Shown here: positions 1-64,000 of the stretch, one piece after another
Layout of the letters: every line of letters begins with the position of its first letter
How positions within the stretch are numbered: position 1 is the first letter of the stretch
Assembly: GCA_036170915.1 (NCBI GenBank)
Contig: JAVHQC010000008.1
Coordinates: forward strand, 1-64,000
From: Cyanobacteria bacterium auto_48_18
Lineage (GTDB): Bacteria; Cyanobacteriota; Vampirovibrionia; Obscuribacterales; Obscuribacteraceae
DNA length: 64,000 nt
Direction: 5' to 3'
Made by a program: the position numbers and the translations under genes
The notes under the pieces: generated by a model
Seen by the model: the letters and a program-made list of their open reading frames with translations, nothing else
Database searches by the model: none
What the model was told of the DNA's origin: nothing

Positions 1-1262
1 ACTGTGCGCCCTTTGATTAAGCGGCCATTGAACGGTGAGTTTTCACTTTTAGACGCGGCTTTGTGAGCGTTGTATTGCCAGTGGTTACAAGGGTCAAAGA
101 GTGAAAGATTGGCTGCAGCACCCACTTGTAAGCTTGGTTCAGTGATGCCTAAAATGCGGGCTGGTGCTGTGGTGAATTTGCGCACCACTTCTAATAATGA
201 ATGGCGGTCTGCCGCTGGTACACTTTCATCAGCGAGTCGCTCGAGGCAGAGGGCAAAGGCAGTTTCAAGGCCAATTACACCACAGGGCGCGCCGTTGAAT
301 CCTTTTTCTTTTTCACCCACCGTATGTGGTGCGTGGTCGGTGGCGATGGCGTCGATAACCCCTGATTTTAAGGCTTGCACCAGCGCTTCTTGATCTTTTT
401 TCGACCGCAGGGGTGGGTTCATTTTATAGTTGGCATCGTAGCCCGGAATCTCACTATCGGTCAGTGTCAAATGGTGGGGAGTGGTATCACAGGTAACCGG
501 CAGTCCGTCGGCCTTAGCGCGTTCGATTAGTTTAATGGAAGCTCGGGCAGAGACATGGGCAAAGTGCAAAGCTGCCCCGGTAATTCGCACCACTTCTATT
601 TCTCTGGCTATGCAAGCTGCTTCAGAGGCTGTTGTTACGCCGGCCAGTCCTTTAGCGGTGGCGTAGACTGACTCGTTCATGGTGCCTGGGCCCGAGAGAT
701 CTTTGTCTTCAGGATGGCTGACAACCAGTGATCCCAGTGCCTTGGATTGTTCGAGCGCCCGGCGCATCACTGCTAAATTGGTGACGGGCAGGCCGTCGTC
801 TGAAAATCCAACTGCTCCGAGTTGGCTCAGCAGCGCCATTTCAGTTAATTCGCTGCCCGCCATATTTTGGGTTACGCAGGCAATTGGTAACACTTCAATT
901 AAAGCTTTTTCTTTGATGATCTGCAAAAGTTTAGTGAAGATGGCCGGATTATCAATGGGAGGCACGGTGTTGGCCATGGCCACAACTGTAGTGTAGCCGC
1001 CGGTGGCCGCGGCCAGCGTACCTGTAGCTACATCTTCTTTAGCGCTCTGGCCCAGATCGCGCAGGTGTGTGTGCAGGTCTATAAACCCGGGCAGCAGCCA
1101 TAAGCCTTCGCCGTCGAATACAGTTTCTGAACTTTTGGCCTCAAGCTTGCCCGCTTTTCCGATTTCGCTAATCACGCCTTTGTCGATGCGCACATCGCAA
1201 AGTGCTGATTTCTTCTCAACTTTAGCGGCCGGATCGCAGGGCAGACAATTTTTGATCAACAT
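1..1262 (-). CDS. pyrC: Dihydroorotase (3' end beyond window edge)
   Basis: Manual minus-strand translation from ATG at 1262: MLIKNCLPCDP...PGFIDLHTHLRDLG...AAAAGGYTTVVAMANT...DAIATDHAPH. Directly downstream of pyrB. Absent from the ORF track because it is truncated. Confidence 0.92.
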   Translation of the reverse strand, partial: MLIKNCLPCDPAAKVEKKSALCDVRIDKGVISEIGKAGKLEAKSSETVFDGEGLWLLPGFIDLHTHLRDLGQSAKEDVATGTLAAATGGYTTVVAMANTVPPIDNPAIFTKLLQIIKEKALIEVLPIACVTQNMAGSELTEMALLSQLGAVGFSDDGLPVTNLAVMRRALEQSKALGSLVVSHPEDKDLSGPGTMNESVYATAKGLAGVTTASEAACIAREIEVVRITGAALHFAHVSARASIKLIERAKADGLPVTCDTTPHHLTLTDSEIPGYDANYKMNPPLRSKKDQEALVQALKSGVIDAIATDHAPHTVGEKEKGFNGAPCGVIGLETAFALCLERLADESVPAADRHSLLEVVRKFTTAPARILGITEPSLQVGAAANLSLFDPCNHWQYNAHKAASKSENSPFNGRLIKGRT

Positions 1263-1279
1263 AATAGTGCCCTGTGTTT

Positions 1280-2380
1280 CTAGAGTGCCGGCTGAGTAAG
1301 ATTGAGCTGATAACTATTTTGATGATTGAGCAGTAGTGTAAGAACAGCCATGCGACTGAGTATGCCATTTTCTACTTGAGTTAGTATGCAAGAAATTATG
1401 GCATCGTCCGCTAAAGCGTCGGTGATTTCTACGCCGCGATTAATGGGTCCCGGATGCAAAATTCTTACGCCTGAAGCAGCCAGACGAATGCGATCATGAT
1501 CGAGGCGATACTGCTTGCGATATTCATCAATGCTGGCAATCAGGCCCTGAGCTTGTCTTTCTAATTGTAAGCGTAAACAGATAATGAAGTCGGCATTTTT
1601 GATCGCGGCTTCTAAACGGTGGTGCACAATAGCACCCATTTCTTCGTCGGCAAAAGTATCAGGCAACAGTGCCGGCGGGCCTGCCATGTGCACTTCAGCA
1701 CCAAGTTTTTTCAAAAGCCACAAATTTGATCGCGCGACCCGCGAATGAGTGATATCGCCGACGATGGCAATCTTTTTGCCTTTCAGAGTGGTTTCACTCA
1801 AGCGATTTTCAATTTTGCCCGGGGCAGAACTAGTGAAAGCGGGCAGCTCACCCAGGCTTTCCAGAATTGTGTATAAATCAAGTATGCCCTGTGATGGATG
1901 CGCGTGCCAGCCATCACCGGCATTAACCACATGAATTTTGTCGCCCACCGCTGATGACAAATCGTCTGGTGCGCCTGACTGGCTGTGCCGCATCACTATG
2001 GCGTTAACGCCCATGGCCCATAAGTTAAGGGCTGTGTCTGCAAGACTTTCGCCTTTGGCGGCAGACGAAGTGTTGACGTCAAGATTGACCACAGTGGCGC
2101 CCAGTTTGCGTGCCGCCAGGTCAAAACTGGTGCGCGTACGGGTTGAATTTTCATAAAACAGTGTGGCCACGGTGACGGCGCTTAGTATCGTCTGTGGTGG
2201 CTTCTTGTGAAATTGGTTATGTTTGTAATAATGAGCCAGCGCCAGGCAGACGCTAATCTCGTCGAGACTGAGGTCTCTGGTGTCGAGCAAATGTCGCCGC
2301 TGGCGCCAAGCCTGCGCTTCAGCCAGCCCGTCGAGAGTTTCCGCCAGCTTGGAAACAGGGGAATTGTTTTTTGTCAGCAT
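1280..2380 (-). CDS. pyrB: Aspartate carbamoyltransferase catalytic subunit
   Basis: FYENSTRTRTSF, NAGDGWHAHPSQ, GDITHSRVARS and HPGPINRGVEI motifs. Confidence 0.96.
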   Translation of the reverse strand: MLTKNNSPVSKLAETLDGLAEAQAWRQRRHLLDTRDLSLDEISVCLALAHYYKHNQFHKKPPQTILSAVTVATLFYENSTRTRTSFDLAARKLGATVVNLDVNTSSAAKGESLADTALNLWAMGVNAIVMRHSQSGAPDDLSSAVGDKIHVVNAGDGWHAHPSQGILDLYTILESLGELPAFTSSAPGKIENRLSETTLKGKKIAIVGDITHSRVARSNLWLLKKLGAEVHMAGPPALLPDTFADEEMGAIVHHRLEAAIKNADFIICLRLQLERQAQGLIASIDEYRKQYRLDHDRIRLAASGVRILHPGPINRGVEITDALADDAIISCILTQVENGILSRMAVLTLLLNHQNSYQLNLTQPAL

Positions 2381-2513
2381 GCCAGAATTATGAAAGGCCG
2401 ACGGGTCTCTGTCAAATCATGGCAATGCTATATTTAGGTTGATGCGACATCAGGCGTCGATTAACCGGGTTGCCAATCAGCTGACATAGAACCAACGGAA
2501 GAAATTTTTTGTA

Positions 2514-3461
2514 ATGGCGGCAATCTATTCGGCTGACGAAATAATCGAGTTGACTGGTGCAAGAATGGCTGCCGGCATGACTCCTGACGAAGCCGGCGAA
2601 ATTGCCACCGACACCAGAGCCGATTTGACAGGCGCCTGGTTTGTCGCTCTGACCGGCAAAAACTACGACGGACACGACTTTATTGGCGACGCTTTTTCGG
2701 CGGGAGCGCTCGGTTGCATTGTTGCAGACAGGCCGAGCTACCCCATTGCCGCTACTTCCTTTCCCCTTCTGGCGGTAGATGACACCGAAGAAGCGCTTGC
2801 GGTGCTGGGTCGCAACTGGCGCCGCCGCACTCGTAAGAAAATCGTGCTGGTGGCAGCCTCGAGTTTGACGCAGATATCGCAGCTCGCTCACACGCTTTAC
2901 GAAGAGCTGGACGCCGCTCTCGGTCAGACGCCTTCCACTGTGACGTCATCCAGTGACTTCTCGGCGCCGTCGCCCCCTACCCCAAACCGCGGACCGCATC
3001 TGTCTACCCAATTTTCCCTTGACCCTGCTGGTGCTTTTCCCACCGCTGGTGCTCCTTTTTATGCTGGCGACGACCAGGTACAGTCGCTACTTACTAACTG
3101 GAAGCTGAGCACCGCCGACATTCTCACGCGCTTTCTCAATTTGCCTGATGAAGTTGAGTATCTGGTGGCCGACTTTGCGCCCAGTCCTCTTAGCCGCGCC
3201 GTCTGGCTGATTGAGGCGCTTTCTCCCAATGCGCTTTTGCTGGCGGACGACAGTTACGATTTTGCCCGCATCACTGAAGACCCGCTTCTGCTTAAAGAAA
3301 AAATGATAGAGGTGATGGTGGCGGCCAAGGGTCAGGTCTTTACTGATAGTGCCACTTTGAAGGATAGATTTGAGATCACGCTGCTTGCGAGTGACGCGGG
3401 CGCTGATAGTGCTGTACCAATTTTAAATTATCAGCCAGTCTTGAAACAGCTCGGTCTGTAG
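2514..3461 (+). CDS. MurF-like N-terminal domain protein lacking the ATP-binding P-loop
   Basis: TDTR...FVALTGKNYDGHDF...A.SAGA...VDDTEEALAVLG matches the Mur ligase N-domain. No GSxGKT follows. Confidence 0.65.
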   Translation: MAAIYSADEIIELTGARMAAGMTPDEAGEIATDTRADLTGAWFVALTGKNYDGHDFIGDAFSAGALGCIVADRPSYPIAATSFPLLAVDDTEEALAVLGRNWRRRTRKKIVLVAASSLTQISQLAHTLYEELDAALGQTPSTVTSSSDFSAPSPPTPNRGPHLSTQFSLDPAGAFPTAGAPFYAGDDQVQSLLTNWKLSTADILTRFLNLPDEVEYLVADFAPSPLSRAVWLIEALSPNALLLADDSYDFARITEDPLLLKEKMIEVMVAAKGQVFTDSATLKDRFEITLLASDAGADSAVPILNYQPVLKQLGL

Positions 3462-3519
3462 AGTGCGAATTTCGACAGCAAATACGTTTAGCTCAACTAT
3501 AACGTTGGCCTTGGCCAGT

Positions 3520-3915
3520 TCAGGCTGGACGTCTGGCAATGATCAAACGTGTGTGTGAAACCAATCGATAAAGGTTGCGTGTCAGCCACATTGTGCCGGG
3601 CAAGATGTATAAAACCGCAGCGAAGCGGCCGAAAGGCAGATTTTTAAGAATCATCGGAATGGCTTCAGGGCCGTACCAACGCTCGTTGTTGTCGTCAATT
3701 AAAAAGAGACTCCAGCGCGAATCATCGAGATCTTGTATCAACTGGCGAGCAGTGTTGCTGCTTGATTCGCGATCAACAAAAGTGAATAGCTGTGCGCGAT
3801 CCCAGAGCTTGAGGAGCGCGCCCAAACGGTTGACGACGAAACAGCGTTCGTCACAAACGATTGTGAAAGATAAGGATTCCCGGCAATGTATGGCTTTTTG
3901 GTCCATCGCACACAC
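3520..3915 (-). CDS. DCC1/DUF393-like thiol-disulfide oxidoreductase family protein (degenerate Cys motif)
   Basis: IVCDERCF...LKLWDR...YGPEAI...LPG...LYRLVS.TR resembles DUF393. Confidence 0.55.
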   Translation of the reverse strand: MCAMDQKAIHCRESLSFTIVCDERCFVVNRLGALLKLWDRAQLFTFVDRESSSNTARQLIQDLDDSRWSLFLIDDNNERWYGPEAIPMILKNLPFGRFAAVLYILPGTMWLTRNLYRLVSHTRLIIARRPA

Positions 3916-4137
3916 CCTGGATGTAAATTGTAATTTTTGACGTTGGAGAAAGTTTAGCAGAAATTCAGCTTCGCTACATCCTATCAGGTGCCAATAAAGA
4001 TCTTTTTTTTGCTCTTGTTGTAGTGATTTTATCTAGCCTTGTCAAGCAATGGAAAAGAGTTTGGTCAGCCTTTCGCCTGAACGGGTAAAATCAGAAATAT
4101 CGATTTCAGCGTCTGCAAAATTGAAGGTAGACCAATA

Positions 4138-4185
4138 AGTAATTAGGTTAGTAATTAGGTTAGTAATTAGGTTAGTGATTAGGTC
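4138..4185. repeat. Tandem repeat, 4 x 12 bp (AGTAATTAGGTT)
   Basis: Three perfect units plus one with two mismatches, just upstream of the ORF at 4213. Confidence 0.9.
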
Positions 4186-4212
4186 GGTCGATAGATAAGC
4201 AGGTAGATAGAC

Positions 4213-4575
4213 ATGTTCCTGGATGAATATCAATTTCTCACCGAAGTGCTCATTCCTTTTTTGCAGAAAAATTGGGACGAAATCGATCTGGCAGAATCTT
4301 CAGATGGTCATAGCGACGGCCGTTTGACTAAAGCAGAGCTGGCTTCGGCCCGTGATCGCGCCATTGCCCGTGGTGATTTTGAAGCCGCCAATGTTCTGGC
4401 TGAACTGACCTTTCGTTATGACGCCATTTGCGAAGCTTATGCTGATTCAAGCGGCTCGCAGACCGAATCTGCAGCTGGTATCTCTCAGGCTGATATTTCA
4501 GTTTATACGCAGTTGTGGAACCCTGAATATCGTCAGCGCGAGGGTCAGCCTACTCCAGAAAAATGGATGGAGTAA
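4213..4575 (+). CDS. Small acidic hypothetical protein with an EF-hand-like loop
   Basis: DGHSDGRLTKAEL. Stop overlaps the next ATG (TAATG). Confidence 0.6.
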   Translation: MFLDEYQFLTEVLIPFLQKNWDEIDLAESSDGHSDGRLTKAELASARDRAIARGDFEAANVLAELTFRYDAICEAYADSSGSQTESAAGISQADISVYTQLWNPEYRQREGQPTPEKWME

Positions 4576-5408
4576 TGCGCCGGCAGTTTGCCGCCTTGTG
4601 TCTCTCAGCAATTTTCATGGCAGGTTTAAGTGCTTGTGGCCAAGGCAAGCCCGTGAGCGGCGAATCAGTGGCTGTAAAGTCGCACGCGGTGAGCACCGAA
4701 TCAGTGGGCACGAAGCCGCACGCGGTGAGCAACGATGCCACTGGCCGCATTGGTTTTGACAAGGAAAAAGTAGACTTAGGCAAGGTTGAAGCTGCCGCCC
4801 AGGTGCCCTGTTTTTTTACCATTTACAATGGTGGCAATGCCGTACTGCATGTCACTGAAGCTAAGTCAGAATGCGGCTGCACCGCCACCAGATTTAAGGG
4901 TGCGACACTGAAGCCCGGTGCTAAAGTCAAGCTCGACATTTTAGTTGATACCACTATGAAACAGGGCCCAGTGACTAAAGATATGGTGGTTTATTCTGAT
5001 GATCCGGAACGGCCCATAGTCAGGCTCTACATCACCATGGACGTGAAGAACGCTCACGGAAAAATGAGTTTGAAAGATCGCACCAAAATTTTTACCGATG
5101 AAACCTGTAAGCGCTGCCATGTAGATGAAGGAGTTGGACAGTTCGGCAAAGAATTGTTCGAGGCCGACTGTGCCATGTGCCATCGCAAGCAAGAGAGCGG
5201 CATTCTGTCTGGCCCTTTGATTGAATCAGTAGATTATTCTGATGCAGTTTTAAGCGCACATGCGGCGGATGTCATTGCTCACGGCAGTAAGAATAGCCCT
5301 GCTATGCCAGGTTTTCTAGTTGACGACGGCGGCCCTCTGGCGCAAGAGCAAATTGATTCGCTGGTGAATTATTTGAAGACCGCTGCCAAGAATAAGTCAG
5401 CAAAATAA
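4575..5408 (+). CDS. Lipoprotein with DUF1573 Ig-like domain and two c-type heme motifs
   Basis: Lipobox LSAC; F.I.N.G...L...KSECGCT (DUF1573-type); CKRCH and CAMCH; distal PAMPGF. Confidence 0.8.
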   Translation: MRRQFAALCLSAIFMAGLSACGQGKPVSGESVAVKSHAVSTESVGTKPHAVSNDATGRIGFDKEKVDLGKVEAAAQVPCFFTIYNGGNAVLHVTEAKSECGCTATRFKGATLKPGAKVKLDILVDTTMKQGPVTKDMVVYSDDPERPIVRLYITMDVKNAHGKMSLKDRTKIFTDETCKRCHVDEGVGQFGKELFEADCAMCHRKQESGILSGPLIESVDYSDAVLSAHAADVIAHGSKNSPAMPGFLVDDGGPLAQEQIDSLVNYLKTAAKNKSAK

Positions 5409-5439
5409 CTCTTTAGGAGCCAAGTTCTAAAGGCAAGTT

Positions 5440-5913
5440 CTAAAGGCCAAGCTCCGTCAGCCCGGGATGATTCGCCGGTCGCGCTCCCAGAGGCCAATTA
5501 AATAGGCGTTGTTCAGCCTTAATTGGCAGATCGTTGATGCAGGCATAGCGATTACGCATCAGGCCATCTTCGTCAAATTCCCAATTTTCATTGCCATAGG
5601 AGCGATACCAATTGCCGGAATCGTCGTGCCACTCGTAGGCAAAGCGCACTGCTATGCGATTGCTCTCAAAAGCCCATAATTCTTTGATCAATCTGTAATC
5701 GAGTTCTCTGGACCACTTGCGGGTGAGAAAAGCAACAATTTGTTCGCGACCGGCAATAAACTCCGCCCGGTTGCGCCATTGTGAGTTCAGCGAATAGGCC
5801 TGCGCTACTTTTTCAGGGTCGCGACTATTCCAGCCGTCTTCAGCTCCTCGCACTTTTTGTAGTGCGGTTTCATGGGTAAAAGGTGGCAAGGGTGGCAAAG
5901 ATGAGCGTGACAT
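5440..5913 (-). CDS. DUF1348 / SnoaL-like (NTF2 fold) protein
   Basis: WRNRAEF...[13 protein letters not shown]...[28 protein letters not shown]. Confidence 0.9.
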
Positions 5914-5946
5914 TGGCTAAATTTTACAGCAGTTCGAAGCCATTCT

Positions 5947-6480
5947 TCAATCGGGAATGGTCACTTCTAAAGAGTCACCAACCCGCACTATCCCAGCCTT
6001 GGAAACAATGCCAACCAGCCCGCGAATATGCCAGGCAGCTTTGACAAACTGATGTGGTGTGACGCCACTATGTACGGTGGCTATAGCGCTGCCTGCTTGC
6101 GTGCAGGGATCGTTTTCAGTTTCCACAAAAAGCTCCGCATCAGGGAATCGCAGCAAAGTACCGTGTGGTAATTGGGTGAAATTTTCTATGCCGGAAACAA
6201 TAAAATTGGGGCCGAGGAGCGCCCCTTCAAGCTCCTCTAACTTCAGATTTTTTCTCATCAACTCTACTTCTTCGATAGAAATAGCAGACCATTGGCGCCA
6301 GTTGCGAATCATAGTGCCTCGCACTATGCCTTTGTCGCGGCCATCCGCTTTCTTTAGATCACCGCTGTGTCGGTCACCGACGATACCGTCAGTGCGCAAT
6401 TCTAAAAAAGCGCATTCATCTTTGCGAACGCCTTTATTTCGACCGACATATAAAGATTCAACCCGGCCGGAAATATTCAA
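5947..6480 (-). CDS. MOSC domain protein
   Basis: GIVGDRH, RQWSAIS.EE, LGPNFIVSG, ENDPC, RGLVGIV...G.VRVGD. Confidence 0.85.
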   Translation of the reverse strand: MNISGRVESLYVGRNKGVRKDECAFLELRTDGIVGDRHSGDLKKADGRDKGIVRGTMIRNWRQWSAISIEEVELMRKNLKLEELEGALLGPNFIVSGIENFTQLPHGTLLRFPDAELFVETENDPCTQAGSAIATVHSGVTPHQFVKAAWHIRGLVGIVSKAGIVRVGDSLEVTIPD

Positions 6481-6485
6481 TGAGG

Positions 6486-7640
6486 CTACCTGTGTTCTCC
6501 AACTTCGCGCACTTCGTCGGTTTTATAGCCGTCTTTGTTGAGTTCACTTAGTGCTTTTTGCAAGAATGTCGGATCGGTTCTGCTGTTAAAATTCACCGCC
6601 GCTGGTATCAATTCAGCTTTGAGCATGGCGTCGGCATAGGTCTGAGCCAGAGTCAAATCGGCGGCCTGCAGTTCGATGTGCACATCACCAGGTTTGACCG
6701 CCTTCGTGTTTGACTCAATGACACTGATAAATGGCAACACTTTCGCATCCATCTGTGCTGCGGCAATGTACCATTGATCGGCTTCCTTGCTGTGGGTGGC
6801 GGCATAGTGGTTTGCTTGAATATAGGCCTTGAGCAATTTGATTATTCTTGCCGGATCGCTATCGGCAATCGATTTGCGCACAGTAATTACACCCAGGTGA
6901 CGCTCTGAATTGATTACTTTGCCCAGATTTTTTGACAGCATCAGAGCTGTTTGCGGCTCCCATGTGCCAACGGCGTCGACGCTGCCCTTTTGCATAGCAG
7001 TGGCTTGCTCACTGGGTTTTAAATTAACTAGCTTGACTTTATCTTTGCCTTCACCGATTTGTAAATCGTTTTTTGCCAATAGCTCAAGTACATACGGATG
7101 AGAGCCGCCGCCAAAAGGCACGGCAATGCTTTTGCCTTTTAAATCGCGAAGTGATTCAATTTTGGATCCTTTGCGTGCCACTACTGATAGTGGGCTATCG
7201 GCCAGCTTGCCGACAACTATCCAGTCGTTACTGGCGGCTAGCAGACTGATTGTTGGCACCAAACCGTTATTGACGCAATCGACATCACCATGCAGAGCTG
7301 CTTCGTTTATGTCAGGTCCGAAAAGAAAACCGCGCAACACAACAGGCACACCGTAGAGGTCGGTAATATTCGTATGGTTGAGCGCTTGCATTATTTGGCC
7401 CGTGGTGGCCCAGGATGTCATCCAACCAATTTGAATTGGCTTCGAAGCGTCAGGTGCAGCGCCTTTTTTATCGCCGCCGGCGGGCGTACATGCAGCCAGA
7501 GTCGAAACCGCAATGAAAGTAGTAATCAAAGCAGCAAGACTAATTGAAAAGCGGTTGTACTGAGCCACACGCACAGACTTAAATTTGTCGAAGAACTTCA
7601 TCTCAGGCCAACTCCTCATCGCTAGCATTCTTAAGCGCAT
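6486..7640 (-). CDS. ABC-type substrate-binding lipoprotein (SsuA/NitT/TauA family); start uncertain
   Basis: Lipobox LAAC; SKIESLRDLKGKSIAVP.G; GSVDAVGTWEP. Confidence 0.8.
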   Translation of the reverse strand: MRLRMLAMRSWPEMKFFDKFKSVRVAQYNRFSISLAALITTFIAVSTLAACTPAGGDKKGAAPDASKPIQIGWMTSWATTGQIMQALNHTNITDLYGVPVVLRGFLFGPDINEAALHGDVDCVNNGLVPTISLLAASNDWIVVGKLADSPLSVVARKGSKIESLRDLKGKSIAVPFGGGSHPYVLELLAKNDLQIGEGKDKVKLVNLKPSEQATAMQKGSVDAVGTWEPQTALMLSKNLGKVINSERHLGVITVRKSIADSDPARIIKLLKAYIQANHYAATHSKEADQWYIAAAQMDAKVLPFISVIESNTKAVKPGDVHIELQAADLTLAQTYADAMLKAELIPAAVNFNSRTDPTFLQKALSELNKDGYKTDEVREVGEHR

Positions 7641-7821
7641 TCCATAGCAGCAGTCGCGATTGACTGAATTAAGAAGTGTATCTAAATGAAGCCTGTTGTG
7701 GTCATGTTTTCTTTACTTTGTGAAGTGCGAGAATTTCGCCGCCATTTTTAGAAAGTATGGCTAGGTTTGTCAGTGTGCGGATAATTTTAGGGGAAGGCTC
7801 TAAAGCCTCCCCCTCTGGTGA

Positions 7822-7847
7822 TCCATGTACCGTTAACGGTACATGGA
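7822..7847. repeat. Iterated palindrome copy (26-bp perfect palindrome)
   Basis: TCCATGTACCGTTAACGGTACATGGA. Confidence 0.95.
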
Positions 7848-7863
7848 GCGGATGTTTTGACGC

Positions 7864-7893
7864 GATTCATCAACAGTTAACGGTTGATGGATC
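7864..7893. repeat. Iterated palindrome copy (near-perfect) overlapping the EamA gene stop
   Basis: GATTCATCAACAGTTAACGGTTGATGGATC. Confidence 0.9.
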
Positions 7894-8856
7894 TCCAACT
7901 TTGATGCGCCGACCGTCTTTAATAGTCGAACTTTGCCCAATAGCAGATTGAATTTTTTTAGGCCTGGTGATTAGCCAGACAGCGCAAAGAATAACCGCGG
8001 ACGCGACGATCGTCTGAGCTGTCACCGCTTCACCTGCCAGCGCCCAGCCCAAGAAGACCGCCACGACCGGATTAACATACGCGTAGCTGGAGACTCGAGT
8101 GGGACTGGCCTTCTTGATCATGTAGAGATATGCAGTAAAGGCTACGATGGAACCGAATATTATCAGGTAGATAAACGCCAACCATGATTTAAGGCTGACT
8201 GCAGCTAATTGGAAGCCGTTGTGCTCGCCCAAAGCCAAGGAGATAAGCAGCATGATCACTCCACCGGTTGCTGTTTGCATGCCAGCCGATTGTAATTGCG
8301 ACTCAGGTAGTTTGGCGTGTCTGGCATAGAGAGATCCGGCAGCCCAACCCAATGAAGCCAGTGTCACCCAGATAACACCGACCGGATCGATAGGTGCTGA
8401 ATCTGGGCCTTTACCGGGCCCTAGCAGTAGAATCATGCCGACCACACCAACTACAAGACCGGCGATAGTGAAACGCCCTGGCACGATACCACCTGGTCTG
8501 AGCCATTGCATCAGAACGACATAGATTGGCATGGCTGCCACCATTAGCGATACCAGCCCTGATGGAATCGTTGCCGCAGCGATTACTACTCCGCCGTTGC
8601 CGATTACAAACAGAAGTATGCCAATCACGGCAGCGCGAAACCACTGCCCTGCAGTGGGATGTCGAATGCCGTTACGAGTGGCGTAAAGGTAGAGTACTGC
8701 GCCTGCAATCAGATAGCGGGCGCCAGACATAAGGAATGGCGGCAGACCTTCTAGTCCGAAACGAATAGCTAAATAGGTTGAACCCCATATCAAATACACT
8801 GCTGTAAACGCGGCAATGAGTCTGACGTTTTCTGATTTGAAATCTATGTTGAACAT
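7870..8856 (-). CDS. EamA/DMT family transporter (YedA-like)
   Basis: VYLIWGSTYLAIR, about 10 TM helices, SSYAYVNPVVAVFLG. Confidence 0.92.
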   Translation of the reverse strand: MFNIDFKSENVRLIAAFTAVYLIWGSTYLAIRFGLEGLPPFLMSGARYLIAGAVLYLYATRNGIRHPTAGQWFRAAVIGILLFVIGNGGVVIAAATIPSGLVSLMVAAMPIYVVLMQWLRPGGIVPGRFTIAGLVVGVVGMILLLGPGKGPDSAPIDPVGVIWVTLASLGWAAGSLYARHAKLPESQLQSAGMQTATGGVIMLLISLALGEHNGFQLAAVSLKSWLAFIYLIIFGSIVAFTAYLYMIKKASPTRVSSYAYVNPVVAVFLGWALAGEAVTAQTIVASAVILCAVWLITRPKKIQSAIGQSSTIKDGRRIKVGDPSTVNC

Positions 8857-9044
8857 GTGACACCTGAACCCTTCAATTCACTAAGCAATTGATTGCCTTT
8901 TGCTCAGTTTAAATACTCACCTACAACCTAATTGAATTTGGCGTTTGCGAAATATTACCTAACGAAATACAATCATAGACGTGAAATGACTAATCGCATA
9001 AGAGTCCGAATAGAATTAGGTACCTTTGGTTAGCAGGTAGGCTC

Positions 9045-9497
9045 ATGGATGATATCGACGAAAAACTATTAGGTTTGCTGAAAAAAGACGCCAAGAAAAA
9101 GTATTCGGATTTGGCTGAAATCCTCAATCTTTCTCCTCCATCGGTACATGCTCGAGTGAAGAAGTTGGAGCAGATTGGTGTTATCCGCGGTTATAGCATC
9201 GACATTGACCCGCAAATGCTCGGTCTCAAACTGTGCGCCTTTGTCCGCGTCACAATTGAAGGAATTTCGGCCACGGGTCTAGCAAAGAGTTTGATGGTTT
9301 TTCCTGAACTCGAAGAGTATTACATTGTGGCGGGTGAAGAATGCGTTTTATTGAAGGTGCGTACTGCAGATACGGCGGCACTTTCGGCCTTTTTAGATCG
9401 AATGCGTGAGATCAAGGGTGTGAAAAAAACAATTACCAGTGTTGTGTTAACTACTCCGTTTGAGCGAGGAGTGACACCCAGGCAAGATGAGTTTTAG
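9045..9497 (+). CDS. Lrp/AsnC family transcriptional regulator, divergent from the EamA gene
   Basis: MDDIDEKLL.LL..DA...LAE.LNLS..SV..RVKKLE..GVIRGY. Confidence 0.93.
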   Translation: MDDIDEKLLGLLKKDAKKKYSDLAEILNLSPPSVHARVKKLEQIGVIRGYSIDIDPQMLGLKLCAFVRVTIEGISATGLAKSLMVFPELEEYYIVAGEECVLLKVRTADTAALSAFLDRMREIKGVKKTITSVVLTTPFERGVTPRQDEF

Positions 9498-9522
9498 TAG
9501 ACCGGTCTACTATGCTTGACAT

Positions 9523-9576
9523 AAAAAAGAATATGGCAAGGAGGCAGCCGGAAAGCCGCCCCCTTGCATATTCTTT
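9523..9576. terminator. Probable bidirectional terminator between convergent genes
   Basis: Imperfect hairpin AAAGAATATGGCAAGG...CCTTGCATATTCTTT with A/T tails. Confidence 0.65.
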
Positions 9577-9581
9577 AAGCA

Positions 9582-9603
9582 GATCCATCAACCGTTAACG
9601 GTT
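9582..9603. repeat. Iterated palindrome copy supplying the htpX stop codon
   Basis: GATCCATCAACCGTTAACGGTT; minus strand reads AAC CGT TAA. Confidence 0.93.
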
Positions 9604-10740
9604 CGTGTCCTTATTTGGATCGACCCGGCGACCATTCTTAAAGAGTCTATTTATGGCTGCAGATTGCTCTCGACGAATGTCGATCATGGTCGGACAGCTT
9701 TGGCCAGCCATCGCTTCCAGTTGCTTGATGCGCACCGGAATAGGGGGATGATTCTCGCCAATTTCTTTCCACCAGCGACTGAAGCGGCCGGCAGCGGTCT
9801 TAGGCTCATGATCTTCCTCGCCATGGAGACTGAAGAAGAGCATGGGAGCCAGGCCACCCATCATCATTTTCAACTTGAGCATGAGCATATTGCGGCTCAC
9901 CCAGTCGTTGATTTTCTGCAATGCCGTTGCAAGAGCGCAGGCATTGCCTGTCCACTCGGCAGCTAATGCGTCAGCGGCGCTTTCTCGGCTGCGGCTGATG
10001 AAGAAAGTGATGAACTTGGTAAAGAAGCTCACCACTGCAAAGATCAGCAGTGTGATGAAGAGGCCAGCGATACCAGCAGCAGGAGCAGCGAAGTTTTTCT
10101 TGCCTTTCCTGGCTTTGGCTGAGAGCTTATCGAGCAGGTTGTCTTTGTCGTTGCTGACAAAAGCTGAATTGAAAATCCAGGGCATGCCGCCGGCCAGCAG
10201 AATGGCGAAAAGCGAACCCATGGTGGCTGTCAGAGAAGTAATCGCTACGTCGCGACTTTTAACGTGTGCCAGCTCGTGGGCGAGCACTGCTTTGAGTTCG
10301 TCGTCGGTCAGATCAACGTCAAACAAACCCTCGGTGCAGGCAATGAAAGCATTGCTGGGTGATCGACCGGTGGCAAAGGCGTTTGGCATAGGCACCGGTG
10401 ATATGAGCACTTCTGGCATCTTCTTCAAGCCGGTCTTGGGAAAAATTTCTTCCACCAAACGTACCAGACGCTTGTGATTGCGATTCTGTAAATTTGGCTT
10501 TTCGCAGCGCATCAGCTTCTTCACAAAACTGGCGCTGTTGTACCAGCTGAAGATGGGCAGAAAAACGGTGAAGAAGGCGAGCAGTGAAGTAGCGACAGTA
10601 ACGTGCACACCAAGCAGCAGCAAAGTGCCACCAGTTAAGGCAGCTAGAGTCACCAGGCCAAGGATGGTGCGAAACCAGTTGACGCGCAGTTGTCGGTCGA
10701 TCTCTTTTTGATCAACGGACGGATTTTTGTTGTTTTTCAT
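9595..10740 (-). CDS. htpX: HtpX-family M48 zinc metalloprotease
   Basis: PNAFATGR, VLAHELAHVKSRD, SRSRESAAD, HPP...RI. Confidence 0.88.
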   Translation of the reverse strand: MKNNKNPSVDQKEIDRQLRVNWFRTILGLVTLAALTGGTLLLLGVHVTVATSLLAFFTVFLPIFSWYNSASFVKKLMRCEKPNLQNRNHKRLVRLVEEIFPKTGLKKMPEVLISPVPMPNAFATGRSPSNAFIACTEGLFDVDLTDDELKAVLAHELAHVKSRDVAITSLTATMGSLFAILLAGGMPWIFNSAFVSNDKDNLLDKLSAKARKGKKNFAAPAAGIAGLFITLLIFAVVSFFTKFITFFISRSRESAADALAAEWTGNACALATALQKINDWVSRNMLMLKLKMMMGGLAPMLFFSLHGEEDHEPKTAAGRFSRWWKEIGENHPPIPVRIKQLEAMAGQSCPTMIDIRREQSAAINRLFKNGRRVDPNKDTNR

Positions 10741-11065
10741 GGCAGATCCTAACGGAAAAACTCGCTGAGCTTTTCTTAAGAGTGATTTGAAGCACCGCTG
10801 TTAATCCATTCAAGCTTGAACATCTCGCGCAGGCGCAAGAGTTGAATGGAAAAGAAGCAGTAGTGATTTTGAAAGTAAGAGGAAGGTGTTTATTTTTAGA
10901 GAGCTAAGAAAAAGGGAGAAGTAACCTTAGGAGAAATCTGCCTGACCTTTCCAGTGGCAGTCCGCTCAAGGAGATGAGAATTATGCTCTGCTTGCAAACC
11001 AGGTTAACCACTCGGGCAGCTGCGCTTACTTGGCAACGGGTTGCCACGAGGTTTCTGTAGCAGTG

Positions 11066-11821
11066 TCAGGGAATCAAATCCATGATTGCGTCTGACCTTT
11101 TATCAGCCAGATCTTCTTGTGCAGCTACAGACGAATAGTTTGTCGGAACGGCGAAGTCGGCGGCTTTGAACGGTTTACTTAAGACTTTGAGCAGAGTCAG
11201 TTCTTTTTCCTGGCGGCCCTTGTTGTTTATTGTGGTCATTTGCAATGGCACACCTTTGTTTGCCGGCAGTGCATATATTTCTTCGATTGCGTGCACTACA
11301 TGTGGTGGCGTGGCGGTGGTCGGGTCAATCCATACTGTGGCTGAGTGTAATAACAATTTTTGCCATTTTGGATCGCCTTTTTTGTGTGGTAGCTCGCCTG
11401 ACATTTCAACCTTATTTACTTTGAGTCCGAGTAAGATTGTTGGTTGTACCTGTTTTGCCTTGAGTATGCTGGTATCGCTCGTGCGGAAAAGCGAGACAGG
11501 CATGGTGGCGGGAGCGCGAAAATGCCCTGGAATAGTGACAAAGTACTTGCGATGGGGAGCACTGAGAAATATCAATTTCCAGTCTGGTGCGTGCGCAATT
11601 AGAGTCAAGTTTGTTCGAGGCATATCCAGTCTGATACCGGATTTCGAAACCAGTAGATCAGCTGCCCCCACAATTTTGCTGTCTTGCCGAAAGAGTGTGC
11701 TTTGCTCTGCTGCAATTGCGCGAAAAGGGCATACGACAATGGTTGCAATGGCTAAATGGTTTGCTTGCAAGAATAGATTTCTTGCTCTTGGGTTAAAGGC
11801 AATTGAAAAAAATGCATTCAT
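11066..11821 (-). CDS. Hypothetical exported protein
   Basis: Long ORF with a signal-like N-terminus; no recognised motif. Confidence 0.55.
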   Translation of the reverse strand: MNAFFSIAFNPRARNLFLQANHLAIATIVVCPFRAIAAEQSTLFRQDSKIVGAADLLVSKSGIRLDMPRTNLTLIAHAPDWKLIFLSAPHRKYFVTIPGHFRAPATMPVSLFRTSDTSILKAKQVQPTILLGLKVNKVEMSGELPHKKGDPKWQKLLLHSATVWIDPTTATPPHVVHAIEEIYALPANKGVPLQMTTINNKGRQEKELTLLKVLSKPFKAADFAVPTNYSSVAAQEDLADKRSDAIMDLIP

Positions 11822-11922
11822 AACAAGCCTTGCCACAACGATTGTAGTTCTATACCCACTGTTTAAGAACGTTTATCTACCATGTCCTTTTTTCACTATA
11901 ACAGCTAATAGCTCCGCGAAAA

Positions 11923-11982
11923 AGAAAGAGACCAAGTGCGGGAAGATGGCTTGAGGCCACCATTTCGCACTGGTCTCTTTCT
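11923..11982. terminator. Long stem-loop downstream of the CocE-like gene
   Basis: AGAAAGAGACCA..GTGCG ... CGCAC TGGTCTCTTTCT inverted repeat. Confidence 0.55.
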
Positions 11983-11996
11983 AAGGTTACGTCCTT

Positions 11997-14087
11997 CTAC
12001 TGGAACTGTCGCGGAATTGTCTCGTGAAACCGGCGGCGCTTAAGCACTTTGCCATTCAAGCTAACAGTGCGCACCACTGAGACATAGAAGTTGTCTGCGT
12101 CAGATTGCACCAGCATGCGAGTACGGAGCTTTTGCTTCTTGCCTTGCGAGACAATAGTGGTTTGTCCCAAGCCCAAATACTTTGAGTTCGCTGGATTGCT
12201 GTTGTCAGTGGTCCACGTATTGGTCAGCTCAGCAAAGAATGTGCGCTTGGTGCCGTCTTTGTCGATGACGTAGGCGCTTCTGGCCGCAATCACGTGCGAG
12301 CTGTCACCAGTGCGCTTGTTTACACGATTGAACACTCTGCGCTCAGGCTTGCCGTCACCAAAGTCGATAGACCAACTATCAGGCGACTCCAGCTTTTTAA
12401 CTACCTTGGGCAAGTCTTCAACTGCACGTACGTCCACTGGCACCACAGGCAGTGTCAAGGCCGCAGTTTTGCCATTGGCGAAAACTGTGGAGACCATAAG
12501 CTCAGCACTGGGCCAGGTGATGGGAAATTGCGCGTTAGTGATTGCCAGGCGGATCTTGTGACCTTTCTGGAAAGTCCAGGTGGTGAATTGCAGAGGCAGG
12601 TCAAGTTGATAGACGCTATCCGGTGCCGGAAGGGTGGGCTCCAACCTGTTCATACGATGAGCCGGATTGAAAAGTCCGCCGGTTATCAACGTAACGCTGC
12701 CGTCTGGGGCTACATCCTCCAATCGAACAGACCATTTAGCCTTACTTGACGAGGCCTTTACTGCTACCGACAGATGCGGCGTGCCGATGATCTGCTTCAC
12801 CTTGCGCATGGGAGCACTGTCAAAAACCAGCGAATCAGCATCATCAGCCGCCATATCCCCGGTGGTGTTTCCCCACCAGGTGCCAGCCGCGGTTCCACTG
12901 AAAGCTTTGTACCTGAGCTCTACGGCACCATTGGTGGTGTCGTCAGTGGACGGCAGACTCTTTGACACAAGCTTCCCCGGGCTCAAGAACAACTTGTGAT
13001 TTTCTCCTCCTTGCGCAGGCAGGGTGTCGCGCCGCCAGTATCCGGGCACCTGCTCAATGTCGACGTCGGGTTTGTGACCATGCCGGACGTAGACAAGCAA
13101 TTCTTTCTCTGTTTGCTGCTTGCGCCTTGTTTGGAGCCCACGACTCTTCTGTGTGGCCGGTTTCGCATCAGGGCGAAGGTACCGGTTGAACCATTCACCC
13201 AGGCGCTTCTGCCATTCGTAATTCGGACCGGGAGCGCCTTCATCAGGGCAGGAATGGTCCCATGGACCAATGTCACAGCGCACGGGTACTTCAAGCTCTT
13301 GGAACATGCGCACTGTGGCCGAGCGATAACCATCAAGCAAGCCGCCCACGAGATAGACCGGAATGTCTATCTGGCTAAAGTCTTCGCGCAGTGACTTTTG
13401 CCGCCAGAAGGGGCCGTCCAGCTGGTTTTTCAGATAGGTAAAAATCCAGGGCCGATGGTTGAATCTCTGCGCGAAATACTCGTCGTCAAACTTATAACCC
13501 GGTGTGCGCGGCAGACCCAGTTCGTGACAGATGTACAGGTGATACGGGTCGAGATGCAGATTGCCGTCGATGTAGTGCACATCGTCATGAAACAGGTCGT
13601 CAGAAGCATGCACTGCGTGAATGGCTTTCAGAGCCGGCGGACGTCTCATTGCCATTTGCAGTGCATTGAAACCGCTCCACGATACACCGAGCATGCCCAC
13701 ATTACCATTGGCCGGTTTGCGGGCGGCAAGCTGCTTGATGATCTCTTCGCAGTCTTGCATTTCGATGTCTGAATACTCACGTTCGGGAATATCGCCTTCA
13801 GAGGCTCCAGTGCCGCGAATGTCTACCTTGACCGTAATAAAACCGAGTTGAGCCTGATAGCTGAAGAACGAGTAGTCCACCACGTAGAAAGTGTCGTCTT
13901 TTCGATAGGGCAAATATTCGAGCAAAACCGGAAAGGTCTCGCCACGATGCCTCGCCACTGGAATGTAGGAAGTAGCCGCCAACCGAACGCCATCAGGCAT
14001 GGTCAACCAGCTTTTTTTGATGCGAAATTTATAGCGCCGCCTGGTTAGAAACTCAGACGGTGGGCTCAGTGAATGTTTGGTTTTCAT
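11997..14087 (-). CDS. CocE/NonD family hydrolase (peptidase S15)
   Basis: MPDGVRLA, LEYLPYRK, DIRGTGASEG, GVSWSG nucleophile elbow, IGPWDH, PepX-like C-terminal domain. Confidence 0.92.
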   Translation of the reverse strand: MKTKHSLSPPSEFLTRRRYKFRIKKSWLTMPDGVRLAATSYIPVARHRGETFPVLLEYLPYRKDDTFYVVDYSFFSYQAQLGFITVKVDIRGTGASEGDIPEREYSDIEMQDCEEIIKQLAARKPANGNVGMLGVSWSGFNALQMAMRRPPALKAIHAVHASDDLFHDDVHYIDGNLHLDPYHLYICHELGLPRTPGYKFDDEYFAQRFNHRPWIFTYLKNQLDGPFWRQKSLREDFSQIDIPVYLVGGLLDGYRSATVRMFQELEVPVRCDIGPWDHSCPDEGAPGPNYEWQKRLGEWFNRYLRPDAKPATQKSRGLQTRRKQQTEKELLVYVRHGHKPDVDIEQVPGYWRRDTLPAQGGENHKLFLSPGKLVSKSLPSTDDTTNGAVELRYKAFSGTAAGTWWGNTTGDMAADDADSLVFDSAPMRKVKQIIGTPHLSVAVKASSSKAKWSVRLEDVAPDGSVTLITGGLFNPAHRMNRLEPTLPAPDSVYQLDLPLQFTTWTFQKGHKIRLAITNAQFPITWPSAELMVSTVFANGKTAALTLPVVPVDVRAVEDLPKVVKKLESPDSWSIDFGDGKPERRVFNRVNKRTGDSSHVIAARSAYVIDKDGTKRTFFAELTNTWTTDNSNPANSKYLGLGQTTIVSQGKKQKLRTRMLVQSDADNFYVSVVRTVSLNGKVLKRRRFHETIPRQFQ

Positions 14088-14133
14088 AAAAGTTAGGGGC
14101 AAATATGGTTGAGCAATCAGAGCAATCACCGTC

Positions 14134-14160
14134 ATCCATCAACCGTTAACGGTTGCTGGT
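14134..14160. repeat. Iterated palindrome copy
   Basis: ATCCATCAACCGTTAACGGTTGCTGGT. Confidence 0.93.
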
Positions 14161-14353
14161 GCAAACGTAGTTGAAACCCAGAGCTGACATTTCTCAGTTC
14201 CTAGAGGCTTTAATACTCGGCGGCGGTTTTATTGGTGTTTAAATTTAGAAGCTTAAGTTGTTAGGTGAAAATAAATACCTTGAGAACTTAAAGTACTGAC
14301 TATTTCTGGATCAAGAGAATCTTCAGCTAGTGAGTTCAATATTATTTCCTAGT

Positions 14354-14393
14354 GGGTAGATCCATCAACCGTTAACGGTTGATGGATCTACCC
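14354..14393. repeat. Iterated palindrome copy (40-bp perfect palindrome)
   Basis: GGGTAGATCCATCAACCGTTAACGGTTGATGGATCTACCC. Confidence 0.97.
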
Positions 14394-14806
14394 GCTGCAC
14401 TTCGGCTTCAGCAAATCCCAAAGTCATCAATCAAAAAAACTGTAAAGCTCAATGATTGGCGCAAGCTCGCACATCTAAAAACTGCACAGAGAGCGCCTTC
14501 TGTTGACAACATATGTAAGCTGAACTCTCATGGTGCAATATTGAACATTTGCGGATCGGCAGAAAGCCTCATGTTAACTGAGGGCTCAAATAGCTTATCC
14601 ACTGACCCAGTAATCAAGGTGTTTTTAAGCCCGGGCAATATTGGAGTATGAGCTCATTCCTCAATTAAAAAACTCAGACAGAAACACTTAGTTCAAATTC
14701 CATAAAAACAAGCCCATTAGCTTCTACCGCCGCCAAAGCAATTCTGCTGGCCGGTTAGTTGGTGGTGCTGTTTTTTTCTGTCAAAAACAACTATCAGGAT
14801 CCCTTT

Positions 14807-16600
14807 ATGAGTCTCAAAAACAAAGTACTGTTCATTACTGGTGCGTCCCGTGGAATCGGTCTCGCCATTGCCTTGAAAGCAGCCCAGGATGGCGCAAAAA
14901 TCGTAATTGCAGCCAAAACCACCACTGTCAACGACAAGTTGCCGGGCACCATATATAGCGCCGCAGAAGCAGTGAAAGCCGCTGGCGGTGAAGCTCTTGC
15001 TATTGCCTGTGATGTGCGCGATGAAGAGCAAATCAAGGCCGCTATTGCAAAATCAGTAGAAGTCTTCGGTGGTATCGACATTGTTATCAACAATGCCGGC
15101 GCTATCCAGTTGACGAATACTGAGCAAACCGAAATGAAGCGTTTCGATTTGATGCAGTCAGTCAATGCTCGCGCTGTCTACATGACCGTCAAGCATGCCT
15201 TGCCATATCTGAAAAAGAGCAGCAATGCTCACGTTCTCAGCCTTTCTCCGCCGATTAATCTTGATGCTGATTGGTTCGCGCCGCATCTGGCTTATACGCT
15301 GTCCAAGTACGGCATGAGCTTGTGCACCCTCGGGCTCGCTGCCGAACTGAAGAAGTCTAATATCGCAGTCAACTCACTCTGGCCGGAAACAGCCATTGAT
15401 ACGGCTGCAGTGCGCAATTTGCTTGGCGGCGAACAATCAGTTCAGGCTTCACGTAAACCTGAAATTGTGGCCGACGCCGCATATTGGATTTTCAATCAGC
15501 CGTCCAGCACCTGCAGTGGCAACTTTTTCATCGACTCGGCGGTACTTACTGCTGCCGGTGAAACCGATTTGACCAAGTACGCGGTTGACCCCACGGCTAA
15601 GTTGCTGCCCGATTTCTTCATCGGTAAGCCGCCTAAGTCTCTGCCCCGTGTCAAAGCCAATGAACCGGCCGGTAGTGCAGTCAAAGCTGCTGACGTCGTT
15701 GCCACTTTGCCCACTGAAAACGTGGCCACACCTGGCTCTGACAGTGCTGTTGTTGCAGTGTCGAGCGCCGAAGTTGCTGTCCCCACTGTAGCAAGCGCCG
15801 AAGTTGCTCCAGCGCCGAAGTACTCGTCTCTGGCCTTGAGCACCAGCAACCACGTTACCACGCTCAAGTTCACTAATCCGAAGCGTTCCAACGCCATGGG
15901 GGAAGCATTCTGGAAAGAGTTTCCGCTGGCCATCAAGGAGCTCATCGCTGCGGGCGAAACCAAAGTGCTGGTGATTTACGGAGAAGGCGACAACTTTTCT
16001 TCAGGAATTGACCTGGCCATGTTTCAGGGGCCTCTGCTGAGCGAACTGCAGGCGCAGGGCGGCAAAGACAAGTTGCTGTATCAAATCACGCGCATGCAGG
16101 ATGCCATCACCAGCGTTGAAAAAGCGCCGTTCCCGGTGATTGCTGCTGTGCATGGAGCCTGTCTCGGTGCCGGTCTTGATCTCGCCGCGGCCTGCGATTT
16201 CCGCTATGCAGACAACACTGCAGTCTTCGCCATTGAAGAAATCAACCTCGGCATCATGGCCGACCTGGGCAGTTTACAGCGCTTGCCGCTGATTATGCCT
16301 GCCGGTCTGGTGCGAGAGTTGTCTTTCACTGGTGCGCGTATCGGCAGTGACCGTGCCCTTTCTTCGGGGCTTATTAATGCTGTCTGTGCCAGCAAAGATG
16401 AATTAGTCAGTCTGGTGATGCAGATTGCCAGCACCATTGCCGGCAAATCGACAAAAGCTGTCGGAGCCACTAAGCAATCGCTCAATTACGGCCAGGATCA
16501 CGGCGTTTTTGAAGCCCTGAGCCTGACCGCCAGGTTGCAGACCAGGGTCATTGATCCGGCTGAAATTGTAGCGGCTGTGAAGAAGATCAAGAAAGCTTAG
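14807..16600 (+). CDS. Fusion of an HSDL2-like short-chain dehydrogenase and an enoyl-CoA hydratase/isomerase
   Basis: TGASRGIG, YTLSKYGMS and VNSLWP in the N-half; Ala/Val/Pro linker; FSSGIDL, AAVHGACLGAG and EINLGIMADLGSLQRLP in the C-half. Confidence 0.88.
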   Translation: MSLKNKVLFITGASRGIGLAIALKAAQDGAKIVIAAKTTTVNDKLPGTIYSAAEAVKAAGGEALAIACDVRDEEQIKAAIAKSVEVFGGIDIVINNAGAIQLTNTEQTEMKRFDLMQSVNARAVYMTVKHALPYLKKSSNAHVLSLSPPINLDADWFAPHLAYTLSKYGMSLCTLGLAAELKKSNIAVNSLWPETAIDTAAVRNLLGGEQSVQASRKPEIVADAAYWIFNQPSSTCSGNFFIDSAVLTAAGETDLTKYAVDPTAKLLPDFFIGKPPKSLPRVKANEPAGSAVKAADVVATLPTENVATPGSDSAVVAVSSAEVAVPTVASAEVAPAPKYSSLALSTSNHVTTLKFTNPKRSNAMGEAFWKEFPLAIKELIAAGETKVLVIYGEGDNFSSGIDLAMFQGPLLSELQAQGGKDKLLYQITRMQDAITSVEKAPFPVIAAVHGACLGAGLDLAAACDFRYADNTAVFAIEEINLGIMADLGSLQRLPLIMPAGLVRELSFTGARIGSDRALSSGLINAVCASKDELVSLVMQIASTIAGKSTKAVGATKQSLNYGQDHGVFEALSLTARLQTRVIDPAEIVAAVKKIKKA

Positions 16601-16637
16601 CGCACCGTATATAGTGCCATAAGCTGAATTCTTGGAA

Positions 16638-16678
16638 GGAAAAGTGCGACCCCAAGGGTTGCACTTTTCCCTTTTTTT
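16638..16678 (+). terminator. Rho-independent terminator
   Basis: GGAAAAGTGCGACC-loop-GGTTGCACTTTTCC followed by T7. Confidence 0.85.
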
Positions 16679-16815
16679 ACGTTGCTATGCTTGCATATAG
16701 TAACCCTCGCCACGGTTTATTTTGCAGGCGTGCAAACACCCCATTTACGGTTTTAAGCGCTCAACTGGGTTATAACAAAACAAGCTAGTGATTGAATTGA
16801 GAAGAAAGTGCAGAC

Positions 16816-18165
16816 GTGCAATCCCCCACGCTAAAAGTAACAAGTAAAAGACCTCAGGTGCTGGTCATCGGTGGTGGCTTCGCCGGTTTGCAGGCTGCCA
16901 AAGATCTGAGCCGGCTGGCTGTTGATGTCACTTTGATTGATCGCAAGAATCATCATACTTTCCAGCCTTTGCTCTACCAGGTGGCCACGGCCACTCTTTC
17001 GCCCGGCAACATTGCCCAGCCTATTCGCCGCATTTTAAGTCGCTGCGCCAATGTCAAAGTGTTGATGGATGAGCTTGTGGGCGTCGATCTGTCAGCCAGA
17101 AAAGCTGAGTTTAAGAATCTTGGTGCCTTTGATTTTGACTATTTGATTCTCGCTACTGGTGCTAAACACTCCTATTTTGGCAATGGCCAGTGGGAAAAAT
17201 TTGCACCAGGTCTCAAGACTATTGAAGACGCAGTGGAGATTCGCAGTCGCATTTTGTCGGCCTTCGAACTGGCTGAAAACGACATGGCTCGAAGCGGCAG
17301 TCATGAACCGCTTAATTTCATCATCATCGGCGGCGGACCAACTGGCGTTGAAATGGCTGGTGCCATCAGTGATATTTGCAAAAATTCCATGATTGGTGAT
17401 TATCGGTTGATCGATCCGGCTGAAGCCAGAGTGCTTTTAATTGAGGGTTTACCGCGCATTCTCGGCCCCTATCCCGAAGACCTGGCCGCCAAGGCCGTGG
17501 TGCAATTGCAAGAGCTCGGCGTTGAAGTAATGACCGACACCACGGTCACCGACGTGCAAGTTGATTGCGTGGTCACCAACAAGGGCACCATTCCCGCTTC
17601 TGTAATCATGTGGGCTGCAGGAGTGCAAGCGTCTTCCGCTGGAAAAATGCTGCAAGTTGAGTGCGATAGGCGCGGTTGTGTGCTGGTAGACGATTACTTG
17701 AATCCTGCTGGCGCCGAACACGCCAACATTTTTGTCTGCGGCGACGTTGCTCACTTCAAGCAAGATGGCAAGCCTGTGCCGGGGGTGGCACCATGTGCGA
17801 TGCAGATGGGTGCTTACGCCGCCCGTACCATTGCTTGCGACCTGACCGGTAGGCCGCGTGCGCCTTTTCGCTATTTTGACAAAGGCGACATGGCCACTAT
17901 TGGACGCCGCCGTGCTGTGGCCAATCTCCGCTGGCCCGTAAAGACTCATATCAGTGGATTTTTAGCCTGGCTGTCATGGCTATTGATTCACATTCTTTCT
18001 CTTATTGGTTTGCGCAATCGCCTTGCTGTGTTTTTTGAATGGGTGTGGACTTACGCCAGCAGCGAACACGGCGTGCGTTTAATCACCGACGATGTGGCCG
18101 AGCATCCCACTGCCATGATGGTGGTCAAAAAGTCGCCTCCAGATTTGACTCCGCCTGAATCTTAA
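16816..18165 (+). CDS. ndh: Type II NADH dehydrogenase family FAD oxidoreductase
   Basis: GGGFAG, HHTFQPLLYQVAT, GGGPTGVEMAG, PFRYFDKGDMATIGR. Confidence 0.9.
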   Translation: MQSPTLKVTSKRPQVLVIGGGFAGLQAAKDLSRLAVDVTLIDRKNHHTFQPLLYQVATATLSPGNIAQPIRRILSRCANVKVLMDELVGVDLSARKAEFKNLGAFDFDYLILATGAKHSYFGNGQWEKFAPGLKTIEDAVEIRSRILSAFELAENDMARSGSHEPLNFIIIGGGPTGVEMAGAISDICKNSMIGDYRLIDPAEARVLLIEGLPRILGPYPEDLAAKAVVQLQELGVEVMTDTTVTDVQVDCVVTNKGTIPASVIMWAAGVQASSAGKMLQVECDRRGCVLVDDYLNPAGAEHANIFVCGDVAHFKQDGKPVPGVAPCAMQMGAYAARTIACDLTGRPRAPFRYFDKGDMATIGRRRAVANLRWPVKTHISGFLAWLSWLLIHILSLIGLRNRLAVFFEWVWTYASSEHGVRLITDDVAEHPTAMMVVKKSPPDLTPPES

Positions 18166-18540
18166 AAGACGCTACGCTAGCCGCGCCAGTATGTTGCAGG
18201 CGAGTTTCATTAAAGCCACGCCAGCCAGCGCCGCTTGACTACCGTTAAGAATCGTAAACAAGAGCTCTGTGGGTTGTTCACGTTGGTGGAGCTCGCTAAG
18301 TATGAGCTGTATACCTTTTCTCTCTCTCAGCCAAATTCTTTTACTGGATCCCTTCTAACCAAATCAAATATTTCCACTACAGGACCTGTTGCTCTCTTTT
18401 TTTGAGAACGGGACCCTGACGTTTTGCCTTTGCTGATGTTTTCAACCTCGACCATAAGGTAGAAAGCGCTAGCGCTAACCTAACCCGACTGACTTCGGTC
18501 AGTAGTTCTTAACAGCCCCCAGGGCCAGAAGGAGACTACC

Positions 18541-20373
18541 ATGTCTAATTCACGCAATCAGGATGAAGCAATGCTCGCTGCAGCCATTGCCGTCTACAAC
18601 AAGACCGAGCGTACCCGCGGCGACCTGCTGCAGTGCGAAGCAATTTTTCTGGAACTACTCGACGACCGCGTGGACGAACACGGCGCCAATCATGAAAACG
18701 TCGGTTACATCCACAATTATCTCGGCCTCGTTTATGCCGAGATGGACGACCGGTTCGATCAGGGTGAAGCCCATTACCACCGCGCCTTCGAAATCTATGC
18801 AAGCGAAGCAAGCAAGGCCACTGTCGCTTCCAACCACGCCAGCCTTCTCGTCAAGAAAGCCAAGCTGATTCTCGAGGAAGCGGCAGACCTGAAAGAAGAC
18901 GCTCGCGTCAGACCGGCAGTGTCCAAGGCCAAGCGTACTTCCCTGCGCGATCTTCTCCCCGGCGGCAAGGTCAAGCCAGAAGTCACGGAAAAGGAGCTGC
19001 AGACCCTGCGCGCCCTGGCCGAGACCAACGAAGAAGCCATGGAGTGCTACCAGAAAGCGGCGGAGTTGCGCGAGACGGTGGCTAACCTGCAGAGGTCCAT
19101 CGCCAAGAAGGCAGCCCTGGATAAGCCGAAGACGGCTGGCAAATCCAAGGGGAAGGGTCAGGTCGAAGCGATCACCTACAAGTCGCCGAAGGCAATCGTC
19201 GAGGTTCTCGATCAGGTGGTCGTCGGTCAGCATGCGGCCAAGCGCGGTCTCGCCAACGCGGCGTCACAGCACCTGCGTCGCATGCAGCTGAGCCCGGAAG
19301 AGCGCGCCAAAACCGACAAGTCCAACGTCTTGATCGTTGGCCCTACCGGTTGCGGCAAAACGCTTCTGGCCGAGGCCTTGGCTGGTGCAATCAACGCTCC
19401 GTTCTACCGCACAGAAGCCACCAAGCTGACCGCCTCGGGTTATGTTGGTGAAGACGTGCAGGCGGTTCTCGTCGGTCTGTTGCGTGCGTGCGACTACGAC
19501 GTCGAACGTGCTCAAAACGGTATCGTCTATCTGGACGAAATCGACAAAATCGCCGCGTCCGCCGAAACCTCGCTGGATGTGGGTGGTGAGTCGGTTCAGG
19601 AAGAGCTGCTCACTATTCTGGAAGGCACTGTGATCAGTGTGCCCAAGGATGGCAACAACCGCGGCAAAAGCGAGATGATCGAGATCGACACGACGAACAT
19701 CCTCTTCATTCTCGGGGGAGCTTTCGCCGCGCTCGGTGAGATCGTCTCCCGTCGCAAGGCCGACGAGAAGACGTCGATCGGTTTCGGCGCCGAGGTGCGG
19801 GCCAAGGAAACTGAGTTCAGCAAATATCAGAAAGACGCTGATGCTCAGGACCTGATCAAGTTCGGCATGATTCCGGAGTTCGTCGGCCGCCTGCCTATTC
19901 GGCTGGTGATCGAGACTTTGACTGTGGATCAGCTGGAGCGCATTCTGGTAGAGCCGAGGAAGGCGCTGGTTGGGCAGAAGGTTTTGCTGCTGTCTGCCAC
20001 CACCGACCTTCGCTTCACCAGGGGCGCACTGCGGGCAATCGCTGAGGATGCGCTGAAGTCGGGCACCAATGGTCGCGCCCTGCGCGAGATCATGGAACAG
20101 GTGCTGGCGCCGGTTATCTTCAATGAACCGCAGGTGGCCATCATCACCGCTGACATGGTGAAGAACCGCCAGGCCGAGACCGAAGCGCAGAACAAGCTTG
20201 ATGCCGGCGTCACTGCCAGCAGCGAGAGCAGCTATGTCATCGACGATGATGATGTGGAAGCAGTGCGTGAATCGGCCTCGGCTGCAGCGACTGCCAGGGA
20301 CCGCAAAAATCGGACCCGTCAGTTGCCGATGGTGATTCCTCTGGCACCGGCCGTGGTGCAGAAGCGGGCCTGA
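18541..20373 (+). CDS. clpX: ClpX-like AAA+ ATPase with a TPR-like N-terminal domain
   Basis: VVGQHAAK, GPTGCGKT, GYVGEDV, YLDEIDKI, IDTTNILFI, SIGFG, FGMIPEFVGRLP; AGGAG RBS; no C4 zinc finger. Confidence 0.85.
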   Translation: MSNSRNQDEAMLAAAIAVYNKTERTRGDLLQCEAIFLELLDDRVDEHGANHENVGYIHNYLGLVYAEMDDRFDQGEAHYHRAFEIYASEASKATVASNHASLLVKKAKLILEEAADLKEDARVRPAVSKAKRTSLRDLLPGGKVKPEVTEKELQTLRALAETNEEAMECYQKAAELRETVANLQRSIAKKAALDKPKTAGKSKGKGQVEAITYKSPKAIVEVLDQVVVGQHAAKRGLANAASQHLRRMQLSPEERAKTDKSNVLIVGPTGCGKTLLAEALAGAINAPFYRTEATKLTASGYVGEDVQAVLVGLLRACDYDVERAQNGIVYLDEIDKIAASAETSLDVGGESVQEELLTILEGTVISVPKDGNNRGKSEMIEIDTTNILFILGGAFAALGEIVSRRKADEKTSIGFGAEVRAKETEFSKYQKDADAQDLIKFGMIPEFVGRLPIRLVIETLTVDQLERILVEPRKALVGQKVLLLSATTDLRFTRGALRAIAEDALKSGTNGRALREIMEQVLAPVIFNEPQVAIITADMVKNRQAETEAQNKLDAGVTASSESSYVIDDDDVEAVRESASAAATARDRKNRTRQLPMVIPLAPAVVQKRA

Positions 20374-20397
20374 GTTTACTCGGGTCAATTAACTGAG

Positions 20398-20452
20398 AGC
20401 AGGGAGTGGAGCGCGCAAGCGCTCTGCTCCTTGCTTCTTTTTTTCTTTTTTT
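20398..20452 (+). terminator. Rho-independent terminator
   Basis: 17-bp stem with GCAA tetraloop and long T tract. Confidence 0.88.
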
Positions 20453-20874
20453 GACTCTTAGTCTTTTTGGATTGTTATATTATAATATATAGTTGTACTA
20501 TCGGCTTCATGGCCAGTTGCTTTGACTTATTCAACCGAATCCACGCAAGTAAGTTTCTTCCGCGGGCAGACTCTTGCACGCTCCTGGTGAAATTGAGATT
20601 GTCATCCGGATCTAAAAATAGACTTGCCAAATTGCAGAGAAATTTTTGAAAATTTCTCTGCGTTTTAGAAAGACGCAAAAAGACCCCTCACAAACGCCTG
20701 CACTTAAACAAACAAAAACTGAAGTCAAGCATGCCATGCCAAAAGCCAAGAGGTATCTAATAATGCGAGAATTGATGCCTAATACTCCACCTGATATCCC
20801 TTTGTTCGATATCGCCTAGGTTCGGCACTTTAATTCTCGTCTGTTTGCTCTCGTTTCACTTCACAGGGGTCTGC

Positions 20875-21762
20875 ATGAGTTCTACGAAGGCCAAGTTCGA
20901 AGCCAAGTTCAGCACTTTGTCCCATAACGCTTATGGCAAGTCAGGCATACGTTTGACCAAAGTTATTAACCACGGTGACCATCAGGAATTAAAAGAACTG
21001 ACGGCCAATATTCAGCTCGAAGGCGAGTTCGAAAACTCATATTTGCAAGGCGATAACAGCAGCATTATTGCCACCGATTCTATGCGCAACACAGTTTATG
21101 TTCTGGCCGCCGAACACGATTTAGCCAGCATCGAATCATTCGCTCAGCACCTCTGCCAGCACTTCTTAACCAAATATCCCCATGTGCAGGAAGCCAGCGT
21201 CAATCTTATTGAAGACCTCTGGTTGCGCATCGAGGCCAAGGGTAAGGCCCATCCTCATGCTTTTGTCAGTGCCGGCAATGAGAAGCGCAGCACTCATGTT
21301 AGCGGCGACAGGCAAGGCCTCTCAGTTCTTTCAGCGATTGAAAATCTGGTGGTGGCTAAAACCACCGAATCAGAGTTCTGGGGATTCATTCGCGATGAAT
21401 TCACGACATTGCCTGAAACTCACGATCGCATTATGGCCACTAGTGTTGAAGCCACCTGGACATACGACGACGATAAGTTGGCTAGCATTGATTTCAATAA
21501 AAATTACGAGACTGTGCGCCAGATTGTGCTTGAAGTTTTTGCCACACACAGCAGTCTGGCAGTGCAGCAAACCCTTTACGCCATGGGCGAAGCGGTACTA
21601 AAAGCAGTGGGCGAAATTTCTGAAATCAACATCACCATGCCTAATCAACATCGCATTGCTTTCAATCTTGAGCCTTTCGGCAAAGCCAATAAGAACGAAA
21701 TTTTTTATCCTATAGATGAGCCTTTTGGGCTGATCTCGGGCACAATTAAGCGAGGGTCATAA
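20875..21762 (+). CDS. pucL: Urate oxidase (cofactor-independent uricase)
   Basis: YGKSGI, IIATDSMRNTVY, KTT.SEF.GFIRDEFTTLPETHDRI, SLAVQQTLY, MPNQH. Confidence 0.93.
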   Translation: MSSTKAKFEAKFSTLSHNAYGKSGIRLTKVINHGDHQELKELTANIQLEGEFENSYLQGDNSSIIATDSMRNTVYVLAAEHDLASIESFAQHLCQHFLTKYPHVQEASVNLIEDLWLRIEAKGKAHPHAFVSAGNEKRSTHVSGDRQGLSVLSAIENLVVAKTTESEFWGFIRDEFTTLPETHDRIMATSVEATWTYDDDKLASIDFNKNYETVRQIVLEVFATHSSLAVQQTLYAMGEAVLKAVGEISEINITMPNQHRIAFNLEPFGKANKNEIFYPIDEPFGLISGTIKRGS

Positions 21763-23186
21763 TGTCGTCGCACCAGTCTTCCATGTTTGGTATTAGAAGT
21801 ACACGTGTCTTGCTCGATGGTGAATTTAAAGCCGCGACGGTACTGGTCAACAATGGCGTGATTTGTGATATTTCCGCCTATGATGCCACTCCTGCTCATT
21901 GCCAAATTGATGATGTGGGCACGCATGTGGTCATGCCTGGATTAGTCGACAGCCATGTACATATCAATGAACCAGGCCGTACAGAGTGGGAAGGTTTCAA
22001 CACAGCTACACGTGCTGCCGCCGCTGGTGGTATCACTACCATTTGTGACATGCCCCTCAACTGCATTCCTGTAACCACTAGCGCTCAGGCTTTTTCAGAA
22101 AAATTGAAACACATTGAAGGCCGCCTCAATGTCGATCTGTGTTTCTGGGGTGGAGTGGTGCCCGGCAATAGTGGTGAATTAAACAAAATGATCGACATGG
22201 GCGTGATGGGATTCAAATGTTTTCTCATTCACTCCGGCATTGATGATTTTCCAAATGTAGAAAGGGCCGACCTTGAGCAAAGTATGCCCATACTCGCCAG
22301 GCGGGGCCTGCCTTTGCTGGTGCATGCTGAGCTTGACTGTTCTCACGGCACTGAGCCAAGTGAAGATGAGGCCGCTCAGCAAAAACTCTTTGCAGAAGAA
22401 CCGCAAAAATATATGCACTTTCTTGCTTCACGGCCTAGAGCCTGGGAAGACGAAGCTATCAAACTGATGATCGATCTTTGCCGACAATTTGATTGCCGCG
22501 TACATATTGTTCACTTATCTTCGTCTGACGCTTTGCCTCTCATCGCTGCAGCAAAGAAGGAAGGCCTGAAAATTACTGCAGAGACATGTCCTCATTACCT
22601 CACCCTCAATGCTGAAGACATCGCCGATGGTGACACCAGATTTAAATGTACTCCACCAATTCGTGAACGCGAAAATTGTGAAAAACTCTGGCAGGGCCTG
22701 AATGATGGCACGCTTGATTTTATTGTTTCTGATCATTCGCCCTGTACCCCTGAACTGAAGCTTTTAAAAGAAGGCAATTTCGACAAGGCCTGGGGCGGCA
22801 TTTCATCGCTGCAATTTGGCCTGCCGGCAGTCTGGAGCGAAGCGTCAAAACGCGGACACACTCTTGCTCGCGTCTCGCAGTGGATGTCACAAGGGCCTGC
22901 TCAGTTTCTCGGTTTAGACAAACGCAAAGGCTCGCTTTCTCCTGGTCATGATGCTGACATTATTGTCTTTGATCCCGATCAAGAACAGAAAATTGAAGCA
23001 GCCATAATTGAGCACAAGCACAAGGTAACCCCGCATGAAGGCCGCGTCTTCAGAGGGAAAGTAAAACAGACTTATGTTCGCGGATTGAAAATTTATGATA
23101 ATGGTCACTTCTCAGATGTGCCTTCTGGTAAGGCATTGATGGGCACAAAATTGGGAGAGTATGTCGATGCAAACGTCCATTCTTGA
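21762..23186 (+). CDS. allB: Allantoinase
   Basis: PGLVDSHVHINEPGRTEWEGF, DMPLNCIP, ETCPHYL, SDHSPC, WGGISSLQ. Confidence 0.96.
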   Translation: MSSHQSSMFGIRSTRVLLDGEFKAATVLVNNGVICDISAYDATPAHCQIDDVGTHVVMPGLVDSHVHINEPGRTEWEGFNTATRAAAAGGITTICDMPLNCIPVTTSAQAFSEKLKHIEGRLNVDLCFWGGVVPGNSGELNKMIDMGVMGFKCFLIHSGIDDFPNVERADLEQSMPILARRGLPLLVHAELDCSHGTEPSEDEAAQQKLFAEEPQKYMHFLASRPRAWEDEAIKLMIDLCRQFDCRVHIVHLSSSDALPLIAAAKKEGLKITAETCPHYLTLNAEDIADGDTRFKCTPPIRERENCEKLWQGLNDGTLDFIVSDHSPCTPELKLLKEGNFDKAWGGISSLQFGLPAVWSEASKRGHTLARVSQWMSQGPAQFLGLDKRKGSLSPGHDADIIVFDPDQEQKIEAAIIEHKHKVTPHEGRVFRGKVKQTYVRGLKIYDNGHFSDVPSGKALMGTKLGEYVDANVHS

Positions 23187-24174
23187 AGCTTCTGCCTTTA
23201 CAGGATTGATTGATCTGGCCACTGAAAAGCTCGGGGGCAAAGCGCTCTGTTGCAGCGACGAATTTTTTGCTGAGAAGGAAAATTTGCTCAAGCCTGGCCG
23301 CGGTATTTTCATTGAAGACAAATATACTAAAAACGGTAAGTGGATGGATGGCTGGGAGAGTCGCAGAAAGCGGGTGCCCGGTTACGATTGGTGCATAGTC
23401 AAATTGGGATTGCCTGGTATCATCCGTGGTGTTGATATTGACACCAATCATTTCCTTGGCAATCATCCACCTTACGCATCACTGGAAGCCTGCATCGCGC
23501 CCGGTGAAGAGAATGCGGATAAACTGGCGTCGGCAAAATGGGTAGAGATTGTGCCACGGTCATCGCTAAAGGCCGGCTCGCAAAATCTGTTCGGCGTCTC
23601 TAGCAGCGAGGCTTGGACGCACGTGCGATTGAATATTTTCCCTGACGGTGGCGTGGCCCGTCTGAAAATATTTGGTGATGTTGTTCCTGATTTGAGCAAA
23701 ATTAAAGAAGACGCTCTGGTAGATCTGGCCGCTGTGGAATTTGGCGCTCGAGTGGTGGCATGCAACGACATGTTCTTCGGTAACATGGAAAACTTGATTA
23801 TGCCTGGCCGCGGCAGGAACATGGGGGATGCCTGGGAAACCAGACGTAAACGCGGCCCCGGCCACGACTGGGTCATAGTCAAAATGGGACAACCAGGCCT
23901 GGTGAAAAAGCTAGAAGTTGATACCGCTTTCCACATCGGCAATTATCCTGATACTTGCTCTATTGATGGTTGCTACTCGCCTGACCTCGACATCGATAAC
24001 CTTACCTGGCCACAAGCGACCTGGAAAGAGCTTCTGCCACAACTCAAATTGCAAGCCGACAAGCAACACTATTTTGAAAAAGAGATTATCGACATCGGCA
24101 AAATTACTCACGTGCGCTTGAATATCTACCCTGATGGTGGAGTGGCGCGCCTCCGCGTGCACTGCAAACGCTAA
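23161..24174 (+). CDS. alc: Allantoicase
   Basis: SDEFFA, DGWESRRKR, duplicated WETRRKR and RLNI.PDGGVARL repeats. Confidence 0.96.
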   Translation: MSMQTSILEASAFTGLIDLATEKLGGKALCCSDEFFAEKENLLKPGRGIFIEDKYTKNGKWMDGWESRRKRVPGYDWCIVKLGLPGIIRGVDIDTNHFLGNHPPYASLEACIAPGEENADKLASAKWVEIVPRSSLKAGSQNLFGVSSSEAWTHVRLNIFPDGGVARLKIFGDVVPDLSKIKEDALVDLAAVEFGARVVACNDMFFGNMENLIMPGRGRNMGDAWETRRKRGPGHDWVIVKMGQPGLVKKLEVDTAFHIGNYPDTCSIDGCYSPDLDIDNLTWPQATWKELLPQLKLQADKQHYFEKEIIDIGKITHVRLNIYPDGGVARLRVHCKR

Positions 24175-24191
24175 CAACAACTATAGCGATA

Positions 24192-24695
24192 ATGAATCTA
24201 GATCAACTTAACACCACCGCTGCTCAGGAACTAATGCCTGAGTTGCGGCGTTGTTGCGGCAGCGAGACTTGGGCCAGCCGGTTAATTGACCGCAGGCCAT
24301 TTGTTTCTCTTGAGCAGTTAATGCAGACCTCGGACCAAATTTGGAACGGGCTTGAGCAAGCCGATTGGCTGGAAGCTTTCAGTCATCACCCGAAGATTGG
24401 CGATTTGAATAGTTTAAAAGCTAAGTTTGCTACAACCAGTGAGTGGGCGGCTGGAGAGCAGGGTGGAGTGGCACTTGCCGATAACAAAGTGATCGAGGCT
24501 CTTGCCAGCGGTAATGCATCTTACGAACAAAAATTCGGATATATATTTATCGTTTGTGCCGCAGGCAAATCAGCAAGCGAAATGCTGGCCCTGCTACAAG
24601 AACGGCACACCAACAGCCCTGCTGCTGAAATTCAAGTTGCTATGCAAGAACAAAACAAGATTACTAGATTGAGATTGGAAAAATTACTGTCATGA
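24192..24695 (+). CDS. uraD: OHCU decarboxylase
   Basis: WLEAFSHHPKIG, GNASYEQKFGYIFIVCA, EQNKITRLRL. Confidence 0.95.
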   Translation: MNLDQLNTTAAQELMPELRRCCGSETWASRLIDRRPFVSLEQLMQTSDQIWNGLEQADWLEAFSHHPKIGDLNSLKAKFATTSEWAAGEQGGVALADNKVIEALASGNASYEQKFGYIFIVCAAGKSASEMLALLQERHTNSPAAEIQVAMQEQNKITRLRLEKLLS

Positions 24696-25033
24696 GCAAG
24701 ATTACAACTCACGTTCTCGATGTATCGATAGGCCGCCCCGCGGCTGGAGTCGACGTTGTGCTTGAGCATAAAGGCGTCGACGATTGGAGCGAAGTGGGCC
24801 GCGGCATCACCGACAACGATGGTCGCTGTCGCGATTTGGTTCCTGATAGCTGGCAGTTGAAGCCTGGTACCTATCAGCTTACTTTTAATACCGGCGGATA
24901 TTTTGAGGCTACACACAGACAGAATTTTTATCCTAGTGTGCCAATCATATTTGAGATAATCAACGCCCACGAGCATCACCACGTGCCGCTTTTACTCAGC
25001 CCCTTTGGCTATTCAACCTACAGAGGCAGTTAA
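24692..25033 (+). CDS. uraH: 5-hydroxyisourate hydrolase
   Basis: ITTHVLD...GRPA, HVPLLLSPFGYSTYRGS. Confidence 0.97.
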   Translation: MSKITTHVLDVSIGRPAAGVDVVLEHKGVDDWSEVGRGITDNDGRCRDLVPDSWQLKPGTYQLTFNTGGYFEATHRQNFYPSVPIIFEIINAHEHHHVPLLLSPFGYSTYRGS

Positions 25034-25108
25034 GAAGAGCAAAGCAGGCAGCAATAGATTTAGTTTGAAAAGTAAGTTAGCAGTTAAATAGCACATAAGG
25101 GAGTGACC

Positions 25109-26569
25109 ATGAAAGTTAGTTTGCCAGAATCTACAACCAGTGATGTGTTCAGTAAATTGGGCCAAGCCAACGCTGCTTTCAATAAATTTTACCCTGGTGA
25201 CTCGTCGGCCAGGCAGCCGGTGCACACCGTATATGGTGGCGCACAGTTGTTTAAGGCTGATTCGGCTAGAAAGCTTGGTGTGATGGCGGTTGCTAATCTC
25301 GAGGAATATGCTCCCGATTTTACCGTTCTAGCCCGGGCACTAGATTTGCCAGGCGCCGAGTCGTTGCCGCTGGGCGCTGATGAAATTGCTAAGTTGACTA
25401 AATCTCTTTCAGAAAATGCCAAAACCGGTTCGACGAAAACCGAATTGCACGGACGTCTTGCATATACCGTATATCAGCGGGTAAAAGAGAAATTGCAACG
25501 CGAGGCAGTGGAAGATTTCCGCATTGATTTTGAGGATGGCTACGGAAACAGGCCTGACGCAGAAGAAGATGGTCACGCCGAAGCTGCCGCTCGCGAAGTA
25601 GCAAAAGGCATGCGTGATAAGCTCTTGCCCCCATTTATCGGCATCCGCATCAAGCCTTTTAATGAAGAGTTGAAACTGCGCAGCGCCCGTACGCTCGATA
25701 TTTTCATCACTACTCTGGTGGAAGAAACCGGCGGCCAGTTGCCCGACAATTTTGTCGTTACCTTGCCGAAAGTGACTATTCCAGAGCAAGTAACTGCTTT
25801 AGTGGAACTGTTCAAGCTTTTGGAAAGCAAGACAGCGTTGCGCCCCGGCAGCTTAAAAATGGAAATTATGATTGAGCAAACTCAAGCTTTGTTCAATAGG
25901 AAAGGTGAGTGTAACTTGCCTTTGTTGGCTGAGGCTGCCGACGGACGTTGTGTTGCCGCCCACTTCGGTACATACGATTACACTGCCTCCTGCAACATAA
26001 CGGCTTCCCAACAGCGCATGGACCATCCATCATGCGACTTTGCTCTGCACATGATGAAAGTCACTTTCGCCGGCACAGGTATCTGGCTTTCTGATGGTGC
26101 CACCAACGTAATGCCGGTTGGCCCTCACCGCGCCGAAAAAGGCGGTCAATTGACAGATTTGCAGAAAGCGGAGAATCAAGAAGTGGTACACAGGGCCTGG
26201 AAATTGGCCTACGATCACACTCGCCATTCATTGGTTCAAGCTTATTATCAAGGTTGGGATCTTCACCCAGCTCAGCTGCCCGTGCGTTACGCCGCCTGTT
26301 ATGCTTTCTTCCTCGAAGGTCTTGATGCCGCTTCTCTGCGTCTCAAATCATTCATGGAAAAGGCTGCTCAGGCTACTCTTGTGGGAGACGTCTTTGATGA
26401 TGCCGCCACAGGCCAGGGCTTACTTAACTATTTCTTGCGTGCCATCAACTGTGGTGCCATCACTCTCGATGAAATTGCCGCCACCGGCTTGACACTGGAA
26501 GAAATTCAGACCAGATCGTTCCTGAAAATTCTCGCTGGCCGAACGAAGCAAGTGCAAACAGCTAAGTAG
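25109..26569 (+). CDS. CitE/HpcH-like (malate synthase / citrate lyase beta superfamily) protein in the purine-degradation operon
   Basis: RQPVHTVYGGA, EDFRIDFEDGYG, VTLPKV, EIMIE, HFGTYDYTA, LSDGATN, QGWDLHPAQL. Confidence 0.7.
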   Translation: MKVSLPESTTSDVFSKLGQANAAFNKFYPGDSSARQPVHTVYGGAQLFKADSARKLGVMAVANLEEYAPDFTVLARALDLPGAESLPLGADEIAKLTKSLSENAKTGSTKTELHGRLAYTVYQRVKEKLQREAVEDFRIDFEDGYGNRPDAEEDGHAEAAAREVAKGMRDKLLPPFIGIRIKPFNEELKLRSARTLDIFITTLVEETGGQLPDNFVVTLPKVTIPEQVTALVELFKLLESKTALRPGSLKMEIMIEQTQALFNRKGECNLPLLAEAADGRCVAAHFGTYDYTASCNITASQQRMDHPSCDFALHMMKVTFAGTGIWLSDGATNVMPVGPHRAEKGGQLTDLQKAENQEVVHRAWKLAYDHTRHSLVQAYYQGWDLHPAQLPVRYAACYAFFLEGLDAASLRLKSFMEKAAQATLVGDVFDDAATGQGLLNYFLRAINCGAITLDEIAATGLTLEEIQTRSFLKILAGRTKQVQTAK

Positions 26570-26713
26570 AGAGCGCGAAAGCTGTTAATCAAGCTTGAGA
26601 TGGTGTGGCTATATAATTATGTACGGCCTTGCTGCTGGCATTGTTACGATTGTGACCACCGGTCAAAACATTTCATTTGCCCATCGTCAGTTTGTCTGTT
26701 ACGGTAGGAAAAC

Positions 26714-26844
26714 TATGACAGCCAAAAACGCCTACAGCTATTACTACTATACCTACTCCCTCGGGGTCGGCTAGCTGGCGTTGTCATAAAAGTCTAGAAC
26801 TTATGAACAAAAGCCTTCTCGTCGATCGAGAGGGCTTTTTCTTT
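26714..26844 (+). promoter_or_regulatory. Ribosome-mediated transcription attenuator (Tyr-sensing)
   Basis: Alternative helices: 26714-26740 with 26772-26788; antiterminator 26777-26789 with 26801-26815; terminator 26809-26821 with 26827-26839 plus T tract. Confidence 0.82.
26715..26774 (+). CDS. Tyrosine-rich leader peptide MTAKNAYSYYYYTYSLGVG
   Basis: ATG at 26715 after TAGGA RBS; six Tyr codons among codons 7-14; TAG at 26772. Confidence 0.88.
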   Translation: MTAKNAYSYYYYTYSLGVG

Positions 26845-26874
26845 GCTTTGAAAATCTAAAAAGGATAAATAATC

Positions 26875-27771
26875 ATGCTTCAAGAAGTACAAAACACTCG
26901 ACTGAATACATTTAAAAACAGAGTTGACGAGCTCATTGGCACCCATCCGATCGTCACTTCAAACGGCTTCACCAGCTGGTTTAGTCAGGGCTGCGCAAGC
27001 CCAGAACAACTGCGTGCATTCACTGTACAGTTCTCAGTTTTCAGCCATCTGTTTATTGAAGCGCAGCTGCGCAAATGCATCAACGCCTCTGACCTGGCCA
27101 GCTACAGAGCAGGCAAAGAAATTTTGATGAACGAGCTTGGTGTCATGTTCACCAAAGATGGCTCCATCGATAACGGACGCTTTCGCTTCACCGCTGCACA
27201 TTTCGAGTGGCTGGCTGATTTCGCCAGTCATTTAGGATTGACCTTTGGCCAAATAGGCAAGCGTAAACACGGCAGCCAGGCAACTTTAGCCTTCTGCGAT
27301 GCGCTTATGACCTGGTACGGCTCAGATGACGAGTCTACCGCTGCTGGAGCTTCGCATGCCATAGAGCATTGGGCAGCGGCTGGATTTTGGAAAGAGCTAA
27401 TTGCCGGATTGAAGATAATTAAAGCCAGTCAGATTGCCGATTTGCCGTTAGCTTTTTGGGTTTTTCATGATCAAATTGAAGATCAGCACGCTGCTCATAC
27501 CGATGATGAATTAGCCAGCGCTTTTGCCAAATCTGATTTTGATGAAGAAGCATTTTTGCAAGGTGGTAAAGCAATGCTCGACGCGGTAGCGATTTTCTGG
27601 AATGGCCTCGATGCAGAGCGTCAAACGTTGGAGAATGAGTCGGTCCAGCCTGGTGCTACTAAGGCCGATGCTACTAAAACTGCTGAGCCAACGCACTGCA
27701 AATCTCACCCTCGCGACATCGGCACCGTTCAGCTAATTGAGGCGGGTCGCCCACTCAAACAAGCGGTCTAG
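26875..27771 (+). CDS. Heme-oxygenase-like (TenA/PqqC/CADD fold) putative diiron oxidase
   Basis: QF..FS..F; ILMNELG...AAHFEW; AIEHWA; FWVFHDQIEDQHAAH; AIFWNGL give an E..H..E..HxxxExxH ligand pattern. Confidence 0.78.
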   Translation: MLQEVQNTRLNTFKNRVDELIGTHPIVTSNGFTSWFSQGCASPEQLRAFTVQFSVFSHLFIEAQLRKCINASDLASYRAGKEILMNELGVMFTKDGSIDNGRFRFTAAHFEWLADFASHLGLTFGQIGKRKHGSQATLAFCDALMTWYGSDDESTAAGASHAIEHWAAAGFWKELIAGLKIIKASQIADLPLAFWVFHDQIEDQHAAHTDDELASAFAKSDFDEEAFLQGGKAMLDAVAIFWNGLDAERQTLENESVQPGATKADATKTAEPTHCKSHPRDIGTVQLIEAGRPLKQAV

Positions 27772-27844
27772 CTTGCTTAAGGCAGCAATTCTAATGATCC
27801 GATATACTCAGCGCCTCTATTTATATGCCGGAGAACAATCAATT

Positions 27845-28309
27845 ATGAATTATCAGGCCGAAGGCTACCATTCCTTAACTCCATACATGACCATGCGCGA
27901 CGCGGCCAAAGCAATTGAGTTTTATAAGAAAGTTTTGGGCGCCACTGAGCGAATGAGACTAGATGGTCCCGATGGCACAATTGGGCATTGTGAATTGCAG
28001 ATTGGCGATTCAATAATTATGCTTGGTGACGAGTGTCCCGAAGGCAAAAGCCCCCACACTTTAGGTGGAAGCCCCGTTGGCCTTTTGCTGTACGTTCCGA
28101 ATGTGGACACCACAATTAAAGCTGCAATGGACAATGGCGCTACATTGCAAAAAGCTGCTCAAGATCAGTTCTATGGCGATCGTTCCGGCAGTGTTATAGA
28201 TCCTTTCGGTCACGTCTGGCATTTTGCTACTCATATAGAAGATGTTACTCCGGAAGAAATGCAAAAACGTGCTGCCGAAATGGCCAAACAGCACGCTGTA
28301 GCTAAGTAA
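27845..28309 (+). CDS. VOC/glyoxalase (PhnB-like) protein
   Basis: LTPY...DAAKAIEFYKKVLGA, HCELQIGDS, DQFYGDRSGSVIDPFGHVW. Confidence 0.92.
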   Translation: MNYQAEGYHSLTPYMTMRDAAKAIEFYKKVLGATERMRLDGPDGTIGHCELQIGDSIIMLGDECPEGKSPHTLGGSPVGLLLYVPNVDTTIKAAMDNGATLQKAAQDQFYGDRSGSVIDPFGHVWHFATHIEDVTPEEMQKRAAEMAKQHAVAK

Positions 28310-28338
28310 CGGGGCATTTTGAATTCGGTTAGTTAGAT

Positions 28339-28378
28339 AAATTGATCCATCAACCGTTAACGGTTGATGGATCAATTT
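28339..28378. repeat. Iterated palindrome copy (40-bp perfect palindrome)
   Basis: AAATTGATCCATCAACCGTTAACGGTTGATGGATCAATTT. Confidence 0.97.
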
Positions 28379-28419
28379 GCATGCCGGCGAGTGTGACTTT
28401 TGCAGTTTAGTCAGTACAA

Positions 28420-28447
28420 GATCATCAACCGTTAACGGTTGATGATC
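28420..28447. repeat. Iterated palindrome copy (28-bp perfect palindrome)
   Basis: GATCATCAACCGTTAACGGTTGATGATC. Confidence 0.95.
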
Positions 28448-28700
28448 AACACGAGCAAAGTCGAAGACATTAGAAATGCCCGAAATCGTTGCCCTGTAAT
28501 AATTTGCGTAATTTCATCGCGACCTAGCCACTCTGTAGCATCGGCAAAATTGCCGCTACAAAGTAGTCGCTTGACATGCGCAGCAGCAAAGCACGAGCAA
28601 ACGAGTAAAACAATGCAAAACGAAGTTAGCAAATTTTACCCGCAGGAACAGTTGCTGTTTACGCCGTCAGTTAAATTGAAATTTCTACAAAATAAATCTG

Positions 28701-28898
28701 TTATGCAGCCGAGCGTTTTCTCATGATTTTGTATGTTTCATACACTGCGCCTAATCCAACAAGTGCATAAACCACGCGGGTGGCAGTGCCGTCACCAAGC
28801 ATTGTCGTGACGAAATTATAGTTGAAAGCGCCTACGAGACCCCAGTTGATGCCACCGATCAGAACTAACAGAAATAAAATAAACTCCAAATTCTTCAT
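28701..28898 (-). CDS. DUF378 family small membrane protein
   Basis: LVLIGGINWGLVG.F...V....G...RVVYALVGL. Confidence 0.88.
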   Translation of the reverse strand: MKNLEFILFLLVLIGGINWGLVGAFNYNFVTTMLGDGTATRVVYALVGLGAVYETYKIMRKRSAA

Positions 28899-29189
28899 AG
28901 TATTTTTCACCTGGCAATCACATCTTTAAAACCTGCAGACACTCTCTGCAAATTGACATGAGTGCTTACTTACCATTCTAGTACGTGGAAGGGTAGGAAG
29001 TCAAGAGGTGAGATTGCTTGAATCCCTCTGGGCAATGGCTTCTTCTTGAAGGTATAGTTTTCAAAGTAATGTAGAATGGCTTAAACAGCGAGTCTTGGCG
29101 GCGTGCTTGAGCTAGAAGATTTAGAGCTGATAGGAGCGGGCGGGCTGCGGCTTTAGGGATCCCGCGACGATTTACTAGTGAGTTCAACC

Positions 29190-31742
29190 ATGAAATCTGG
29201 AGCAAAAGATCATTCGCCGCGAGCCGTCACCAATGACACCAGTCAGTTCGTCCTTGTACGTGGTGCGCGTGAGAATAATCTGAAAAATATTGATGTTGAT
29301 ATTCCGCGAGATGCCCTCGTAGTCTTTACTGGTGTGTCCGGTTCAGGCAAGTCGTCACTGGCTTTCGGCACACTTTATGCAGAAGCGCAGCGTCGATATC
29401 TAGAGTCTGTTTCACCTTATGCCAGGCGTCTTTTTCATCAGATGAGCGTGCCTGAAGTAGACAAAATTGATGGTCTGCCACCAGCGGTGGCGCTGCAACA
29501 ACAGCGTGGCACGCCCACTACCAGGTCATCTGTCGGTAGTGTCACTACTCTTTCAAATTTGCTGCGCATGCTTTATTCACGAGCAGGAACCTATCCGGCC
29601 AACCAACCACATCTGGATGCCGAGGCATTTTCCACTAACACTCCATCTGGTGCGTGTGCTGAATGCCATGGCCTCGGCCGCATCTATACGGTTACTGAGC
29701 AGTCCATGGTGCCTGACGACACCCTTACCATTCGCGAGCGCGCCATCGCCGCATGGCCACCAGCCTGGCACGGTCAAAATTTACGCGACATGCTTGTCAC
29801 TCTCGGGTACGACATCGACAAACCCTGGAACAAAATGTCGAAAAAAGATCGCGACTGGATTTTATTCACTGACGATCAGCCTGTAGTGCCCGTGTATGCC
29901 GGTTTTGAAGCGCACGAGGTTAAGGCGGCGCTGAAGCGCAAAGAGCCACCAAGCTATCACGGCAATTTTTCCAGCGCTCGCAGACATGTGCTCTACAATT
30001 TCGCCAATACACAGAGTGCACTGATGAAAAAGCGCGTCTCTAAATATATGGTCAGCGCCGATTGCCCCAGCTGCCAGGGTAAAAGGTTGCGTAAAGAGTC
30101 ACTATCAGTCACTTTCGCTGGCCTAGACATTGCTGACATTACTGATCTTCCCATGATTAAAATGCAAGCTTTGCTTGAGCCTTACGTTTCAGGCAAGGCA
30201 CCAGCTCTGGCTAAAATCTCAAAAGACCATCCGGAAAAAGCAGTGGTGGCGCAGCGTATCGCTCAAGATTTAAGTGATCGCATTTCGGTTTTGCTTAATT
30301 TAGGTCTTGGATATTTGGCGCTTAGCCGCGGCACCCCCACTCTTTCACCTGGTGAACTGCAGCGCTTGAGACTGGCTACTCAAGTGCGTTCTAATTTATT
30401 CGGCGTGGTTTATGTATTGGATGAACCGTCAGCCGGATTGCATCCTGCCGACACAGAGGCACTACTTGCGGCGCTGGCAGATTTAAAAAGTTCCGGAAAT
30501 TCACTTTTTGTGGTTGAACATGATCTCGACGTCATCAGACATGCTGACTGGATTGTAGACGTCGGACCTGCTGCTGGAGAGCACGGCGGACAAATTTTAT
30601 ATAGCGGGCCATCAGCCGGACTGGCAGAAATTTCAGACTCACGCACAAGGCAATATTTGTTTGCTTCTCCCTGGGTGCCAGAACGCCAGGCGCGCAAACC
30701 AGCAGGATGGCTGAAACTAGCCGGTGTAACCCGCAATAATTTAAATCAACTTGATATTGCTTTTCCTGTCAGCGCTTTTACAACGGTCACTGGCGTATCC
30801 GGTTCGGGTAAATCCAGTCTGGTCAGCCAGGCATTAGTGGAGCTTGTTGCTGAGCGCCTGGGACATCAATTACCTGTGGGCGAAGATGAAGGCGAGATGC
30901 TGGAGCGTGTAGAAATGGCGCGTACCGGTGGCCATATTGACGGTACTATGGATGGTATCAAGCGCCTGGTGGTTGTCGACCAAAAAGCTATTGGCCGCAC
31001 TCCTCGATCAAATCTTGCTACATATACTGGTCTATTTGATCACGTTCGCAAATTGTTTGCCAACACTAAAGCCGCCAAAGCCCGTCATTACGATGCCGGA
31101 CGCTTCTCCTTCAATGTTTCTAAAGGCCGTTGCGAAACTTGCGAAGGCGAGGGTTTCGTCATGGTCGAATTGCTTTTTTTGCCTAGCGTCTACGCTCCAT
31201 GTCCGACCTGTCATGGAGCCAGATACAATGCCAAAACTTTAGACATCAAATATCGAGATAAAAATATTGCCGAAGTGCTGGCTATGACTGTTGATGCCGC
31301 CTGGGAATTTTTCCAGGATGAGCCAACTATAAGACGCTCATTCCATGTTTTGCGTGAAGTAGGGCTTGGCTATTTGCGCCTTGGTCAGCCTGCTACCGAA
31401 TTGTCTGGTGGTGAAGCTCAGCGCATAAAATTGGCCACAGAATTGCAGCGAATGCAGAAAGGAGACACGCTCTATGTGCTCGATGAGCCCACCACGGGCC
31501 TTCACCCATCTGATGTGGAAAAGCTGTTGAAGCAGTTAGACGGTCTGGTTGATTCTGGTAATACTGTGGTTGTAGTCGAGCATGAAATGCGCGTGGTGGC
31601 AGGAAGTGATTGGGTGATTGATATCGGCCCTGGTGCCGGAGATCAAGGCGGCAAAGTTGTGGTTGCCGGGCCACCGAATCTGGTGGCGGCCGCAAAGAGT
31701 AGTCGCACTGCACCTTATTTAAAACGTTTTCTGGCTCAATAA
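29190..31742 (+). CDS. UvrA-family ATPase (short class II / DrrC-like paralogue)
   Basis: GARENNLKN, two [20 protein letters not shown] and [12 protein letters not shown], zinc modules; about 850 aa. Confidence 0.9.
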
Positions 31743-31744
31743 AT

Positions 31745-32398
31745 TTATGGCATTAACGGTTCTTTTTTACCTAAATATTTAGGCTTGCGACCGTTCATAA
31801 CATCAAACCAGGCCGCTTCAGCAGCCGCAATTTCGCGCAAGTCGTACCACGACTGAATAGCACCATATGACTGAATGCCGGCGTCTACGCCTACTACGTC
31901 GAGTCCGATTTTTTCTGCCAGAAACATGGCACGGGGTAAATGGTAACGTTGCGTCACCAGCACGGCCTGATTTACGGCAAAGATTTCACGAGCTCGGTAA
32001 AGGCTATCGTACGTTCTGAATCCGGCATAGTCGCAAGTTATATCGGTAGCTGGCACTCCCAGCTTTATTGCTACTCTTTTCATTGCCTGGGGTTCATTGT
32101 AGGAGAGTTGACCGTTGTCTCCGGTCATCAATATCTTTTTCACTTTGCCCAATTTGTACAAAGTGACGGCCGTCTTTATGCGATCGTTGAATTCGCGTGA
32201 GCCGATACCGGCACCAAATACGATGGCAACTGCTGCCGGTGGGACATCTTCTGCCTTGCTATAAATTTCATAGGGTCCATTTTCTACATCTAGATAGATA
32301 AGAAGCAACGACAGCAAAATCAGCGCCAACACAATCAGCGCTTGTCGCTGTCGAGAAATCTTGGTTATGGACCGGGCCAGGTCAGCGATTTTTGCCAT
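31745..32398 (-). CDS. SanA/YdcF (DUF218) family protein
   Basis: AIVFGAG, GDN...YNEP.AM, DYAGFRTYDS, TQRYHLPRA. Confidence 0.9.
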   Translation of the reverse strand: MAKIADLARSITKISRQRQALIVLALILLSLLLIYLDVENGPYEIYSKAEDVPPAAVAIVFGAGIGSREFNDRIKTAVTLYKLGKVKKILMTGDNGQLSYNEPQAMKRVAIKLGVPATDITCDYAGFRTYDSLYRAREIFAVNQAVLVTQRYHLPRAMFLAEKIGLDVVGVDAGIQSYGAIQSWYDLREIAAAEAAWFDVMNGRKPKYLGKKEPLMP

Positions 32399-32824
32399 GG
32401 ACGAACTTGCTACCTGTGATCTTCTTGCTACCTGTTACTGCAAGCATTTTGCCTATCTGGGGTCCACTCTGGTGTCGTGTCGGCCAGCCTGGAGGCATTG
32501 CTGATATTGACCCTGAGAGCACGATTGTACCACTAGATAAATTCTGCTTGACATCATGCCGTTTCATTGCTACATTCTGCTTTGAGGCAGTTTGCCTCCG
32601 GTATCCTTTTTACTAACCCAACTGAATAAATCTCGGTCATCTCTGGCGACTGCTTTGCATTAATATGCAATGGTACCGCCTGTAGTGCTCCGCCTGCTTG
32701 CCCCCCAGAGCAGGATACCTCGAGTATAGATTTACTTTGCTGTCAGGGCTGATACACCTGACCATCAACCTTTCGGTTGGTGACTTTCTTTACTAATTAA
32801 TTTTCCCACGAGGCATACCTCACC

Positions 32825-33676
32825 ATGCTAAGGATTCAAAACCCGATTTCTGACGGCTTGCGCTTAGGCGAACTTTTAATAGGCGCAGGTATTTTGACCC
32901 GTGAAGCTGTAGACGCCGCTCTCACTCTCTCTTGCGCTTCCAAGTTGCCCTTGGGTCGCGTGCTTGTCTCTACAGGCTATTTGAAAGATCTGCAAGTTGA
33001 CAGATTTGTAGCCGTGCAGAGACGTGCCCGAGCCGGTGGCTTGTGTGTGGCCGACGCGCGTCGCATAGTGCAAGAGCTGGCCTGGGGAGCAGAACATCTG
33101 CTGGTCGGCGAGCCGGAGAAAGTAGACGAGCCACATAGCATTCTCATTGCGCTTTTGGCGAAGGCCGGAGTATTGACCAAGAATGAGATTCCATATGTGG
33201 TGCGCTCAAGCATCGATGCTGACATGACTTGCGGGCGCATGTTGTTGATGCGCAGGCGCATTGCTCCGGCGTTTCATCGCCAGTGCATTGAGCTATTGGT
33301 GCGTTATCGCCAGGGACAATTATCGTTCGCCAAAGCCGCCGACGAGTGTCGCAGGCTTTACCAGGGTGGCGCCTATGTTGATGACAAAAACTCACCTGGT
33401 ACTAGCGATGGCACGCGCAAGATGGGACAACTCATGGTCAACGCCGGTTTTATCGACGAAACTGAACTTTACGACGCTCTCGAAATTAGTTTGAGTATGA
33501 ATAGAAAGTTGGGAGAAGTATTGGTGGAAGCCGGTTTTGTTATGCAAGAAGCGGTGGAGATTTGTGTGGCCATGGTTAAACGCATAGTTGTAGGCGAGGT
33601 AGCCGCCAACGATGCCGCTAACTATTTGCGCCAGCGCTTTGTTGCTCTGCCAAGACATTTTGGCGAAGTAGTCTAA
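32825..33676 (+). CDS. Stand-alone MshEN-repeat protein (putative c-di-GMP receptor)
   Basis: RLGELLIGAGIL...LPLGRVLVSTGYL; RKMGQLMVNAGFI...RKLGEVLVEAGFV. Confidence 0.72.
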   Translation: MLRIQNPISDGLRLGELLIGAGILTREAVDAALTLSCASKLPLGRVLVSTGYLKDLQVDRFVAVQRRARAGGLCVADARRIVQELAWGAEHLLVGEPEKVDEPHSILIALLAKAGVLTKNEIPYVVRSSIDADMTCGRMLLMRRRIAPAFHRQCIELLVRYRQGQLSFAKAADECRRLYQGGAYVDDKNSPGTSDGTRKMGQLMVNAGFIDETELYDALEISLSMNRKLGEVLVEAGFVMQEAVEICVAMVKRIVVGEVAANDAANYLRQRFVALPRHFGEVV

Positions 33677-33702
33677 CGAAGTAGTCTAACGAAGTAGTTT
33701 AA
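33664..33702. repeat. Tandem repeat, 3 x 13 bp (CGAAGTAGTCTAA), containing the stop codon
   Basis: Read directly between convergent genes; third unit has one mismatch. Confidence 0.85.
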
Positions 33703-33705
33703 CGA

Positions 33706-34383
33706 TTAACGATGCTTCTTCTTGGCGTTGCCGCAGCAAGTTGATTTGAAAACTTTCTTTTTCACTTTGCCGGCAGTGGCGGCGCCGGCGGTAGCTTTGA
33801 TTGGTGCCACTGTCTTAGACGGCTGCCAGAGCCGGTTGGCGCGATATTTTTTTATCGTTTCGCTGGGCTCATCAAAAGGATATTCTTTCTCGAAAATAAC
33901 ATCGATGGCTTGCTGAATTTGCTTCATCGTTTTACCTTCGCGTTTCATTTTAAGCGCAATTAGCGCTTCTTCCTGGCAGATGTGACAGTCAACACCGTGG
34001 TCGGTAGTGAAGCAGTCAAGCAAACTGCTGTGTTCATCGGTTAAATCACAGCCGCAATAGCAAAAAAGCTGAGCGCAAATTTCAGGACAAAGTTTTGCTG
34101 CGGCATAACCGCTTTTGGCGTGACCAAAATATTTGTTCGGATCAAGTACGGGCTTCAACCCGCTAGCACTTGTTGTCGCCGGTGATTGCACTGGGGCGGT
34201 AATTCCTGAGGAATTTGGCGAATTTGGTGAATTTTCAGCTGCCATGCCTGGCACGGGCGACTGGTACATCGTTAACAGGGCGAATAATCCAAAGCTTAAA
34301 ACTGCGCGCCGTCGCGGACCGAAAAAAATACCTTTAAAGGTATTTTTTCTAAAAATTATGCCACTGCCACGGGCTGCCGACAT
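33706..34383 (-). CDS. PCYCGC-motif family exported protein
   Basis: LFCYCGC...HSSLLDCF...HGVDCHICQEEA. Confidence 0.8.
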   Translation of the reverse strand: MSAARGSGIIFRKNTFKGIFFGPRRRAVLSFGLFALLTMYQSPVPGMAAENSPNSPNSSGITAPVQSPATTSASGLKPVLDPNKYFGHAKSGYAAAKLCPEICAQLFCYCGCDLTDEHSSLLDCFTTDHGVDCHICQEEALIALKMKREGKTMKQIQQAIDVIFEKEYPFDEPSETIKKYRANRLWQPSKTVAPIKATAGAATAGKVKKKVFKSTCCGNAKKKHR

Positions 34384-34576
34384 TGTTTAACTGGGCCTCA
34401 GAAACCACTTCAAACTGAGAGGTGCGTAATAAAGTATAGATAATGCCGCCGAATATTGCTGCAATGTTGCGTTCTTCCCTCTATCAGACGCCCTTTTGCC
34501 TGTTTTTCAAGAGGATTTGTTATGATCAGCCTTCAGCTATTCAAATGTAAGAAGAAACGCAAGAGAGTGTCAGCTT

Positions 34577-36517
34577 ATGACCATGCAATATGACGTTGTA
34601 GTAATCGGTGGCGGTCATGCCGGCTGTGAAGCGGCTAATGCCAGCGCGCGCATGGGTTTAAGCACCCTGCTTCTGGCGGTCAATCTTGACACTATTGGCG
34701 CCATGCCTTGCAATCCGGCTGTGGGCGGCCCGGGCAAAACTCATCTGGCCCGCGAAGTGGACGCCCTGGGCGGCGTCATGGGCGTGGCCACCGATGCTAC
34801 TTATTTACAAATACGCATGCTCAACTCCAGCCGCGGGCCGGCGGTGCAGTCTTTGCGGGCTCAATCAGACAAGCGCGAATATTCCGCCTGGATGAAAGAA
34901 TACATGGAATCGCTGCCCAATCTCACTTTGAGACAGGGAATGGTGCAGAATTTGCTCTTAACGGACGGCAAGGTGTCAGGCATTGAACTTGCTTTTGGCG
35001 ATCGCATTAACTGCCGTGCCGCTGTGCTTTGCGCCGGTACATTTTTGGAAGGCACAATCTGGATTGGCAAAGAGACAATGCCTGCCGGTCGCGCCGGTGA
35101 ATTTCCAGCGGTGGGGCTTTCGGGTTTTCTACGCGCTCTAGGATTCACTACAGCCAGGCTCAAGACTGGCACTCCGCCTCGCATTGACGGCCGCACCATT
35201 GATTACAGTCAGTTACCGGTAGTGCCCGGCGACGATCAACTGCAGTTCTTTTCTTTCCTCGATAATCGGCCCGTGCTGCCGCAGATTCCCTGCCATCAAA
35301 CTCGCACTAATGAAAGAACTCACGAACTGATTCGTGCTAACTTGCACCAATCTCCCATGTATTCCGGCATGATTCACGGCGTGGGGCCTCGTTATTGCCC
35401 GTCTATCGAAGACAAAGTGGTGCGCTTTGCCGACAAAGACAGCCACTCGCTTTTTCTTGAACCTGAGGGCCGCTCTACCTACGAAGTCTACTTGCAGGGC
35501 TGTTCTACCAGCCTGCCCGTGGCTGTGCAACATGATATTGTGCACTCTTTGCCTGGTCTCGAAAATGCTTCCATGGTGCGGCCGGCCTACGCTGTGGAAT
35601 ACGATTATTTGCCCGCCATTCAGTTCAATCACGCTCTCATGGCTAAAGATTTGCCCGGATTTTTCGCTGCCGGCCAGATTCTTGGTACTTCTGGCTACGA
35701 AGAAGCTGCCGCTCAGGGCATCATGGCTGGTATCAACGCCGCCCTTTATGCTCTTGATAAAGAAGCTTTCGAACTGCCGCGTTCGAGCAGTTATACGGGC
35801 ACTTTAATTGATGATCTGGTAACCAAAGAAATCGGCGAACCCTATCGCATGATGACTTCGCGTTCTGAATATAGATTGCTTCTGCGCCAAGATAATGCCG
35901 ACATGCGGTTGACCCCTCTAGGGCGGCAAATTGGCATGGTAGACGACCATCGCTGGCGGCTCTTTGAGCACAAGCAAGAAGCCATTGGCGCTGAGATGAA
36001 AAGGCTCAAGACTGTGCGCATTCACCCAAATGTCAGTTGGGAGGCAGCTCTTGCCCCTTATGACGAAACCATGAAACAATCTGCCACCTTAGAAGAATTG
36101 CTGCGCAGGCCCAAGCTACCGTACAGTGTGATTGAGAAGCTGGCTCCAGCTCAAGATCCTGGCGTAAGCGAGAGCAAGCCGTTTGAATTTCCCCTCGAAG
36201 TTGAAACTGATATTAAATACGCTGGTTATATTGAACGTCAGCGGCTGCTCATTGCCCAGACTGAAAAGCTCGACGGCTTCAAGCTTTCGCCCGACTTCAA
36301 CTATCTGGCGGCAGACCACCTGTCTAAAGAGGCACGCGAAAAACTCAATCGCATTCGACCCACCACTCTTGGGCAAGCCTCGCGCATAGGTGGTGTGAGC
36401 CCAGCTGATATTTCTGTGCTTATGGTTATGCTAGAGCAAAAATGTCGCGCTGACAGTGGACGTACTGACAACGGACGTACTGAAAACGGACGCACCAAGG
36501 CTGGCGCTTCTGTTTAA
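34577..36517 (+). CDS. mnmG: tRNA uridine 5-carboxymethylaminomethyl modification enzyme
   Basis: GGGHAGCEAA, MPCNPAVGG, RLKTGTPPR, GPRYCPSIEDK, GYEEAAAQG, SRSEYRLLLRQDNAD. Confidence 0.98.
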   Translation: MTMQYDVVVIGGGHAGCEAANASARMGLSTLLLAVNLDTIGAMPCNPAVGGPGKTHLAREVDALGGVMGVATDATYLQIRMLNSSRGPAVQSLRAQSDKREYSAWMKEYMESLPNLTLRQGMVQNLLLTDGKVSGIELAFGDRINCRAAVLCAGTFLEGTIWIGKETMPAGRAGEFPAVGLSGFLRALGFTTARLKTGTPPRIDGRTIDYSQLPVVPGDDQLQFFSFLDNRPVLPQIPCHQTRTNERTHELIRANLHQSPMYSGMIHGVGPRYCPSIEDKVVRFADKDSHSLFLEPEGRSTYEVYLQGCSTSLPVAVQHDIVHSLPGLENASMVRPAYAVEYDYLPAIQFNHALMAKDLPGFFAAGQILGTSGYEEAAAQGIMAGINAALYALDKEAFELPRSSSYTGTLIDDLVTKEIGEPYRMMTSRSEYRLLLRQDNADMRLTPLGRQIGMVDDHRWRLFEHKQEAIGAEMKRLKTVRIHPNVSWEAALAPYDETMKQSATLEELLRRPKLPYSVIEKLAPAQDPGVSESKPFEFPLEVETDIKYAGYIERQRLLIAQTEKLDGFKLSPDFNYLAADHLSKEAREKLNRIRPTTLGQASRIGGVSPADISVLMVMLEQKCRADSGRTDNGRTENGRTKAGASV

Positions 36518-37484
36518 GAGGTCTCCGCCGAAGTATTTACACGACGCGCCGCTAGCGGCCGTAATTTTGTTGCCACTATATCTGGTATCGCTGCTTGCTC
36601 CCGCTCAAGCGCAGCCGGCCGACATTTTTAAATTGACTGGCGGCATTACTCATAGCGAAAAACTTGAACCCATGCCTGAGCATGAGCGTATTGGCAGTTC
36701 CGCCAGTCAAAATGCTGCGGCCGCCGCTAGCTCAGTGCCGCCAGCGTCGATTAATTATCCGCCAGTTAATTCCCGAGCCAATACGCAGGCAAGTTCTCAC
36801 GCCAACTCCCACGCCAATACGGGTCTTCACTCGACAGGTTCGGCAGGCTCCGTGCGCACTCCGGCGCTTCCGCAACTCAATCCAATCTACGCCACTCCCC
36901 ACATCGATCCCTGGCAGGGACAGTATAAAAATCGTCTGCGCCAGCTTGCTCAGCAGAATGTACATGCCACAAGCGGTGGCGCCAGACGCAATCAAAAAGT
37001 GCAGATTAAAGTGCCACTGTGGTTGGCCGGCCAGTGGCAGCGCACTGAAACAAATGAAATTTCGCGCAAAGATCTTCCCACTGGTAAGGCTCTTAAGCCA
37101 GTAGGCAAGCAGGTCGCCATCGTCACCGATAATTTTGGTTTGTTCAAGGATAGACGCGGCAATGTTTTCATGATCGTACCGCTCGGGGCTGTGGGAGCCA
37201 TTGACCGCGGCTTTGCCGTAGATTATCACCAGGTGAAAAAATACGATCTGGTTTTATTGGGCAAGAATTCTGCTCTGGTAAAAGTGCAAGCTACTCACCG
37301 GGTAGTGGACAAGAAAGAGCAAAAAGTAATAGCCGCCTATCAGGATGAAGAGCTAACTACTTACACCCTGGTGCGCGATGGGCTGGTAAAGAATGAAAGT
37401 TCGGTCAAAGTTTTCGACCAAATGGGCCAGCCGAAATTACTCACACGCGCGGTTTCTGTGGAACGCCGGGTAAAGAGAATATGA
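36456..37484 (+). CDS. Hypothetical exported protein (true start probably downstream of the mnmG stop)
   Basis: Hydrophobic signal ending AQA, low-complexity linker, beta-rich C-domain. Confidence 0.55.
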   Translation: MDVLTTDVLKTDAPRLALLFKRSPPKYLHDAPLAAVILLPLYLVSLLAPAQAQPADIFKLTGGITHSEKLEPMPEHERIGSSASQNAAAAASSVPPASINYPPVNSRANTQASSHANSHANTGLHSTGSAGSVRTPALPQLNPIYATPHIDPWQGQYKNRLRQLAQQNVHATSGGARRNQKVQIKVPLWLAGQWQRTETNEISRKDLPTGKALKPVGKQVAIVTDNFGLFKDRRGNVFMIVPLGAVGAIDRGFAVDYHQVKKYDLVLLGKNSALVKVQATHRVVDKKEQKVIAAYQDEELTTYTLVRDGLVKNESSVKVFDQMGQPKLLTRAVSVERRVKRI

Positions 37485-38134
37485 CCACTGCTGCAAGCAC
37501 CGCTATTTTGAGGCTGGAGAATAATTTGACAGCTGAACTGACAGGGTTAGAGGCCTTAGATTTTTGCCTTGATGGCTGGACGTTGACTCACTCTGATGAG
37601 CACCGCCGGCAGTGGATGCGCGACGCCGAAGGCGATTTGCACGCCAGCTGTTTGATGCTGATTCATCAGGCAGAGCCGCTGGAAGGACTTGACCTTGCTG
37701 ACTATGTGGCAGTACGACAGGCGGTGCTGGCTATCGCTCAGCAGGCGGATCAAACTCTGGTCAGCCTCGAAATCTTAAAGGCCGCGGGGCAGCCTGCCCT
37801 GTGGTACATACTCAAACAGAAGCAATCGGGCAGCGGCAATGTTTATTCAGGCTGCATGCTTTTACCTTTAAGCGAAAGCTTCTACACAATGCAGATAGTT
37901 TGCCTCGAAACCGGCATCACAGGCATTCGCGAAGCGATCATCATGGATCGTTTGATCGCTAAAGGCATAGCTATTAAAGATCTCTCCGAAGGGCAAAATA
38001 GCGAGGACGGCACCGCTAAGGCGCGTTATAGTTCTGACGCTGATAGCCATGACAGCCAATTTCCTAATCACCCACTTTCACGGGTACGCCGCTATTTCGC
38101 TGAAATTATTGGCGCCATGACACTAAAGAAATAG
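37481..38134 (+). CDS. Hypothetical protein
   Basis: ATGA overlap with the upstream ORF; ETGITGIRE and D.QFP.HPLSR.R segments. Confidence 0.65.
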   Translation: MTTAASTAILRLENNLTAELTGLEALDFCLDGWTLTHSDEHRRQWMRDAEGDLHASCLMLIHQAEPLEGLDLADYVAVRQAVLAIAQQADQTLVSLEILKAAGQPALWYILKQKQSGSGNVYSGCMLLPLSESFYTMQIVCLETGITGIREAIIMDRLIAKGIAIKDLSEGQNSEDGTAKARYSSDADSHDSQFPNHPLSRVRRYFAEIIGAMTLKK

Positions 38135-38163
38135 AGACTCAAGCATAAGCGTGAGTCTCTATT
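38130..38163. terminator. Probable bidirectional terminator
   Basis: AATAGAGACTCA...TGAGTCTCTATT between convergent genes. Confidence 0.6.
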
Positions 38164-38184
38164 AATTGCTTCAGCTGCGACCTT

Positions 38185-39096
38185 TTAGCTGGCGCGCAGC
38201 AGGTCGCCCTGCTTTTTGCTGGCATCGCCGGCGGTGCTTACTGCTTCGATGGAATCAACCACAGCCACTGACTTTGCATTAAGCAAACTGGCTGGAGAAT
38301 AGATTTGATTGATGGCAGGCAAACTTTCCGTATATTCGCGGGCAGCTTGCATCATGCGCTCGTGCGAAACCACATTCATCCGTGTGATCATTCCCACTTT
38401 GTGCATAGCCACCATTACCCACCACGACAGGTCTAGTTCGTACCAGGCCATGCCGCTTTTTGCAGAGCCGGGAGCGGCGTGATGGTTGTTATGCCAACCT
38501 TCGCCCATGGCCAGCAGTCCAACCCACCAGACATTGACGCTATCGTCTTCAGCAGCGTAGGTCTTGTAGCCATATTCGGGCAAGTGGCAAAAAACATTGA
38601 GCATCAATGGAATTTGTTGTACAGCCAAACCAGCCAGCAGACTGGCTAGAGCTGGAACCCAGCCGAAGGCGAGCAAGATCGCGCCGCGATAAACCAGATT
38701 CAAAACATATGAGAGAGTGTGCGCCCGGCGCCAGTTGCCGCCCTGTTCGAGAAATGCGTAAATGGGATCATCAATCAGATCTTTAGACTGCAATTTAGGG
38801 TCAATATGAGGAGCATATTCCATTTTTGCCAACCAACCCAGGTGAGCGTATTTAACGTCAAACCGCGGGGAGTGAGGGTCAAGCGGCGTATCTACATGAT
38901 GGTGATGAGCGCGGTGCATCGTGCTCCACCAGATAGGTGATCCTTCAAAGGCCAAATATCCGGGGAAAACCCAGAGATATTCCACCCATTTGGGGCAGGT
39001 GTACGACCTGTGTGAGAGTCCTCGGTGGTAGCCGATGGTGATGCCCATGGCGTGCCAGACGTAGAAAGCGACAAATAACAAAATGAATTCGATCAA
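38185..39096 (-). CDS. Delta-9 fatty acid (acyl-CoA/acyl-lipid) desaturase
   Basis: His boxes GYHRGLSH, HRAHH, GEGWHNNHH; DPHSP. Confidence 0.92.
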   Translation of the reverse strand: MIEFILLFVAFYVWHAMGITIGYHRGLSHRSYTCPKWVEYLWVFPGYLAFEGSPIWWSTMHRAHHHHVDTPLDPHSPRFDVKYAHLGWLAKMEYAPHIDPKLQSKDLIDDPIYAFLEQGGNWRRAHTLSYVLNLVYRGAILLAFGWVPALASLLAGLAVQQIPLMLNVFCHLPEYGYKTYAAEDDSVNVWWVGLLAMGEGWHNNHHAAPGSAKSGMAWYELDLSWWVMVAMHKVGMITRMNVVSHERMMQAAREYTESLPAINQIYSPASLLNAKSVAVVDSIEAVSTAGDASKKQGDLLRAS

Positions 39097-39182
39097 GATA
39101 TTTCCCTCAGAGCAGACCTTTGTTTGCCACTATTGCTGGTGGCGCGTCCAGGCCTCTTAGTCAACCGACAGGAGATCAGAGA

Positions 39183-39776
39183 TCACCTGTATAAAGCCGA
39201 TTCAGGCCGTCCTCTGCGGATGTCCTGACTCTTTTCAGACTGCTCAACGAATTTGTCAACCCACTGGTCAGTCATTAGCAGATCCATAAACTGCTCAAGT
39301 GTTTCCGGCACTTCAGCTACCTGAAGCACTCTGCGACCATCGTCGTCGGGCCCTGGATATTGGTTCCAGACCAGGCGGTCCAGTTCCATGCCCTTGCGAT
39401 TATAAAAGCCCAGGAGAGCCAGCCCAACCTCTTTCGAGACGGTGGCTTTATCCTTGACCTGCCAATCCCGGAGAATCGTCCTGCCGATTCCCAATGAATA
39501 ATAAGCGCGCTCTTTTTCATATTTTGGTTCATCTATGAAAAAGGCCCACGTGGTTTCATCCACATTGTCAATATGGGGCTCGCATCTAATTTGAAACAGG
39601 CGACCAGTGCTCGACGTCTGAGCCGTTGGACCAAAACCTGAACTCATCAAATGTATTTCTAAAACCCGCAGTACATGGGCATTAAAGCTCAAACCCTTGT
39701 TCTCTGCTTGAAGCTGCAAACGTTTACGGTACTCTTCTGGAATACGCAGGCTTATATTGGTTGTTTTTTCAGCCAT
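39183..39776 (-). CDS. Ribbon-helix-helix (Arc-like) DNA-binding protein with unknown C-domain
   Basis: TNISLRIPEEYRKRLQLQAENKGLSFNAHVLRVL. Confidence 0.75.
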   Translation of the reverse strand: MAEKTTNISLRIPEEYRKRLQLQAENKGLSFNAHVLRVLEIHLMSSGFGPTAQTSSTGRLFQIRCEPHIDNVDETTWAFFIDEPKYEKERAYYSLGIGRTILRDWQVKDKATVSKEVGLALLGFYNRKGMELDRLVWNQYPGPDDDGRRVLQVAEVPETLEQFMDLLMTDQWVDKFVEQSEKSQDIRRGRPESALYR

Positions 39777-39829
39777 TTTGTAGTGCCGTGAGTACTGTTT
39801 GTAGTTGCGTGATTACAATTTGTAGTTAC
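39777..39829. promoter_or_regulatory. Three TTTGTAGT direct repeats at 21-bp spacing (putative operator)
   Basis: Units start at 39777, 39798 and 39819, immediately upstream of the RHH gene ATG. Confidence 0.6.
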
Positions 39830-39962
39830 TAAACTATCCTAACACCTTGTGAAGGCATATAAGAGGTTCGTAACGAGAGATTGCTGTTTTCAACTGCATT
39901 TAGCCCAGAAACCCTGATTTCACGGGCAATTTGCCGTGCTGAATGGGGTCCTGGGGTTTGCT

Positions 39963-39998
39963 ACTATGCCATCAACCGTTAACGGTTGAAAGCATAGT
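39963..39998. repeat. Iterated palindrome copy (36 bp, 2 mismatched pairs)
   Basis: ACTATGCCATCAACCGTTAACGGTTGAAAGCATAGT. Confidence 0.93.
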
Positions 39999-40033
39999 CA
40001 CACCAATGCTGAGCGGGGTCCGCCAGATTTAAT

Positions 40034-41922
40034 ATGCGCTTGCACAAATTAATAGAGAAATGGCACTTTTCGCGCCTTAATCTGGCTGCGTTTACACTCA
40101 CTTGTCTTCTTCTGCTCAACTCTTGCTCAACAGTAGTAAAGAACAATTCAGCCGACTCTCCGTTGAAAAATTCGCCCAGTTTCTATTTGCGCTCTCACGC
40201 ATCTGATCTAGTGAACTGGCAACTCTGGCGACCCGAAGCTTTTGCACTGGCAAAAAAACAAGATAAGCCAATTTTATTGTCGATCGGATTTTCAGCGTGC
40301 CACTGGTGTCATGTTATGCAAAAGCAATCGTTCAATGATGCCGAAACCGCAGAATATATGAATCAGCATTTCGTCAATATTCTGCTTGATCGTGAAGAGT
40401 ATCCCGACGTCGATTTGAAATACGCTGGCCAACTTGAGGCTCTATCGGTGCGCGTGGGCTGGCCGATGTCCATTTTTTAAATCCGGATGATACCGCATTT
40501 CATGCCGGAACTTATTTCCCGCCAGGAGTTACGAAAAGCCCAGGTTCATTTCGCTCTGTAATGGCAAAAGTTGTGAAACTTTGGCAGCAAGAGCGCCCGA
40601 TAGTGGACAAGGCGGCCGCTGTTGTAGCTAGTGCCACACTTAATTCGACGGGCGTTGCAAGTGGCACCGCTTTAAGTTACGCCAACCTTGATTTTGCCGT
40701 CAGTAGACTAATGGACCGTGTTGACTCAAAGTATGGTGGACTCGAGCAATCGCGAAAGTATCCGGTTCCGTGGGTTCTCGGTTTGTTCCAACGCCAATCC
40801 GAACGCCGCTCCGAGCGCCAATCCGAGCGCCAATCCCAGGGTCACTCCCAGGGTCGATCTGGCCCGGCGGTTGTAGCGCGAAATTTTGTTGCCACCACGC
40901 TTGATGCCATGGCTATGCGGCAAATTTGCGATCAGGTTGGCGGTGGCTTTTTCCGTTATGCAACAAATGAGCAGTGGCGGAGTCCGCATTTTGAGAAAAT
41001 GCTTAGTGACAATGCCTTAATTGCAGCTATCTACATGCAGGTCGGCACCTCGCAGAAGAATAGTTTTTGGTTGGCCACAGGCCGGAAGACGGTCGATTTC
41101 ATTCTGGCCGAACTGTGTCTTGCCGATGGTACTTTTGCCGGTAGTATCGATGCTGATACTATAGAAGGCGAAGGGATGTTTTACACGTACAGTACGGCAG
41201 AGGCGCGCGCCGCTCTGCCTGCACAGTGCGTAGACAGGTTTATTTCTTTTAGCAACTTTACTGACGTAGATGGCTTAGATGCTTTGGAGAAGTTTCGCAC
41301 ATCGCGTACTCGGCCGCACCGCGATGACCGTGTGATTGCGGCTTGGAATGGGATGGCAATCTCAGCATTGATTGAGGCGCATAAAGCTGGCTTGCAGTCA
41401 AATCAATTCGATAGTGAGCGATATTTGAATAAACGTTATTTGCCCGCTGCGCAAAAAGCCTGTCATAGCCTTCTGCGTAAACTATATGCTCAGGACATTC
41501 TTCATCATGCAGAGGGTTCTGGCGCAGTTGCATACCTCGATGATTATGCTTTTGTCGAAAAAGCACTGCTCGACTTGTATACAGTAGATCATGATTTGCA
41601 TTGGTTGAAGCTAGCGGAGCAAATGAATGCTACTGTTTTATCTGAATATTTCCACAGTGCTACTAACTCTTTTAGCTATACGAAACTGTCTCAAAATAAT
41701 TTATTGTCAGCCACCACTGACGGTACCGTGCCGTCTGGGGCAGCCGCTGCAATTGAAAACATAATTCGCTTGGTCAGGCTAAAGCGCGATGAAGGCTCAA
41801 AGCGGCAACTGTTGCTGGCTCGGAGCGTTTTGCAAACATGCTCCGGAGCCATGCAAGCCGAGCCGCAAAGATATGCCTCCATGCTCGTTGCTCTTGAATC
41901 TTTGCTACAAGCAGAACGTTAG
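40034..41922 (+). pseudogene. YyaL/SSP411-like thioredoxin-domain protein split by a 1-bp deletion (or sequencing error)
   Basis: SPSFYLRSHA...SIGFSACHWCHVM...GWPMSIF*. One extra T in T6 at 40473-40478 restores GWPMSIFLNPDD..FHAGTYFPP in frame with PHFEKML and YLDDYA. Confidence 0.85.
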
Positions 41923-43821
41923 TTATTTGCCTTTTTTTGCTGTATTTTGGTTTTCGAGTTTGCTTGCCTGATTAATGGGTTCAGTTACTGGCTCGGCTAC
42001 TGGCGCTGTTACTGGCTTGGCTACTGGCTCGGGTTTTTCAGCGGTTTTGACTGCTTGTTTTTTGCTCAGCTGAAAAGCTATCGCGTGATTCTTTAACCAA
42101 TCGGAAAGAGTATTGAGCAAGTTATTGCTAAACTGATCCTGCTCGAAAAGCAGATGCTGAGAGCGTCCGATTAGCGTCAGATCTTTATCCAGCGTTCCGA
42201 TGCGACGGAATAGACTGATTGTGCCCTCTGGTTTGATCAGCAAATCGTGAACCCCTTGATACATCATCACCGGAGTTTGAGTAATCTTGCTGGCACTTTC
42301 ACGATTGTGTGCCAGAAATTTACTGACAGCAATGAACTCGTCAGGTGTGGCCGACATGCGGCTCTCGGGATCTTCCATAAGTTCTTGCTTCAGAGCTTCG
42401 TTTGTGGTGGCACGATTTAATACGGTAGGAGCTGCATCAATCGTATCCTTGTTGCCAAAAAGTTTGTGCAGACCTATTTCTGATACCAGCTTGAACTGGC
42501 GATAACGTCTTGATGAGGGAACGGCTGCAACCAGCCCGTCTACAAGGTCTGGATTGGCTGCAGTGAATTGCAGCGCAATTGAGCCGCCCATAGATTCACC
42601 GAGGACGAAAATTGGTAAATTAGGATTGTCTTGACGAAGTGCACCAATAGCCGCCTTTAGATCGTCCATAGTTTTTTCCAGATCAATTCGATCTCGTGCT
42701 TTCAGTGTGGTGTTGGAACCAAAACCACGTACGTCGTATGCGTAAACGCTGTAACCTTCTTGCGCCAGTTTTTGACCGAGGCCGGCAAAAGAAGTGCGGT
42801 GCAGGCCAAATCCGGGAATGCAAACAACAATGCCGCGTGTCTCTATGTCTGGATTAATCCATTGCATGCCGGCGGGCTGTTGCATCACCGTGCGTTTTCT
42901 TTGCCAGGGCAATTCGGGCGCGGCGACGCTATCTGCATTGGTGGTGGCCGGCTCTAAATGCGCTTTCTTGTGTGTATAACGGGGCTCTAAATTATCAGGT
43001 TCTGGCATTCTGGTGCGCGTGCCGATGGTGCGCTCCGTTAATTTTGTTGCTAGTGATTCGTTATCATATTTCGATTTGCCGGCTAATTCTTTTAACAGCC
43101 TGTCTCGGTCAGCTGAGCGAAAATTCCACACTGAACGGTCAAAGCAGATTTTGGCTTTTTCTTTGACACCCAGTGCGTCATAAACATCTGCGAGTACTCG
43201 CAACGACCAACCATACTGAACAGACAGGGGCCCGTAAGTGTGGCGATCGCGCCAGGCCATTTCTTCATAGATGGGCAGCGCTTCTTCTATTTGTTTGTTG
43301 TTGAAATAGCTGGCGGCGAGACCTTCCAGGCTACGCATAAAAATATCGTATGAGCCGTCTTTTTCTTCTGCCAGAGCCAGTGACTGTTTAAAATAATTGA
43401 TGCTTTGTGGATATTTTTCCTCTTCATAACAGACATCGCCGAGAGAACAGAGCAGCTCTGCTTTTAACTGTTTGTCGGTGCCTGTTTTTTCGAAAAGTTT
43501 GTAGGCCTGTTTGTAATGTTGCAGTGCTTTTGTATACCTGCTGTTCTGGTAGGCGGATGCTCCGGCGCCGGTTTCGGCCAGTATTTTTTCGGCAGCAGTC
43601 AGGACCTGATTGCTCGTAATGTTGTTAAATTCGTCGTATGCCTGGTTATAGTGCTCTTTTTGATAATTTTCCAGGGCAGGTTTAAAAGCAGGGTCGAAGG
43701 CTCTCAATTCGTTGGCTGCAGCTTTGCCATGGCACAAAATAAGGCTAGCGGCGGCTATCAGACAATTTCTCTTAAAATAGGTAGTAATCACTGGCGCTCG
43801 TTTGATGATGAAGAAAGGCAT
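41923..43821 (-). CDS. TPR-containing alpha/beta hydrolase (lysophospholipase/monoacylglycerol lipase-like)
   Basis: Signal peptide, TPR repeats, YDVRGFG, GESMGG, QGVHD...H. Confidence 0.85.
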   Translation of the reverse strand: MPFFIIKRAPVITTYFKRNCLIAAASLILCHGKAAANELRAFDPAFKPALENYQKEHYNQAYDEFNNITSNQVLTAAEKILAETGAGASAYQNSRYTKALQHYKQAYKLFEKTGTDKQLKAELLCSLGDVCYEEEKYPQSINYFKQSLALAEEKDGSYDIFMRSLEGLAASYFNNKQIEEALPIYEEMAWRDRHTYGPLSVQYGWSLRVLADVYDALGVKEKAKICFDRSVWNFRSADRDRLLKELAGKSKYDNESLATKLTERTIGTRTRMPEPDNLEPRYTHKKAHLEPATTNADSVAAPELPWQRKRTVMQQPAGMQWINPDIETRGIVVCIPGFGLHRTSFAGLGQKLAQEGYSVYAYDVRGFGSNTTLKARDRIDLEKTMDDLKAAIGALRQDNPNLPIFVLGESMGGSIALQFTAANPDLVDGLVAAVPSSRRYRQFKLVSEIGLHKLFGNKDTIDAAPTVLNRATTNEALKQELMEDPESRMSATPDEFIAVSKFLAHNRESASKITQTPVMMYQGVHDLLIKPEGTISLFRRIGTLDKDLTLIGRSQHLLFEQDQFSNNLLNTLSDWLKNHAIAFQLSKKQAVKTAEKPEPVAKPVTAPVAEPVTEPINQASKLENQNTAKKGK

Positions 43822-43907
43822 GATTTATGGTGTTGTGGTCGATGCGAAGTCGCCTTTCATAGTAGGATACTGTAGCATCATGCCGCAACATCACTGAAGG
43901 GAAGTCA

Positions 43908-44609
43908 ATGTCTTATAAAAATGCCCAGCAACGCCTGGCTAGTTTGCTTCTTGCTCCTTATTTTGTGGCCGCTGCTGCACTGAACCTGTGCCAAGCGCTA
44001 CCGGCGCAAGCGGAACCTGGCCTGGCATTTGATGGCGATCACGACGTTGTGATTCTGCCTAAATGCGACGTAGCCATTCGTTTCAACAATAAAACTTTCG
44101 TACCGGTGAAAACCAAGCTGCTTGATGCTTCGGCTCCGGCTTTTCTAAAAATTGCCCCAGACCAGTCTATAAGAATTTGGGAAGACTATGAATCTGCCAA
44201 GATGGCGGCGGCTCCTGAACAAATTTTGGTGCAGGCATATGACGTGGGCAAAGTCGGAGCATTTAGTCCCAGCCGTTTCAACAAAGATTTTGTTGCGGCA
44301 AATAGAGTGCGTGAAGTGCAGTTTACTAATGAACGTGTCGCCAAAGAAACGGGTCTTTCAGAGAGCTCCTTTTCTGGTATTACCGCCGTCAAATCCTTTG
44401 AAGTGGCGCCGAAGAGTGGTGAAACACCATACTATCTCTATGCCATACAAACCCCAGAACATCTGACCTTATTTGCCCGCAAAATGCGCGCCACCAGCCG
44501 CACCTTCGATCTCGATCCTGCTGTAATTGTCACCCAGATTAGAGTGCGCGGCACAAAAGACTGCATTGGCAACGTCAAACTGGAAGAGCCTGCTAGCGTC
44601 ACTCAATAA
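43908..44609 (+). CDS. Hypothetical exported protein
   Basis: Signal peptide ending AQA; no recognised domain. Confidence 0.65.
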   Translation: MSYKNAQQRLASLLLAPYFVAAAALNLCQALPAQAEPGLAFDGDHDVVILPKCDVAIRFNNKTFVPVKTKLLDASAPAFLKIAPDQSIRIWEDYESAKMAAAPEQILVQAYDVGKVGAFSPSRFNKDFVAANRVREVQFTNERVAKETGLSESSFSGITAVKSFEVAPKSGETPYYLYAIQTPEHLTLFARKMRATSRTFDLDPAVIVTQIRVRGTKDCIGNVKLEEPASVTQ

Positions 44610-44898
44610 TTGAATTTGACTGAAGGCCAGGCCAAATGTTAAGTAACTCGGTTAAGTGATTGGCATAGTCATAAAAATGCGCGGCAGTCATAGTCGATTG
44701 CCTACACGGCGCTGTTTAACTTGCTTCTTGGTCAGCAGGAATACTAAGTTGAAAGTCTAACTTCTCAACTTAATTTTTCGCGGACTCATTCACTTCAAAA
44801 GAAATACGCAAAAGACTCTTGCTCTATCACTTGTTTCTCAGATGAGATTTGAGTAGCAACGCTTTTGCTGATTTCATTTAACTATAAACTCAAAATGT

Positions 44899-45855
44899 AT
44901 GAAACCTCAATTTGCGCTTAGCCAGCGCGCTATTTCGCGAGCTTGCGTTCGCTCTTTGCTGGCTTGTTTTTTCATATTCGTCATGTCAGCCGTTGTTTGT
45001 TGTCAAAGCCCCATAGTTGGCGATTCTAGCGCGGTCAAGGTGCCTTTCTTTGATTCAACCGTTAACGGTTCACGGATCAAAACAGATTCATCAACCGTTA
45101 ACGGTTCCTGGATCAAAGTGCCAGGGGCCTTATTTTTGGATACTTTAAATCCGAGTATGCGCTTGACAATCGTGAACGCAGATTCTTTGCACGCCTCTTT
45201 TGCCAATTCGCATCCGGACGGTCTGAAAGGTATTGTGATTTTGTTGGACGCCGGTCACGGTGGAAGTCAGGATGGAGCGCTCTATCACAATGTGGCGGAG
45301 AAGGATGTCAATTTAGCGGTCACCTTCAAGCTCAAAGCCAGGCTCGAGCTCATGGGAGCTACTGTGCACATGACACGAACAGCTGATATTACGCTCAGTT
45401 TGCAGGCTCGCGTCAATCGAAGCCTTAAATTGCGTCCTGACATATTTGTCAGTGTGCATGCAAATGCTAATCGCCACACGTCAATTGATGGCATCGAGAC
45501 TTACTATTACGATCGTCGATCGTCCAAATTGGCTGTGACACTGCTTAAGTCTATATCTCATGGCTTAAAGGAAAACGCCAACTGGGTTAAGCAGGAGCGT
45601 TTGTTTGTTTTGCACCATAACAATGTACCAAGTACGCTGGTTGAAATCGGCTATCTCAGTAATACCCGCACAAATTCATTGCTCAATGACAGCGCTTATC
45701 AGGAGAGTGTGGCGGAGTCTGTTGCTACTGGAATTTTCAACTACTTTCAAATCAAGAATGCGGCACGTGGTCCCCGGCCTTTGCAGAAAGTCAAATCAAA
45801 GCAACCTGCCAAAACTAAAGCTCATGCAGTGCAATCGCAAAAGCGCTCGAAGTAG
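44899..45855 (+). CDS. N-acetylmuramoyl-L-alanine amidase (Amidase_3)
   Basis: LLDAGHGG, EKDVNL, FVSVHAN, GIETYY, LVEIGYLSN. Confidence 0.93.
   Translation: MKPQFALSQRAISRACVRSLLACFFIFVMSAVVCCQSPIVGDSSAVKVPFFDSTVNGSRIKTDSSTVNGSWIKVPGALFLDTLNPSMRLTIVNADSLHASFANSHPDGLKGIVILLDAGHGGSQDGALYHNVAEKDVNLAVTFKLKARLELMGATVHMTRTADITLSLQARVNRSLKLRPDIFVSVHANANRHTSIDGIETYYYDRRSSKLAVTLLKSISHGLKENANWVKQERLFVLHHNNVPSTLVEIGYLSNTRTNSLLNDSAYQESVAESVATGIFNYFQIKNAARGPRPLQKVKSKQPAKTKAHAVQSQKRSK
45052..45114. repeat. Two in-frame iterated palindrome copies inside the amidase gene
   Basis: Cores at 45058-45069 and 45094-45105, encoding DSTVNGSRIKT-DSSTVNGSWI. Confidence 0.93.
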
Positions 45856-46128
45856 TCATTTCTATGCCGATGCTGCCTTCATTTTCAATCGCTGGTTGGA
45901 CGACCGCAGCTGGACTTTTTACTCATGATGGTGGTGCTCAAGCGCCATCATCATGAATATAAGTCAAAGGGGAACCTCTCTTTAGCATCACTTCGGTTTT
46001 AATCTAAACCTCAACCTTAGCTCTGCACCTACCTGGCACATCAAAAAAATTTCCCTACAGGTCTTATATCGCATAGTAAACTTAAGAGCTTGTGTAGTAC
46101 AATATTGGCGCCATTTGGTCCTATTGGT

Positions 46129-46971
46129 ATGCACAAAAAAATTATTCTAGCTTCAATTTATCGGACACCATCCTTGCAAGATCTGGAGTCTCTGCTGCAA
46201 TCTGCGAAAGAGAGTACTTCGTCCACTATCGGCTTGCCTTTCAGCCCTGTTAAAGATCAGGAATTTACCCTTAGTGCAAGTTTTGCCTTTGCCTCAGAAA
46301 GCACACCCAAGTGGTATTTGTTCGACAGCGAGAAAAATGGTTCTACTTTGTTGTGGACAACCAGCACTCAGCACCTCGACCTGGTGCGGGCGAAAGTGCA
46401 AGATTTGACCAGGACAGCGATGAGTAACAGCAAAACCGTTGTCAGAATTCCCACGATGGCGGCCAAGCCTCTTGAATTACCTGCCCCCACCGCATTTAAC
46501 ACCGTGGCGTACACTCAGTGTTTGATGGGCGTGACTGACCAAGAAATTGGTTTGCTAAACGAAGGTTGTTTTTTTTGGTTTCTTAGTCTGGAATTCGATC
46601 GCTTCCAGCGGTTTAAAACCCCGTTTTCACTCCTGATAATTTCATTCAACAAAACTGAGATTCGCAGTCCGCTGATGGAATTTGGCCAGAAGCTAAAATC
46701 CTCCATTCGCAGTGTAGATCTGCCGTGCCTATTTCAAAGTTCGCTAGCTTTAATTTTGCCTCAGTCTGAAACTGCTGAGGCTGCCCTTTGTGCTCAGAGG
46801 TTGGCTAAAGTTTTGGATGAGTTACTGGGAGCAGGTCGTTTTGGTATTGGTGTGGCAAATGTACCCGCCACTTGCGAGCATCCCGGAGTGCTGGTTTCGG
46901 CAGCACTCGAAGCCGCCGATTTCGCCAGGCTAAATGACAAAGCTGTGATGGTTTTTGGCGGATATTCATAG
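46129..46971 (+). CDS. Degenerate GGDEF-like domain protein
   Basis: TD..IGLLN...F...L..EF.R..R...PFSL, IRSVD, LILP, GIGVA; the GGDEF signature is absent. Confidence 0.65.
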   Translation: MHKKIILASIYRTPSLQDLESLLQSAKESTSSTIGLPFSPVKDQEFTLSASFAFASESTPKWYLFDSEKNGSTLLWTTSTQHLDLVRAKVQDLTRTAMSNSKTVVRIPTMAAKPLELPAPTAFNTVAYTQCLMGVTDQEIGLLNEGCFFWFLSLEFDRFQRFKTPFSLLIISFNKTEIRSPLMEFGQKLKSSIRSVDLPCLFQSSLALILPQSETAEAALCAQRLAKVLDELLGAGRFGIGVANVPATCEHPGVLVSAALEAADFARLNDKAVMVFGGYS

Positions 46972-47015
46972 CCGCAAGCTGTGATGAAGATAAGAAGAGT
47001 GGTGGCACAATCGCA

Positions 47016-47777
47016 ATGATCAATTACGACATCATTGGAGATGTGCACGGCTGTCTGGATGAACTTAACGAGCTAATGGGCTTGCTAGGCTATGATCGAA
47101 ATGGACAATATAAAAATCGCAGCTCTAATCGTCAGCTGATTTTCGTCGGGGATCTTGTCGATCGAGGACCGTCCAGCGATGGCGTGCTTGAGCTTCTAAT
47201 CAACCTCTATGATCAACGACTCGTCACCGTTTTACTTGGTAATCACGACGAGAAATTGCGAAAATATTTACACCGCGGTGAGCAGTCTATGCGCGCAGGT
47301 CAAATGCTTACTGCGACTCTGGCGCAGCTAGAACCCAGAGGAGAGGCATTTCTTGGCCGGGTAAAAGATTTCCTGGAACAATTACCGTACCGTTTTGCTG
47401 ACGGTGATTTACTTGTAGTCCACGGGGCCGTACTTCCAACTGACCGTGAAAATTTAGATCAACTTACCGACAAGCAATTGAAGAGCGAAAAGGCCTGGGC
47501 TCTTTATGGTCAGGTAGCCGGTATCACTGCCGATGGTTTTCCCATTCGCTTGCAAGATTGGGCGCGCACTTATTCAGGGCCTTACTCTACCATTGTGCGC
47601 GGTCACTCTGTAGTCGACGATGTTGAAACAATTGTCTCCTTGTCCGGCGCGCGCATAGTCAATGTTGACACAGGCTGCGCTTATGGTGGCATGCTTTCGG
47701 CCTTGCGCTATCCTGAGCATTCAGTGGTGCAGGTCAAGGCGCACAAAACCTACTACCAGGGCTCGGTTTGCGAGTGA
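47016..47777 (+). CDS. Metallophosphoesterase (PrpE/ApaH-like)
   Basis: GDVHG, GDLVDRG, GNHD, VHG, GH, VDTGCAYGG.LSAL. Confidence 0.9.
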   Translation: MINYDIIGDVHGCLDELNELMGLLGYDRNGQYKNRSSNRQLIFVGDLVDRGPSSDGVLELLINLYDQRLVTVLLGNHDEKLRKYLHRGEQSMRAGQMLTATLAQLEPRGEAFLGRVKDFLEQLPYRFADGDLLVVHGAVLPTDRENLDQLTDKQLKSEKAWALYGQVAGITADGFPIRLQDWARTYSGPYSTIVRGHSVVDDVETIVSLSGARIVNVDTGCAYGGMLSALRYPEHSVVQVKAHKTYYQGSVCE

Positions 47778-47969
47778 GGACAACGTCGACCCATTTTTTG
47801 GGCAGGGCAATAACAGAACGATTGTGAATTGAATCATTCATAATTCCATTTTATTACCAATGTGTTGCAGCTTAATTAGCAAATTGATTAAAAGCTACTG
47901 ATCGCAAGGAAACAGCTCTATGATTAACGCATTACTTTTACTTGGGCATGGCTGTTAAGAACTCTCCTT

Positions 47970-50432
47970 ATGAATATCAATCACGCGCTTAAATATTTTG
48001 ATGCTCAGACCCTGCAAGAGGGCCAAGAACGTCATTCCCAGGGTCGCGTAATCAGTTGCTCTTATGACGATGCAGGCAATTCGTTAACTGGAAAAGTACA
48101 CGGCAGTCAAGCTAAGCCTTATGCAGTGAGCGTTTTTCTCGTTCAACCAGGATTTGATGTTAGTTGGTCGCTCTGCACATGTGAGCGCAGGAAAGCTTGC
48201 AAGCACGCTGCTGCGCTGGTTTATGCATTTTTTGATTTCGATGATGAACGCACCTTTTCATCTATCAGCCAGAAGCGTGACAAGCAAGCAAGAATCGATT
48301 CTCCACTGCCAACTCTAGATTTGCCTGCGAAACAAAGCGTGCTTGCGTCTCTGGCGGAAAATCGATCGCCAGAGTCGTATGATTTAGAGCCTGAGTCTGA
48401 TTTGCGATCTGCAGAGGTGCCTGCCACCGTGCAGTTCAAGCGGCATACTAATTTGTTCGCCAGTTCTTTGCAAAAAAATGACAAGGAGGCGGTTAAGGCC
48501 GCGGCACCTGCTTTTCGTCCTGGCGTGATTGATGTCAGTGATGAGTCAGACCAAAGCGATCGTCAGGCCAGCTGGCAATTTGAAATTCACGAGAGCGGAG
48601 ATTTCTGGTTCGGTTTGAGCCTGGGAATTGATGTCGACGGCGAGACTATTTCTATCTTTCCAGTTTTACAAAGAGCACTGAGCAAATTAAAATCATTCAC
48701 CGCCCGTGATATCGCATCTCTCGGGCGAGATGGGAAATTTTATAGTCGTTTGCCTGACGGGCGAATATTGATTCTGCCTTTTGAGAGAGTGAGAGCCATT
48801 CTTGCTAATCTGGTAGAGCTATGTGTCAATAACGCACCAGAGAGTGATCAAATGAGAGTCTCTCTATCGCAACTAAATGCGGTGGCACAAGATCCTGCTC
48901 TGAAAGGGTTTAAAGTCAATGGTGCTGCCGACTTTCTGGCCCGCGCCGATCAAATTATGCAGCTTGCTAATTTGCCGGCGGTTCAACCGGCCAAGAATTT
49001 CCAGGCACAATTGAGACCTTATCAACTGGACGGACTGGCTTGGCTTCAGGGTTTAGCCCGCGCTGGACTGTCAGGCATACTGGCTGACGATATGGGTCTC
49101 GGTAAAACTGTGCAAGTTCTGGCTCATCTCAATTTGGAGAAAGAACAACAGCGTCTTTCTAAACCCGTGCTTGTGGTCTGTCCCACCAGTGTGCTCAATA
49201 ACTGGCTCACTGAAACTAAGCGCTTTGCACCAGATCTCACTGCTTTCGCCTATCACGGTGCTGAGCGCTCCAGTGCCAATTTAGGCAATATGCTTAAAGC
49301 CGCCGCGCTTAAGCCCGATATAGTATTGACCACATACGCCATTTTAATCCGTGACAGTAAACAACTGGCTGACGTCGAATGGCAAGCTGTCATTTTAGAC
49401 GAAGCTCAAGCCATTAAAAATGCCGGCACTAAGGGTGCGAAAGTGGCTCGCTCATTGAAATCGCAGTACAGGCTGTGTGTGTCTGGTACTCCTGTGGAAA
49501 ATCATTTAGGCGAACTCTGGTCATTGTTCGAATTTCTGATGCCCGGTATGCTCGATGACGTCAAAGTATTCAACAAACATTTCCGCACACCAATTGAGAA
49601 GCAGAAAAACGTGGCGGTGCGGCAGCTGCTGGCCAGGCGATTAAGTCCGTTTATCTTACGGCGTTTAAAGGAGCAAGTAGCCAAAGATTTACCTGACAAA
49701 ACTTTGATGCTGCAAGAACTTGAGCTCACATCTATGCAACGCGACCTTTATGAAACTGTGCGTTCCGCGGGCGAACAGCGAGTTAAAGAGGAAATTAGCA
49801 AAAAAGGCATCAACCGCTCTCAGATTGTCATTCTTGATGCAATGCTTAAGCTGAGGCAAGTTTGTTGTGACCCTCGTTTGGTCAAGCTCGAATTGCCCCA
49901 GCCGGCGACTATTCTAGATTCTGCCAAGTTGGAAGCCGTGATTGATTTGCTCGAACCTCTGGTGGAGAATGGCCGCAAAATATTACTGTTTTCGCAATTC
50001 ACCAGCATGCTCGACTTGATTGCGCCGGAATTAAAAGCAAGAGAAATTGCGTTTGTGCAACTGCGTGGTGATACTACCGATAGAGTCACTCCTGTCGCGG
50101 AATTTCAAGACGGTTCGGCGTCGGTCTTTCTCATAAGTCTCAAGGCCGGTGGCACGGGTCTCAATCTCACCGCCGCTGATACGGTCATTCATTACGATCC
50201 CTGGTGGAATCCGGCAGTGGAAGACCAGGCGACAGATAGGGCCCATCGTATCGGTCAAACAAAGAAAGTCTTCATTTATAAATTTGTTGCTCGGGGCACC
50301 ATTGAGGAGCGCATGTTGGAATTGCAGACACGTAAGCGCGCGCTTTGTGAGGCAATTTTCGATGCTGAGTCGGCGGCTTCAATCAGCTTTAGCGAAAGTG
50401 ACTTGCAATTTTTGTTCGAGCCGCTAACTTGA
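47970..50432 (+). CDS. SWIM zinc finger plus SNF2-family helicase
   Basis: CTC...CKH; LADDMGLGKT; DEAQ; SGTPVENHL; SLKAGGTGLNL; QATDRAHRIGQ. Confidence 0.95.
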   Translation: MNINHALKYFDAQTLQEGQERHSQGRVISCSYDDAGNSLTGKVHGSQAKPYAVSVFLVQPGFDVSWSLCTCERRKACKHAAALVYAFFDFDDERTFSSISQKRDKQARIDSPLPTLDLPAKQSVLASLAENRSPESYDLEPESDLRSAEVPATVQFKRHTNLFASSLQKNDKEAVKAAAPAFRPGVIDVSDESDQSDRQASWQFEIHESGDFWFGLSLGIDVDGETISIFPVLQRALSKLKSFTARDIASLGRDGKFYSRLPDGRILILPFERVRAILANLVELCVNNAPESDQMRVSLSQLNAVAQDPALKGFKVNGAADFLARADQIMQLANLPAVQPAKNFQAQLRPYQLDGLAWLQGLARAGLSGILADDMGLGKTVQVLAHLNLEKEQQRLSKPVLVVCPTSVLNNWLTETKRFAPDLTAFAYHGAERSSANLGNMLKAAALKPDIVLTTYAILIRDSKQLADVEWQAVILDEAQAIKNAGTKGAKVARSLKSQYRLCVSGTPVENHLGELWSLFEFLMPGMLDDVKVFNKHFRTPIEKQKNVAVRQLLARRLSPFILRRLKEQVAKDLPDKTLMLQELELTSMQRDLYETVRSAGEQRVKEEISKKGINRSQIVILDAMLKLRQVCCDPRLVKLELPQPATILDSAKLEAVIDLLEPLVENGRKILLFSQFTSMLDLIAPELKAREIAFVQLRGDTTDRVTPVAEFQDGSASVFLISLKAGGTGLNLTAADTVIHYDPWWNPAVEDQATDRAHRIGQTKKVFIYKFVARGTIEERMLELQTRKRALCEAIFDAESAASISFSESDLQFLFEPLT

Positions 50433-50447
50433 TCACGGCATGAGTCA

Positions 50448-51407
50448 TTGATGAGTGATTATTTGTTTGAAATAGACTTCGATGAGCTCGAACTTCTTGA
50501 CCCGGTTCGGCATAAAAGCCTGGCAGTGAGGGTGACCTATCCACTTAAGTCTTCGGAATCAGTGGCACTAGCGTCATGGCCCGTAATTGTTTTTTCTCAC
50601 GGTTTATTGGGCAGCAAAGACGGCTATCAACCGCTGGCACATTATTGGGCCCAGCACGGCTATGTTGTAATTCAACCCACCCACTATGACTCCGCGGCCC
50701 ACCGTAAGCCAACTCTAACTGAATTGCGCGATTTGACTCCGTTATTTGTCGGCTGGGAGAGCCGTCCGCAAGATGTTCTGTTTATCCTTGACCAAGTTGA
50801 TGCGATTGCGCAGCAGTTGAAAAATTTCAAGGGAGCTCTTGACCACGATCGAATTGGCCTGGGCGGGCATTCATTCGGTTCGCACACAGCGATGTTGATA
50901 GGTGGTGCACAGTTGGCCAGCGGCAATTTTGCCAACTGCAGTGATCGCAATCAAAATGCTATGCGCACGCCGTTCATGGACGCCAGGCCTAAAGCATTCT
51001 TGCTACTTTCACCACAGGGCAGCGGTCGCGCACTGACTGAAAGTGCTGATTTTGATCAGTCAGCCTGGGACAATTTTGAACGGCCGATGATGATTATCAC
51101 CGGCACGGAAGACAATGGTCGCAGGCGTCAAGATTATCACTGGCGTTCTGAGCCCTTCAAGCTAGGCGCCGCAGGTGATAAATATTTGCTCGTTATTGCT
51201 GGAGGCTACCATGGCTTTGGTGGTATCACCGGCACCAGATTTTTTGGCTCGGGCCCGGTCAACGACGATCATGTGCGCTGGGTGCAAATTTCGACTACGG
51301 CTTTTTTCGATTGCTATGTCAAGGGTGATAGGAAGGCAGCCGCAGTCTTAGCTCCAGAGGCGATTGTCAAGCTGACCTCCGGCGGTATGACTAGCGAGAA
51401 GCGCTGA
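50448..51407 (+). CDS. Alpha/beta hydrolase (dienelactone hydrolase/PAF-AH-like)
   Basis: PVIVFSHG, RPQDV, GHSFG, TGTED, H. Confidence 0.85.
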   Translation: MMSDYLFEIDFDELELLDPVRHKSLAVRVTYPLKSSESVALASWPVIVFSHGLLGSKDGYQPLAHYWAQHGYVVIQPTHYDSAAHRKPTLTELRDLTPLFVGWESRPQDVLFILDQVDAIAQQLKNFKGALDHDRIGLGGHSFGSHTAMLIGGAQLASGNFANCSDRNQNAMRTPFMDARPKAFLLLSPQGSGRALTESADFDQSAWDNFERPMMIITGTEDNGRRRQDYHWRSEPFKLGAAGDKYLLVIAGGYHGFGGITGTRFFGSGPVNDDHVRWVQISTTAFFDCYVKGDRKAAAVLAPEAIVKLTSGGMTSEKR

Positions 51408-51435
51408 CTATTGCACCGTTTCAGGCCCCAAGTAT

Positions 51436-51481
51436 TTGTATTTGATCCAGCAACCGTTAACGGTTGCTGGATCAAATACAA
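51436..51481. repeat. Iterated palindrome copy (46-bp perfect palindrome), with a partial copy at about 51484-51500
   Basis: TTGTATTTGATCCAGCAACCGTTAACGGTTGCTGGATCAAATACAA. Confidence 0.97.
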
Positions 51482-51580
51482 GAGTCAGTTAACGGTTGCC
51501 CGCTGCACAATTCGCAGAAGGCGCTAAAATTAGGTGTTCGAGATTATGGCCAGCTATTGCCAGCCGTTTTAGGAGTCATC

Positions 51581-53761
51581 ATGCGCTTAATGCCTGGCGA
51601 GCCATATCCACTGGGAGCCACGTGGGATGGTTTAGGAGTCAACTTCGCAATCTTCGCGGAGAATGCCACGAAAGTTGAACTCTGTCTCTTTGACTCTATC
51701 GAATCGACAACAGAATCACAGCGAATTCCCTTGCCTGAATACAATAACAATGTCTGGCACGTTTACTTGCCTGCAATTTTACCTGGTCAGTTGTACGGGT
51801 ATCGCGTACACGGACCGTACGATCCTGAAAAAGGCATGCGCTTTAATGCCAACAAATTGCTCCTTGATCCATACGCTAAGTCAGTCGTGCGTTCTGTCAA
51901 ATGGGACGATAGTTTGTTTGGTTATAAAACGGGCGATCCAAGCAAAGACTTGAGTTTCGATACCCGTGATTCAGCACCATATGCTCCGCTTTGTGCCGTA
52001 GTGGATCCTGCCTTTTCCTGGGGTTCAGATCATCCACCGAAAACTCCCTGGCATAAAACTATTATTTATGAGGCTCATGTCAAAGGTCTGACTTTCCAGA
52101 ATTTAAATATTCCCGATCATTTGCGAGGGACTTATGCAGCGCTGGCTACGGAGCCTGTGATCAAGCATTTGAAGGGTCTCGGAGTAACCGCCATTGAGCT
52201 TATGCCGGTTCATGTGAAAATCAATGATCGTTTTCTTGTCGATAAGGGCCTTACCAATTATTGGGGCTACAACACGCTCGGCTATTTCGCTCCTGAGTGG
52301 CGATTAGCAAATCAGCAAGGCACTACAGATCACGTACGCGAATTCAAAATGATGGTGCGTGCCCTTCACGCAGCCGGTTTGGAAGTAATTCTCGATGTGG
52401 TTTACAACCACACTGGTGAAGGCAGTCATATGGGTCCAACCATCTGCTTCCGTGGCATTGATAACAGTGCTTATTACCGCACTAATGTCGAGGATAGAAG
52501 GTTTTACATAGACTACACCGGCTGCGGTAACACTTTGAATGTTACTCATCCGCGTGTCATTCAGCTCATCATGGACAGCTTGCGCTATTGGATTGAGGAC
52601 ATGCACGTCGACGGTTTTCGTTTTGATTTGGCAAGCGCTCTGGCGCGTGAACTATATGCGGTCGACAAGCTTTCGTCGTTTTTTGACGTTATTGCTCAAG
52701 ATCCAAAAATTTCGCAAGTGAAGTTGATAGCAGAGCCGTGGGACCTGGGTGAGGGCGGCTATCAGGTAGGTAATTTTCCTGTTTTGTGGACCGAGTGGAA
52801 CGGTAAATTTAGAGATACAGTGAGGCGCTTCTGGAAAGGCGATCTGGGCGTGGCTGGAGAAATGGCCACGCGATTGTCTGGCAGTAGCGATCTGTATGAG
52901 CACAGCGGACGTGCTCCGCATGCCAGCATCAATTTCGTCACTTGTCACGATGGCTTTACCTTGAACGACCTCGTCACCTATAACGAGAAGCATAATAAAG
53001 ACAATCTCGAAGGCAATAATGATGGCGAGAATCACAACAGTAGCTGGAACTGCGGAGTAGAAGGTTATTCCACAGATTCGAAGATCAAAGAGCTTCGCGC
53101 GCGTCAAAAACGCAATTTGATGGCAACACTACTGCTGTCGCTTGGAGTGCCGATGATTAGCGGTGGAGATGAACTGAGCCGCACTCAAAAGGGCAATAAC
53201 AATGCTTACTGCCAGGACAGCGATATCAGCTGGTATAACTGGCAACTAACTGAAGAGGACAATAAATTCTGTAATTTTGTTCGCAAGGTAACACACATTC
53301 GTAAAACCCAACCGGTTCTTCTGCGTCGTAAATTTTTAAGTGGCCGGCTGGAGAGCCTAGAAGGAAATCGTGATGTGGCCTGGTTTAATGCCAAAGCCCA
53401 TGAGCTTACTGCTAAAGAGTGGATGAATTCGAATCTGCAAAGTTTCGGTATGGTAATCGATGGATTTGGAATTACTGAGATCGATGAAATGGGTGAGCCA
53501 ATCGTCGGCAACACCTTGTTTATGCTGCTCAATGCGTCTGCAGACGACATTGTTTATGTGATGCCGGCCCATTATGACTTGTTTTGTACTCCAGCTAAAA
53601 CAGCTCAAACGAAAGAATGCAAGGAAGGTCGTTGGAGCTTACTTCTCGATACATTTGACGAATCACGCGATCTTGACCGTTTTGATTTTGGCTCAAAGTT
53701 TTCTCTCAAATCTCGCAGTCTGGTGCTTTTTGAATTGCTTGAAAGTGAGATAGAGAGCTAA
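51581..53761 (+). CDS. glgX: Glycogen debranching enzyme
   Basis: AGGAG RBS; PYPLGATWDG.GVNFA; NYWGYNT; DVVYNH; DGFRFDLA; AEPWD; CHDGFTL. Confidence 0.97.
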   Translation: MRLMPGEPYPLGATWDGLGVNFAIFAENATKVELCLFDSIESTTESQRIPLPEYNNNVWHVYLPAILPGQLYGYRVHGPYDPEKGMRFNANKLLLDPYAKSVVRSVKWDDSLFGYKTGDPSKDLSFDTRDSAPYAPLCAVVDPAFSWGSDHPPKTPWHKTIIYEAHVKGLTFQNLNIPDHLRGTYAALATEPVIKHLKGLGVTAIELMPVHVKINDRFLVDKGLTNYWGYNTLGYFAPEWRLANQQGTTDHVREFKMMVRALHAAGLEVILDVVYNHTGEGSHMGPTICFRGIDNSAYYRTNVEDRRFYIDYTGCGNTLNVTHPRVIQLIMDSLRYWIEDMHVDGFRFDLASALARELYAVDKLSSFFDVIAQDPKISQVKLIAEPWDLGEGGYQVGNFPVLWTEWNGKFRDTVRRFWKGDLGVAGEMATRLSGSSDLYEHSGRAPHASINFVTCHDGFTLNDLVTYNEKHNKDNLEGNNDGENHNSSWNCGVEGYSTDSKIKELRARQKRNLMATLLLSLGVPMISGGDELSRTQKGNNNAYCQDSDISWYNWQLTEEDNKFCNFVRKVTHIRKTQPVLLRRKFLSGRLESLEGNRDVAWFNAKAHELTAKEWMNSNLQSFGMVIDGFGITEIDEMGEPIVGNTLFMLLNASADDIVYVMPAHYDLFCTPAKTAQTKECKEGRWSLLLDTFDESRDLDRFDFGSKFSLKSRSLVLFELLESEIES

Positions 53762-53764
53762 GTA

Positions 53765-54649
53765 TTAAGGCACTCTGTATTTGGTCCGAATGTTATTAAT
53801 TTGTTCGGCAAGTTCAGGCTTTAGAGCTTGAGCTTGTTTTAAGTCATCGCTGGCTTGTGAATTTTTGCCGAGCAATAATAGACACTCAGCCCGTTCTAAT
53901 TTAAGTCTTGCGTCGTTAACACACAGACGATTTAGATGATTAAGGTCGCTGAGCGCTGCTTGATGCTTGCCAAGTTTAACTAAGTTTCTGGACCGGCAGT
54001 GTAAGGCGTTTTGTTCATCTTTTTCTAGAGAAAGAATTTGTGTGTAAAGTTGCACTGCTTCACTGTATTTACTCTGCTTCTCCATACTGTTAGCTAAATA
54101 AATCATGTGAATGATTCTAGTTTTAAGCGGCGGTGCTTGATCTGATTTTTTCATTACTTTTCGCAGATCTAGCGCCACTACTTTGGCAAAGTCGTTTTCA
54201 GCCAAGGCGAGCTGATTGTCGCTTTGATAGATTTGAGCTCGGAGGAAATAGGATCCGGGCTGAGGGTCAGCCTTAATCACTTCAGTCAGATCTGCAATAG
54301 CGCTGGAGTATTGTTTTTTTGCATAGTTGCATTCAGCGCGAATCTTAAGAGCCGCAAAGTTATGCGGATTTTTTGCAATTATGGGATTAATTGCTTCCAA
54401 CGCGCCGTCATAGTCGCCTTCTATAGCTTTCTGATAAGCGCTGTCAATATTTTGGGTTGGCGCTGAACTTTCGGAGACTGCAGCACAATCGTCGCCCACT
54501 TTTTCCAAGGTGGCGCTCTTTATTGATGGATTTCCATTCTGTTGTATTTCAGAAGTGCCGCAGGCTGATAAGTTTAAAGCAAGCACCACGATCGCAATAG
54601 ATATTTCCTTAAGGCCACTAGATTGAGAGCACTCTCTTTTGAACGGCAC
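53765..54649 (-). CDS. TPR lipoprotein
   Basis: Lipobox LSAC; several TPR motifs. Confidence 0.75.
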   Translation of the reverse strand: MPFKRECSQSSGLKEISIAIVVLALNLSACGTSEIQQNGNPSIKSATLEKVGDDCAAVSESSAPTQNIDSAYQKAIEGDYDGALEAINPIIAKNPHNFAALKIRAECNYAKKQYSSAIADLTEVIKADPQPGSYFLRAQIYQSDNQLALAENDFAKVVALDLRKVMKKSDQAPPLKTRIIHMIYLANSMEKQSKYSEAVQLYTQILSLEKDEQNALHCRSRNLVKLGKHQAALSDLNHLNRLCVNDARLKLERAECLLLLGKNSQASDDLKQAQALKPELAEQINNIRTKYRVP

Positions 54650-54737
54650 GATTTGATAGCACTCCGTAAACAGGCTTTCAGTATATATGGTTAGTCAAAA
54701 TGTGGCGGCTGCAGTGTGGCGCTTAGTTATGATCACG

Positions 54738-54751
54738 AACCGTTAACGGTT
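54738..54751. repeat. Iterated palindrome core copy
   Basis: AACCGTTAACGGTT, intergenic. Confidence 0.9.
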
Positions 54752-54879
54752 GATAGCTCTTTTTCGAAATCCATATATGTGATCAGGATGGCTAAATTTG
54801 TGCGCGCCACTTTTTATCAAAACCATTGAACTTTTCCTTGAGTTTTTACGTTTACATCAATAAGCGGAGGAAACGAAAA

Positions 54880-56004
54880 ATGGTTGAAGAAAATAAAAAC
54901 AACAAGCAACGTGCGCAAGAAAAACTCAAATTAACTGAGTTGTATGGCCAGTTTAAAGAGCAGTATCCCACCATTGAACACATCTGGTATGCCCTGTTGC
55001 AGCATGCCATAGAGGCACTGCTAATCTTTTGCAGGGAATGTGGAGCGTCCGATCTTTTGAGAAGTAAAGGTAGTAGAAGAGGCAAATGTCTTCGTTGCGG
55101 ACTGTGGCAGTCCTTAACCGCTGGTGGGTTTCTCAGCAACGTTAGACGGCCTGGCGCCTGGCTTTTTGCACTCAACTTATTGGCGAGCAAACAATTTTTC
55201 AGTAGCGAATTATTTCATGACGTTGTTGGTGTGTCGCAATCAACTGCTTCACATATTTTCAAAACTATTGGTTATGCAGTTGGTCAAAAGTTAGACGAGG
55301 ACACCACCTTAGTGAAGTCATCAGCTTTTAAAGAAGTATTTTTTCATCGCAGTCGTGAAACACCAAAAGGAAAACATCCTGCGGAAGAAGAGCTTTTCTT
55401 CGGATTGGATGATGCTGAGTGCCAGGTCGGTGGCACACCAACTGCAAGTGTCGATGATCAGACAATGTGTGATAGCGCATTGTCGAATGTGGATAGTGCG
55501 GAAGCAGCAGTGGCAGCCTTAAAACATCTATTTGCGACGCTGAGTGGGGATCAACAAAAGATCGCAAGTTTGTTGTCCAGAGATCCTGTGCATTTCGATG
55601 TTCTTATGCGCGATAGCGGGCTTACAGTGCCGCAGGCTGCGTCATCGTTAACCCTTTTGGAATTAGCCGGTGTTGCCAGCCGCATGCCTGGAGACCGCTA
55701 CGTGCTGGCAGAGATGGCACCACTACAGGTCGGCAGTGCGGTTGGTGAGACCGATGAGGACCAGGTAGACTTAACTAAGTCTCAAATCAAAGCCGTATCA
55801 CTGTTTTTGATGTTCATACGGCGAGTATTTTCTGGATTGAGTCGAAAATGGCTTCACCACTACCTAAGTATGTTTTCTTGCTACCTTGACGAAGATAGGT
55901 GGGATTACATTGCCATATCCACGGCCTGCTTTGAGGCGGGATACATCGGCGGCAGTCGCTTGCTCGATTATGTATCACCTCGACTGGTAAAATTGCCAAA
56001 TTAA
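54880..56004 (+). CDS. IS1595-like transposase-derived protein (Zn ribbon and HTH) with an internal DprA-type winged helix; no DDE core
   Basis: GGAGG RBS; CRECG..CLRC..SLTAG; VGVSQSTA; PVHFDVL...SLTLLELAG.ASRMPGDRY; VFSGLSRKWLHHYL. Confidence 0.7.
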   Translation: MVEENKNNKQRAQEKLKLTELYGQFKEQYPTIEHIWYALLQHAIEALLIFCRECGASDLLRSKGSRRGKCLRCGLWQSLTAGGFLSNVRRPGAWLFALNLLASKQFFSSELFHDVVGVSQSTASHIFKTIGYAVGQKLDEDTTLVKSSAFKEVFFHRSRETPKGKHPAEEELFFGLDDAECQVGGTPTASVDDQTMCDSALSNVDSAEAAVAALKHLFATLSGDQQKIASLLSRDPVHFDVLMRDSGLTVPQAASSLTLLELAGVASRMPGDRYVLAEMAPLQVGSAVGETDEDQVDLTKSQIKAVSLFLMFIRRVFSGLSRKWLHHYLSMFSCYLDEDRWDYIAISTACFEAGYIGGSRLLDYVSPRLVKLPN

Positions 56005-56013
56005 TGGTGCTGA

Positions 56014-57297
56014 TTAAGGGACGGGCTTGTCGTTTAGGATTGCATCAAGCTCGCTCGCCAGGCGTGTCTTTAAGTCGGTGCCGAAGCCGACGTGCACCGC
56101 CTTAACTACACCGTCCTTGCCGATAACTACAGATTGCGGTATGCCTTCCACCTGATAAGATTTTGCTACCGCGCCGTCTTTATCTAGAGCAACGTTTATG
56201 GCCAGGCCTTCTGACTTCAAAAATGATTCAATTTTGCCGGGCTCTTCCCGGAGGTCTATGGCAAAGAATTTGACTCCCTTGCTTTCGTACGCCTTGGTCA
56301 CCTCTGCCAGGATAGGCAGTGCCTGACGGCACGGTGGGCACCACGTAGCCCAGAAATCTAGTACCACGATATTCTTGGATTTATATGAAGCAAGATCAAG
56401 CTTGCCACCACCTATAGTGTCTAAGGCAATTGGTGGGGCTGGCTGGTTGAGAAGAGCATGAGGTTGATCGTGGCTTGCCAGGGTGGGATTGGGCGCTGAG
56501 AAGAACGTGGTAAGGACTTTTGCGTCTTTCGGCACGTTAAATTTGAAATCATCGGAGGAAACTTTACCGTCGGAGAGGTCGGTGTAACTAAAAACGAGCG
56601 AGAGGCTTGAGTCATCCACCATTTTTCCAAGCGATGGTGAAACTCGTCGTACCCACGGTTTGCTGCCGCGATCAATCCAGATGTCCCAGTCTAATTTTGA
56701 ACCAACTTGAATGTGATCCACATCGAAGCCATCAATTTTCTCAGCGCCCAAATACTTGGCGCTTGTGATATTGAAGGTGCGTTGAATGAACTGGTAGGGA
56801 TCGTCTGCCAACAACGATTCGAGTAAACTCTGGCCGCCGAAATTAAATCCGGTAGTGTATGCAAATTCGCGATCTTTGAAGCTGTCGGTGAAGTTGCTAC
56901 TGGCTTCGCCCTTCATGTAGCCGGCGCGGGGGGTATAGAGATATCTAGTTTTTCCATCCATTGCAACTTCGCTGCCGTTGCTTTTGTCGTCTCCGGTGAT
57001 AGATATTGCTAGCTTATTGGGCTTTTCCGCCACAATTTTGAAATTGGTGGTGCGACTTTCTTTCTTCTGTTTTTGCACGCTGATGGTGTACACCATCACT
57101 GTTTTGAATGTTTTTAGTCCACCATAAAAATCAGACATTTTTTTCAGTAGTTGCTCTGCCTTGGCATCGATCGAAACCGCGCTAGCATCGGTTTTAGCTG
57201 CGCCAGCAGTTTGATCTCCGGTGGCAGAAAAAACACTGGGCGGGCATATAATGCTAGAGATGGTGAGACTCAAAGCGAGAAGTGTTTTTGCATGCAT
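56014..57297 (-). CDS. Exported DUF2092/LolA-like domain plus TlpA-type redoxin
   Basis: AEQLLKKMSDF, KPNKL, DWDIWID; VLDFWATWCPPC, GIPQSVVIGKDG. Confidence 0.85.
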   Translation of the reverse strand: MHAKTLLALSLTISSIICPPSVFSATGDQTAGAAKTDASAVSIDAKAEQLLKKMSDFYGGLKTFKTVMVYTISVQKQKKESRTTNFKIVAEKPNKLAISITGDDKSNGSEVAMDGKTRYLYTPRAGYMKGEASSNFTDSFKDREFAYTTGFNFGGQSLLESLLADDPYQFIQRTFNITSAKYLGAEKIDGFDVDHIQVGSKLDWDIWIDRGSKPWVRRVSPSLGKMVDDSSLSLVFSYTDLSDGKVSSDDFKFNVPKDAKVLTTFFSAPNPTLASHDQPHALLNQPAPPIALDTIGGGKLDLASYKSKNIVVLDFWATWCPPCRQALPILAEVTKAYESKGVKFFAIDLREEPGKIESFLKSEGLAINVALDKDGAVAKSYQVEGIPQSVVIGKDGVVKAVHVGFGTDLKTRLASELDAILNDKPVP

Positions 57298-57402
57298 GGT
57301 GAAATTGAACCCGAGTAGAAGTTCGATAATTGTAGCCGACATTCAATAATCGGCCGTGGCCGACGACTTTATGGTAGATGCCTTTGCTAAACCTTTGCAA
57401 CA

Positions 57403-59727
57403 GTGAATAAGCCTGTAAATACCGCTGGGAATGCTGACTCGCCTAGGCAAACACCGAGGCCAATACCTGCTGGCGCTGAGTTTCAAGCTGGCGCTGTTGT
57501 AAACAATAGCTATGAGATAGTCGACTACCTTGGCCGGGGTGCAATGGGCTTCGTCTATCGAGCCAGGCACTTAATCTTGTCAAAGGAGTACGCTCTCAAG
57601 ACTCTTGGCGCAGACCAGGTCAATGAAACGGCCTGGCGACGATTTCAGAATGAAGCTCAAGCCATTGCCAAGATGAATCATCCCAATGTGGTGGGAATAC
57701 ACAACTTCGGTTTGCACCGCACAGCCGAAGGTTTTGATATTCCATACTACGTAATGGATTTACTCGAGGGCGGCAATCTCATGGAGCGTTTACGAGACCA
57801 TGGTGCTGTACCGTTAACGGTTGCTGTGCGTATCTTTCAGCAAGCTGCAGCCGGCCTTGGTTATGCACATAGCAAAGGGATAATTCACAGAGATGTGAAG
57901 CCTGGCAATATAGTCTTGCTTAACTCGCCAGACAGCACCGGGGCAATTCTTAAAATTGTAGATTTTGGAATTGCCAAACTTACCGATAATGAGCTCTATA
58001 GCCAGAAACTAACCAATGCGGGAGAAGTTTTCGGCAGCCCATATTACATGAGTCCAGAGCAGAGTATGGCGCTGAAAATAGATTCGAGAACCGATATTTA
58101 TTCACTTGGTGTCTCATTATTCGAGACTCTAGCCGGGGTCACACCGTTTGGCGGGAAATCAGCTGTTGAGACAATGATCAATCATCAAACTGCTCCGGTC
58201 CCGGACATCAGCACTATTGCTGGTAAGAATTTTCCAGCGGATTTGCAAAGCGTACTGGAAATTATGATGGCGAAAAAACCAGATGACCGATATCAGACGA
58301 TGCAACAAGTCATTGCAGATTTGTCTGCGCTGGAACATGGTAAACGCCCCAGTTTCCAAACTTACTTGCCGGAGGGCTCGGATGATCATTCCGATGATCA
58401 CTTTGGTTTTCGTCAGGCCTTGTCTGAACCATCTCTTCTGGCAGCAACGAGGCCAGGTCCGCATGGGGGCTCTAACTCGCTAGCCGAAACGGACGACTCC
58501 ACAGAGAAGCAGCACACAAATTTGCCCAAAGTCGTTTTCCTTTCTCTTGCAGGAACGATTCTTGTTTTATTTTCCGTTTTTTCTTTAATTCGATTCAATG
58601 ATGAAGCGAAGGGAGACACTCAAAAATCGACTTCTAAAATTTCATCTGTGAACGGGTCAGCACGCAGCAGCTTGTCGGTTTTAGCTTCAACCGTTAACGG
58701 TTCGAGAGATTATAAGAATTTGGTCGGTCAAGCTGCAGGCAAATGGCTTTCCAACAGTGCCAACGAGCATGGCAGCTCATTTAAGGAAAGTTCCGATTTA
58801 ATTGAGTCAGGTATGGGCGAACTCGAGCTGGTTGTAGATCGTGGGGAGAAAGCTGTAAAAGACTATACTGGTCAACAAGTGGTCTCGCTCAATGCGCAGA
58901 AGCTGACAGCTAAATATTCGTCCCTTAAAACTATTGGCGGCATTCGTTATCGTAGTTTTAAATTTCCCCACGATGTTTTCATCGGCTCTATTTACAGCTC
59001 CGAATTAAGAATGGAAAAAAATGCGCAGGACGCCTGGGAGGTCCCTGAAAGCGCTCGTCTTTGTTACAGTCCTTCGCTCGTGGTAGCTAAGTATCCGCAA
59101 TTTTTGAAGAGATTTAGAGCCGGCGATATATATTCCTTGTCTCTGCTTCCTATGGCCTGTAGCAATCAGCTACTAGAGCAGGTTTCTCTAATTCCAGAAG
59201 TGCACGAGCTGTCAATCAAGTATTGCAAGAGATTTACTCCGTCATGTTACTCAGCTTTTGCAAAATTCAAGACTCTTGACCTCTTGGACCTTTCAGGGAG
59301 TAATGTGGATGGCGCAACGCTGGCTAAAGCTAAAAGCCTCGGAACAGTTAAGAAGATACTCTGGTCTGATGCTGTGAAACCAGGCCCTTTCTTGAGACAA
59401 GTGGCAGGGTCGCCTAATCTCGTTGCTCTAAATTTAACAGGGTCACATCTTACCCCTGAAGATTTCCACGCAATTGCGCAGATGCCTAATTTAAAGAGTC
59501 TGGAAATTGCTCAGAATAAGCTCTCCACCGATGATCTTAGATTATTGAGCCGCTTGTCTCAGCTGACAGAGCTTAACGTTCAAGAATGCGGGCTGAAGCA
59601 GGAGGCTGTTCCAGTATTGAAACGGTTTCATTCTCTTCGCGACTTGAAGATTCTTTCCAAGGGCACTCCTGCTCGCATGAGTGAAGCACTGTTTAAAGGC
59701 CTGCCACCGAATGTGATAATTCACTGA
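57403..59727 (+). CDS. Hanks-type Ser/Thr kinase - TM - leucine-rich repeats
   Basis: GRGAMG, ALK, HRDVKPGN, DFG, GSPYYMSPE; TM helix; C-terminal LxxLxL repeats. Palindrome cores at 57810 and 58690. Confidence 0.92.
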   Translation: MNKPVNTAGNADSPRQTPRPIPAGAEFQAGAVVNNSYEIVDYLGRGAMGFVYRARHLILSKEYALKTLGADQVNETAWRRFQNEAQAIAKMNHPNVVGIHNFGLHRTAEGFDIPYYVMDLLEGGNLMERLRDHGAVPLTVAVRIFQQAAAGLGYAHSKGIIHRDVKPGNIVLLNSPDSTGAILKIVDFGIAKLTDNELYSQKLTNAGEVFGSPYYMSPEQSMALKIDSRTDIYSLGVSLFETLAGVTPFGGKSAVETMINHQTAPVPDISTIAGKNFPADLQSVLEIMMAKKPDDRYQTMQQVIADLSALEHGKRPSFQTYLPEGSDDHSDDHFGFRQALSEPSLLAATRPGPHGGSNSLAETDDSTEKQHTNLPKVVFLSLAGTILVLFSVFSLIRFNDEAKGDTQKSTSKISSVNGSARSSLSVLASTVNGSRDYKNLVGQAAGKWLSNSANEHGSSFKESSDLIESGMGELELVVDRGEKAVKDYTGQQVVSLNAQKLTAKYSSLKTIGGIRYRSFKFPHDVFIGSIYSSELRMEKNAQDAWEVPESARLCYSPSLVVAKYPQFLKRFRAGDIYSLSLLPMACSNQLLEQVSLIPEVHELSIKYCKRFTPSCYSAFAKFKTLDLLDLSGSNVDGATLAKAKSLGTVKKILWSDAVKPGPFLRQVAGSPNLVALNLTGSHLTPEDFHAIAQMPNLKSLEIAQNKLSTDDLRLLSRLSQLTELNVQECGLKQEAVPVLKRFHSLRDLKILSKGTPARMSEALFKGLPPNVIIH

Positions 59728-59749
59728 CAGAATCAAATAATTTAACTGT

Positions 59750-61990
59750 ATGCAATCCGATTCACCTGACTCAAAAAATATACGCACTAATCGACATCGT
59801 CGGACAGTGGAGCGGTTAGCATTGCGTCGCCAAACAACAAGTAACCGTCTCAGTCAGCAGCTTGGCGTAGGTAGCGGGGTTGAACCATTCGAAGTATTTC
59901 GTGCAGGCACCGTTATCGGTGGAAAATTTCGCATAGTCTCCTTAATTGGCATGGGCGGCATGGGTATTGTTTACCTGGCTGAGCATGTCGCTTTGCAGAA
60001 GCGGTATGCACTAAAAATCCTGGCACCAGATTTGGTTAATGAACAGAATTGGCTGCGCTTTAAGTCGGAAGCAAAAATTCTGGCTGGATTGAATCATCCG
60101 ACCCTGGTCAATGTCTACGACCTTGGTATCCATGCTGATTCGGTGCCATTTTATGCTATGGATTATATAGAGGGCTTTACCGTTGAAGATCTGCTTTGTG
60201 ATGCTCAACCGTTAACTGTTGATAGAACTATCGACATCTTTCTCGTCGTTCTCGATGGATTGGCATACGCCCATCGCAACGGCGTCATTCACCGCGACAT
60301 CAAGCCTGGAAACATTTTGCTTCAAGCCGGCGGGCCAGGCGTTAGTCAGTCGGTAAAAATTCTTGACTTCGGCATTTCAAAACTGCTTGATACAAGACAT
60401 GGTGAGCAGTACCTGACGGCCATCGGTGAGATTTTTGGCAGCCCTTATTACATGAGTCCTGAGCAGTGTGCGGGAGAAATAGTTGATTCCAAATCCGACA
60501 TTTATTCGGTTGGTTGTGCAATGTTCGAGACTTTAACCGGTTACGTTCCCTTTGATGGTGAAACGCCGCTTGAGACGGCTTTGATGCATCAAGAAGATGA
60601 CGTTCCGCTTCTTGGTGAGCTCTGCCAAGAAAAGCATTTTCCAGAGTCTTTGGATTTTGTCATCGGTAAATGTATGGCAAAAGCACCTGGCGATCGGTAT
60701 AGATCTGCAAAGGAAGTTGCGCTTGATCTCATTCGTATTAAAGAAGGCAAAGACGTATTCGCTTATTCAGCTGAAAGCGTAGCTAGAAGGAGCGGCAAAA
60801 GAACAGGTGGGCGCAGCGGAAGGCAAAAAAAAGCGCTCCAGCTGAGCAAGGGGATAAGTGCGCTCGGCGTGATGGGTGTCTTAGCAGTGATGGTTGGCAC
60901 GCTTACTTGTCTGCTCTGGTTGAATGTAGTGAATGAGATGCGGTCGTTAAAGCAGTCGCAAGGGGCCAAAATTACAAGCCACGCTTTAAATCATTTGCCG
61001 TCTTTTCCTGAGCCGGAAGGTATAGAAATCGGTCGAACCGTCCCCCATTCAAAAGACGATTTGAATAGCGTAGCTAAGAGTCCAGGTCGGCTTGATAGTA
61101 TGCTAGGCAACAGCGGAAACATTATGGTGGCCTTCAATCACATTCCGAAAAAAGCTCCACCGTCCAGCAAAATTAAGACCCCTTATTCATCGTTAGAGAC
61201 CGCCAGCGGAGAACGTTTTCGTACTTTTGATTTTCCTAAAGATGCATTCTTGGGATGCGTGTATGGTGACAACATTGGAGAAAGTGCAAGAGCTCAAGGC
61301 CAAGTAAGACTTAGTGATTCAGATGTATTGACATATTGTCCATCGCGCACTGCTACTCGATTTCCGCAATATTTGCAGCGGTTCAGGGCAGGAGATGTAC
61401 GAACAATTAAATTACTTAGTTTTGCTAACGATAACGAGATGCTGAAGGCAATAACAATGGTTCCTGGTGTACAGACTTTGCGACTTGCTTCATGTAAGCA
61501 GATCGATGCTCGAGGACTGCGTGTTCTTTCACGTATGCGGCATCTGCAAAGATTAGACGTGAGCGACACCACATTTGACGGCGCTATGCTGGCCGGCGCA
61601 TGCGATTGGAGCAATCTGCAAAGCCTTATCTACGGTTCTGGCACTAATGTTGGACCAATGCTTTCTGCACTTATACCATCAACAAAATTCATGGTTCTAG
61701 ATTTGAATCATGCCAGATTGAGCGATTCCGATTATCGATTACTCGCTCAAATGACTGGATTGGTTAGCCTGAATCTTTCGTACACACAAACAAACGCGAG
61801 TCACTTGAAAGCCCTGTCGCGCCTGAGTTCGCTACAAAGTCTGAATTTAGAAGGTTGCCCTTTTTCGCCACAGGTAATTTATGCCTTGCGAGATTTTAAA
61901 TCTCTAAAATCGGTCACTCTTGGTTTAGCTGAACTGCCAGAATTAAGCAAGGGGCTTAAATTAGAGCTGCCAGGAGTCGAGATTCGGTAG
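59750..61990 (+). CDS. Hanks-type Ser/Thr kinase - TM - leucine-rich repeats (paralogue)
   Basis: GMGGMG, HRDIKPGN, DFG, GSPYYMSPE; TM; LRRs; shares FP.D.F.G and PQ.L.RFRAGD with the upstream gene. Confidence 0.92.
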   Translation: MQSDSPDSKNIRTNRHRRTVERLALRRQTTSNRLSQQLGVGSGVEPFEVFRAGTVIGGKFRIVSLIGMGGMGIVYLAEHVALQKRYALKILAPDLVNEQNWLRFKSEAKILAGLNHPTLVNVYDLGIHADSVPFYAMDYIEGFTVEDLLCDAQPLTVDRTIDIFLVVLDGLAYAHRNGVIHRDIKPGNILLQAGGPGVSQSVKILDFGISKLLDTRHGEQYLTAIGEIFGSPYYMSPEQCAGEIVDSKSDIYSVGCAMFETLTGYVPFDGETPLETALMHQEDDVPLLGELCQEKHFPESLDFVIGKCMAKAPGDRYRSAKEVALDLIRIKEGKDVFAYSAESVARRSGKRTGGRSGRQKKALQLSKGISALGVMGVLAVMVGTLTCLLWLNVVNEMRSLKQSQGAKITSHALNHLPSFPEPEGIEIGRTVPHSKDDLNSVAKSPGRLDSMLGNSGNIMVAFNHIPKKAPPSSKIKTPYSSLETASGERFRTFDFPKDAFLGCVYGDNIGESARAQGQVRLSDSDVLTYCPSRTATRFPQYLQRFRAGDVRTIKLLSFANDNEMLKAITMVPGVQTLRLASCKQIDARGLRVLSRMRHLQRLDVSDTTFDGAMLAGACDWSNLQSLIYGSGTNVGPMLSALIPSTKFMVLDLNHARLSDSDYRLLAQMTGLVSLNLSYTQTNASHLKALSRLSSLQSLNLEGCPFSPQVIYALRDFKSLKSVTLGLAELPELSKGLKLELPGVEIR

Positions 61991-61997
61991 ATTGCGT

Positions 61998-62035
61998 GGT
62001 GGATCCATCAACCGTTAACGGTTGATGGATCCACC
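61998..62035. repeat. Iterated palindrome copy (38-bp perfect palindrome)
   Basis: GGTGGATCCATCAACCGTTAACGGTTGATGGATCCACC. Confidence 0.97.
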
Positions 62036-62104
62036 CAGTACCCTAACATGTTCAAAACCCCTGAAACCCCCAAAAAGAACCGCTCCCCCACACAGCCTGG
62101 CCGA

Positions 62105-63496
62105 TTACTCCGTAAGAATCCAACGTCTGGGTGAGGAGGCGAGGCTATTAGCCGGAGTACTTTGCTGCCAGTGGTGGCTCATATATTTGGCGTAAGCATT
62201 GTCCGAATCTATTTGTAGAACTTTGTTCAAATCAGCAAGTGCCAGGTCGTTTCTATTGGTGCAGCGATAACACGCTGCCCTGATCAAATAACAGTCTGCA
62301 TTACCAGGCGCCAGAGCAATTGCCTGATTTAATTTTGCAATTGCTTTGTCATACTGTTGCAGTCCGTGATAGGCCATTCCGTCGTACAACAAGTTGCGGC
62401 TGGTATTATCGATAGCAATGTCCATCGATTTTTTTAGAGTAGCGCAGTGCAGAGCCAGGGGCGAATATAGTGCCTTTTTGCCTTTTAAATTCTGCAGCCA
62501 CTTGTTGCCTTTAGCTAGCGCACCACGAGGATCGTGATTAAATTCGTAGGCTACCATTTCGTCCGCGTAGTCAGCAAAGGAAGATACGCCTTGGGCTGCA
62601 TATTTTTGATAAACACTTAAGGCTTGCTGATAATGTCCTTCATAGAGCAGAGATTTTGCCAGCATCTGGTGAATCGAAAGGCTACTGGACTTAATTAGTA
62701 AATCTTCAAAAGGAAAAGGCGCAAGCTGGCTATGTTTTAGAGGTAATGTTTTTTCAAGAACAGTCTGTGCCTGGTTATAGTTGCCATTTTGAAAAAGAGC
62801 CAGACCCAGGAAGGCGTTGAAAAAGTAATCGTCTGGCGCCAGCTGGGTGGCTCGAGTAAAGTCAGGTATTGCTGCAGCTGCCGAAATGTTATTAAGAGCA
62901 CCGTGAGTTTCCTGGGTTAGAAATGCACAGCCTCTACCAAAATGTGCGAGGGCCGAGCCAGGTTGCATGGCAAGGAATTGACTGCATTCCTCTTTGAGTG
63001 TTGCTTGGTCTGCTTTAAAGAATGCCAGAAATGCCTTTTGTTGATGTTTGTGCAATTCGACATCTGGATCAAACCAGGTATAAGACTGAGGAACTACAGT
63101 CCAAACTGCCGTCACTGCAATGAAAAACCAGCAAATCCAGGCCCCTGGTGCGAATGGTGGTTTGACGCCTTGCGCCTTTGGTTTCTCCACCTGCCAATAA
63201 GGAAGATTTGGCGTATCTATATTTCCTTCGATTTTCTCGCGCAGCAATGGGTTCTTGTCTGATGCAGGTACACTTTTCGCCGCGTTCTCAATTTCCACGG
63301 GGACCAATTTCCCGGCCTTGTTCTCAGCCGGAGCCTCGTCAACAACTTTAAAAGTTGTGTTTTCGCGCTGTTCTTTAAATTCGAGTTTTTTAGCACCAGT
63401 CCCATAATTTCGCCCGCTGCCATTGTTAGACGCGCCATTATTAGCAGCGCCACCATTATTGCCGGCGCTGCCATTTTTATCATCGTCGTTATTCAT
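62105..63496 (-). CDS. Membrane-anchored TPR protein
   Basis: N/G-rich N-terminus, one TM segment, multiple TPRs; start overlaps the kinase stop. Confidence 0.8.
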   Translation of the reverse strand: MNNDDDKNGSAGNNGGAANNGASNNGSGRNYGTGAKKLEFKEQRENTTFKVVDEAPAENKAGKLVPVEIENAAKSVPASDKNPLLREKIEGNIDTPNLPYWQVEKPKAQGVKPPFAPGAWICWFFIAVTAVWTVVPQSYTWFDPDVELHKHQQKAFLAFFKADQATLKEECSQFLAMQPGSALAHFGRGCAFLTQETHGALNNISAAAAIPDFTRATQLAPDDYFFNAFLGLALFQNGNYNQAQTVLEKTLPLKHSQLAPFPFEDLLIKSSSLSIHQMLAKSLLYEGHYQQALSVYQKYAAQGVSSFADYADEMVAYEFNHDPRGALAKGNKWLQNLKGKKALYSPLALHCATLKKSMDIAIDNTSRNLLYDGMAYHGLQQYDKAIAKLNQAIALAPGNADCYLIRAACYRCTNRNDLALADLNKVLQIDSDNAYAKYMSHHWQQSTPANSLASSPRRWILTE

Positions 63497-64000
63497 GGCC
63501 ACCTGCCTGCTTCTCGGTCAGATCTTGCAAAATTTGATTGCAGTCTTCGTACCGGTCTTTTAAGTTAATGGCTGTGGCTTTAGCAACGATATCGTCCATG
63601 GCTTGTGAGACACTGTCGGTAATTTCTTTAGGATGCGACGCGCTTATGGGCTCGGGTTCTTTGCCGGTTAAAAGGAAAGCAAGCGTAGCGCCCATGCCGT
63701 AGATATCGCTCTGAGGCACAGGTTGTCCGCGAAATTGTTCCGGCGGTAAATAAGCTGGTTTGCCCACCACGGAGCCTGTGGCATTCGATTCAACCTGTCG
63801 AGCGACGTTAAAGTCAATCAATTTAAGCAGGCCATCATGGCGTAAGATCAGATTTTCCGGAGTAAAATCGCGATGCACCACATGTGGTTCCTGGCTGTGT
63901 AGGTAGTTTAGAATCACACACATTTGCTTCGCCAGTTCACGCACTCTTGGTTCGGTAAGTGGCCCGTTTTGAGTGACGATTTCACGCAGTGACAAACCGT
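63489..64000 (-). CDS. Ser/Thr kinase-like protein, C-terminal part (5' end outside window)
   Basis: YLH...VVHRDFTPEN, LIDFNVA, VGK.AYLPPEQFRG, SDIYG.G. Confidence 0.88.
   Translation of the reverse strand, partial: GLSLREIVTQNGPLTEPRVRELAKQMCVILNYLHSQEPHVVHRDFTPENLILRHDGLLKLIDFNVARQVESNATGSVVGKPAYLPPEQFRGQPVPQSDIYGMGATLAFLLTGKEPEPISASHPKEITDSVSQAMDDIVAKATAINLKDRYEDCNQILQDLTEKQAGGHE

Follow-up and report, generated by a model that had tools for sequence, protein, structure and literature searches.

Palindromes accompanied by a transposase-derived gene that does not jump are known from the REP/REPIN-RAYT (PMC2817692; 10.1101/2021.07.10.451892) and TIRYT-TIR (PMC3733652) systems, in which the gene lies beside its cognate palindrome, a genome can hold several divergent gene-repeat pairs, and repeat abundance follows gene presence. 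The locus described here, in a 64,000-nucleotide stretch of an Obscuribacterales genome (the window; Table 1), resembles them in all three respects, including the correlation of repeat with gene, but differs from REP-RAYT in that its gene, P0003, comes from IS1595 rather than IS200/IS605 and lacks an HUH/Y1 domain, its palindrome has no GTAG head and is usually loopless, one upstream site replaces the two inverted REPs that flank the gene, tens of gene-centred copies stand against up to hundreds per genome, and sites enter coding sequence without indels. A RAYT was rejected as the partner gene: no PF01797 (HUH/Y1) match was found in P0003 or in the five genomes searched, G000 (which carries the window) and its congeners G003, G005, G006 and G009, with positive controls matching in 6 of 14, and of the 60 arms tested for a GT(A/G)G head, five have GTRG, four of these coming from two symmetric sites. 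The system lies outside the REP/RAYT, HIP1 and parS families, in agreement with a sequence-only reading of the window that had noted no match to HIP1, GTAG-type REPs, parS or matS. No match to the parS consensus comes nearer than two mismatches, and an Rfam search of the window gave zero matches. Literature listings, with limited coverage of subscription journals, gave no description of the system, and the repeat is apparently undescribed, as that reading had thought possible.

Four further systems bear on the comparison. With IS1595 (PF12760 and PF12762) P0003 shares its N-terminus and probably its C-terminus, although the C-terminal alignment is weak (probability 4%, E 0.009), and the terminal inverted repeats (TIRs) of intact elements in this lineage suggestively resemble half-sites. 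Unlike an IS1595 element, the gene lacks a DDE core, a TIR pair (best upstream/downstream match 14 of 20) and an 8-bp target duplication, and paralogs within one genome are at most 84% identical, with no identical copies, whereas an intact element in G003 is present in three copies at 99–100%. DprA uses its winged helix to bind ComM, and in H. pylori this domain does not bind DNA (10.1101/2024.10.21.619469); P0003 has the same PF17782 winged helix, and comM the same promoter-like element as P0003, but here the domain is fused to a putative sequence-specific reader instead of a ssDNA/RecA-loading core and would place ComM at selected sites. The DNA uptake sequences found in Neisseriaceae and Pasteurellaceae, thought to spread through recombination or molecular drive (PMC2397512), are likewise short transformation-linked motifs at permissive places that include coding sequence, yet they are abundant genome-wide and act at uptake, whereas these palindromes are local, differ from paralog to paralog and would take effect during recombination. 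Finally, mobile-element inhibitors of transformation, of which ComM is a frequent target, likewise set accessory DNA against chromosome curing; those tabulated work by disrupting, repressing or blocking competence genes or by global DNA degradation, and none is a site-specific ComM recruiter (PMC12378983, Table 2).

All 14 exact ACCGTTAACGGT cores and the three near-matches (7873, 51485 and 60208) first reported were found, the 30-bp consensus was upheld, and a further one-mismatch core lies at 59909. The 17 matches with at most one mismatch in the window compare with a mean of 0.05 and a maximum of 1 in 100 dinucleotide shuffles. Neighbouring copies lie mostly 32–44 bp apart (8 of 11 spacings below 250 bp), in line with the pairing originally described. 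The palindrome is loopless at its centre, with perfect arms of 13, 20, 20, 14, 23 and 19 bp at 7822, 14354, 28339, 28420, 51436 and 61998; four reach at least 19 bp, against 0.1 expected, and four run past the consensus into flanking DNA, the symmetry excess being significant in the tail only and the mean arm symmetry of all 30 sites not significant (p 0.09–0.9). Among relatives, sites have been gained and lost through indels, inverted duplications and tandem triplications: the 28339 locus has two sites in G000 versus one in G006 and G009, and at 51436..51496 an insertion relative to G006 consists of a 32-bp copy of the left arm in inverted orientation. Sites in coding regions show no indel. 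Hybrid centres such as that at 59909 are common in the G338 cluster.

The proposed density of one copy per about 4 kb holds inside the window but not genome-wide, where the 4.94 Mb contain 30 exact cores and 31 of 39 contigs lack them. Nor is the description "highly iterated" or HIP-like supported, the distribution being regional and short words not over-represented in G000 (observed/expected: GATC 0.86, GTTAAC 1.09, GCGATCGC 0.94). Fifteen of 24 GTTAAC loci fall within 70 kb of the P0003 gene, against 0.6 expected, in a cluster spanning about 110 kb; the other nine are distant from it. Six of the 24 lie within coding sequence and three between convergent genes, and the genes neighbouring the sites are functionally unrelated.

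Table 1. Positions in the window of the palindromic sites, the P0003 gene and its parts.
Feature	Position	Strand	Basis or remark
Dispersed site, perfect 26-bp palindrome	7822..7847	.	CATGT arm on each side
Variant site, ACAG half	7873..7884	.	44 bp from site 7822..7847
Dispersed site	9590..9603	.	Between convergent genes
Dispersed site	14140..14155	.	No counterpart at the orthologous G006 position (indel)
Dispersed site, perfect 40-bp palindrome	14354..14393	.	Reaches into flank
Dispersed site, perfect 40-bp palindrome	28339..28378	.	Computed palindrome arms
Dispersed site, perfect 28-bp palindrome	28420..28447	.	Computed palindrome arms
Dispersed site	39972..39989	.	Conserved in G006 and G009
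Site pair, 36 bp apart	45057..45106	.	Core search and ortholog comparison
Perfect 46-bp palindrome and half-site	51436..51496	.	Ortholog comparison
Upstream palindrome of P0003 gene	54738..54751	.	Family's conserved position, ~80 bp 5' of promoter
ECF-sigma-type promoter-like element, TTGAACTTTT-N13-CGTT	54826..54852	+	Pattern and matrix search
Putative cognate gene P0003, 374 aa	54880..56004	+	Domain, profile and alignment comparisons
Zn ribbon (C51, C54, C70, C73) and HTH	55030..55287	+	Homologue of IS1595 transposase N-terminus
Near-invariant R157-S158-x-x-T161-P...H166-P167-x-x-E170	55345..55389	+	Family alignment, n=150
DprA_WH (PF17782) domain	55534..55692	+	Pfam E 2e-14
Site in Ser/Thr kinase gene	57810..57821	.	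Read P-L-T-V; no indel vs G003
Site in same Ser/Thr kinase gene as 57810	58689..58702	.	Other reading frame
One-mismatch site, hybrid centre, in second kinase gene	59909..59920	.	Membership uncertain
Variant site in second kinase gene	60208..60219	.	Read P-L-T-V
Dispersed site, perfect 38-bp palindrome	61998..62035	.	Between convergent genes

The suggestion that the repeat is linked to a DNA-binding gene is supported by P0003, although the gene itself, its promoter and a link to natural transformation had been missed. By homology P0003 is an IS1595 transposase derivative that has lost the DDE core and acquired a winged helix of the DprA type: an IS1595-derived Zn ribbon and HTH is followed by a short conserved segment (RSxETPxxxHPxxE) standing where IS1595 has its DDE core, an acidic linker, the winged helix and IS1595-like C-terminal helices. 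The gene is under purifying selection (dN/dS 0.19 relative to the G006 ortholog). The Zn ribbon and HTH, presumably the reader of the palindrome, align with an intact IS1595 transposase (alignment A3; hhalign probability 99%, E 6e-18, 119 columns), and NF033547 gives partial matches in 18 of 44 sequences. In the central segment, R157 is kept in 149, S158 in 146, T161 in 146 and E170 in 147 of 150 sequences, making it a candidate structural element or non-canonical active site. The winged helix, found in all 44 members of alignment A1, is 51% identical to the C-terminus of the host DprA (family median 45%), keeps E261 in 135 of 150 sequences and carries an LxxLELxG interface helix, equated with V. 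cholerae E353/L354 by motif reasoning rather than by alignment of that sequence; it is presumably the ComM-recruiting module. At Y324, Q326 and W333, P0003 differs from the family consensus. The DDE domain PF12762 was not among 25 of 32 families listed for A1, nor in three short members; the same search detected it in an intact IS1595 element, and a 273-aa structural model predicts no multi-stranded sheet where the core would lie. Fold searches with the full model returned winged-helix matches only, and those with the 273-aa core nothing clear (best Z 5.2; ISCth4 transposase Z 3.5, 163 aligned), with no tyrosine-recombinase fold among the matches listed; nor do the matches listed by the domain and fold searches together include a catalytic domain or a nuclease or recombinase fold. 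Another candidate, a HicB-like RHH gene at 39183–39776, was rejected because motif-less G003 keeps it at 92% identity. No RNA sequencing run containing the sequence is listed.

Of 57 genomes from this bacterial family, 50 carry the P0003 family, with 1–20 matches each, and seven lack it; a search of 300 further genomes in the phylum, none of them from this bacterial family, did not find it, and a P0012 query found no match among plasmids and viral contigs, the viral search being sensitive to close relatives only. Close orthologs of P0003 are confined to the congeners that have the motif, G006 and G009. Phylogenetic profiling, as recommended in the sequence-only reading, shows co-occurrence with a DNA-binding gene: among 51 genomes that have the family, motif counts exceed the control in 45, and among ten that lack it, in none (medians 20 and 1), with G352 and G378 as exceptions (eight family matches each, yet four and one motif copies).

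Across these genomes, a palindrome or site array closely precedes most family genes, the site differs between paralogs, and dispersed copies concentrate within about 50–70 kb of the gene. A palindrome, array or core motif was found upstream of 67 of 85 family genes, as against 32 of 600 control ORFs, and of 17 of 20 genes in new genera, at a fixed place roughly 50–170 bp 5' of the family promoter. The window gene has a single upstream site, partly decayed in G000; in G009 this site is a perfect palindrome of 46 bp. In some paralogs a downstream site accompanies or replaces the upstream one. The centres vary between families and are mostly self-complementary. With patterns partly picked after viewing the G000 genes, 4 of 7 AGATTGATATC loci cluster at paralog C4 and all four GGATxGATATC loci at C20; no site or cluster is evident for several others (C25, C15), and palindromes of the C23 type are scattered genome-wide. 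In G003, a family gene lies within 60 kb of 12 of the 22 non-adjacent loci (p 3e-5; p-values here overstate significance, since the genomes are related). In G347, where the test was set beforehand, 12 sites lie within 40 kb of one gene (0.67 expected), and in G338 at least 11 lie within 25 kb of a family gene (0.62 expected). Genes without a winged helix retain the R157...E170 segment, and 10 of 10 have 35–37-bp tandem arrays, which none of 75 winged-helix genes has; 29 of 31 copies of the three array motifs tested in G003 fall inside arrays, and dispersed sites are not evident for these paralogs.

Pattern and matrix searches indicate that P0003 shares its promoter-like element with DNA-uptake and recombination genes. 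The element occurs in 83 of 87 family genes and is common to P0003, comEC, comF, comM, yraN, radC, priA, recJ and an ECF sigma gene. A matrix built from non-G000 genes gave 38 matches of at least 18 bits in G000, compared with three in the reversed genome, and its matches precede the same host genes and dnaE; xseA and recA were found by pattern only, recA by a looser one 365 bp upstream. The element recurs in G003 at ECF, comM, recJ and dnaE. In G000, ComM is encoded at C29:101252–102835, and the ECF sigma gene lies on C23. Because the set also includes envelope-stress-type genes (Spy-like, TolC-like), lacks dprA and takes in recA only loosely, a competence sigma factor is a conjecture, and natural competence of the lineage is likewise putative.

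We suggest, with about an even chance of being right, that the palindrome is the cognate site of P0003 and that P0003 is a ComM recruiter biasing transformation near its own gene. P0003 would be made alongside the competence genes and, as a dimer, bind the palindrome on the chromosome through its transposase HTH, and possibly also as a hairpin on incoming single-stranded DNA; its winged helix would dock the branch-migration helicase ComM as that of DprA does, loading it at the sites. D-loops from gene-less donors would then collapse, protecting the gene from curing, or, in the alternative direction, D-loops from site-bearing donors would be extended. Linked sites would accumulate because of this bias, new ones being retained only while linked to the gene, hence the peak around it; symmetrised arms and short duplications could be by-products of recombination stalled or aborted at a bound palindrome. 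A more far-reaching version, which we hold only tentatively, has a selfish gene exploiting the transformation machinery instead of a transposase: self-recognition palindromes would be planted over some 100 kb around it and ComM loaded there, so that incoming gene-less DNA could not replace the region or gene-carrying DNA would be favoured; paralogs without the winged helix would be cheaters whose 35–37-bp arrays capture the ComM-recruiting proteins of others, and a DUF6088 protein-based parallel system would share the promoter.

If ComM recruitment is correct, the locus represents a second origin of a domesticated-transposase-plus-palindrome system, separate from RAYT/REP and with no recognisable catalytic domain, and a gene that steers the transformation helicase to chosen DNA sites; it would also offer a mechanism for the local spread of short repeats and make the chromosome-curing hypothesis directly testable at a single locus. 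The family would further point to uncultured Obscuribacterales being naturally competent, and to the regulator of that competence, and its numerous natural protein-site variant pairs are a ready set for specificity studies.

Cis preference is usual for transposases, and the cis clustering would fit a catalytic, RAYT-like mobiliser, in which a non-DDE site (R157-S158...H166...E170 with R322-K323-Y324) would nick or cut the palindrome in cis to make local copies, with the winged helix as an accessory. The near-invariant replaced segment, the gain and loss of sites through indels and duplications, the four perfect arms exceeding the consensus, and the family-specific yet mostly self-complementary centres favour such an enzyme; we nevertheless consider it unlikely, given the coding-region sites without indels, the lack of any nuclease or recombinase fold among the matches listed, the shared promoter left without explanation, and the paralogs that keep the segment yet have no dispersed sites in G003. 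A hairpin-processing enzyme, one option in the sequence-only reading, may likewise be involved, but the searches showed no catalytic domain.

Less probable again is a domesticated transcription regulator or ComM decoy, with the upstream palindrome as an autoregulatory operator, ComM titrated to tune competence, and the dispersed sites passive. This would account for the set position of the upstream site, the predicted fold matching winged-helix regulators only, and the purifying selection, but core competence genes have no such palindrome, six of 24 loci are coding and three between convergent genes, their neighbours are functionally unrelated, and the gene-centred clusters are left without explanation.

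Improbable, too, is a chromosome-organising site resembling parS or matS, each paralog marking a domain and perhaps replacing ParB, which searches of G000 and of five congeners, among them single-contig G003, did not find. The regional cluster does resemble a parS field, but the corresponding syntenic stretch in G003, which lies roughly 0.5 Mb from dnaA (a distance taken from G003 only, G000 having no dnaA in its 86% assembly), has no cluster, clusters lie at unrelated positions and follow the gene, copy number ranges from 0 to 20, and 7 of 57 genomes lack the gene; because of the bare G003 region and the clusters following the gene, the host segregation site first entertained is unlikely, and parS/ParB and matS were rejected.

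That the repeat is a HIP-like element tied to a methylase, or an artefact of assembly, is largely refuted, despite the GATC ends and GTTAAC centre and the tendency of assemblers to break at long palindromes (the reads may come from the assembly's own source run and so are not independent), because orthologous sites are present in the separate assemblies G006 and G009, which rules out an artefact, the distribution is regional with no excess of short words, and an identical 44-bp upstream palindrome occurs in three genomes.

We consider the palindrome, a 12-bp core with a GTTAAC centre and GATC ends, to be a real repeat that is explained, with strong comparative support, at the level of a cognate gene. 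All 14 exact cores and the near-matches reported by the sequence-only reading were found in the window, which holds 17 matches with at most one mismatch against 0.05 expected. The density claimed there stands within the window but is local, as the whole 4.94-Mb assembly (G000) carries 30 exact cores: 14 in the window, 6 on contig C29 and 4 on C5, which comes after C8 in the order of the congener G006. Within the set of 15 congeners the motif is confined to G000, G006 and G009, whose GTTAAC clusters are syntenic; the syntenic region of the single-contig congener G003 has no palindrome cluster. An 18-mer search of 185,579 species genomes returned 62 stretches, of which, by our count of titles, 45 were Obscuribacter, Obscuribacteraceae, Obscuribacterales or Melainabacteria, 4 'uncultured cyanobacterium' and 13 other.

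A palindrome site precedes the promoter of the cognate gene, ORF 54880-56004 (+), by about 80 bp, and G000 contains nine paralogs of the gene. Among 40 relatives, close orthologs exist only in G006 (80%; dN/dS 0.19) and G009 (64%), and with a second G006 copy they form a single clade (support 100, quick tree). The family comprises 664 clusters at 50% identity (E below 1e-30), its Atlas protein clusters being mostly from Candidatus Melainabacteria, and is present in 50 of 57 genomes of this bacterial family, in none of 3 from the sister family and in none of 300 others of the phylum. Its N-terminal 119 columns align with the intact IS1595 transposase of G003 (99% probability) and its C-terminus matches that protein weakly; the place of the DDE domain is taken by a near-invariant RSxETPxxxHPxxE segment, followed by a linker and a DprA_WH domain (PF17782). 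Structure models of the family protein are confident (pLDDT 86 and 93), and in fold searches they matched only winged helices. As neither a TIR pair round the gene nor an identical paralog was found, an active insertion sequence is ruled out.

A palindrome scoring at least 8 lies within 400 bp upstream of 50 of 85 family genes, a non-random choice from a match list with two genes omitted for short flanks, vs 24 of 600 G000 control ORFs; when a palindrome, an array or CGATATCG is counted, the figures are 67/85 and 32/600. Twenty extra genes from previously unused genomes gave 12 with the palindrome and 17 with either signal. The commonest upstream core is CCGATATCGG, and the GTTAAC centre is seen again next to genes just 26–33% identical to the cognate gene.

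The sites also form local fields. In G000, 15 of 24 GTTAAC loci lie at the cognate gene on C8 (0.6 expected), 4 of 7 C4-motif loci at the C4 paralog and all 4 C20-motif loci at the C20 paralog; the C23-type and GCAGAG repeats peak at no paralog, and the C25 and C15 paralogs have no evident site. In G003, 12 of 22 loci are within 60 kb of a family gene. In G347, for which the pattern was predicted beforehand, ACCGATATCGGT occurs 43 times: 12 sites are no more than 40 kb away from one family gene, at 2.379 Mb (its own upstream site uncounted), vs 0.67 expected, and two are close to another, at 4.416 Mb; two of the five family matches there lack an assigned position. The phylogenetic profiling proposed by the sequence-only reading gave a median motif count of 20 with the family vs 1 without it in 61 genomes, a contrast whose significance is inflated by kinship and to which G352 and G378 are exceptions. 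A second GTTAAC-type paralog in G006 (L089, contig C125), 40–45% identical and with its own 50-bp upstream palindrome, is missing from the 86% assembly of G000, which might explain part of the distant GTTAAC sites. Separately, 24 loci of a single Obscuribacteraceae assembly (L354-L412) form a dense TTTCAACCGTTAACGGTTGAAA field over four contigs, partly in tandem units of 56–66 bp, with no family gene within 1.5 kb.

Ten family genes, in two groups (quick tree), lack the winged helix, and all ten have an upstream tandem array of 35–37-bp units (about 7–16 units, where printed), vs 0 of 75 others. In G003, 29 of 31 copies of a pattern covering three arrays fall inside the arrays and the other two more than 100 kb from the three genes, so that dispersal, in this one genome tested, appears to follow the putative ComM-binding domain.

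The family's promoter-like element is of ECF-sigma type. TGAAC(T/C)-N15-19-CGT occurs just upstream of 83 of 87 family genes (a pattern search with no control of its own), and scanning G000 with a matrix built from non-G000 genes gives 38 strong sites, vs 3 for the reversed genome. These precede 9 of 10 family genes and genes that we take, from Pfam domains, to be an ECF sigma with anti-sigma, comEC, comF-like, comM/YifB, yraN, radC, priA, recJ, dnaE and 5'-nucleotidase, as well as Spy-like, TolC-like, DUF6088 and toxin-antitoxin genes. In G000, xseA and recA match the pattern only and dprA neither pattern nor matrix. The first 30 of 40 pattern matches in G003 include ECF sigma, comM, recJ, dnaE and eight family genes. 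The autoregulated ECF sigma with zf-HC2 anti-sigma at C23:45659-47176 (L269, G000) heads a set with comEC, comF, comM, yraN, radC, priA and recJ; we regard this set as a candidate regulon, for competence or for envelope stress, in this uncultured lineage.

The family winged helix has a median 45% identity to that of the host DprA and keeps the LTMLELxG helix. According to the accessible text of 10.1101/2024.10.21.619469, the DprA winged helix binds ComM and is required for its recruitment to branch migration, that of H. pylori does not bind DNA, and ComM in vitro either expands or collapses D-loops. As comM is near-universal (56 of 61 genomes), its co-occurrence with the family carries no information. 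We infer, with good motivation, a transformation mechanism, and give about an even chance to the likeliest reading, in which the former transposase HTH would read the palindrome and the protein would load ComM there during competence, biasing recombination close to its own gene, either as a shield against curing or by favouring site-bearing donors. The peak would span about one transforming-fragment length because sites pay only while gene-linked. Since a naive recipient lacks the protein, protection or kin preference seems more fitting than direct invasion.

Transposases tend to act in cis, and a non-canonical nuclease working in cis is a possible if doubtful alternative. That the protein is a regulator or a decoy is less probable again; no palindrome occurs at core competence genes. 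Chromosome organisation is distinctly improbable. The motif is not that of parS, matS or HIP1. ParB was not found in G000, G003 (single-contig), G005, G006, G009 or G013. A HIP element or an artefact is hardly credible.

The layout resembles that of REP-RAYT systems as described in the available parts of PMC2817692 and 10.1101/2021.07.10.451892, but the palindrome system fails three defining tests. Uptake sequences, which also enter coding DNA according to the portion available of PMC2397512, differ in that the palindrome system is local. In the accessible portions, the main text of PMC3733652 has no word beginning GTTAAC or GATATC, and Table 2 of PMC12378983 has no site-specific ComM recruiter; judged from listings, no published description of such a gene-palindrome system was found in the open-licence literature.

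At orthologous sites the core is constant and the arms vary. The copy at 14142 was gained with an indel, that at 51436 with an inverted duplication of flank and those at C29:360285 by tandem triplication; sites within kinase genes, read as P-L-T-V, show no indel. Four sites have perfect arms of 19–23 bp, past the 15-bp consensus (0.1 expected), and mean arm symmetry over all 30 is not above shuffled. GGTTGATG and GGATAAC occur both in the half-sites and in the TIRs of intact IS1595 elements in the lineage, a likeness that hints at a possible descent of the site from two IS ends. One such 1004-bp IS1595 is present in G003 in three copies (L139-L141) with 8-bp target duplications and TIR inner parts similar to half-sites. 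In G009 a slipped GGTTAAC-unit run (L004:1735-1770) precedes the ortholog of site 39975. In G006 the first kinase gene is shorter by about 1.6 kb (window 57718-59284), a stretch that includes two sites.

Five DUF6088 (AbiEi-like) paralogs in G000 have the same ECF-type promoter as family genes, three of them with a long inverted repeat 65–100 bp upstream of it, a layout repeated in two G003 homologs; the arrangement suggests a second gene-palindrome system alongside the first. One of the repeats is the GCAGAGAAATTT repeat, with 70 sites genome-wide and a single copy at window 20650.

Coordinates of further features in the window and in the source genome
Feature	Location	Locus
DUF6088 paralog	C25:105914-106618	L293
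DUF6088 paralog	C35:228255-229100	L295
DUF6088 paralog	C22:30499-31300	L276
DUF6088 paralog	C15:59451	L275
DUF6088 paralog	C22:109261	L296
SDR-crotonase fusion	window 14759-16600	
TPR-ClpX-like fusion	window 18541-20373	
Urate-to-allantoate degradation operon	window 20845-26569	

Another palindrome family, A6-TACC-(TCCGGA or TTTAAA)-GGTA-T6, with a TGCGCA variant, is dispersed over the genome, at window 34323-34348 and some 25 further positions, one copy lying upstream of a truncated paralog (C23:36738-37505) that lacks the RSETP segment. The protein encoded at window 39183-39776 (-) is 197 aa long, has a HicB-like RHH N-terminus and is unusually conserved, at 92–99% in congeners.

Follow-up and report, generated by a model that had tools for sequence, protein, structure and literature searches.

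The window, a 64,000-nucleotide stretch of DNA, carries on its + strand a gene (26875..27771) for a 298-residue enzyme predicted to have the fold and dimetal site of the heme-oxygenase-like diiron oxidases (HDOs). A Tyr-shortage switch precedes the gene and the carriers are without the usual tyrosine gene, and thus the enzyme probably makes tyrosine, most likely from phenylalanine. On balance, the sequence evidence leans towards an O2-dependent, pterin-independent para-hydroxylase of L-phenylalanine or phenylpyruvate. The product would probably be tyrosine or its keto acid 4-hydroxyphenylpyruvate (4-HPP), and the enzyme probably represents an uncharacterised, diiron HDO family. Sequence analysis supports the fold and ligands, the conserved attenuator anatomy, the gene content of carriers and the HPPD operon setting described below, whereas it is inferred which metal and substrate are used, what reaction follows and that an external reductant is needed. 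Of the two reactions put forward in the first-pass annotation, Phe 4-hydroxylation appears to fit better than a TyrA-like decarboxylation, because the carriers are also without a detectable chorismate mutase and often without prephenate dehydratase (PDT).

The open reading frame starts with ATG, 10 nt after a Shine-Dalgarno sequence read as AGGA (26862..26865, + strand). Residues 1-252 form a conserved core, and the tail (residues 253-298) was non-conserved and modelled with low confidence. The core contains the HDO ligand pattern that the first-pass annotation had described, namely N86-E87, H109-F-E-W, E164-H-W and H198-x3-E202-x2-H205. The six ligands (E87, H109, E164, H198, E202 and H205) were kept in 159-160 of the 160 orthologous loci and were nearly invariant in a 47-sequence alignment with identities down to 25%. 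Three further polar residues, H24, N30 and Q52, were conserved in the alignment and the orthologous loci. The structure prediction proposed earlier gave an AF2 model (pLDDT 90.5, pTM 0.85) with the all-helical heme-oxygenase-like fold, and its top 33 Foldseek matches (E<=1e-3) were CADD, PolF, PqqC, BesC, UndA, HrmI and TenA-like chains. The closest solved fold was that of CtCADD, with a TM-score of 0.81-0.83 by target length and an RMSD of 3.0-3.3 Å. CtCADD cleaves a Tyr and does not make one, which we counted against the preferred reading.

The Pfam search with the enzyme gave a sub-threshold match to Haem_oxygenas_2 (PF14518; 22 bits, gathering cut-off 28.9), a label that is precomputed on a few homologues. 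No match to Biopterin_H (PF00351) was found in the same search, and the fold also differs. The single protein retrieved 3b5o as the sole match in the PDB sequence search (E 0.37), the profile search gave weak matches to BesC, NePabS (E 1.3e-4) and CADD (CT610, E 0.022), and the ESM Atlas search returned generic TenA/PqqC-like clusters only. Judged from its sequence, the family is a divergent HDO branch. Assignment to PqqC or TenA, which are cofactor-less and share the fold, was rejected, as the enzyme has the metal ligand set and no pqq or thi genes lie beside it. Nothing in the analysis backs the name "PQQ biosynthesis protein C" that some sources give to homologues. One relative carries a cytochrome b5 fusion, consistent with the presumed need for an electron supply. 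The protein contains exactly 2 Tyr and 21 Phe, as the first-pass annotation had estimated. Compared with the 2089 ORFs of at least 300 aa in the same genome, its Tyr content falls at the 1.7th percentile and its Phe content at the 96th. This Tyr-poor, Phe-rich composition was counted in favour of the preferred reading.

A leader ORF of 19 codons, 6 of them Tyr, was found upstream (26715..26774, + strand); it encodes MTAKNAYSYYYYTYSLGVG followed by a stop codon and has AGGA 7-10 nt upstream. Four consecutive Tyr codons (TAT TAC TAC TAT, 26739..26750, + strand) were read as the proposed ribosome stall site, with two more Tyr codons at 26733-26735 and 26754-26756. In the whole 4.94-Mb genome, just 12 runs of at least four Tyr codons were counted on the two strands together. 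In the MFE folds, segment 1 (ACC UAC UCC, 26751..26759, + strand) pairs with GGGGUCGG in the resting state. Folds of truncated RNA place the antiterminator 5' strand, segment 2 (GUCGGC UAG CUGGC), at 26766..26779 (+ strand), where it overlaps the leader stop codon and the last two sense codons. An intrinsic terminator follows at 26809..26849 (+ strand), with the stem 26809-26821 / 26827-26839, the conserved loop UCGAU (26822-26826) and a T tract. Its 5' arm and loop also make up segment 3 of the predicted antiterminator (26813..26826, + strand). A perfect TATAAT at 26612..26617 (+ strand) is a candidate -10 element of the leader transcript by sequence reading; a consensus promoter scan called no full promoter at this position. 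In Eremiobacterota loci, boxes resembling TTGCAT-N17/18-TATAGT precede the leader ATG by 9-12 nt.

With this anatomy, scarce Tyr-tRNA would stall the ribosome on the leader Tyr run, so that segment 1 would be covered and GUCGGC would be free to pair with the terminator 5' arm and loop. RNA polymerase would then continue into the enzyme gene. With Tyr in good supply, the ribosome would move on to the stop codon overlapping GUCGGC, the terminator would form and transcription would end.

The Tyr-run leader, with 19-27 codons and 3-6 consecutive Tyr codons, was found in 76 of 81 loci, or 76 of the 77 assessable ones, from Obscuribacterales and Eremiobacterota, which belong to two phyla. Four of the five misses were unassessable: in two the gene sits at the edge of its contig, and in the other two the contig begins inside a group II intron. 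A terminator stands between leader and enzyme gene in 76/76 loci, and in its alignment 98.3% of the positions were paired, with 45 double-change cells and 6 pairs with double changes (0/500 shuffles reached the observed value). The GUCGGC of segment 2 is conserved across the two phyla. Pairing of the antiterminator in fixed register was 70.2%, compared with 30-58% in slid controls. In the truncated-RNA folds of 73 sequences, 74% of the 5'-arm bases were paired, compared with 57% in shuffles (mean z -2.5). Linked changes exist, such as GUCAGA with UCUGAC in L018 and L019, and the covariation of the fixed-register alignment was not significant against shuffles (36/500 for double-change cells, 107/500 for the score). 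The conservation of the terminator loop would otherwise be needless, and it is accounted for because the predicted antiterminator GUCGGC:GCCGAY pairs there. The position of the leader stop codon varies (GGCUAG versus a GGCCAG read-through), yet the RNA sequence is retained.

The Rfam search with the leader returned no family, the best match being Thr_leader with 18 bits (gathering score 55, E 0.88), and the search with the regions upstream of distant homologues returned none either. The architecture recurs in nearly all assessable loci and is therefore that expected of a classical Tyr attenuator that is absent from Rfam. By its RNA architecture, the leader probably represents a new family of attenuators, found beyond the lineages in which they have mostly been studied. 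The earlier proposal that the enzyme is Tyr-attenuated is supported by the conserved leader and terminator and by the predicted antiterminator.

The tyrosine pathway was compared between carriers and non-carriers in 61 Obscuribacteraceae genomes, comprising 10 carriers (in 5 genera, so that kin are not independent) and 51 non-carriers; the genomes sampled were mostly MAGs, 83-96% complete where a figure was given. The fused chorismate mutase-prephenate dehydrogenase (CM-PDH) was found in 0/10 carriers versus 23/51 non-carriers, any PDH_N in 3/10 versus 46/51, CM_2 in 1/10 versus 45/51 and PDT in 6/10 versus 46/51. Among 121 Eremiobacterota genomes, PDH_N was present in 2/12 carriers, where it was strong, versus 60/109 others. 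A pterin-dependent hydroxylase (PF00351) was found in 0/30 carriers tested. The first-pass annotation had asked whether carriers lack tyrA and phhA, and these counts largely bear this out. Neither chorismate mutase family was detected in 9 of the 10 Obscuribacteraceae carriers or in G184-G188, and PDT is missing in genus g1 and in G184, G185, G186 and G188.

The source genome is 86% complete and contains chorismate synthase; no PDH_N above the cut-off was found in it, the only weak match being ProC, nor any Biopterin_H, PDT, CM_2 or CM_1. The short TyrA-like gene of its sister genomes is deleted at the syntenic site. A PDH-PDT fusion has an in-frame stop in its PDH part in G088, is a 459-aa open frame in G092, and is intact in G051, the one HDO-negative congener examined. 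The chromosome-level carriers G185, G186 and G187 have no PDH_N; G185 and G186 have no PDT, CM_2 or CM_1 either, and G187 has two PDT genes and no CM. A TyrA-like gene of 253-271 aa is retained in G084, G096 and G188. PDH_N is also missing in 5/51 Obscuribacteraceae and 49/109 Eremiobacterota non-carriers, so that TyrA absence is not exclusive to carriers. These exceptions, together with the strong PDH_N of the two Eremiobacterota carriers, count against the preferred reading. Five carriers keep PDT without a detectable chorismate mutase; an undetected mutase may thus exist, which weakens the argument that prephenate is unavailable.

A second setting was found in a high-GC soil lineage, whose orthologue has the same ligands and 63% identity to the window enzyme. 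A divergent Lrp/AsnC regulator lies beside it in 54/60 loci, and a 4-hydroxyphenylpyruvate dioxygenase (HPPD) lies on the other side, on the same strand, in 54/59. A Tyr leader was found in 0/60 of these loci. PDH_N was present in all four high-GC genomes tested, which points to a catabolic role there, like that of phhA; phhA is known to cluster with hpd. A class II DAHP synthase lies ~0.6-4.5 kb upstream of the orthologue in 7/80 high-GC loci, and one is also found in L062. The clustering with aro or phe genes that had been suggested earlier therefore has its counterpart in this lineage, and the thiamine, PQQ and folate contexts named as refuting ones were not found among the neighbour genes. 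In a class-level survey around a high-GC carrier, 4/151 genomes carry the gene, too few for an HDO-PhhA distribution test. More distant homologues (35-49% identity) occur in TyrA-bearing genomes and have no Tyr leader upstream (0/12), and therefore they were left out of the functional inference.

No conserved reductase or aminotransferase partner was found among the neighbours, which counts against the preferred reading. At the window locus, the upstream neighbours are allantoinase, allantoicase, OHCU decarboxylase, HIUase and DUF6986. A novel urate oxidase was considered and rejected, as these purine genes are found beside it only in the nearest Obscuribacter loci and the neighbourhood is wholly different elsewhere; the leader and terminator also make the enzyme gene a unit of its own, which argues against a purine link. 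A PLP decarboxylase partner, found downstream next to panE in 7 loci, was judged a lineage-specific neighbour and rejected.

The foremost alternative, to which we give a minor but real share of the probability, is an unforeseen substrate in Tyr-related metabolism, for example in Tyr salvage, whether from modified tyrosine or from some other 4-hydroxyphenyl compound, or in a Tyr-sparing reaction. No result here identifies the substrate, HDO reactions are very diverse according to a review of the superfamily (PMC13108848), and the conserved polar residues H24, N30 and Q52 have no assigned role. However, such a substrate would have to make sense both where TyrA-less genomes induce the gene on Tyr starvation and where it is co-transcribed with HPPD under an Lrp-type regulator, and few generally available substrates besides Phe and phenylpyruvate satisfy both settings.

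It is rather improbable that the enzyme is a non-homologous TyrA replacement that oxidatively decarboxylates prephenate (to 4-HPP) or arogenate (to Tyr) with O2 by a UndA/BesC-like H-abstraction. Such an enzyme would fit the attenuation by Tyr and the inverse distribution of PDH_N equally well, and the fold and profile neighbours include UndA and BesC, which the review (PMC13108848) describes as C-C-cleaving. The PDT kept in five carriers implies some source of prephenate, and the nearby DAHP synthase also speaks for this reaction. However, prephenate and arogenate should not be made in the carriers without PDT (genus g1, G184, G185, G186 and G188), no chorismate mutase was detected in most carriers, and the PDH_N of the four HPPD-operon genomes tested would make a second prephenate-to-4-HPP enzyme redundant. 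A broader version, which we likewise consider doubtful, is that the enzyme replaces CM-PDH as a whole, forming the 4-hydroxyphenyl skeleton from a cyclohexadienyl precursor (prephenate, arogenate or even chorismate) through O2-driven diiron H-abstraction and decarboxylation. This is suggested by carriers without the fused CM-PDH, and the PDT genes kept without a recognisable mutase leave room for an unrecognised prephenate source. Such a type of reaction is not known from nature.

The first-pass annotation had offered as its own alternative that the Tyr-rich peptide is the substrate; this is now disfavoured and seems very unlikely. The peptide would serve either as a RiPP-type precursor or as a sacrificial Tyr donor in a CADD-like cleavage to pABA, another 4-substituted benzoate or a cofactor. 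The closest fold is a self-sacrificial pABA synthase (CtCADD), NePabS is a profile match, a short Tyr-rich ORF precedes the gene in most loci, and 59 of 80 leader-context orthologues have Tyr at the position of CADD Tyr27 (the other 21 have Phe). However, the conservation is at the nucleotide level, with a moving stop codon and a peptide 3' end that doubles as the antiterminator, and the HPPD-context orthologues are without any peptide (0/60). No conserved protease, transporter or other RiPP gene and no folate genes were seen among the recurrent neighbours, and expression under Tyr shortage has the wrong sign for a Tyr consumer. The window enzyme itself has F32 at the Tyr27 position in the HMM alignment, and the CtCADD Y27F variant is reported to be inactive (PMC9522330).

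Two routes to tyrosine are known, one through TyrA-type dehydrogenases and one through pterin-dependent phenylalanine hydroxylation. Under the preferred reading, para-hydroxylation of Phe or phenylpyruvate, a heme-oxygenase-like diiron enzyme would be a third, unrelated tyrosine-making catalyst. It would serve anabolism in two little-known phyla (non-photosynthetic cyanobacterial relatives and Eremiobacterota) and catabolism in high-GC soil bacteria. Such an enzyme would close apparent tyrosine auxotrophies in the genome-based metabolic reconstructions of these MAG-only groups, widen HDO chemistry to arene hydroxylation and bring the superfamily from natural-product pathways to core metabolism. 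For biotechnology, it would offer a cofactor-free Phe-to-Tyr catalyst with no pterin recycling. No HDO that hydroxylates an arene ring appears in the consulted part of the HDO review (PMC13108848), which counts against the preferred reading. A literature search, mainly of titles and abstracts, likewise found no such enzyme, no diiron or pterin-independent Phe hydroxylase, and no paper on the enzyme family or on a Tyr leader in the phyla of Vampirovibrionia and Eremiobacterota.

Comparison with known attenuators showed that the leader resembles trpL, pheL, hisL, thrL and leuL in its small ORF containing consecutive codons for the sensed amino acid, its intrinsic terminator, its mutually exclusive 1:2, 2:3 and 3:4 pairings (predicted here) and its stop codon in segment 2. 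It differs in that it is predicted to sense Tyr and to control a single non-canonical enzyme gene, occurs in Vampirovibrionia and Eremiobacterota and has no Rfam family. A further difference is that part of the predicted antiterminator pairs with the terminator loop.

Among tyrosine-supplying enzymes, PhhA/PAH (PF00351) would share the proposed reaction with the window enzyme, supplying Tyr without TyrA and acting in Phe catabolism upstream of HPPD. There is no kinship in sequence or fold, and PhhA/PAH uses a mononuclear Fe and tetrahydropterin, as opposed to the dinuclear site predicted here. TyrA, in these genomes mostly a fused CM_2-PDH T-protein, also supplies the 4-hydroxyphenyl skeleton, and its distribution in Obscuribacteraceae is complementary to that of the HDO. 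TyrA, however, works without O2 as an NAD(P)-dependent enzyme of the Rossmann fold and is unrelated to the window enzyme in sequence and fold.

Within the HDO superfamily, the self-sacrificial pABA synthases CtCADD and NePabS have the same 3-His/3-carboxylate layout, give the best structural match and weak profile similarity, and also handle a tyrosine side chain, as is predicted for the window enzyme. However, they share only 18-19% identity with it, and Lys152 of CtCADD is aligned with Leu. They belong with folate genes, whereas the window family is found with a Tyr attenuator or in an HPPD operon and is predicted to make Tyr, not to destroy it. BesC, HrmI, PolF, AetD, SktA and UndA have the same fold and ligand set, and their substrates are free amino acids or carboxylates according to the HDO review and abstracts (PMC13108848). 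These enzymes act in natural-product pathways by C-C cleavage, N-oxygenation or rearrangement, whereas the window family stands in a primary-metabolism setting and is predicted to hydroxylate an arene.

The HDO ORF (26875–27771, + strand) starts with an ATG, has an AGGA ten bases upstream and encodes 298 residues. In Pfam it showed only sub-threshold matches, to Haem_oxygenas_2 (22 bits against a cut-off of 28.9) and DUF3865, and a search of NCBIfam gave no match. The diiron ligand pattern described in the first-pass annotation is present as N86-E87, H109-FEW, E164-HW and H198-x3-E202-x2-H205. In an alignment of 47 sequences reaching down to 25% identity, E87, H109, E164, H198, E202 and H205 were nearly invariant, as were H24, N30, Q52, W166 and W172, and the six predicted ligands were kept in 159–160 of 160 orthologous loci. 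An AlphaFold2 model built from this alignment had a pLDDT of 90.5 and a pTM of 0.85; the non-conserved tail (residues 253–298) lay outside its confident part. The best structural match was CtCADD (TM 0.81–0.83 by target length, 18–19% identity), followed by a Nostoc CADD-like protein, PolF, PqqC, BesC, UndA and HrmI, and a profile search of PDB sequences gave weak relatives only (BesC, 2.4e-5; NePabS, 1.3e-4; CT610, 0.022). Its modelled fold and predicted ligands place the protein within the HDO superfamily, on a branch that has no characterised member. Assignment as a CADD-type pABA synthase was rejected, as a phenylalanine occupies the position of Tyr27 of CADD; assignments as PqqC or TenA were also rejected. 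The low Tyr and high Phe content reported earlier was borne out by exactly 2 Tyr and 21 Phe, placing the protein at the 1.7th and 96th percentiles, respectively, of the 2089 long ORFs in its genome; in the 120 closest homologues, Tyr averages 1.4% and Phe 7.5%.

Upstream of the gene lies a leader ORF, MTAKNAYSYYYYTYSLGVG (26715–26774; 19 codons, with its own AGGA), followed by a hairpin with a 13-bp stem and a T tract (26809–26849). We collected 212 HDO relatives from species-representative genomes and kept 80 loci, which came from Obscuribacterales/Melainabacteria and Eremiobacterota/Vulcanimicrobiota. Counting the window, a leader of 19–27 codons with 3–6 consecutive Tyr codons preceded the HDO gene in 76 of 81 loci. 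Among the exceptions, two have the gene at a contig edge (L056, L057) and two lie on contigs beginning inside a group II intron (L001, Rfam RF01998; L009, RF00029), so the leader is present in 76 of 77 assessable loci; the fifth (L062) belongs to a different context, that of the HPPD gene described below. Runs of at least four Tyr codons occur only 12 times on both strands of the 4.94-Mb genome, and several of these lie in simple repeats near the ends of contigs. In all 76 loci, leader and gene are separated by a terminator hairpin followed by a T run. The 11 pairs of this hairpin were 98.3% paired in a 65-sequence alignment, and the 45 double-change cells in 6 pairs were reached by none of 500 shuffles. 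The proposed Tyr attenuator was thereby confirmed as a conserved leader and terminator. Class C group II introns prefer a T tract right behind a terminator as target, and the introns in L001 (1–1700) and L009 (1–110) lie in the T tract directly after the attenuator terminator, ~70–90 nt before the enzyme gene; unless spliced out, they would part the leader from that gene.

At some loci the leader ORF ends with the string GUCGGC-UAG/CAG-GU..., whereas at others the frame continues through it for six further codons, so the apparent conservation of the peptide C-terminus is at the RNA level. Transcripts were folded with the Tyr run covered by a ribosome footprint and before synthesis of the 3' arm of the terminator. 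In these truncated folds the conserved GUCGGC pairs with the conserved terminator loop GCCGAY, and the bases after it pair with the 5' arm, whose bases were paired on average at 74% versus 57% in shuffles, with a mean energy z-score of −2.5 over 73 distinct sequences. Linked changes were observed in L018 and L019 (GUCAGA with UCUGAC), L023 (ACGGCUG with CGGCUGU), and L058 and L078 (GUCGGCU with GGCCGGC). In a fixed register the antiterminator helix was 70.2% paired versus 30–58% when slid; covariation counted in this register was not above that of column shuffles, so the case for the antiterminator is one of conserved complementarity and otherwise unexplained loop conservation. In the resting fold, segment 1, the codons just after the Tyr run, pairs with GGGGUCGG. 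The switch geometry read from these sequences is classical: a ribosome stalled on the Tyr run would cover segment 1, and one at the leader stop codon would cover GUCGGC, so HDO expression should rise when Tyr-tRNA is scarce.

The window's genome (86% complete, 39 contigs) contains chorismate synthase. We found in it no prephenate dehydratase (PDT), no chorismate mutase of either family (CM_1, CM_2), no Biopterin_H and no PDH_N over the cut-off, the sole weak PDH_N match being ProC; control genomes scored as expected every time. Three sister genomes (G084, G096, G188) keep a 253–271-aa TyrA-like gene, whose flanks are syntenic on contig C11 of the window's genome around an interval ~640 nt shorter and without a remnant, indicating a deletion rather than an assembly gap. 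Among 61 Obscuribacteraceae genomes, ten carry the HDO gene, from five genera. Strong PDH_N matches, always in one 395–555-aa ORF with CM_2 (a fused T-protein), occurred in 0/10 carriers versus 23/51 non-carriers, any PDH_N over the cut-off in 3/10 versus 46/51, CM_2 at E ≤ 0.001 in 1/10 versus 45/51, and PDT in 6/10 versus 46/51. Among 121 Eremiobacterota genomes, PDH_N over the cut-off was found in 2 of 12 carriers (G257 and G279, each of which also has the Tyr leader) versus 60 of 109 others. These comparisons involve mostly MAGs and relatives that are not independent, and many non-carriers likewise lack TyrA. In one of the three Obscuribacteraceae carriers with PDH_N (G088), the PDH part of a PDH-PDT fusion (L183) is broken by an in-frame stop; in its congener G051, which is HDO-negative, the fusion is intact, as a 453-aa ORF with both domains (contig C2, L184:474–1832), and G092 has a 459-aa open frame over both matches. 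Fusions of 450–495 aa combining a weak PDH_N with PDT are frequent in family members without HDO (G051, G092, G104, G124 and others). PDH_N is missing from the chromosome-level carriers G185, G186 and G187, and G184 has only a sub-threshold match; PDT was absent from G184, G185, G186 and G188, CM_2 from G184–G188, and CM_1 from 12 of 12 carriers. The proposed check for missing phhA came out in favour in 30 of 30 carriers tested; that for missing tyrA did so in most, PDH_N being kept in 3/10 and 2/12.

Five carriers keep PDT without a detectable chorismate mutase, so an unrecognised mutase may exist. PDT genes without a mutase of either Pfam family were seen in genomes G002, G009, G027, G162, G088 and G187, and genus g2 has two PDT copies; these sequences hint at such a mutase or at another role for these PDT proteins.

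A second and independent context was found in L062 (GC 68%), whose HDO protein is 63% identical to the window's and whose gene has no leader. Here the gene is flanked on one side by a divergent Lrp/AsnC-family regulator and on the other by 4-hydroxyphenylpyruvate dioxygenase (HPPD; TIGR01263, 422 bits against a cut-off of 277), whose start overlaps the HDO stop; a class II DAHP synthase (TIGR01358, 689 bits) lies beyond the regulator. A metagenome scan with the L062 protein gave 80 loci of 64–74% GC. Where the locus extended at least 600 nt downstream (59 loci), HPPD came next on the same strand in 54; among the 60 with at least 250 nt upstream, the divergent regulator was present in 54 and a Tyr leader in none. 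DAHP synthase was nearby in 7/80, and no further recurring partner was found in these loci. Clustering with aromatic amino acid genes, raised in the first-pass annotation, is thus seen in this lineage, where HDO is predicted to share a transcript with HPPD, the enzyme of the first committed step in Tyr catabolism. In many bacteria the pterin-dependent phhA occupies the same place, beside the HPPD gene. All four high-GC-lineage genomes tested have PDH_N (two strong, two weaker), so HDO is not needed there for making Tyr; none of the four has Biopterin_H.

A census of the 71 loci where the ORF caller found the HDO gene (nine were dropped) gave no neighbour family in more than 14; seryl-tRNA synthetase, MoeA, beta-lactamase, PLP decarboxylase and others recurred with no common theme, so leader, terminator and HDO gene form a self-contained unit. 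The upstream uricolysis genes and DUF6986, and the downstream VOC/glyoxalase and UvrA-like genes, adjoin HDO only in the closest relatives. The uricolysis cluster (21762–26569) comprises allantoinase, allantoicase, OHCU decarboxylase and HIU hydrolase, then a 488-aa DUF6986 protein (617 bits) weakly resembling malate synthase/HpcH TIM barrels. DUF6986 follows HIUase and allantoicase genes in ~10 related loci and may therefore carry out an unassigned step in ureide or glyoxylate metabolism. Downstream are a 154-aa VOC/glyoxalase-family protein weakly resembling YjdN/PhnB (27845–28309) and an 854-aa UvrA-like ABC ATPase paralogue (29178–31742). At seven loci within L014–L021 the next gene, on the same strand, encodes a 461-aa group II PLP-dependent decarboxylase, preceded in five by ketopantoate reductase; this may be a pantothenate or beta-alanine setting with no link to HDO.

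Of 5699 candidates from a word-index search, 3127 were relatives at E ≤ 0.001. The 120 matches listed were 64–92% identical; those bearing a name are 'hypothetical protein' or, in one source, 'PQQ biosynthesis protein C'. When 50%-identity representatives were searched exhaustively, only 386 clusters reached E ≤ 0.001 and 63 reached E ≤ 1e-30, indicating a compact family. No Tyr leader was found at 12 loci of 35–49% identical homologues from genomes with strong TyrA, and we do not assume a shared function for these. Short ORFs with terminator-like hairpins precede 46% and 55% identical homologues (L097, L098); in L098 the leader contains three spaced Tyr (MFAPAYLIGRYQYRS...), and that of L097, which is rich in Thr, Val and Leu and has no Tyr run, may respond to another amino acid. 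Two 37–39% identical homologues (L083, L084) share a structured-looking 5' region, ...CGAAGGAAGCTYCAGCTTGTCTGRAGC..., ~60–130 nt upstream, with no Rfam family at E ≤ 0.1. Another relative, P0147, carries a fused SAM methyltransferase domain.

The two settings, Tyr starvation without TyrA and co-expression with HPPD where TyrA is present, fit production of Tyr or 4-hydroxyphenylpyruvate from a generally available precursor and do not fit Tyr consumption. On balance, HDO is probably an O2-dependent, pterin-independent para-hydroxylase of Phe or phenylpyruvate. Its diferrous centre would activate O2, the activated centre would attack the aromatic ring, and a cellular reductant would re-reduce it. 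A 50% identical relative (P0123, 391 aa) with a fused N-terminal cytochrome b5-like heme-binding domain (60 bits) would fit this need for electrons. That the enzyme acts on some unforeseen Tyr-related substrate is rather unlikely. A TyrA-like oxidative decarboxylase, also proposed earlier, is more doubtful still, as carriers mostly lack chorismate mutase and often PDT, making Phe or phenylpyruvate a likelier precursor than prephenate or arogenate. The earlier alternative that the Tyr-rich peptide is itself the substrate is very improbable, given its moving stop codon, the orthologues without any peptide, the Phe at the Tyr27 position and a sign of regulation contrary to it. The earlier reading of a new Tyr-making HDO is supported as far as sequence analysis reaches, and is directly testable with one gene.

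Among literature listings and abstracts, neither this HDO family nor a Tyr leader from these phyla nor any diiron Phe hydroxylase was found to be reported, and passages of a 2026 HDO review name no Tyr-forming or arene-hydroxylating member (PMC13108848). An Rfam search of the leader gave no matching family; Thr_leader came closest, with 18 bits where the gathering score is 55 and an E-value of 0.88. HDO has no homology to PhhA or TyrA; if it is a para-hydroxylase, it works like PhhA. The regulatory element would operate in the same manner as trpL and pheL; it differs from them in sensing Tyr, in its absence from Rfam and in occurring outside the lineages from which most described attenuators come. 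The sequences thus point to an attenuator-controlled amino-acid supply gene of a known kind, combined with a new functional branch of the HDO superfamily.
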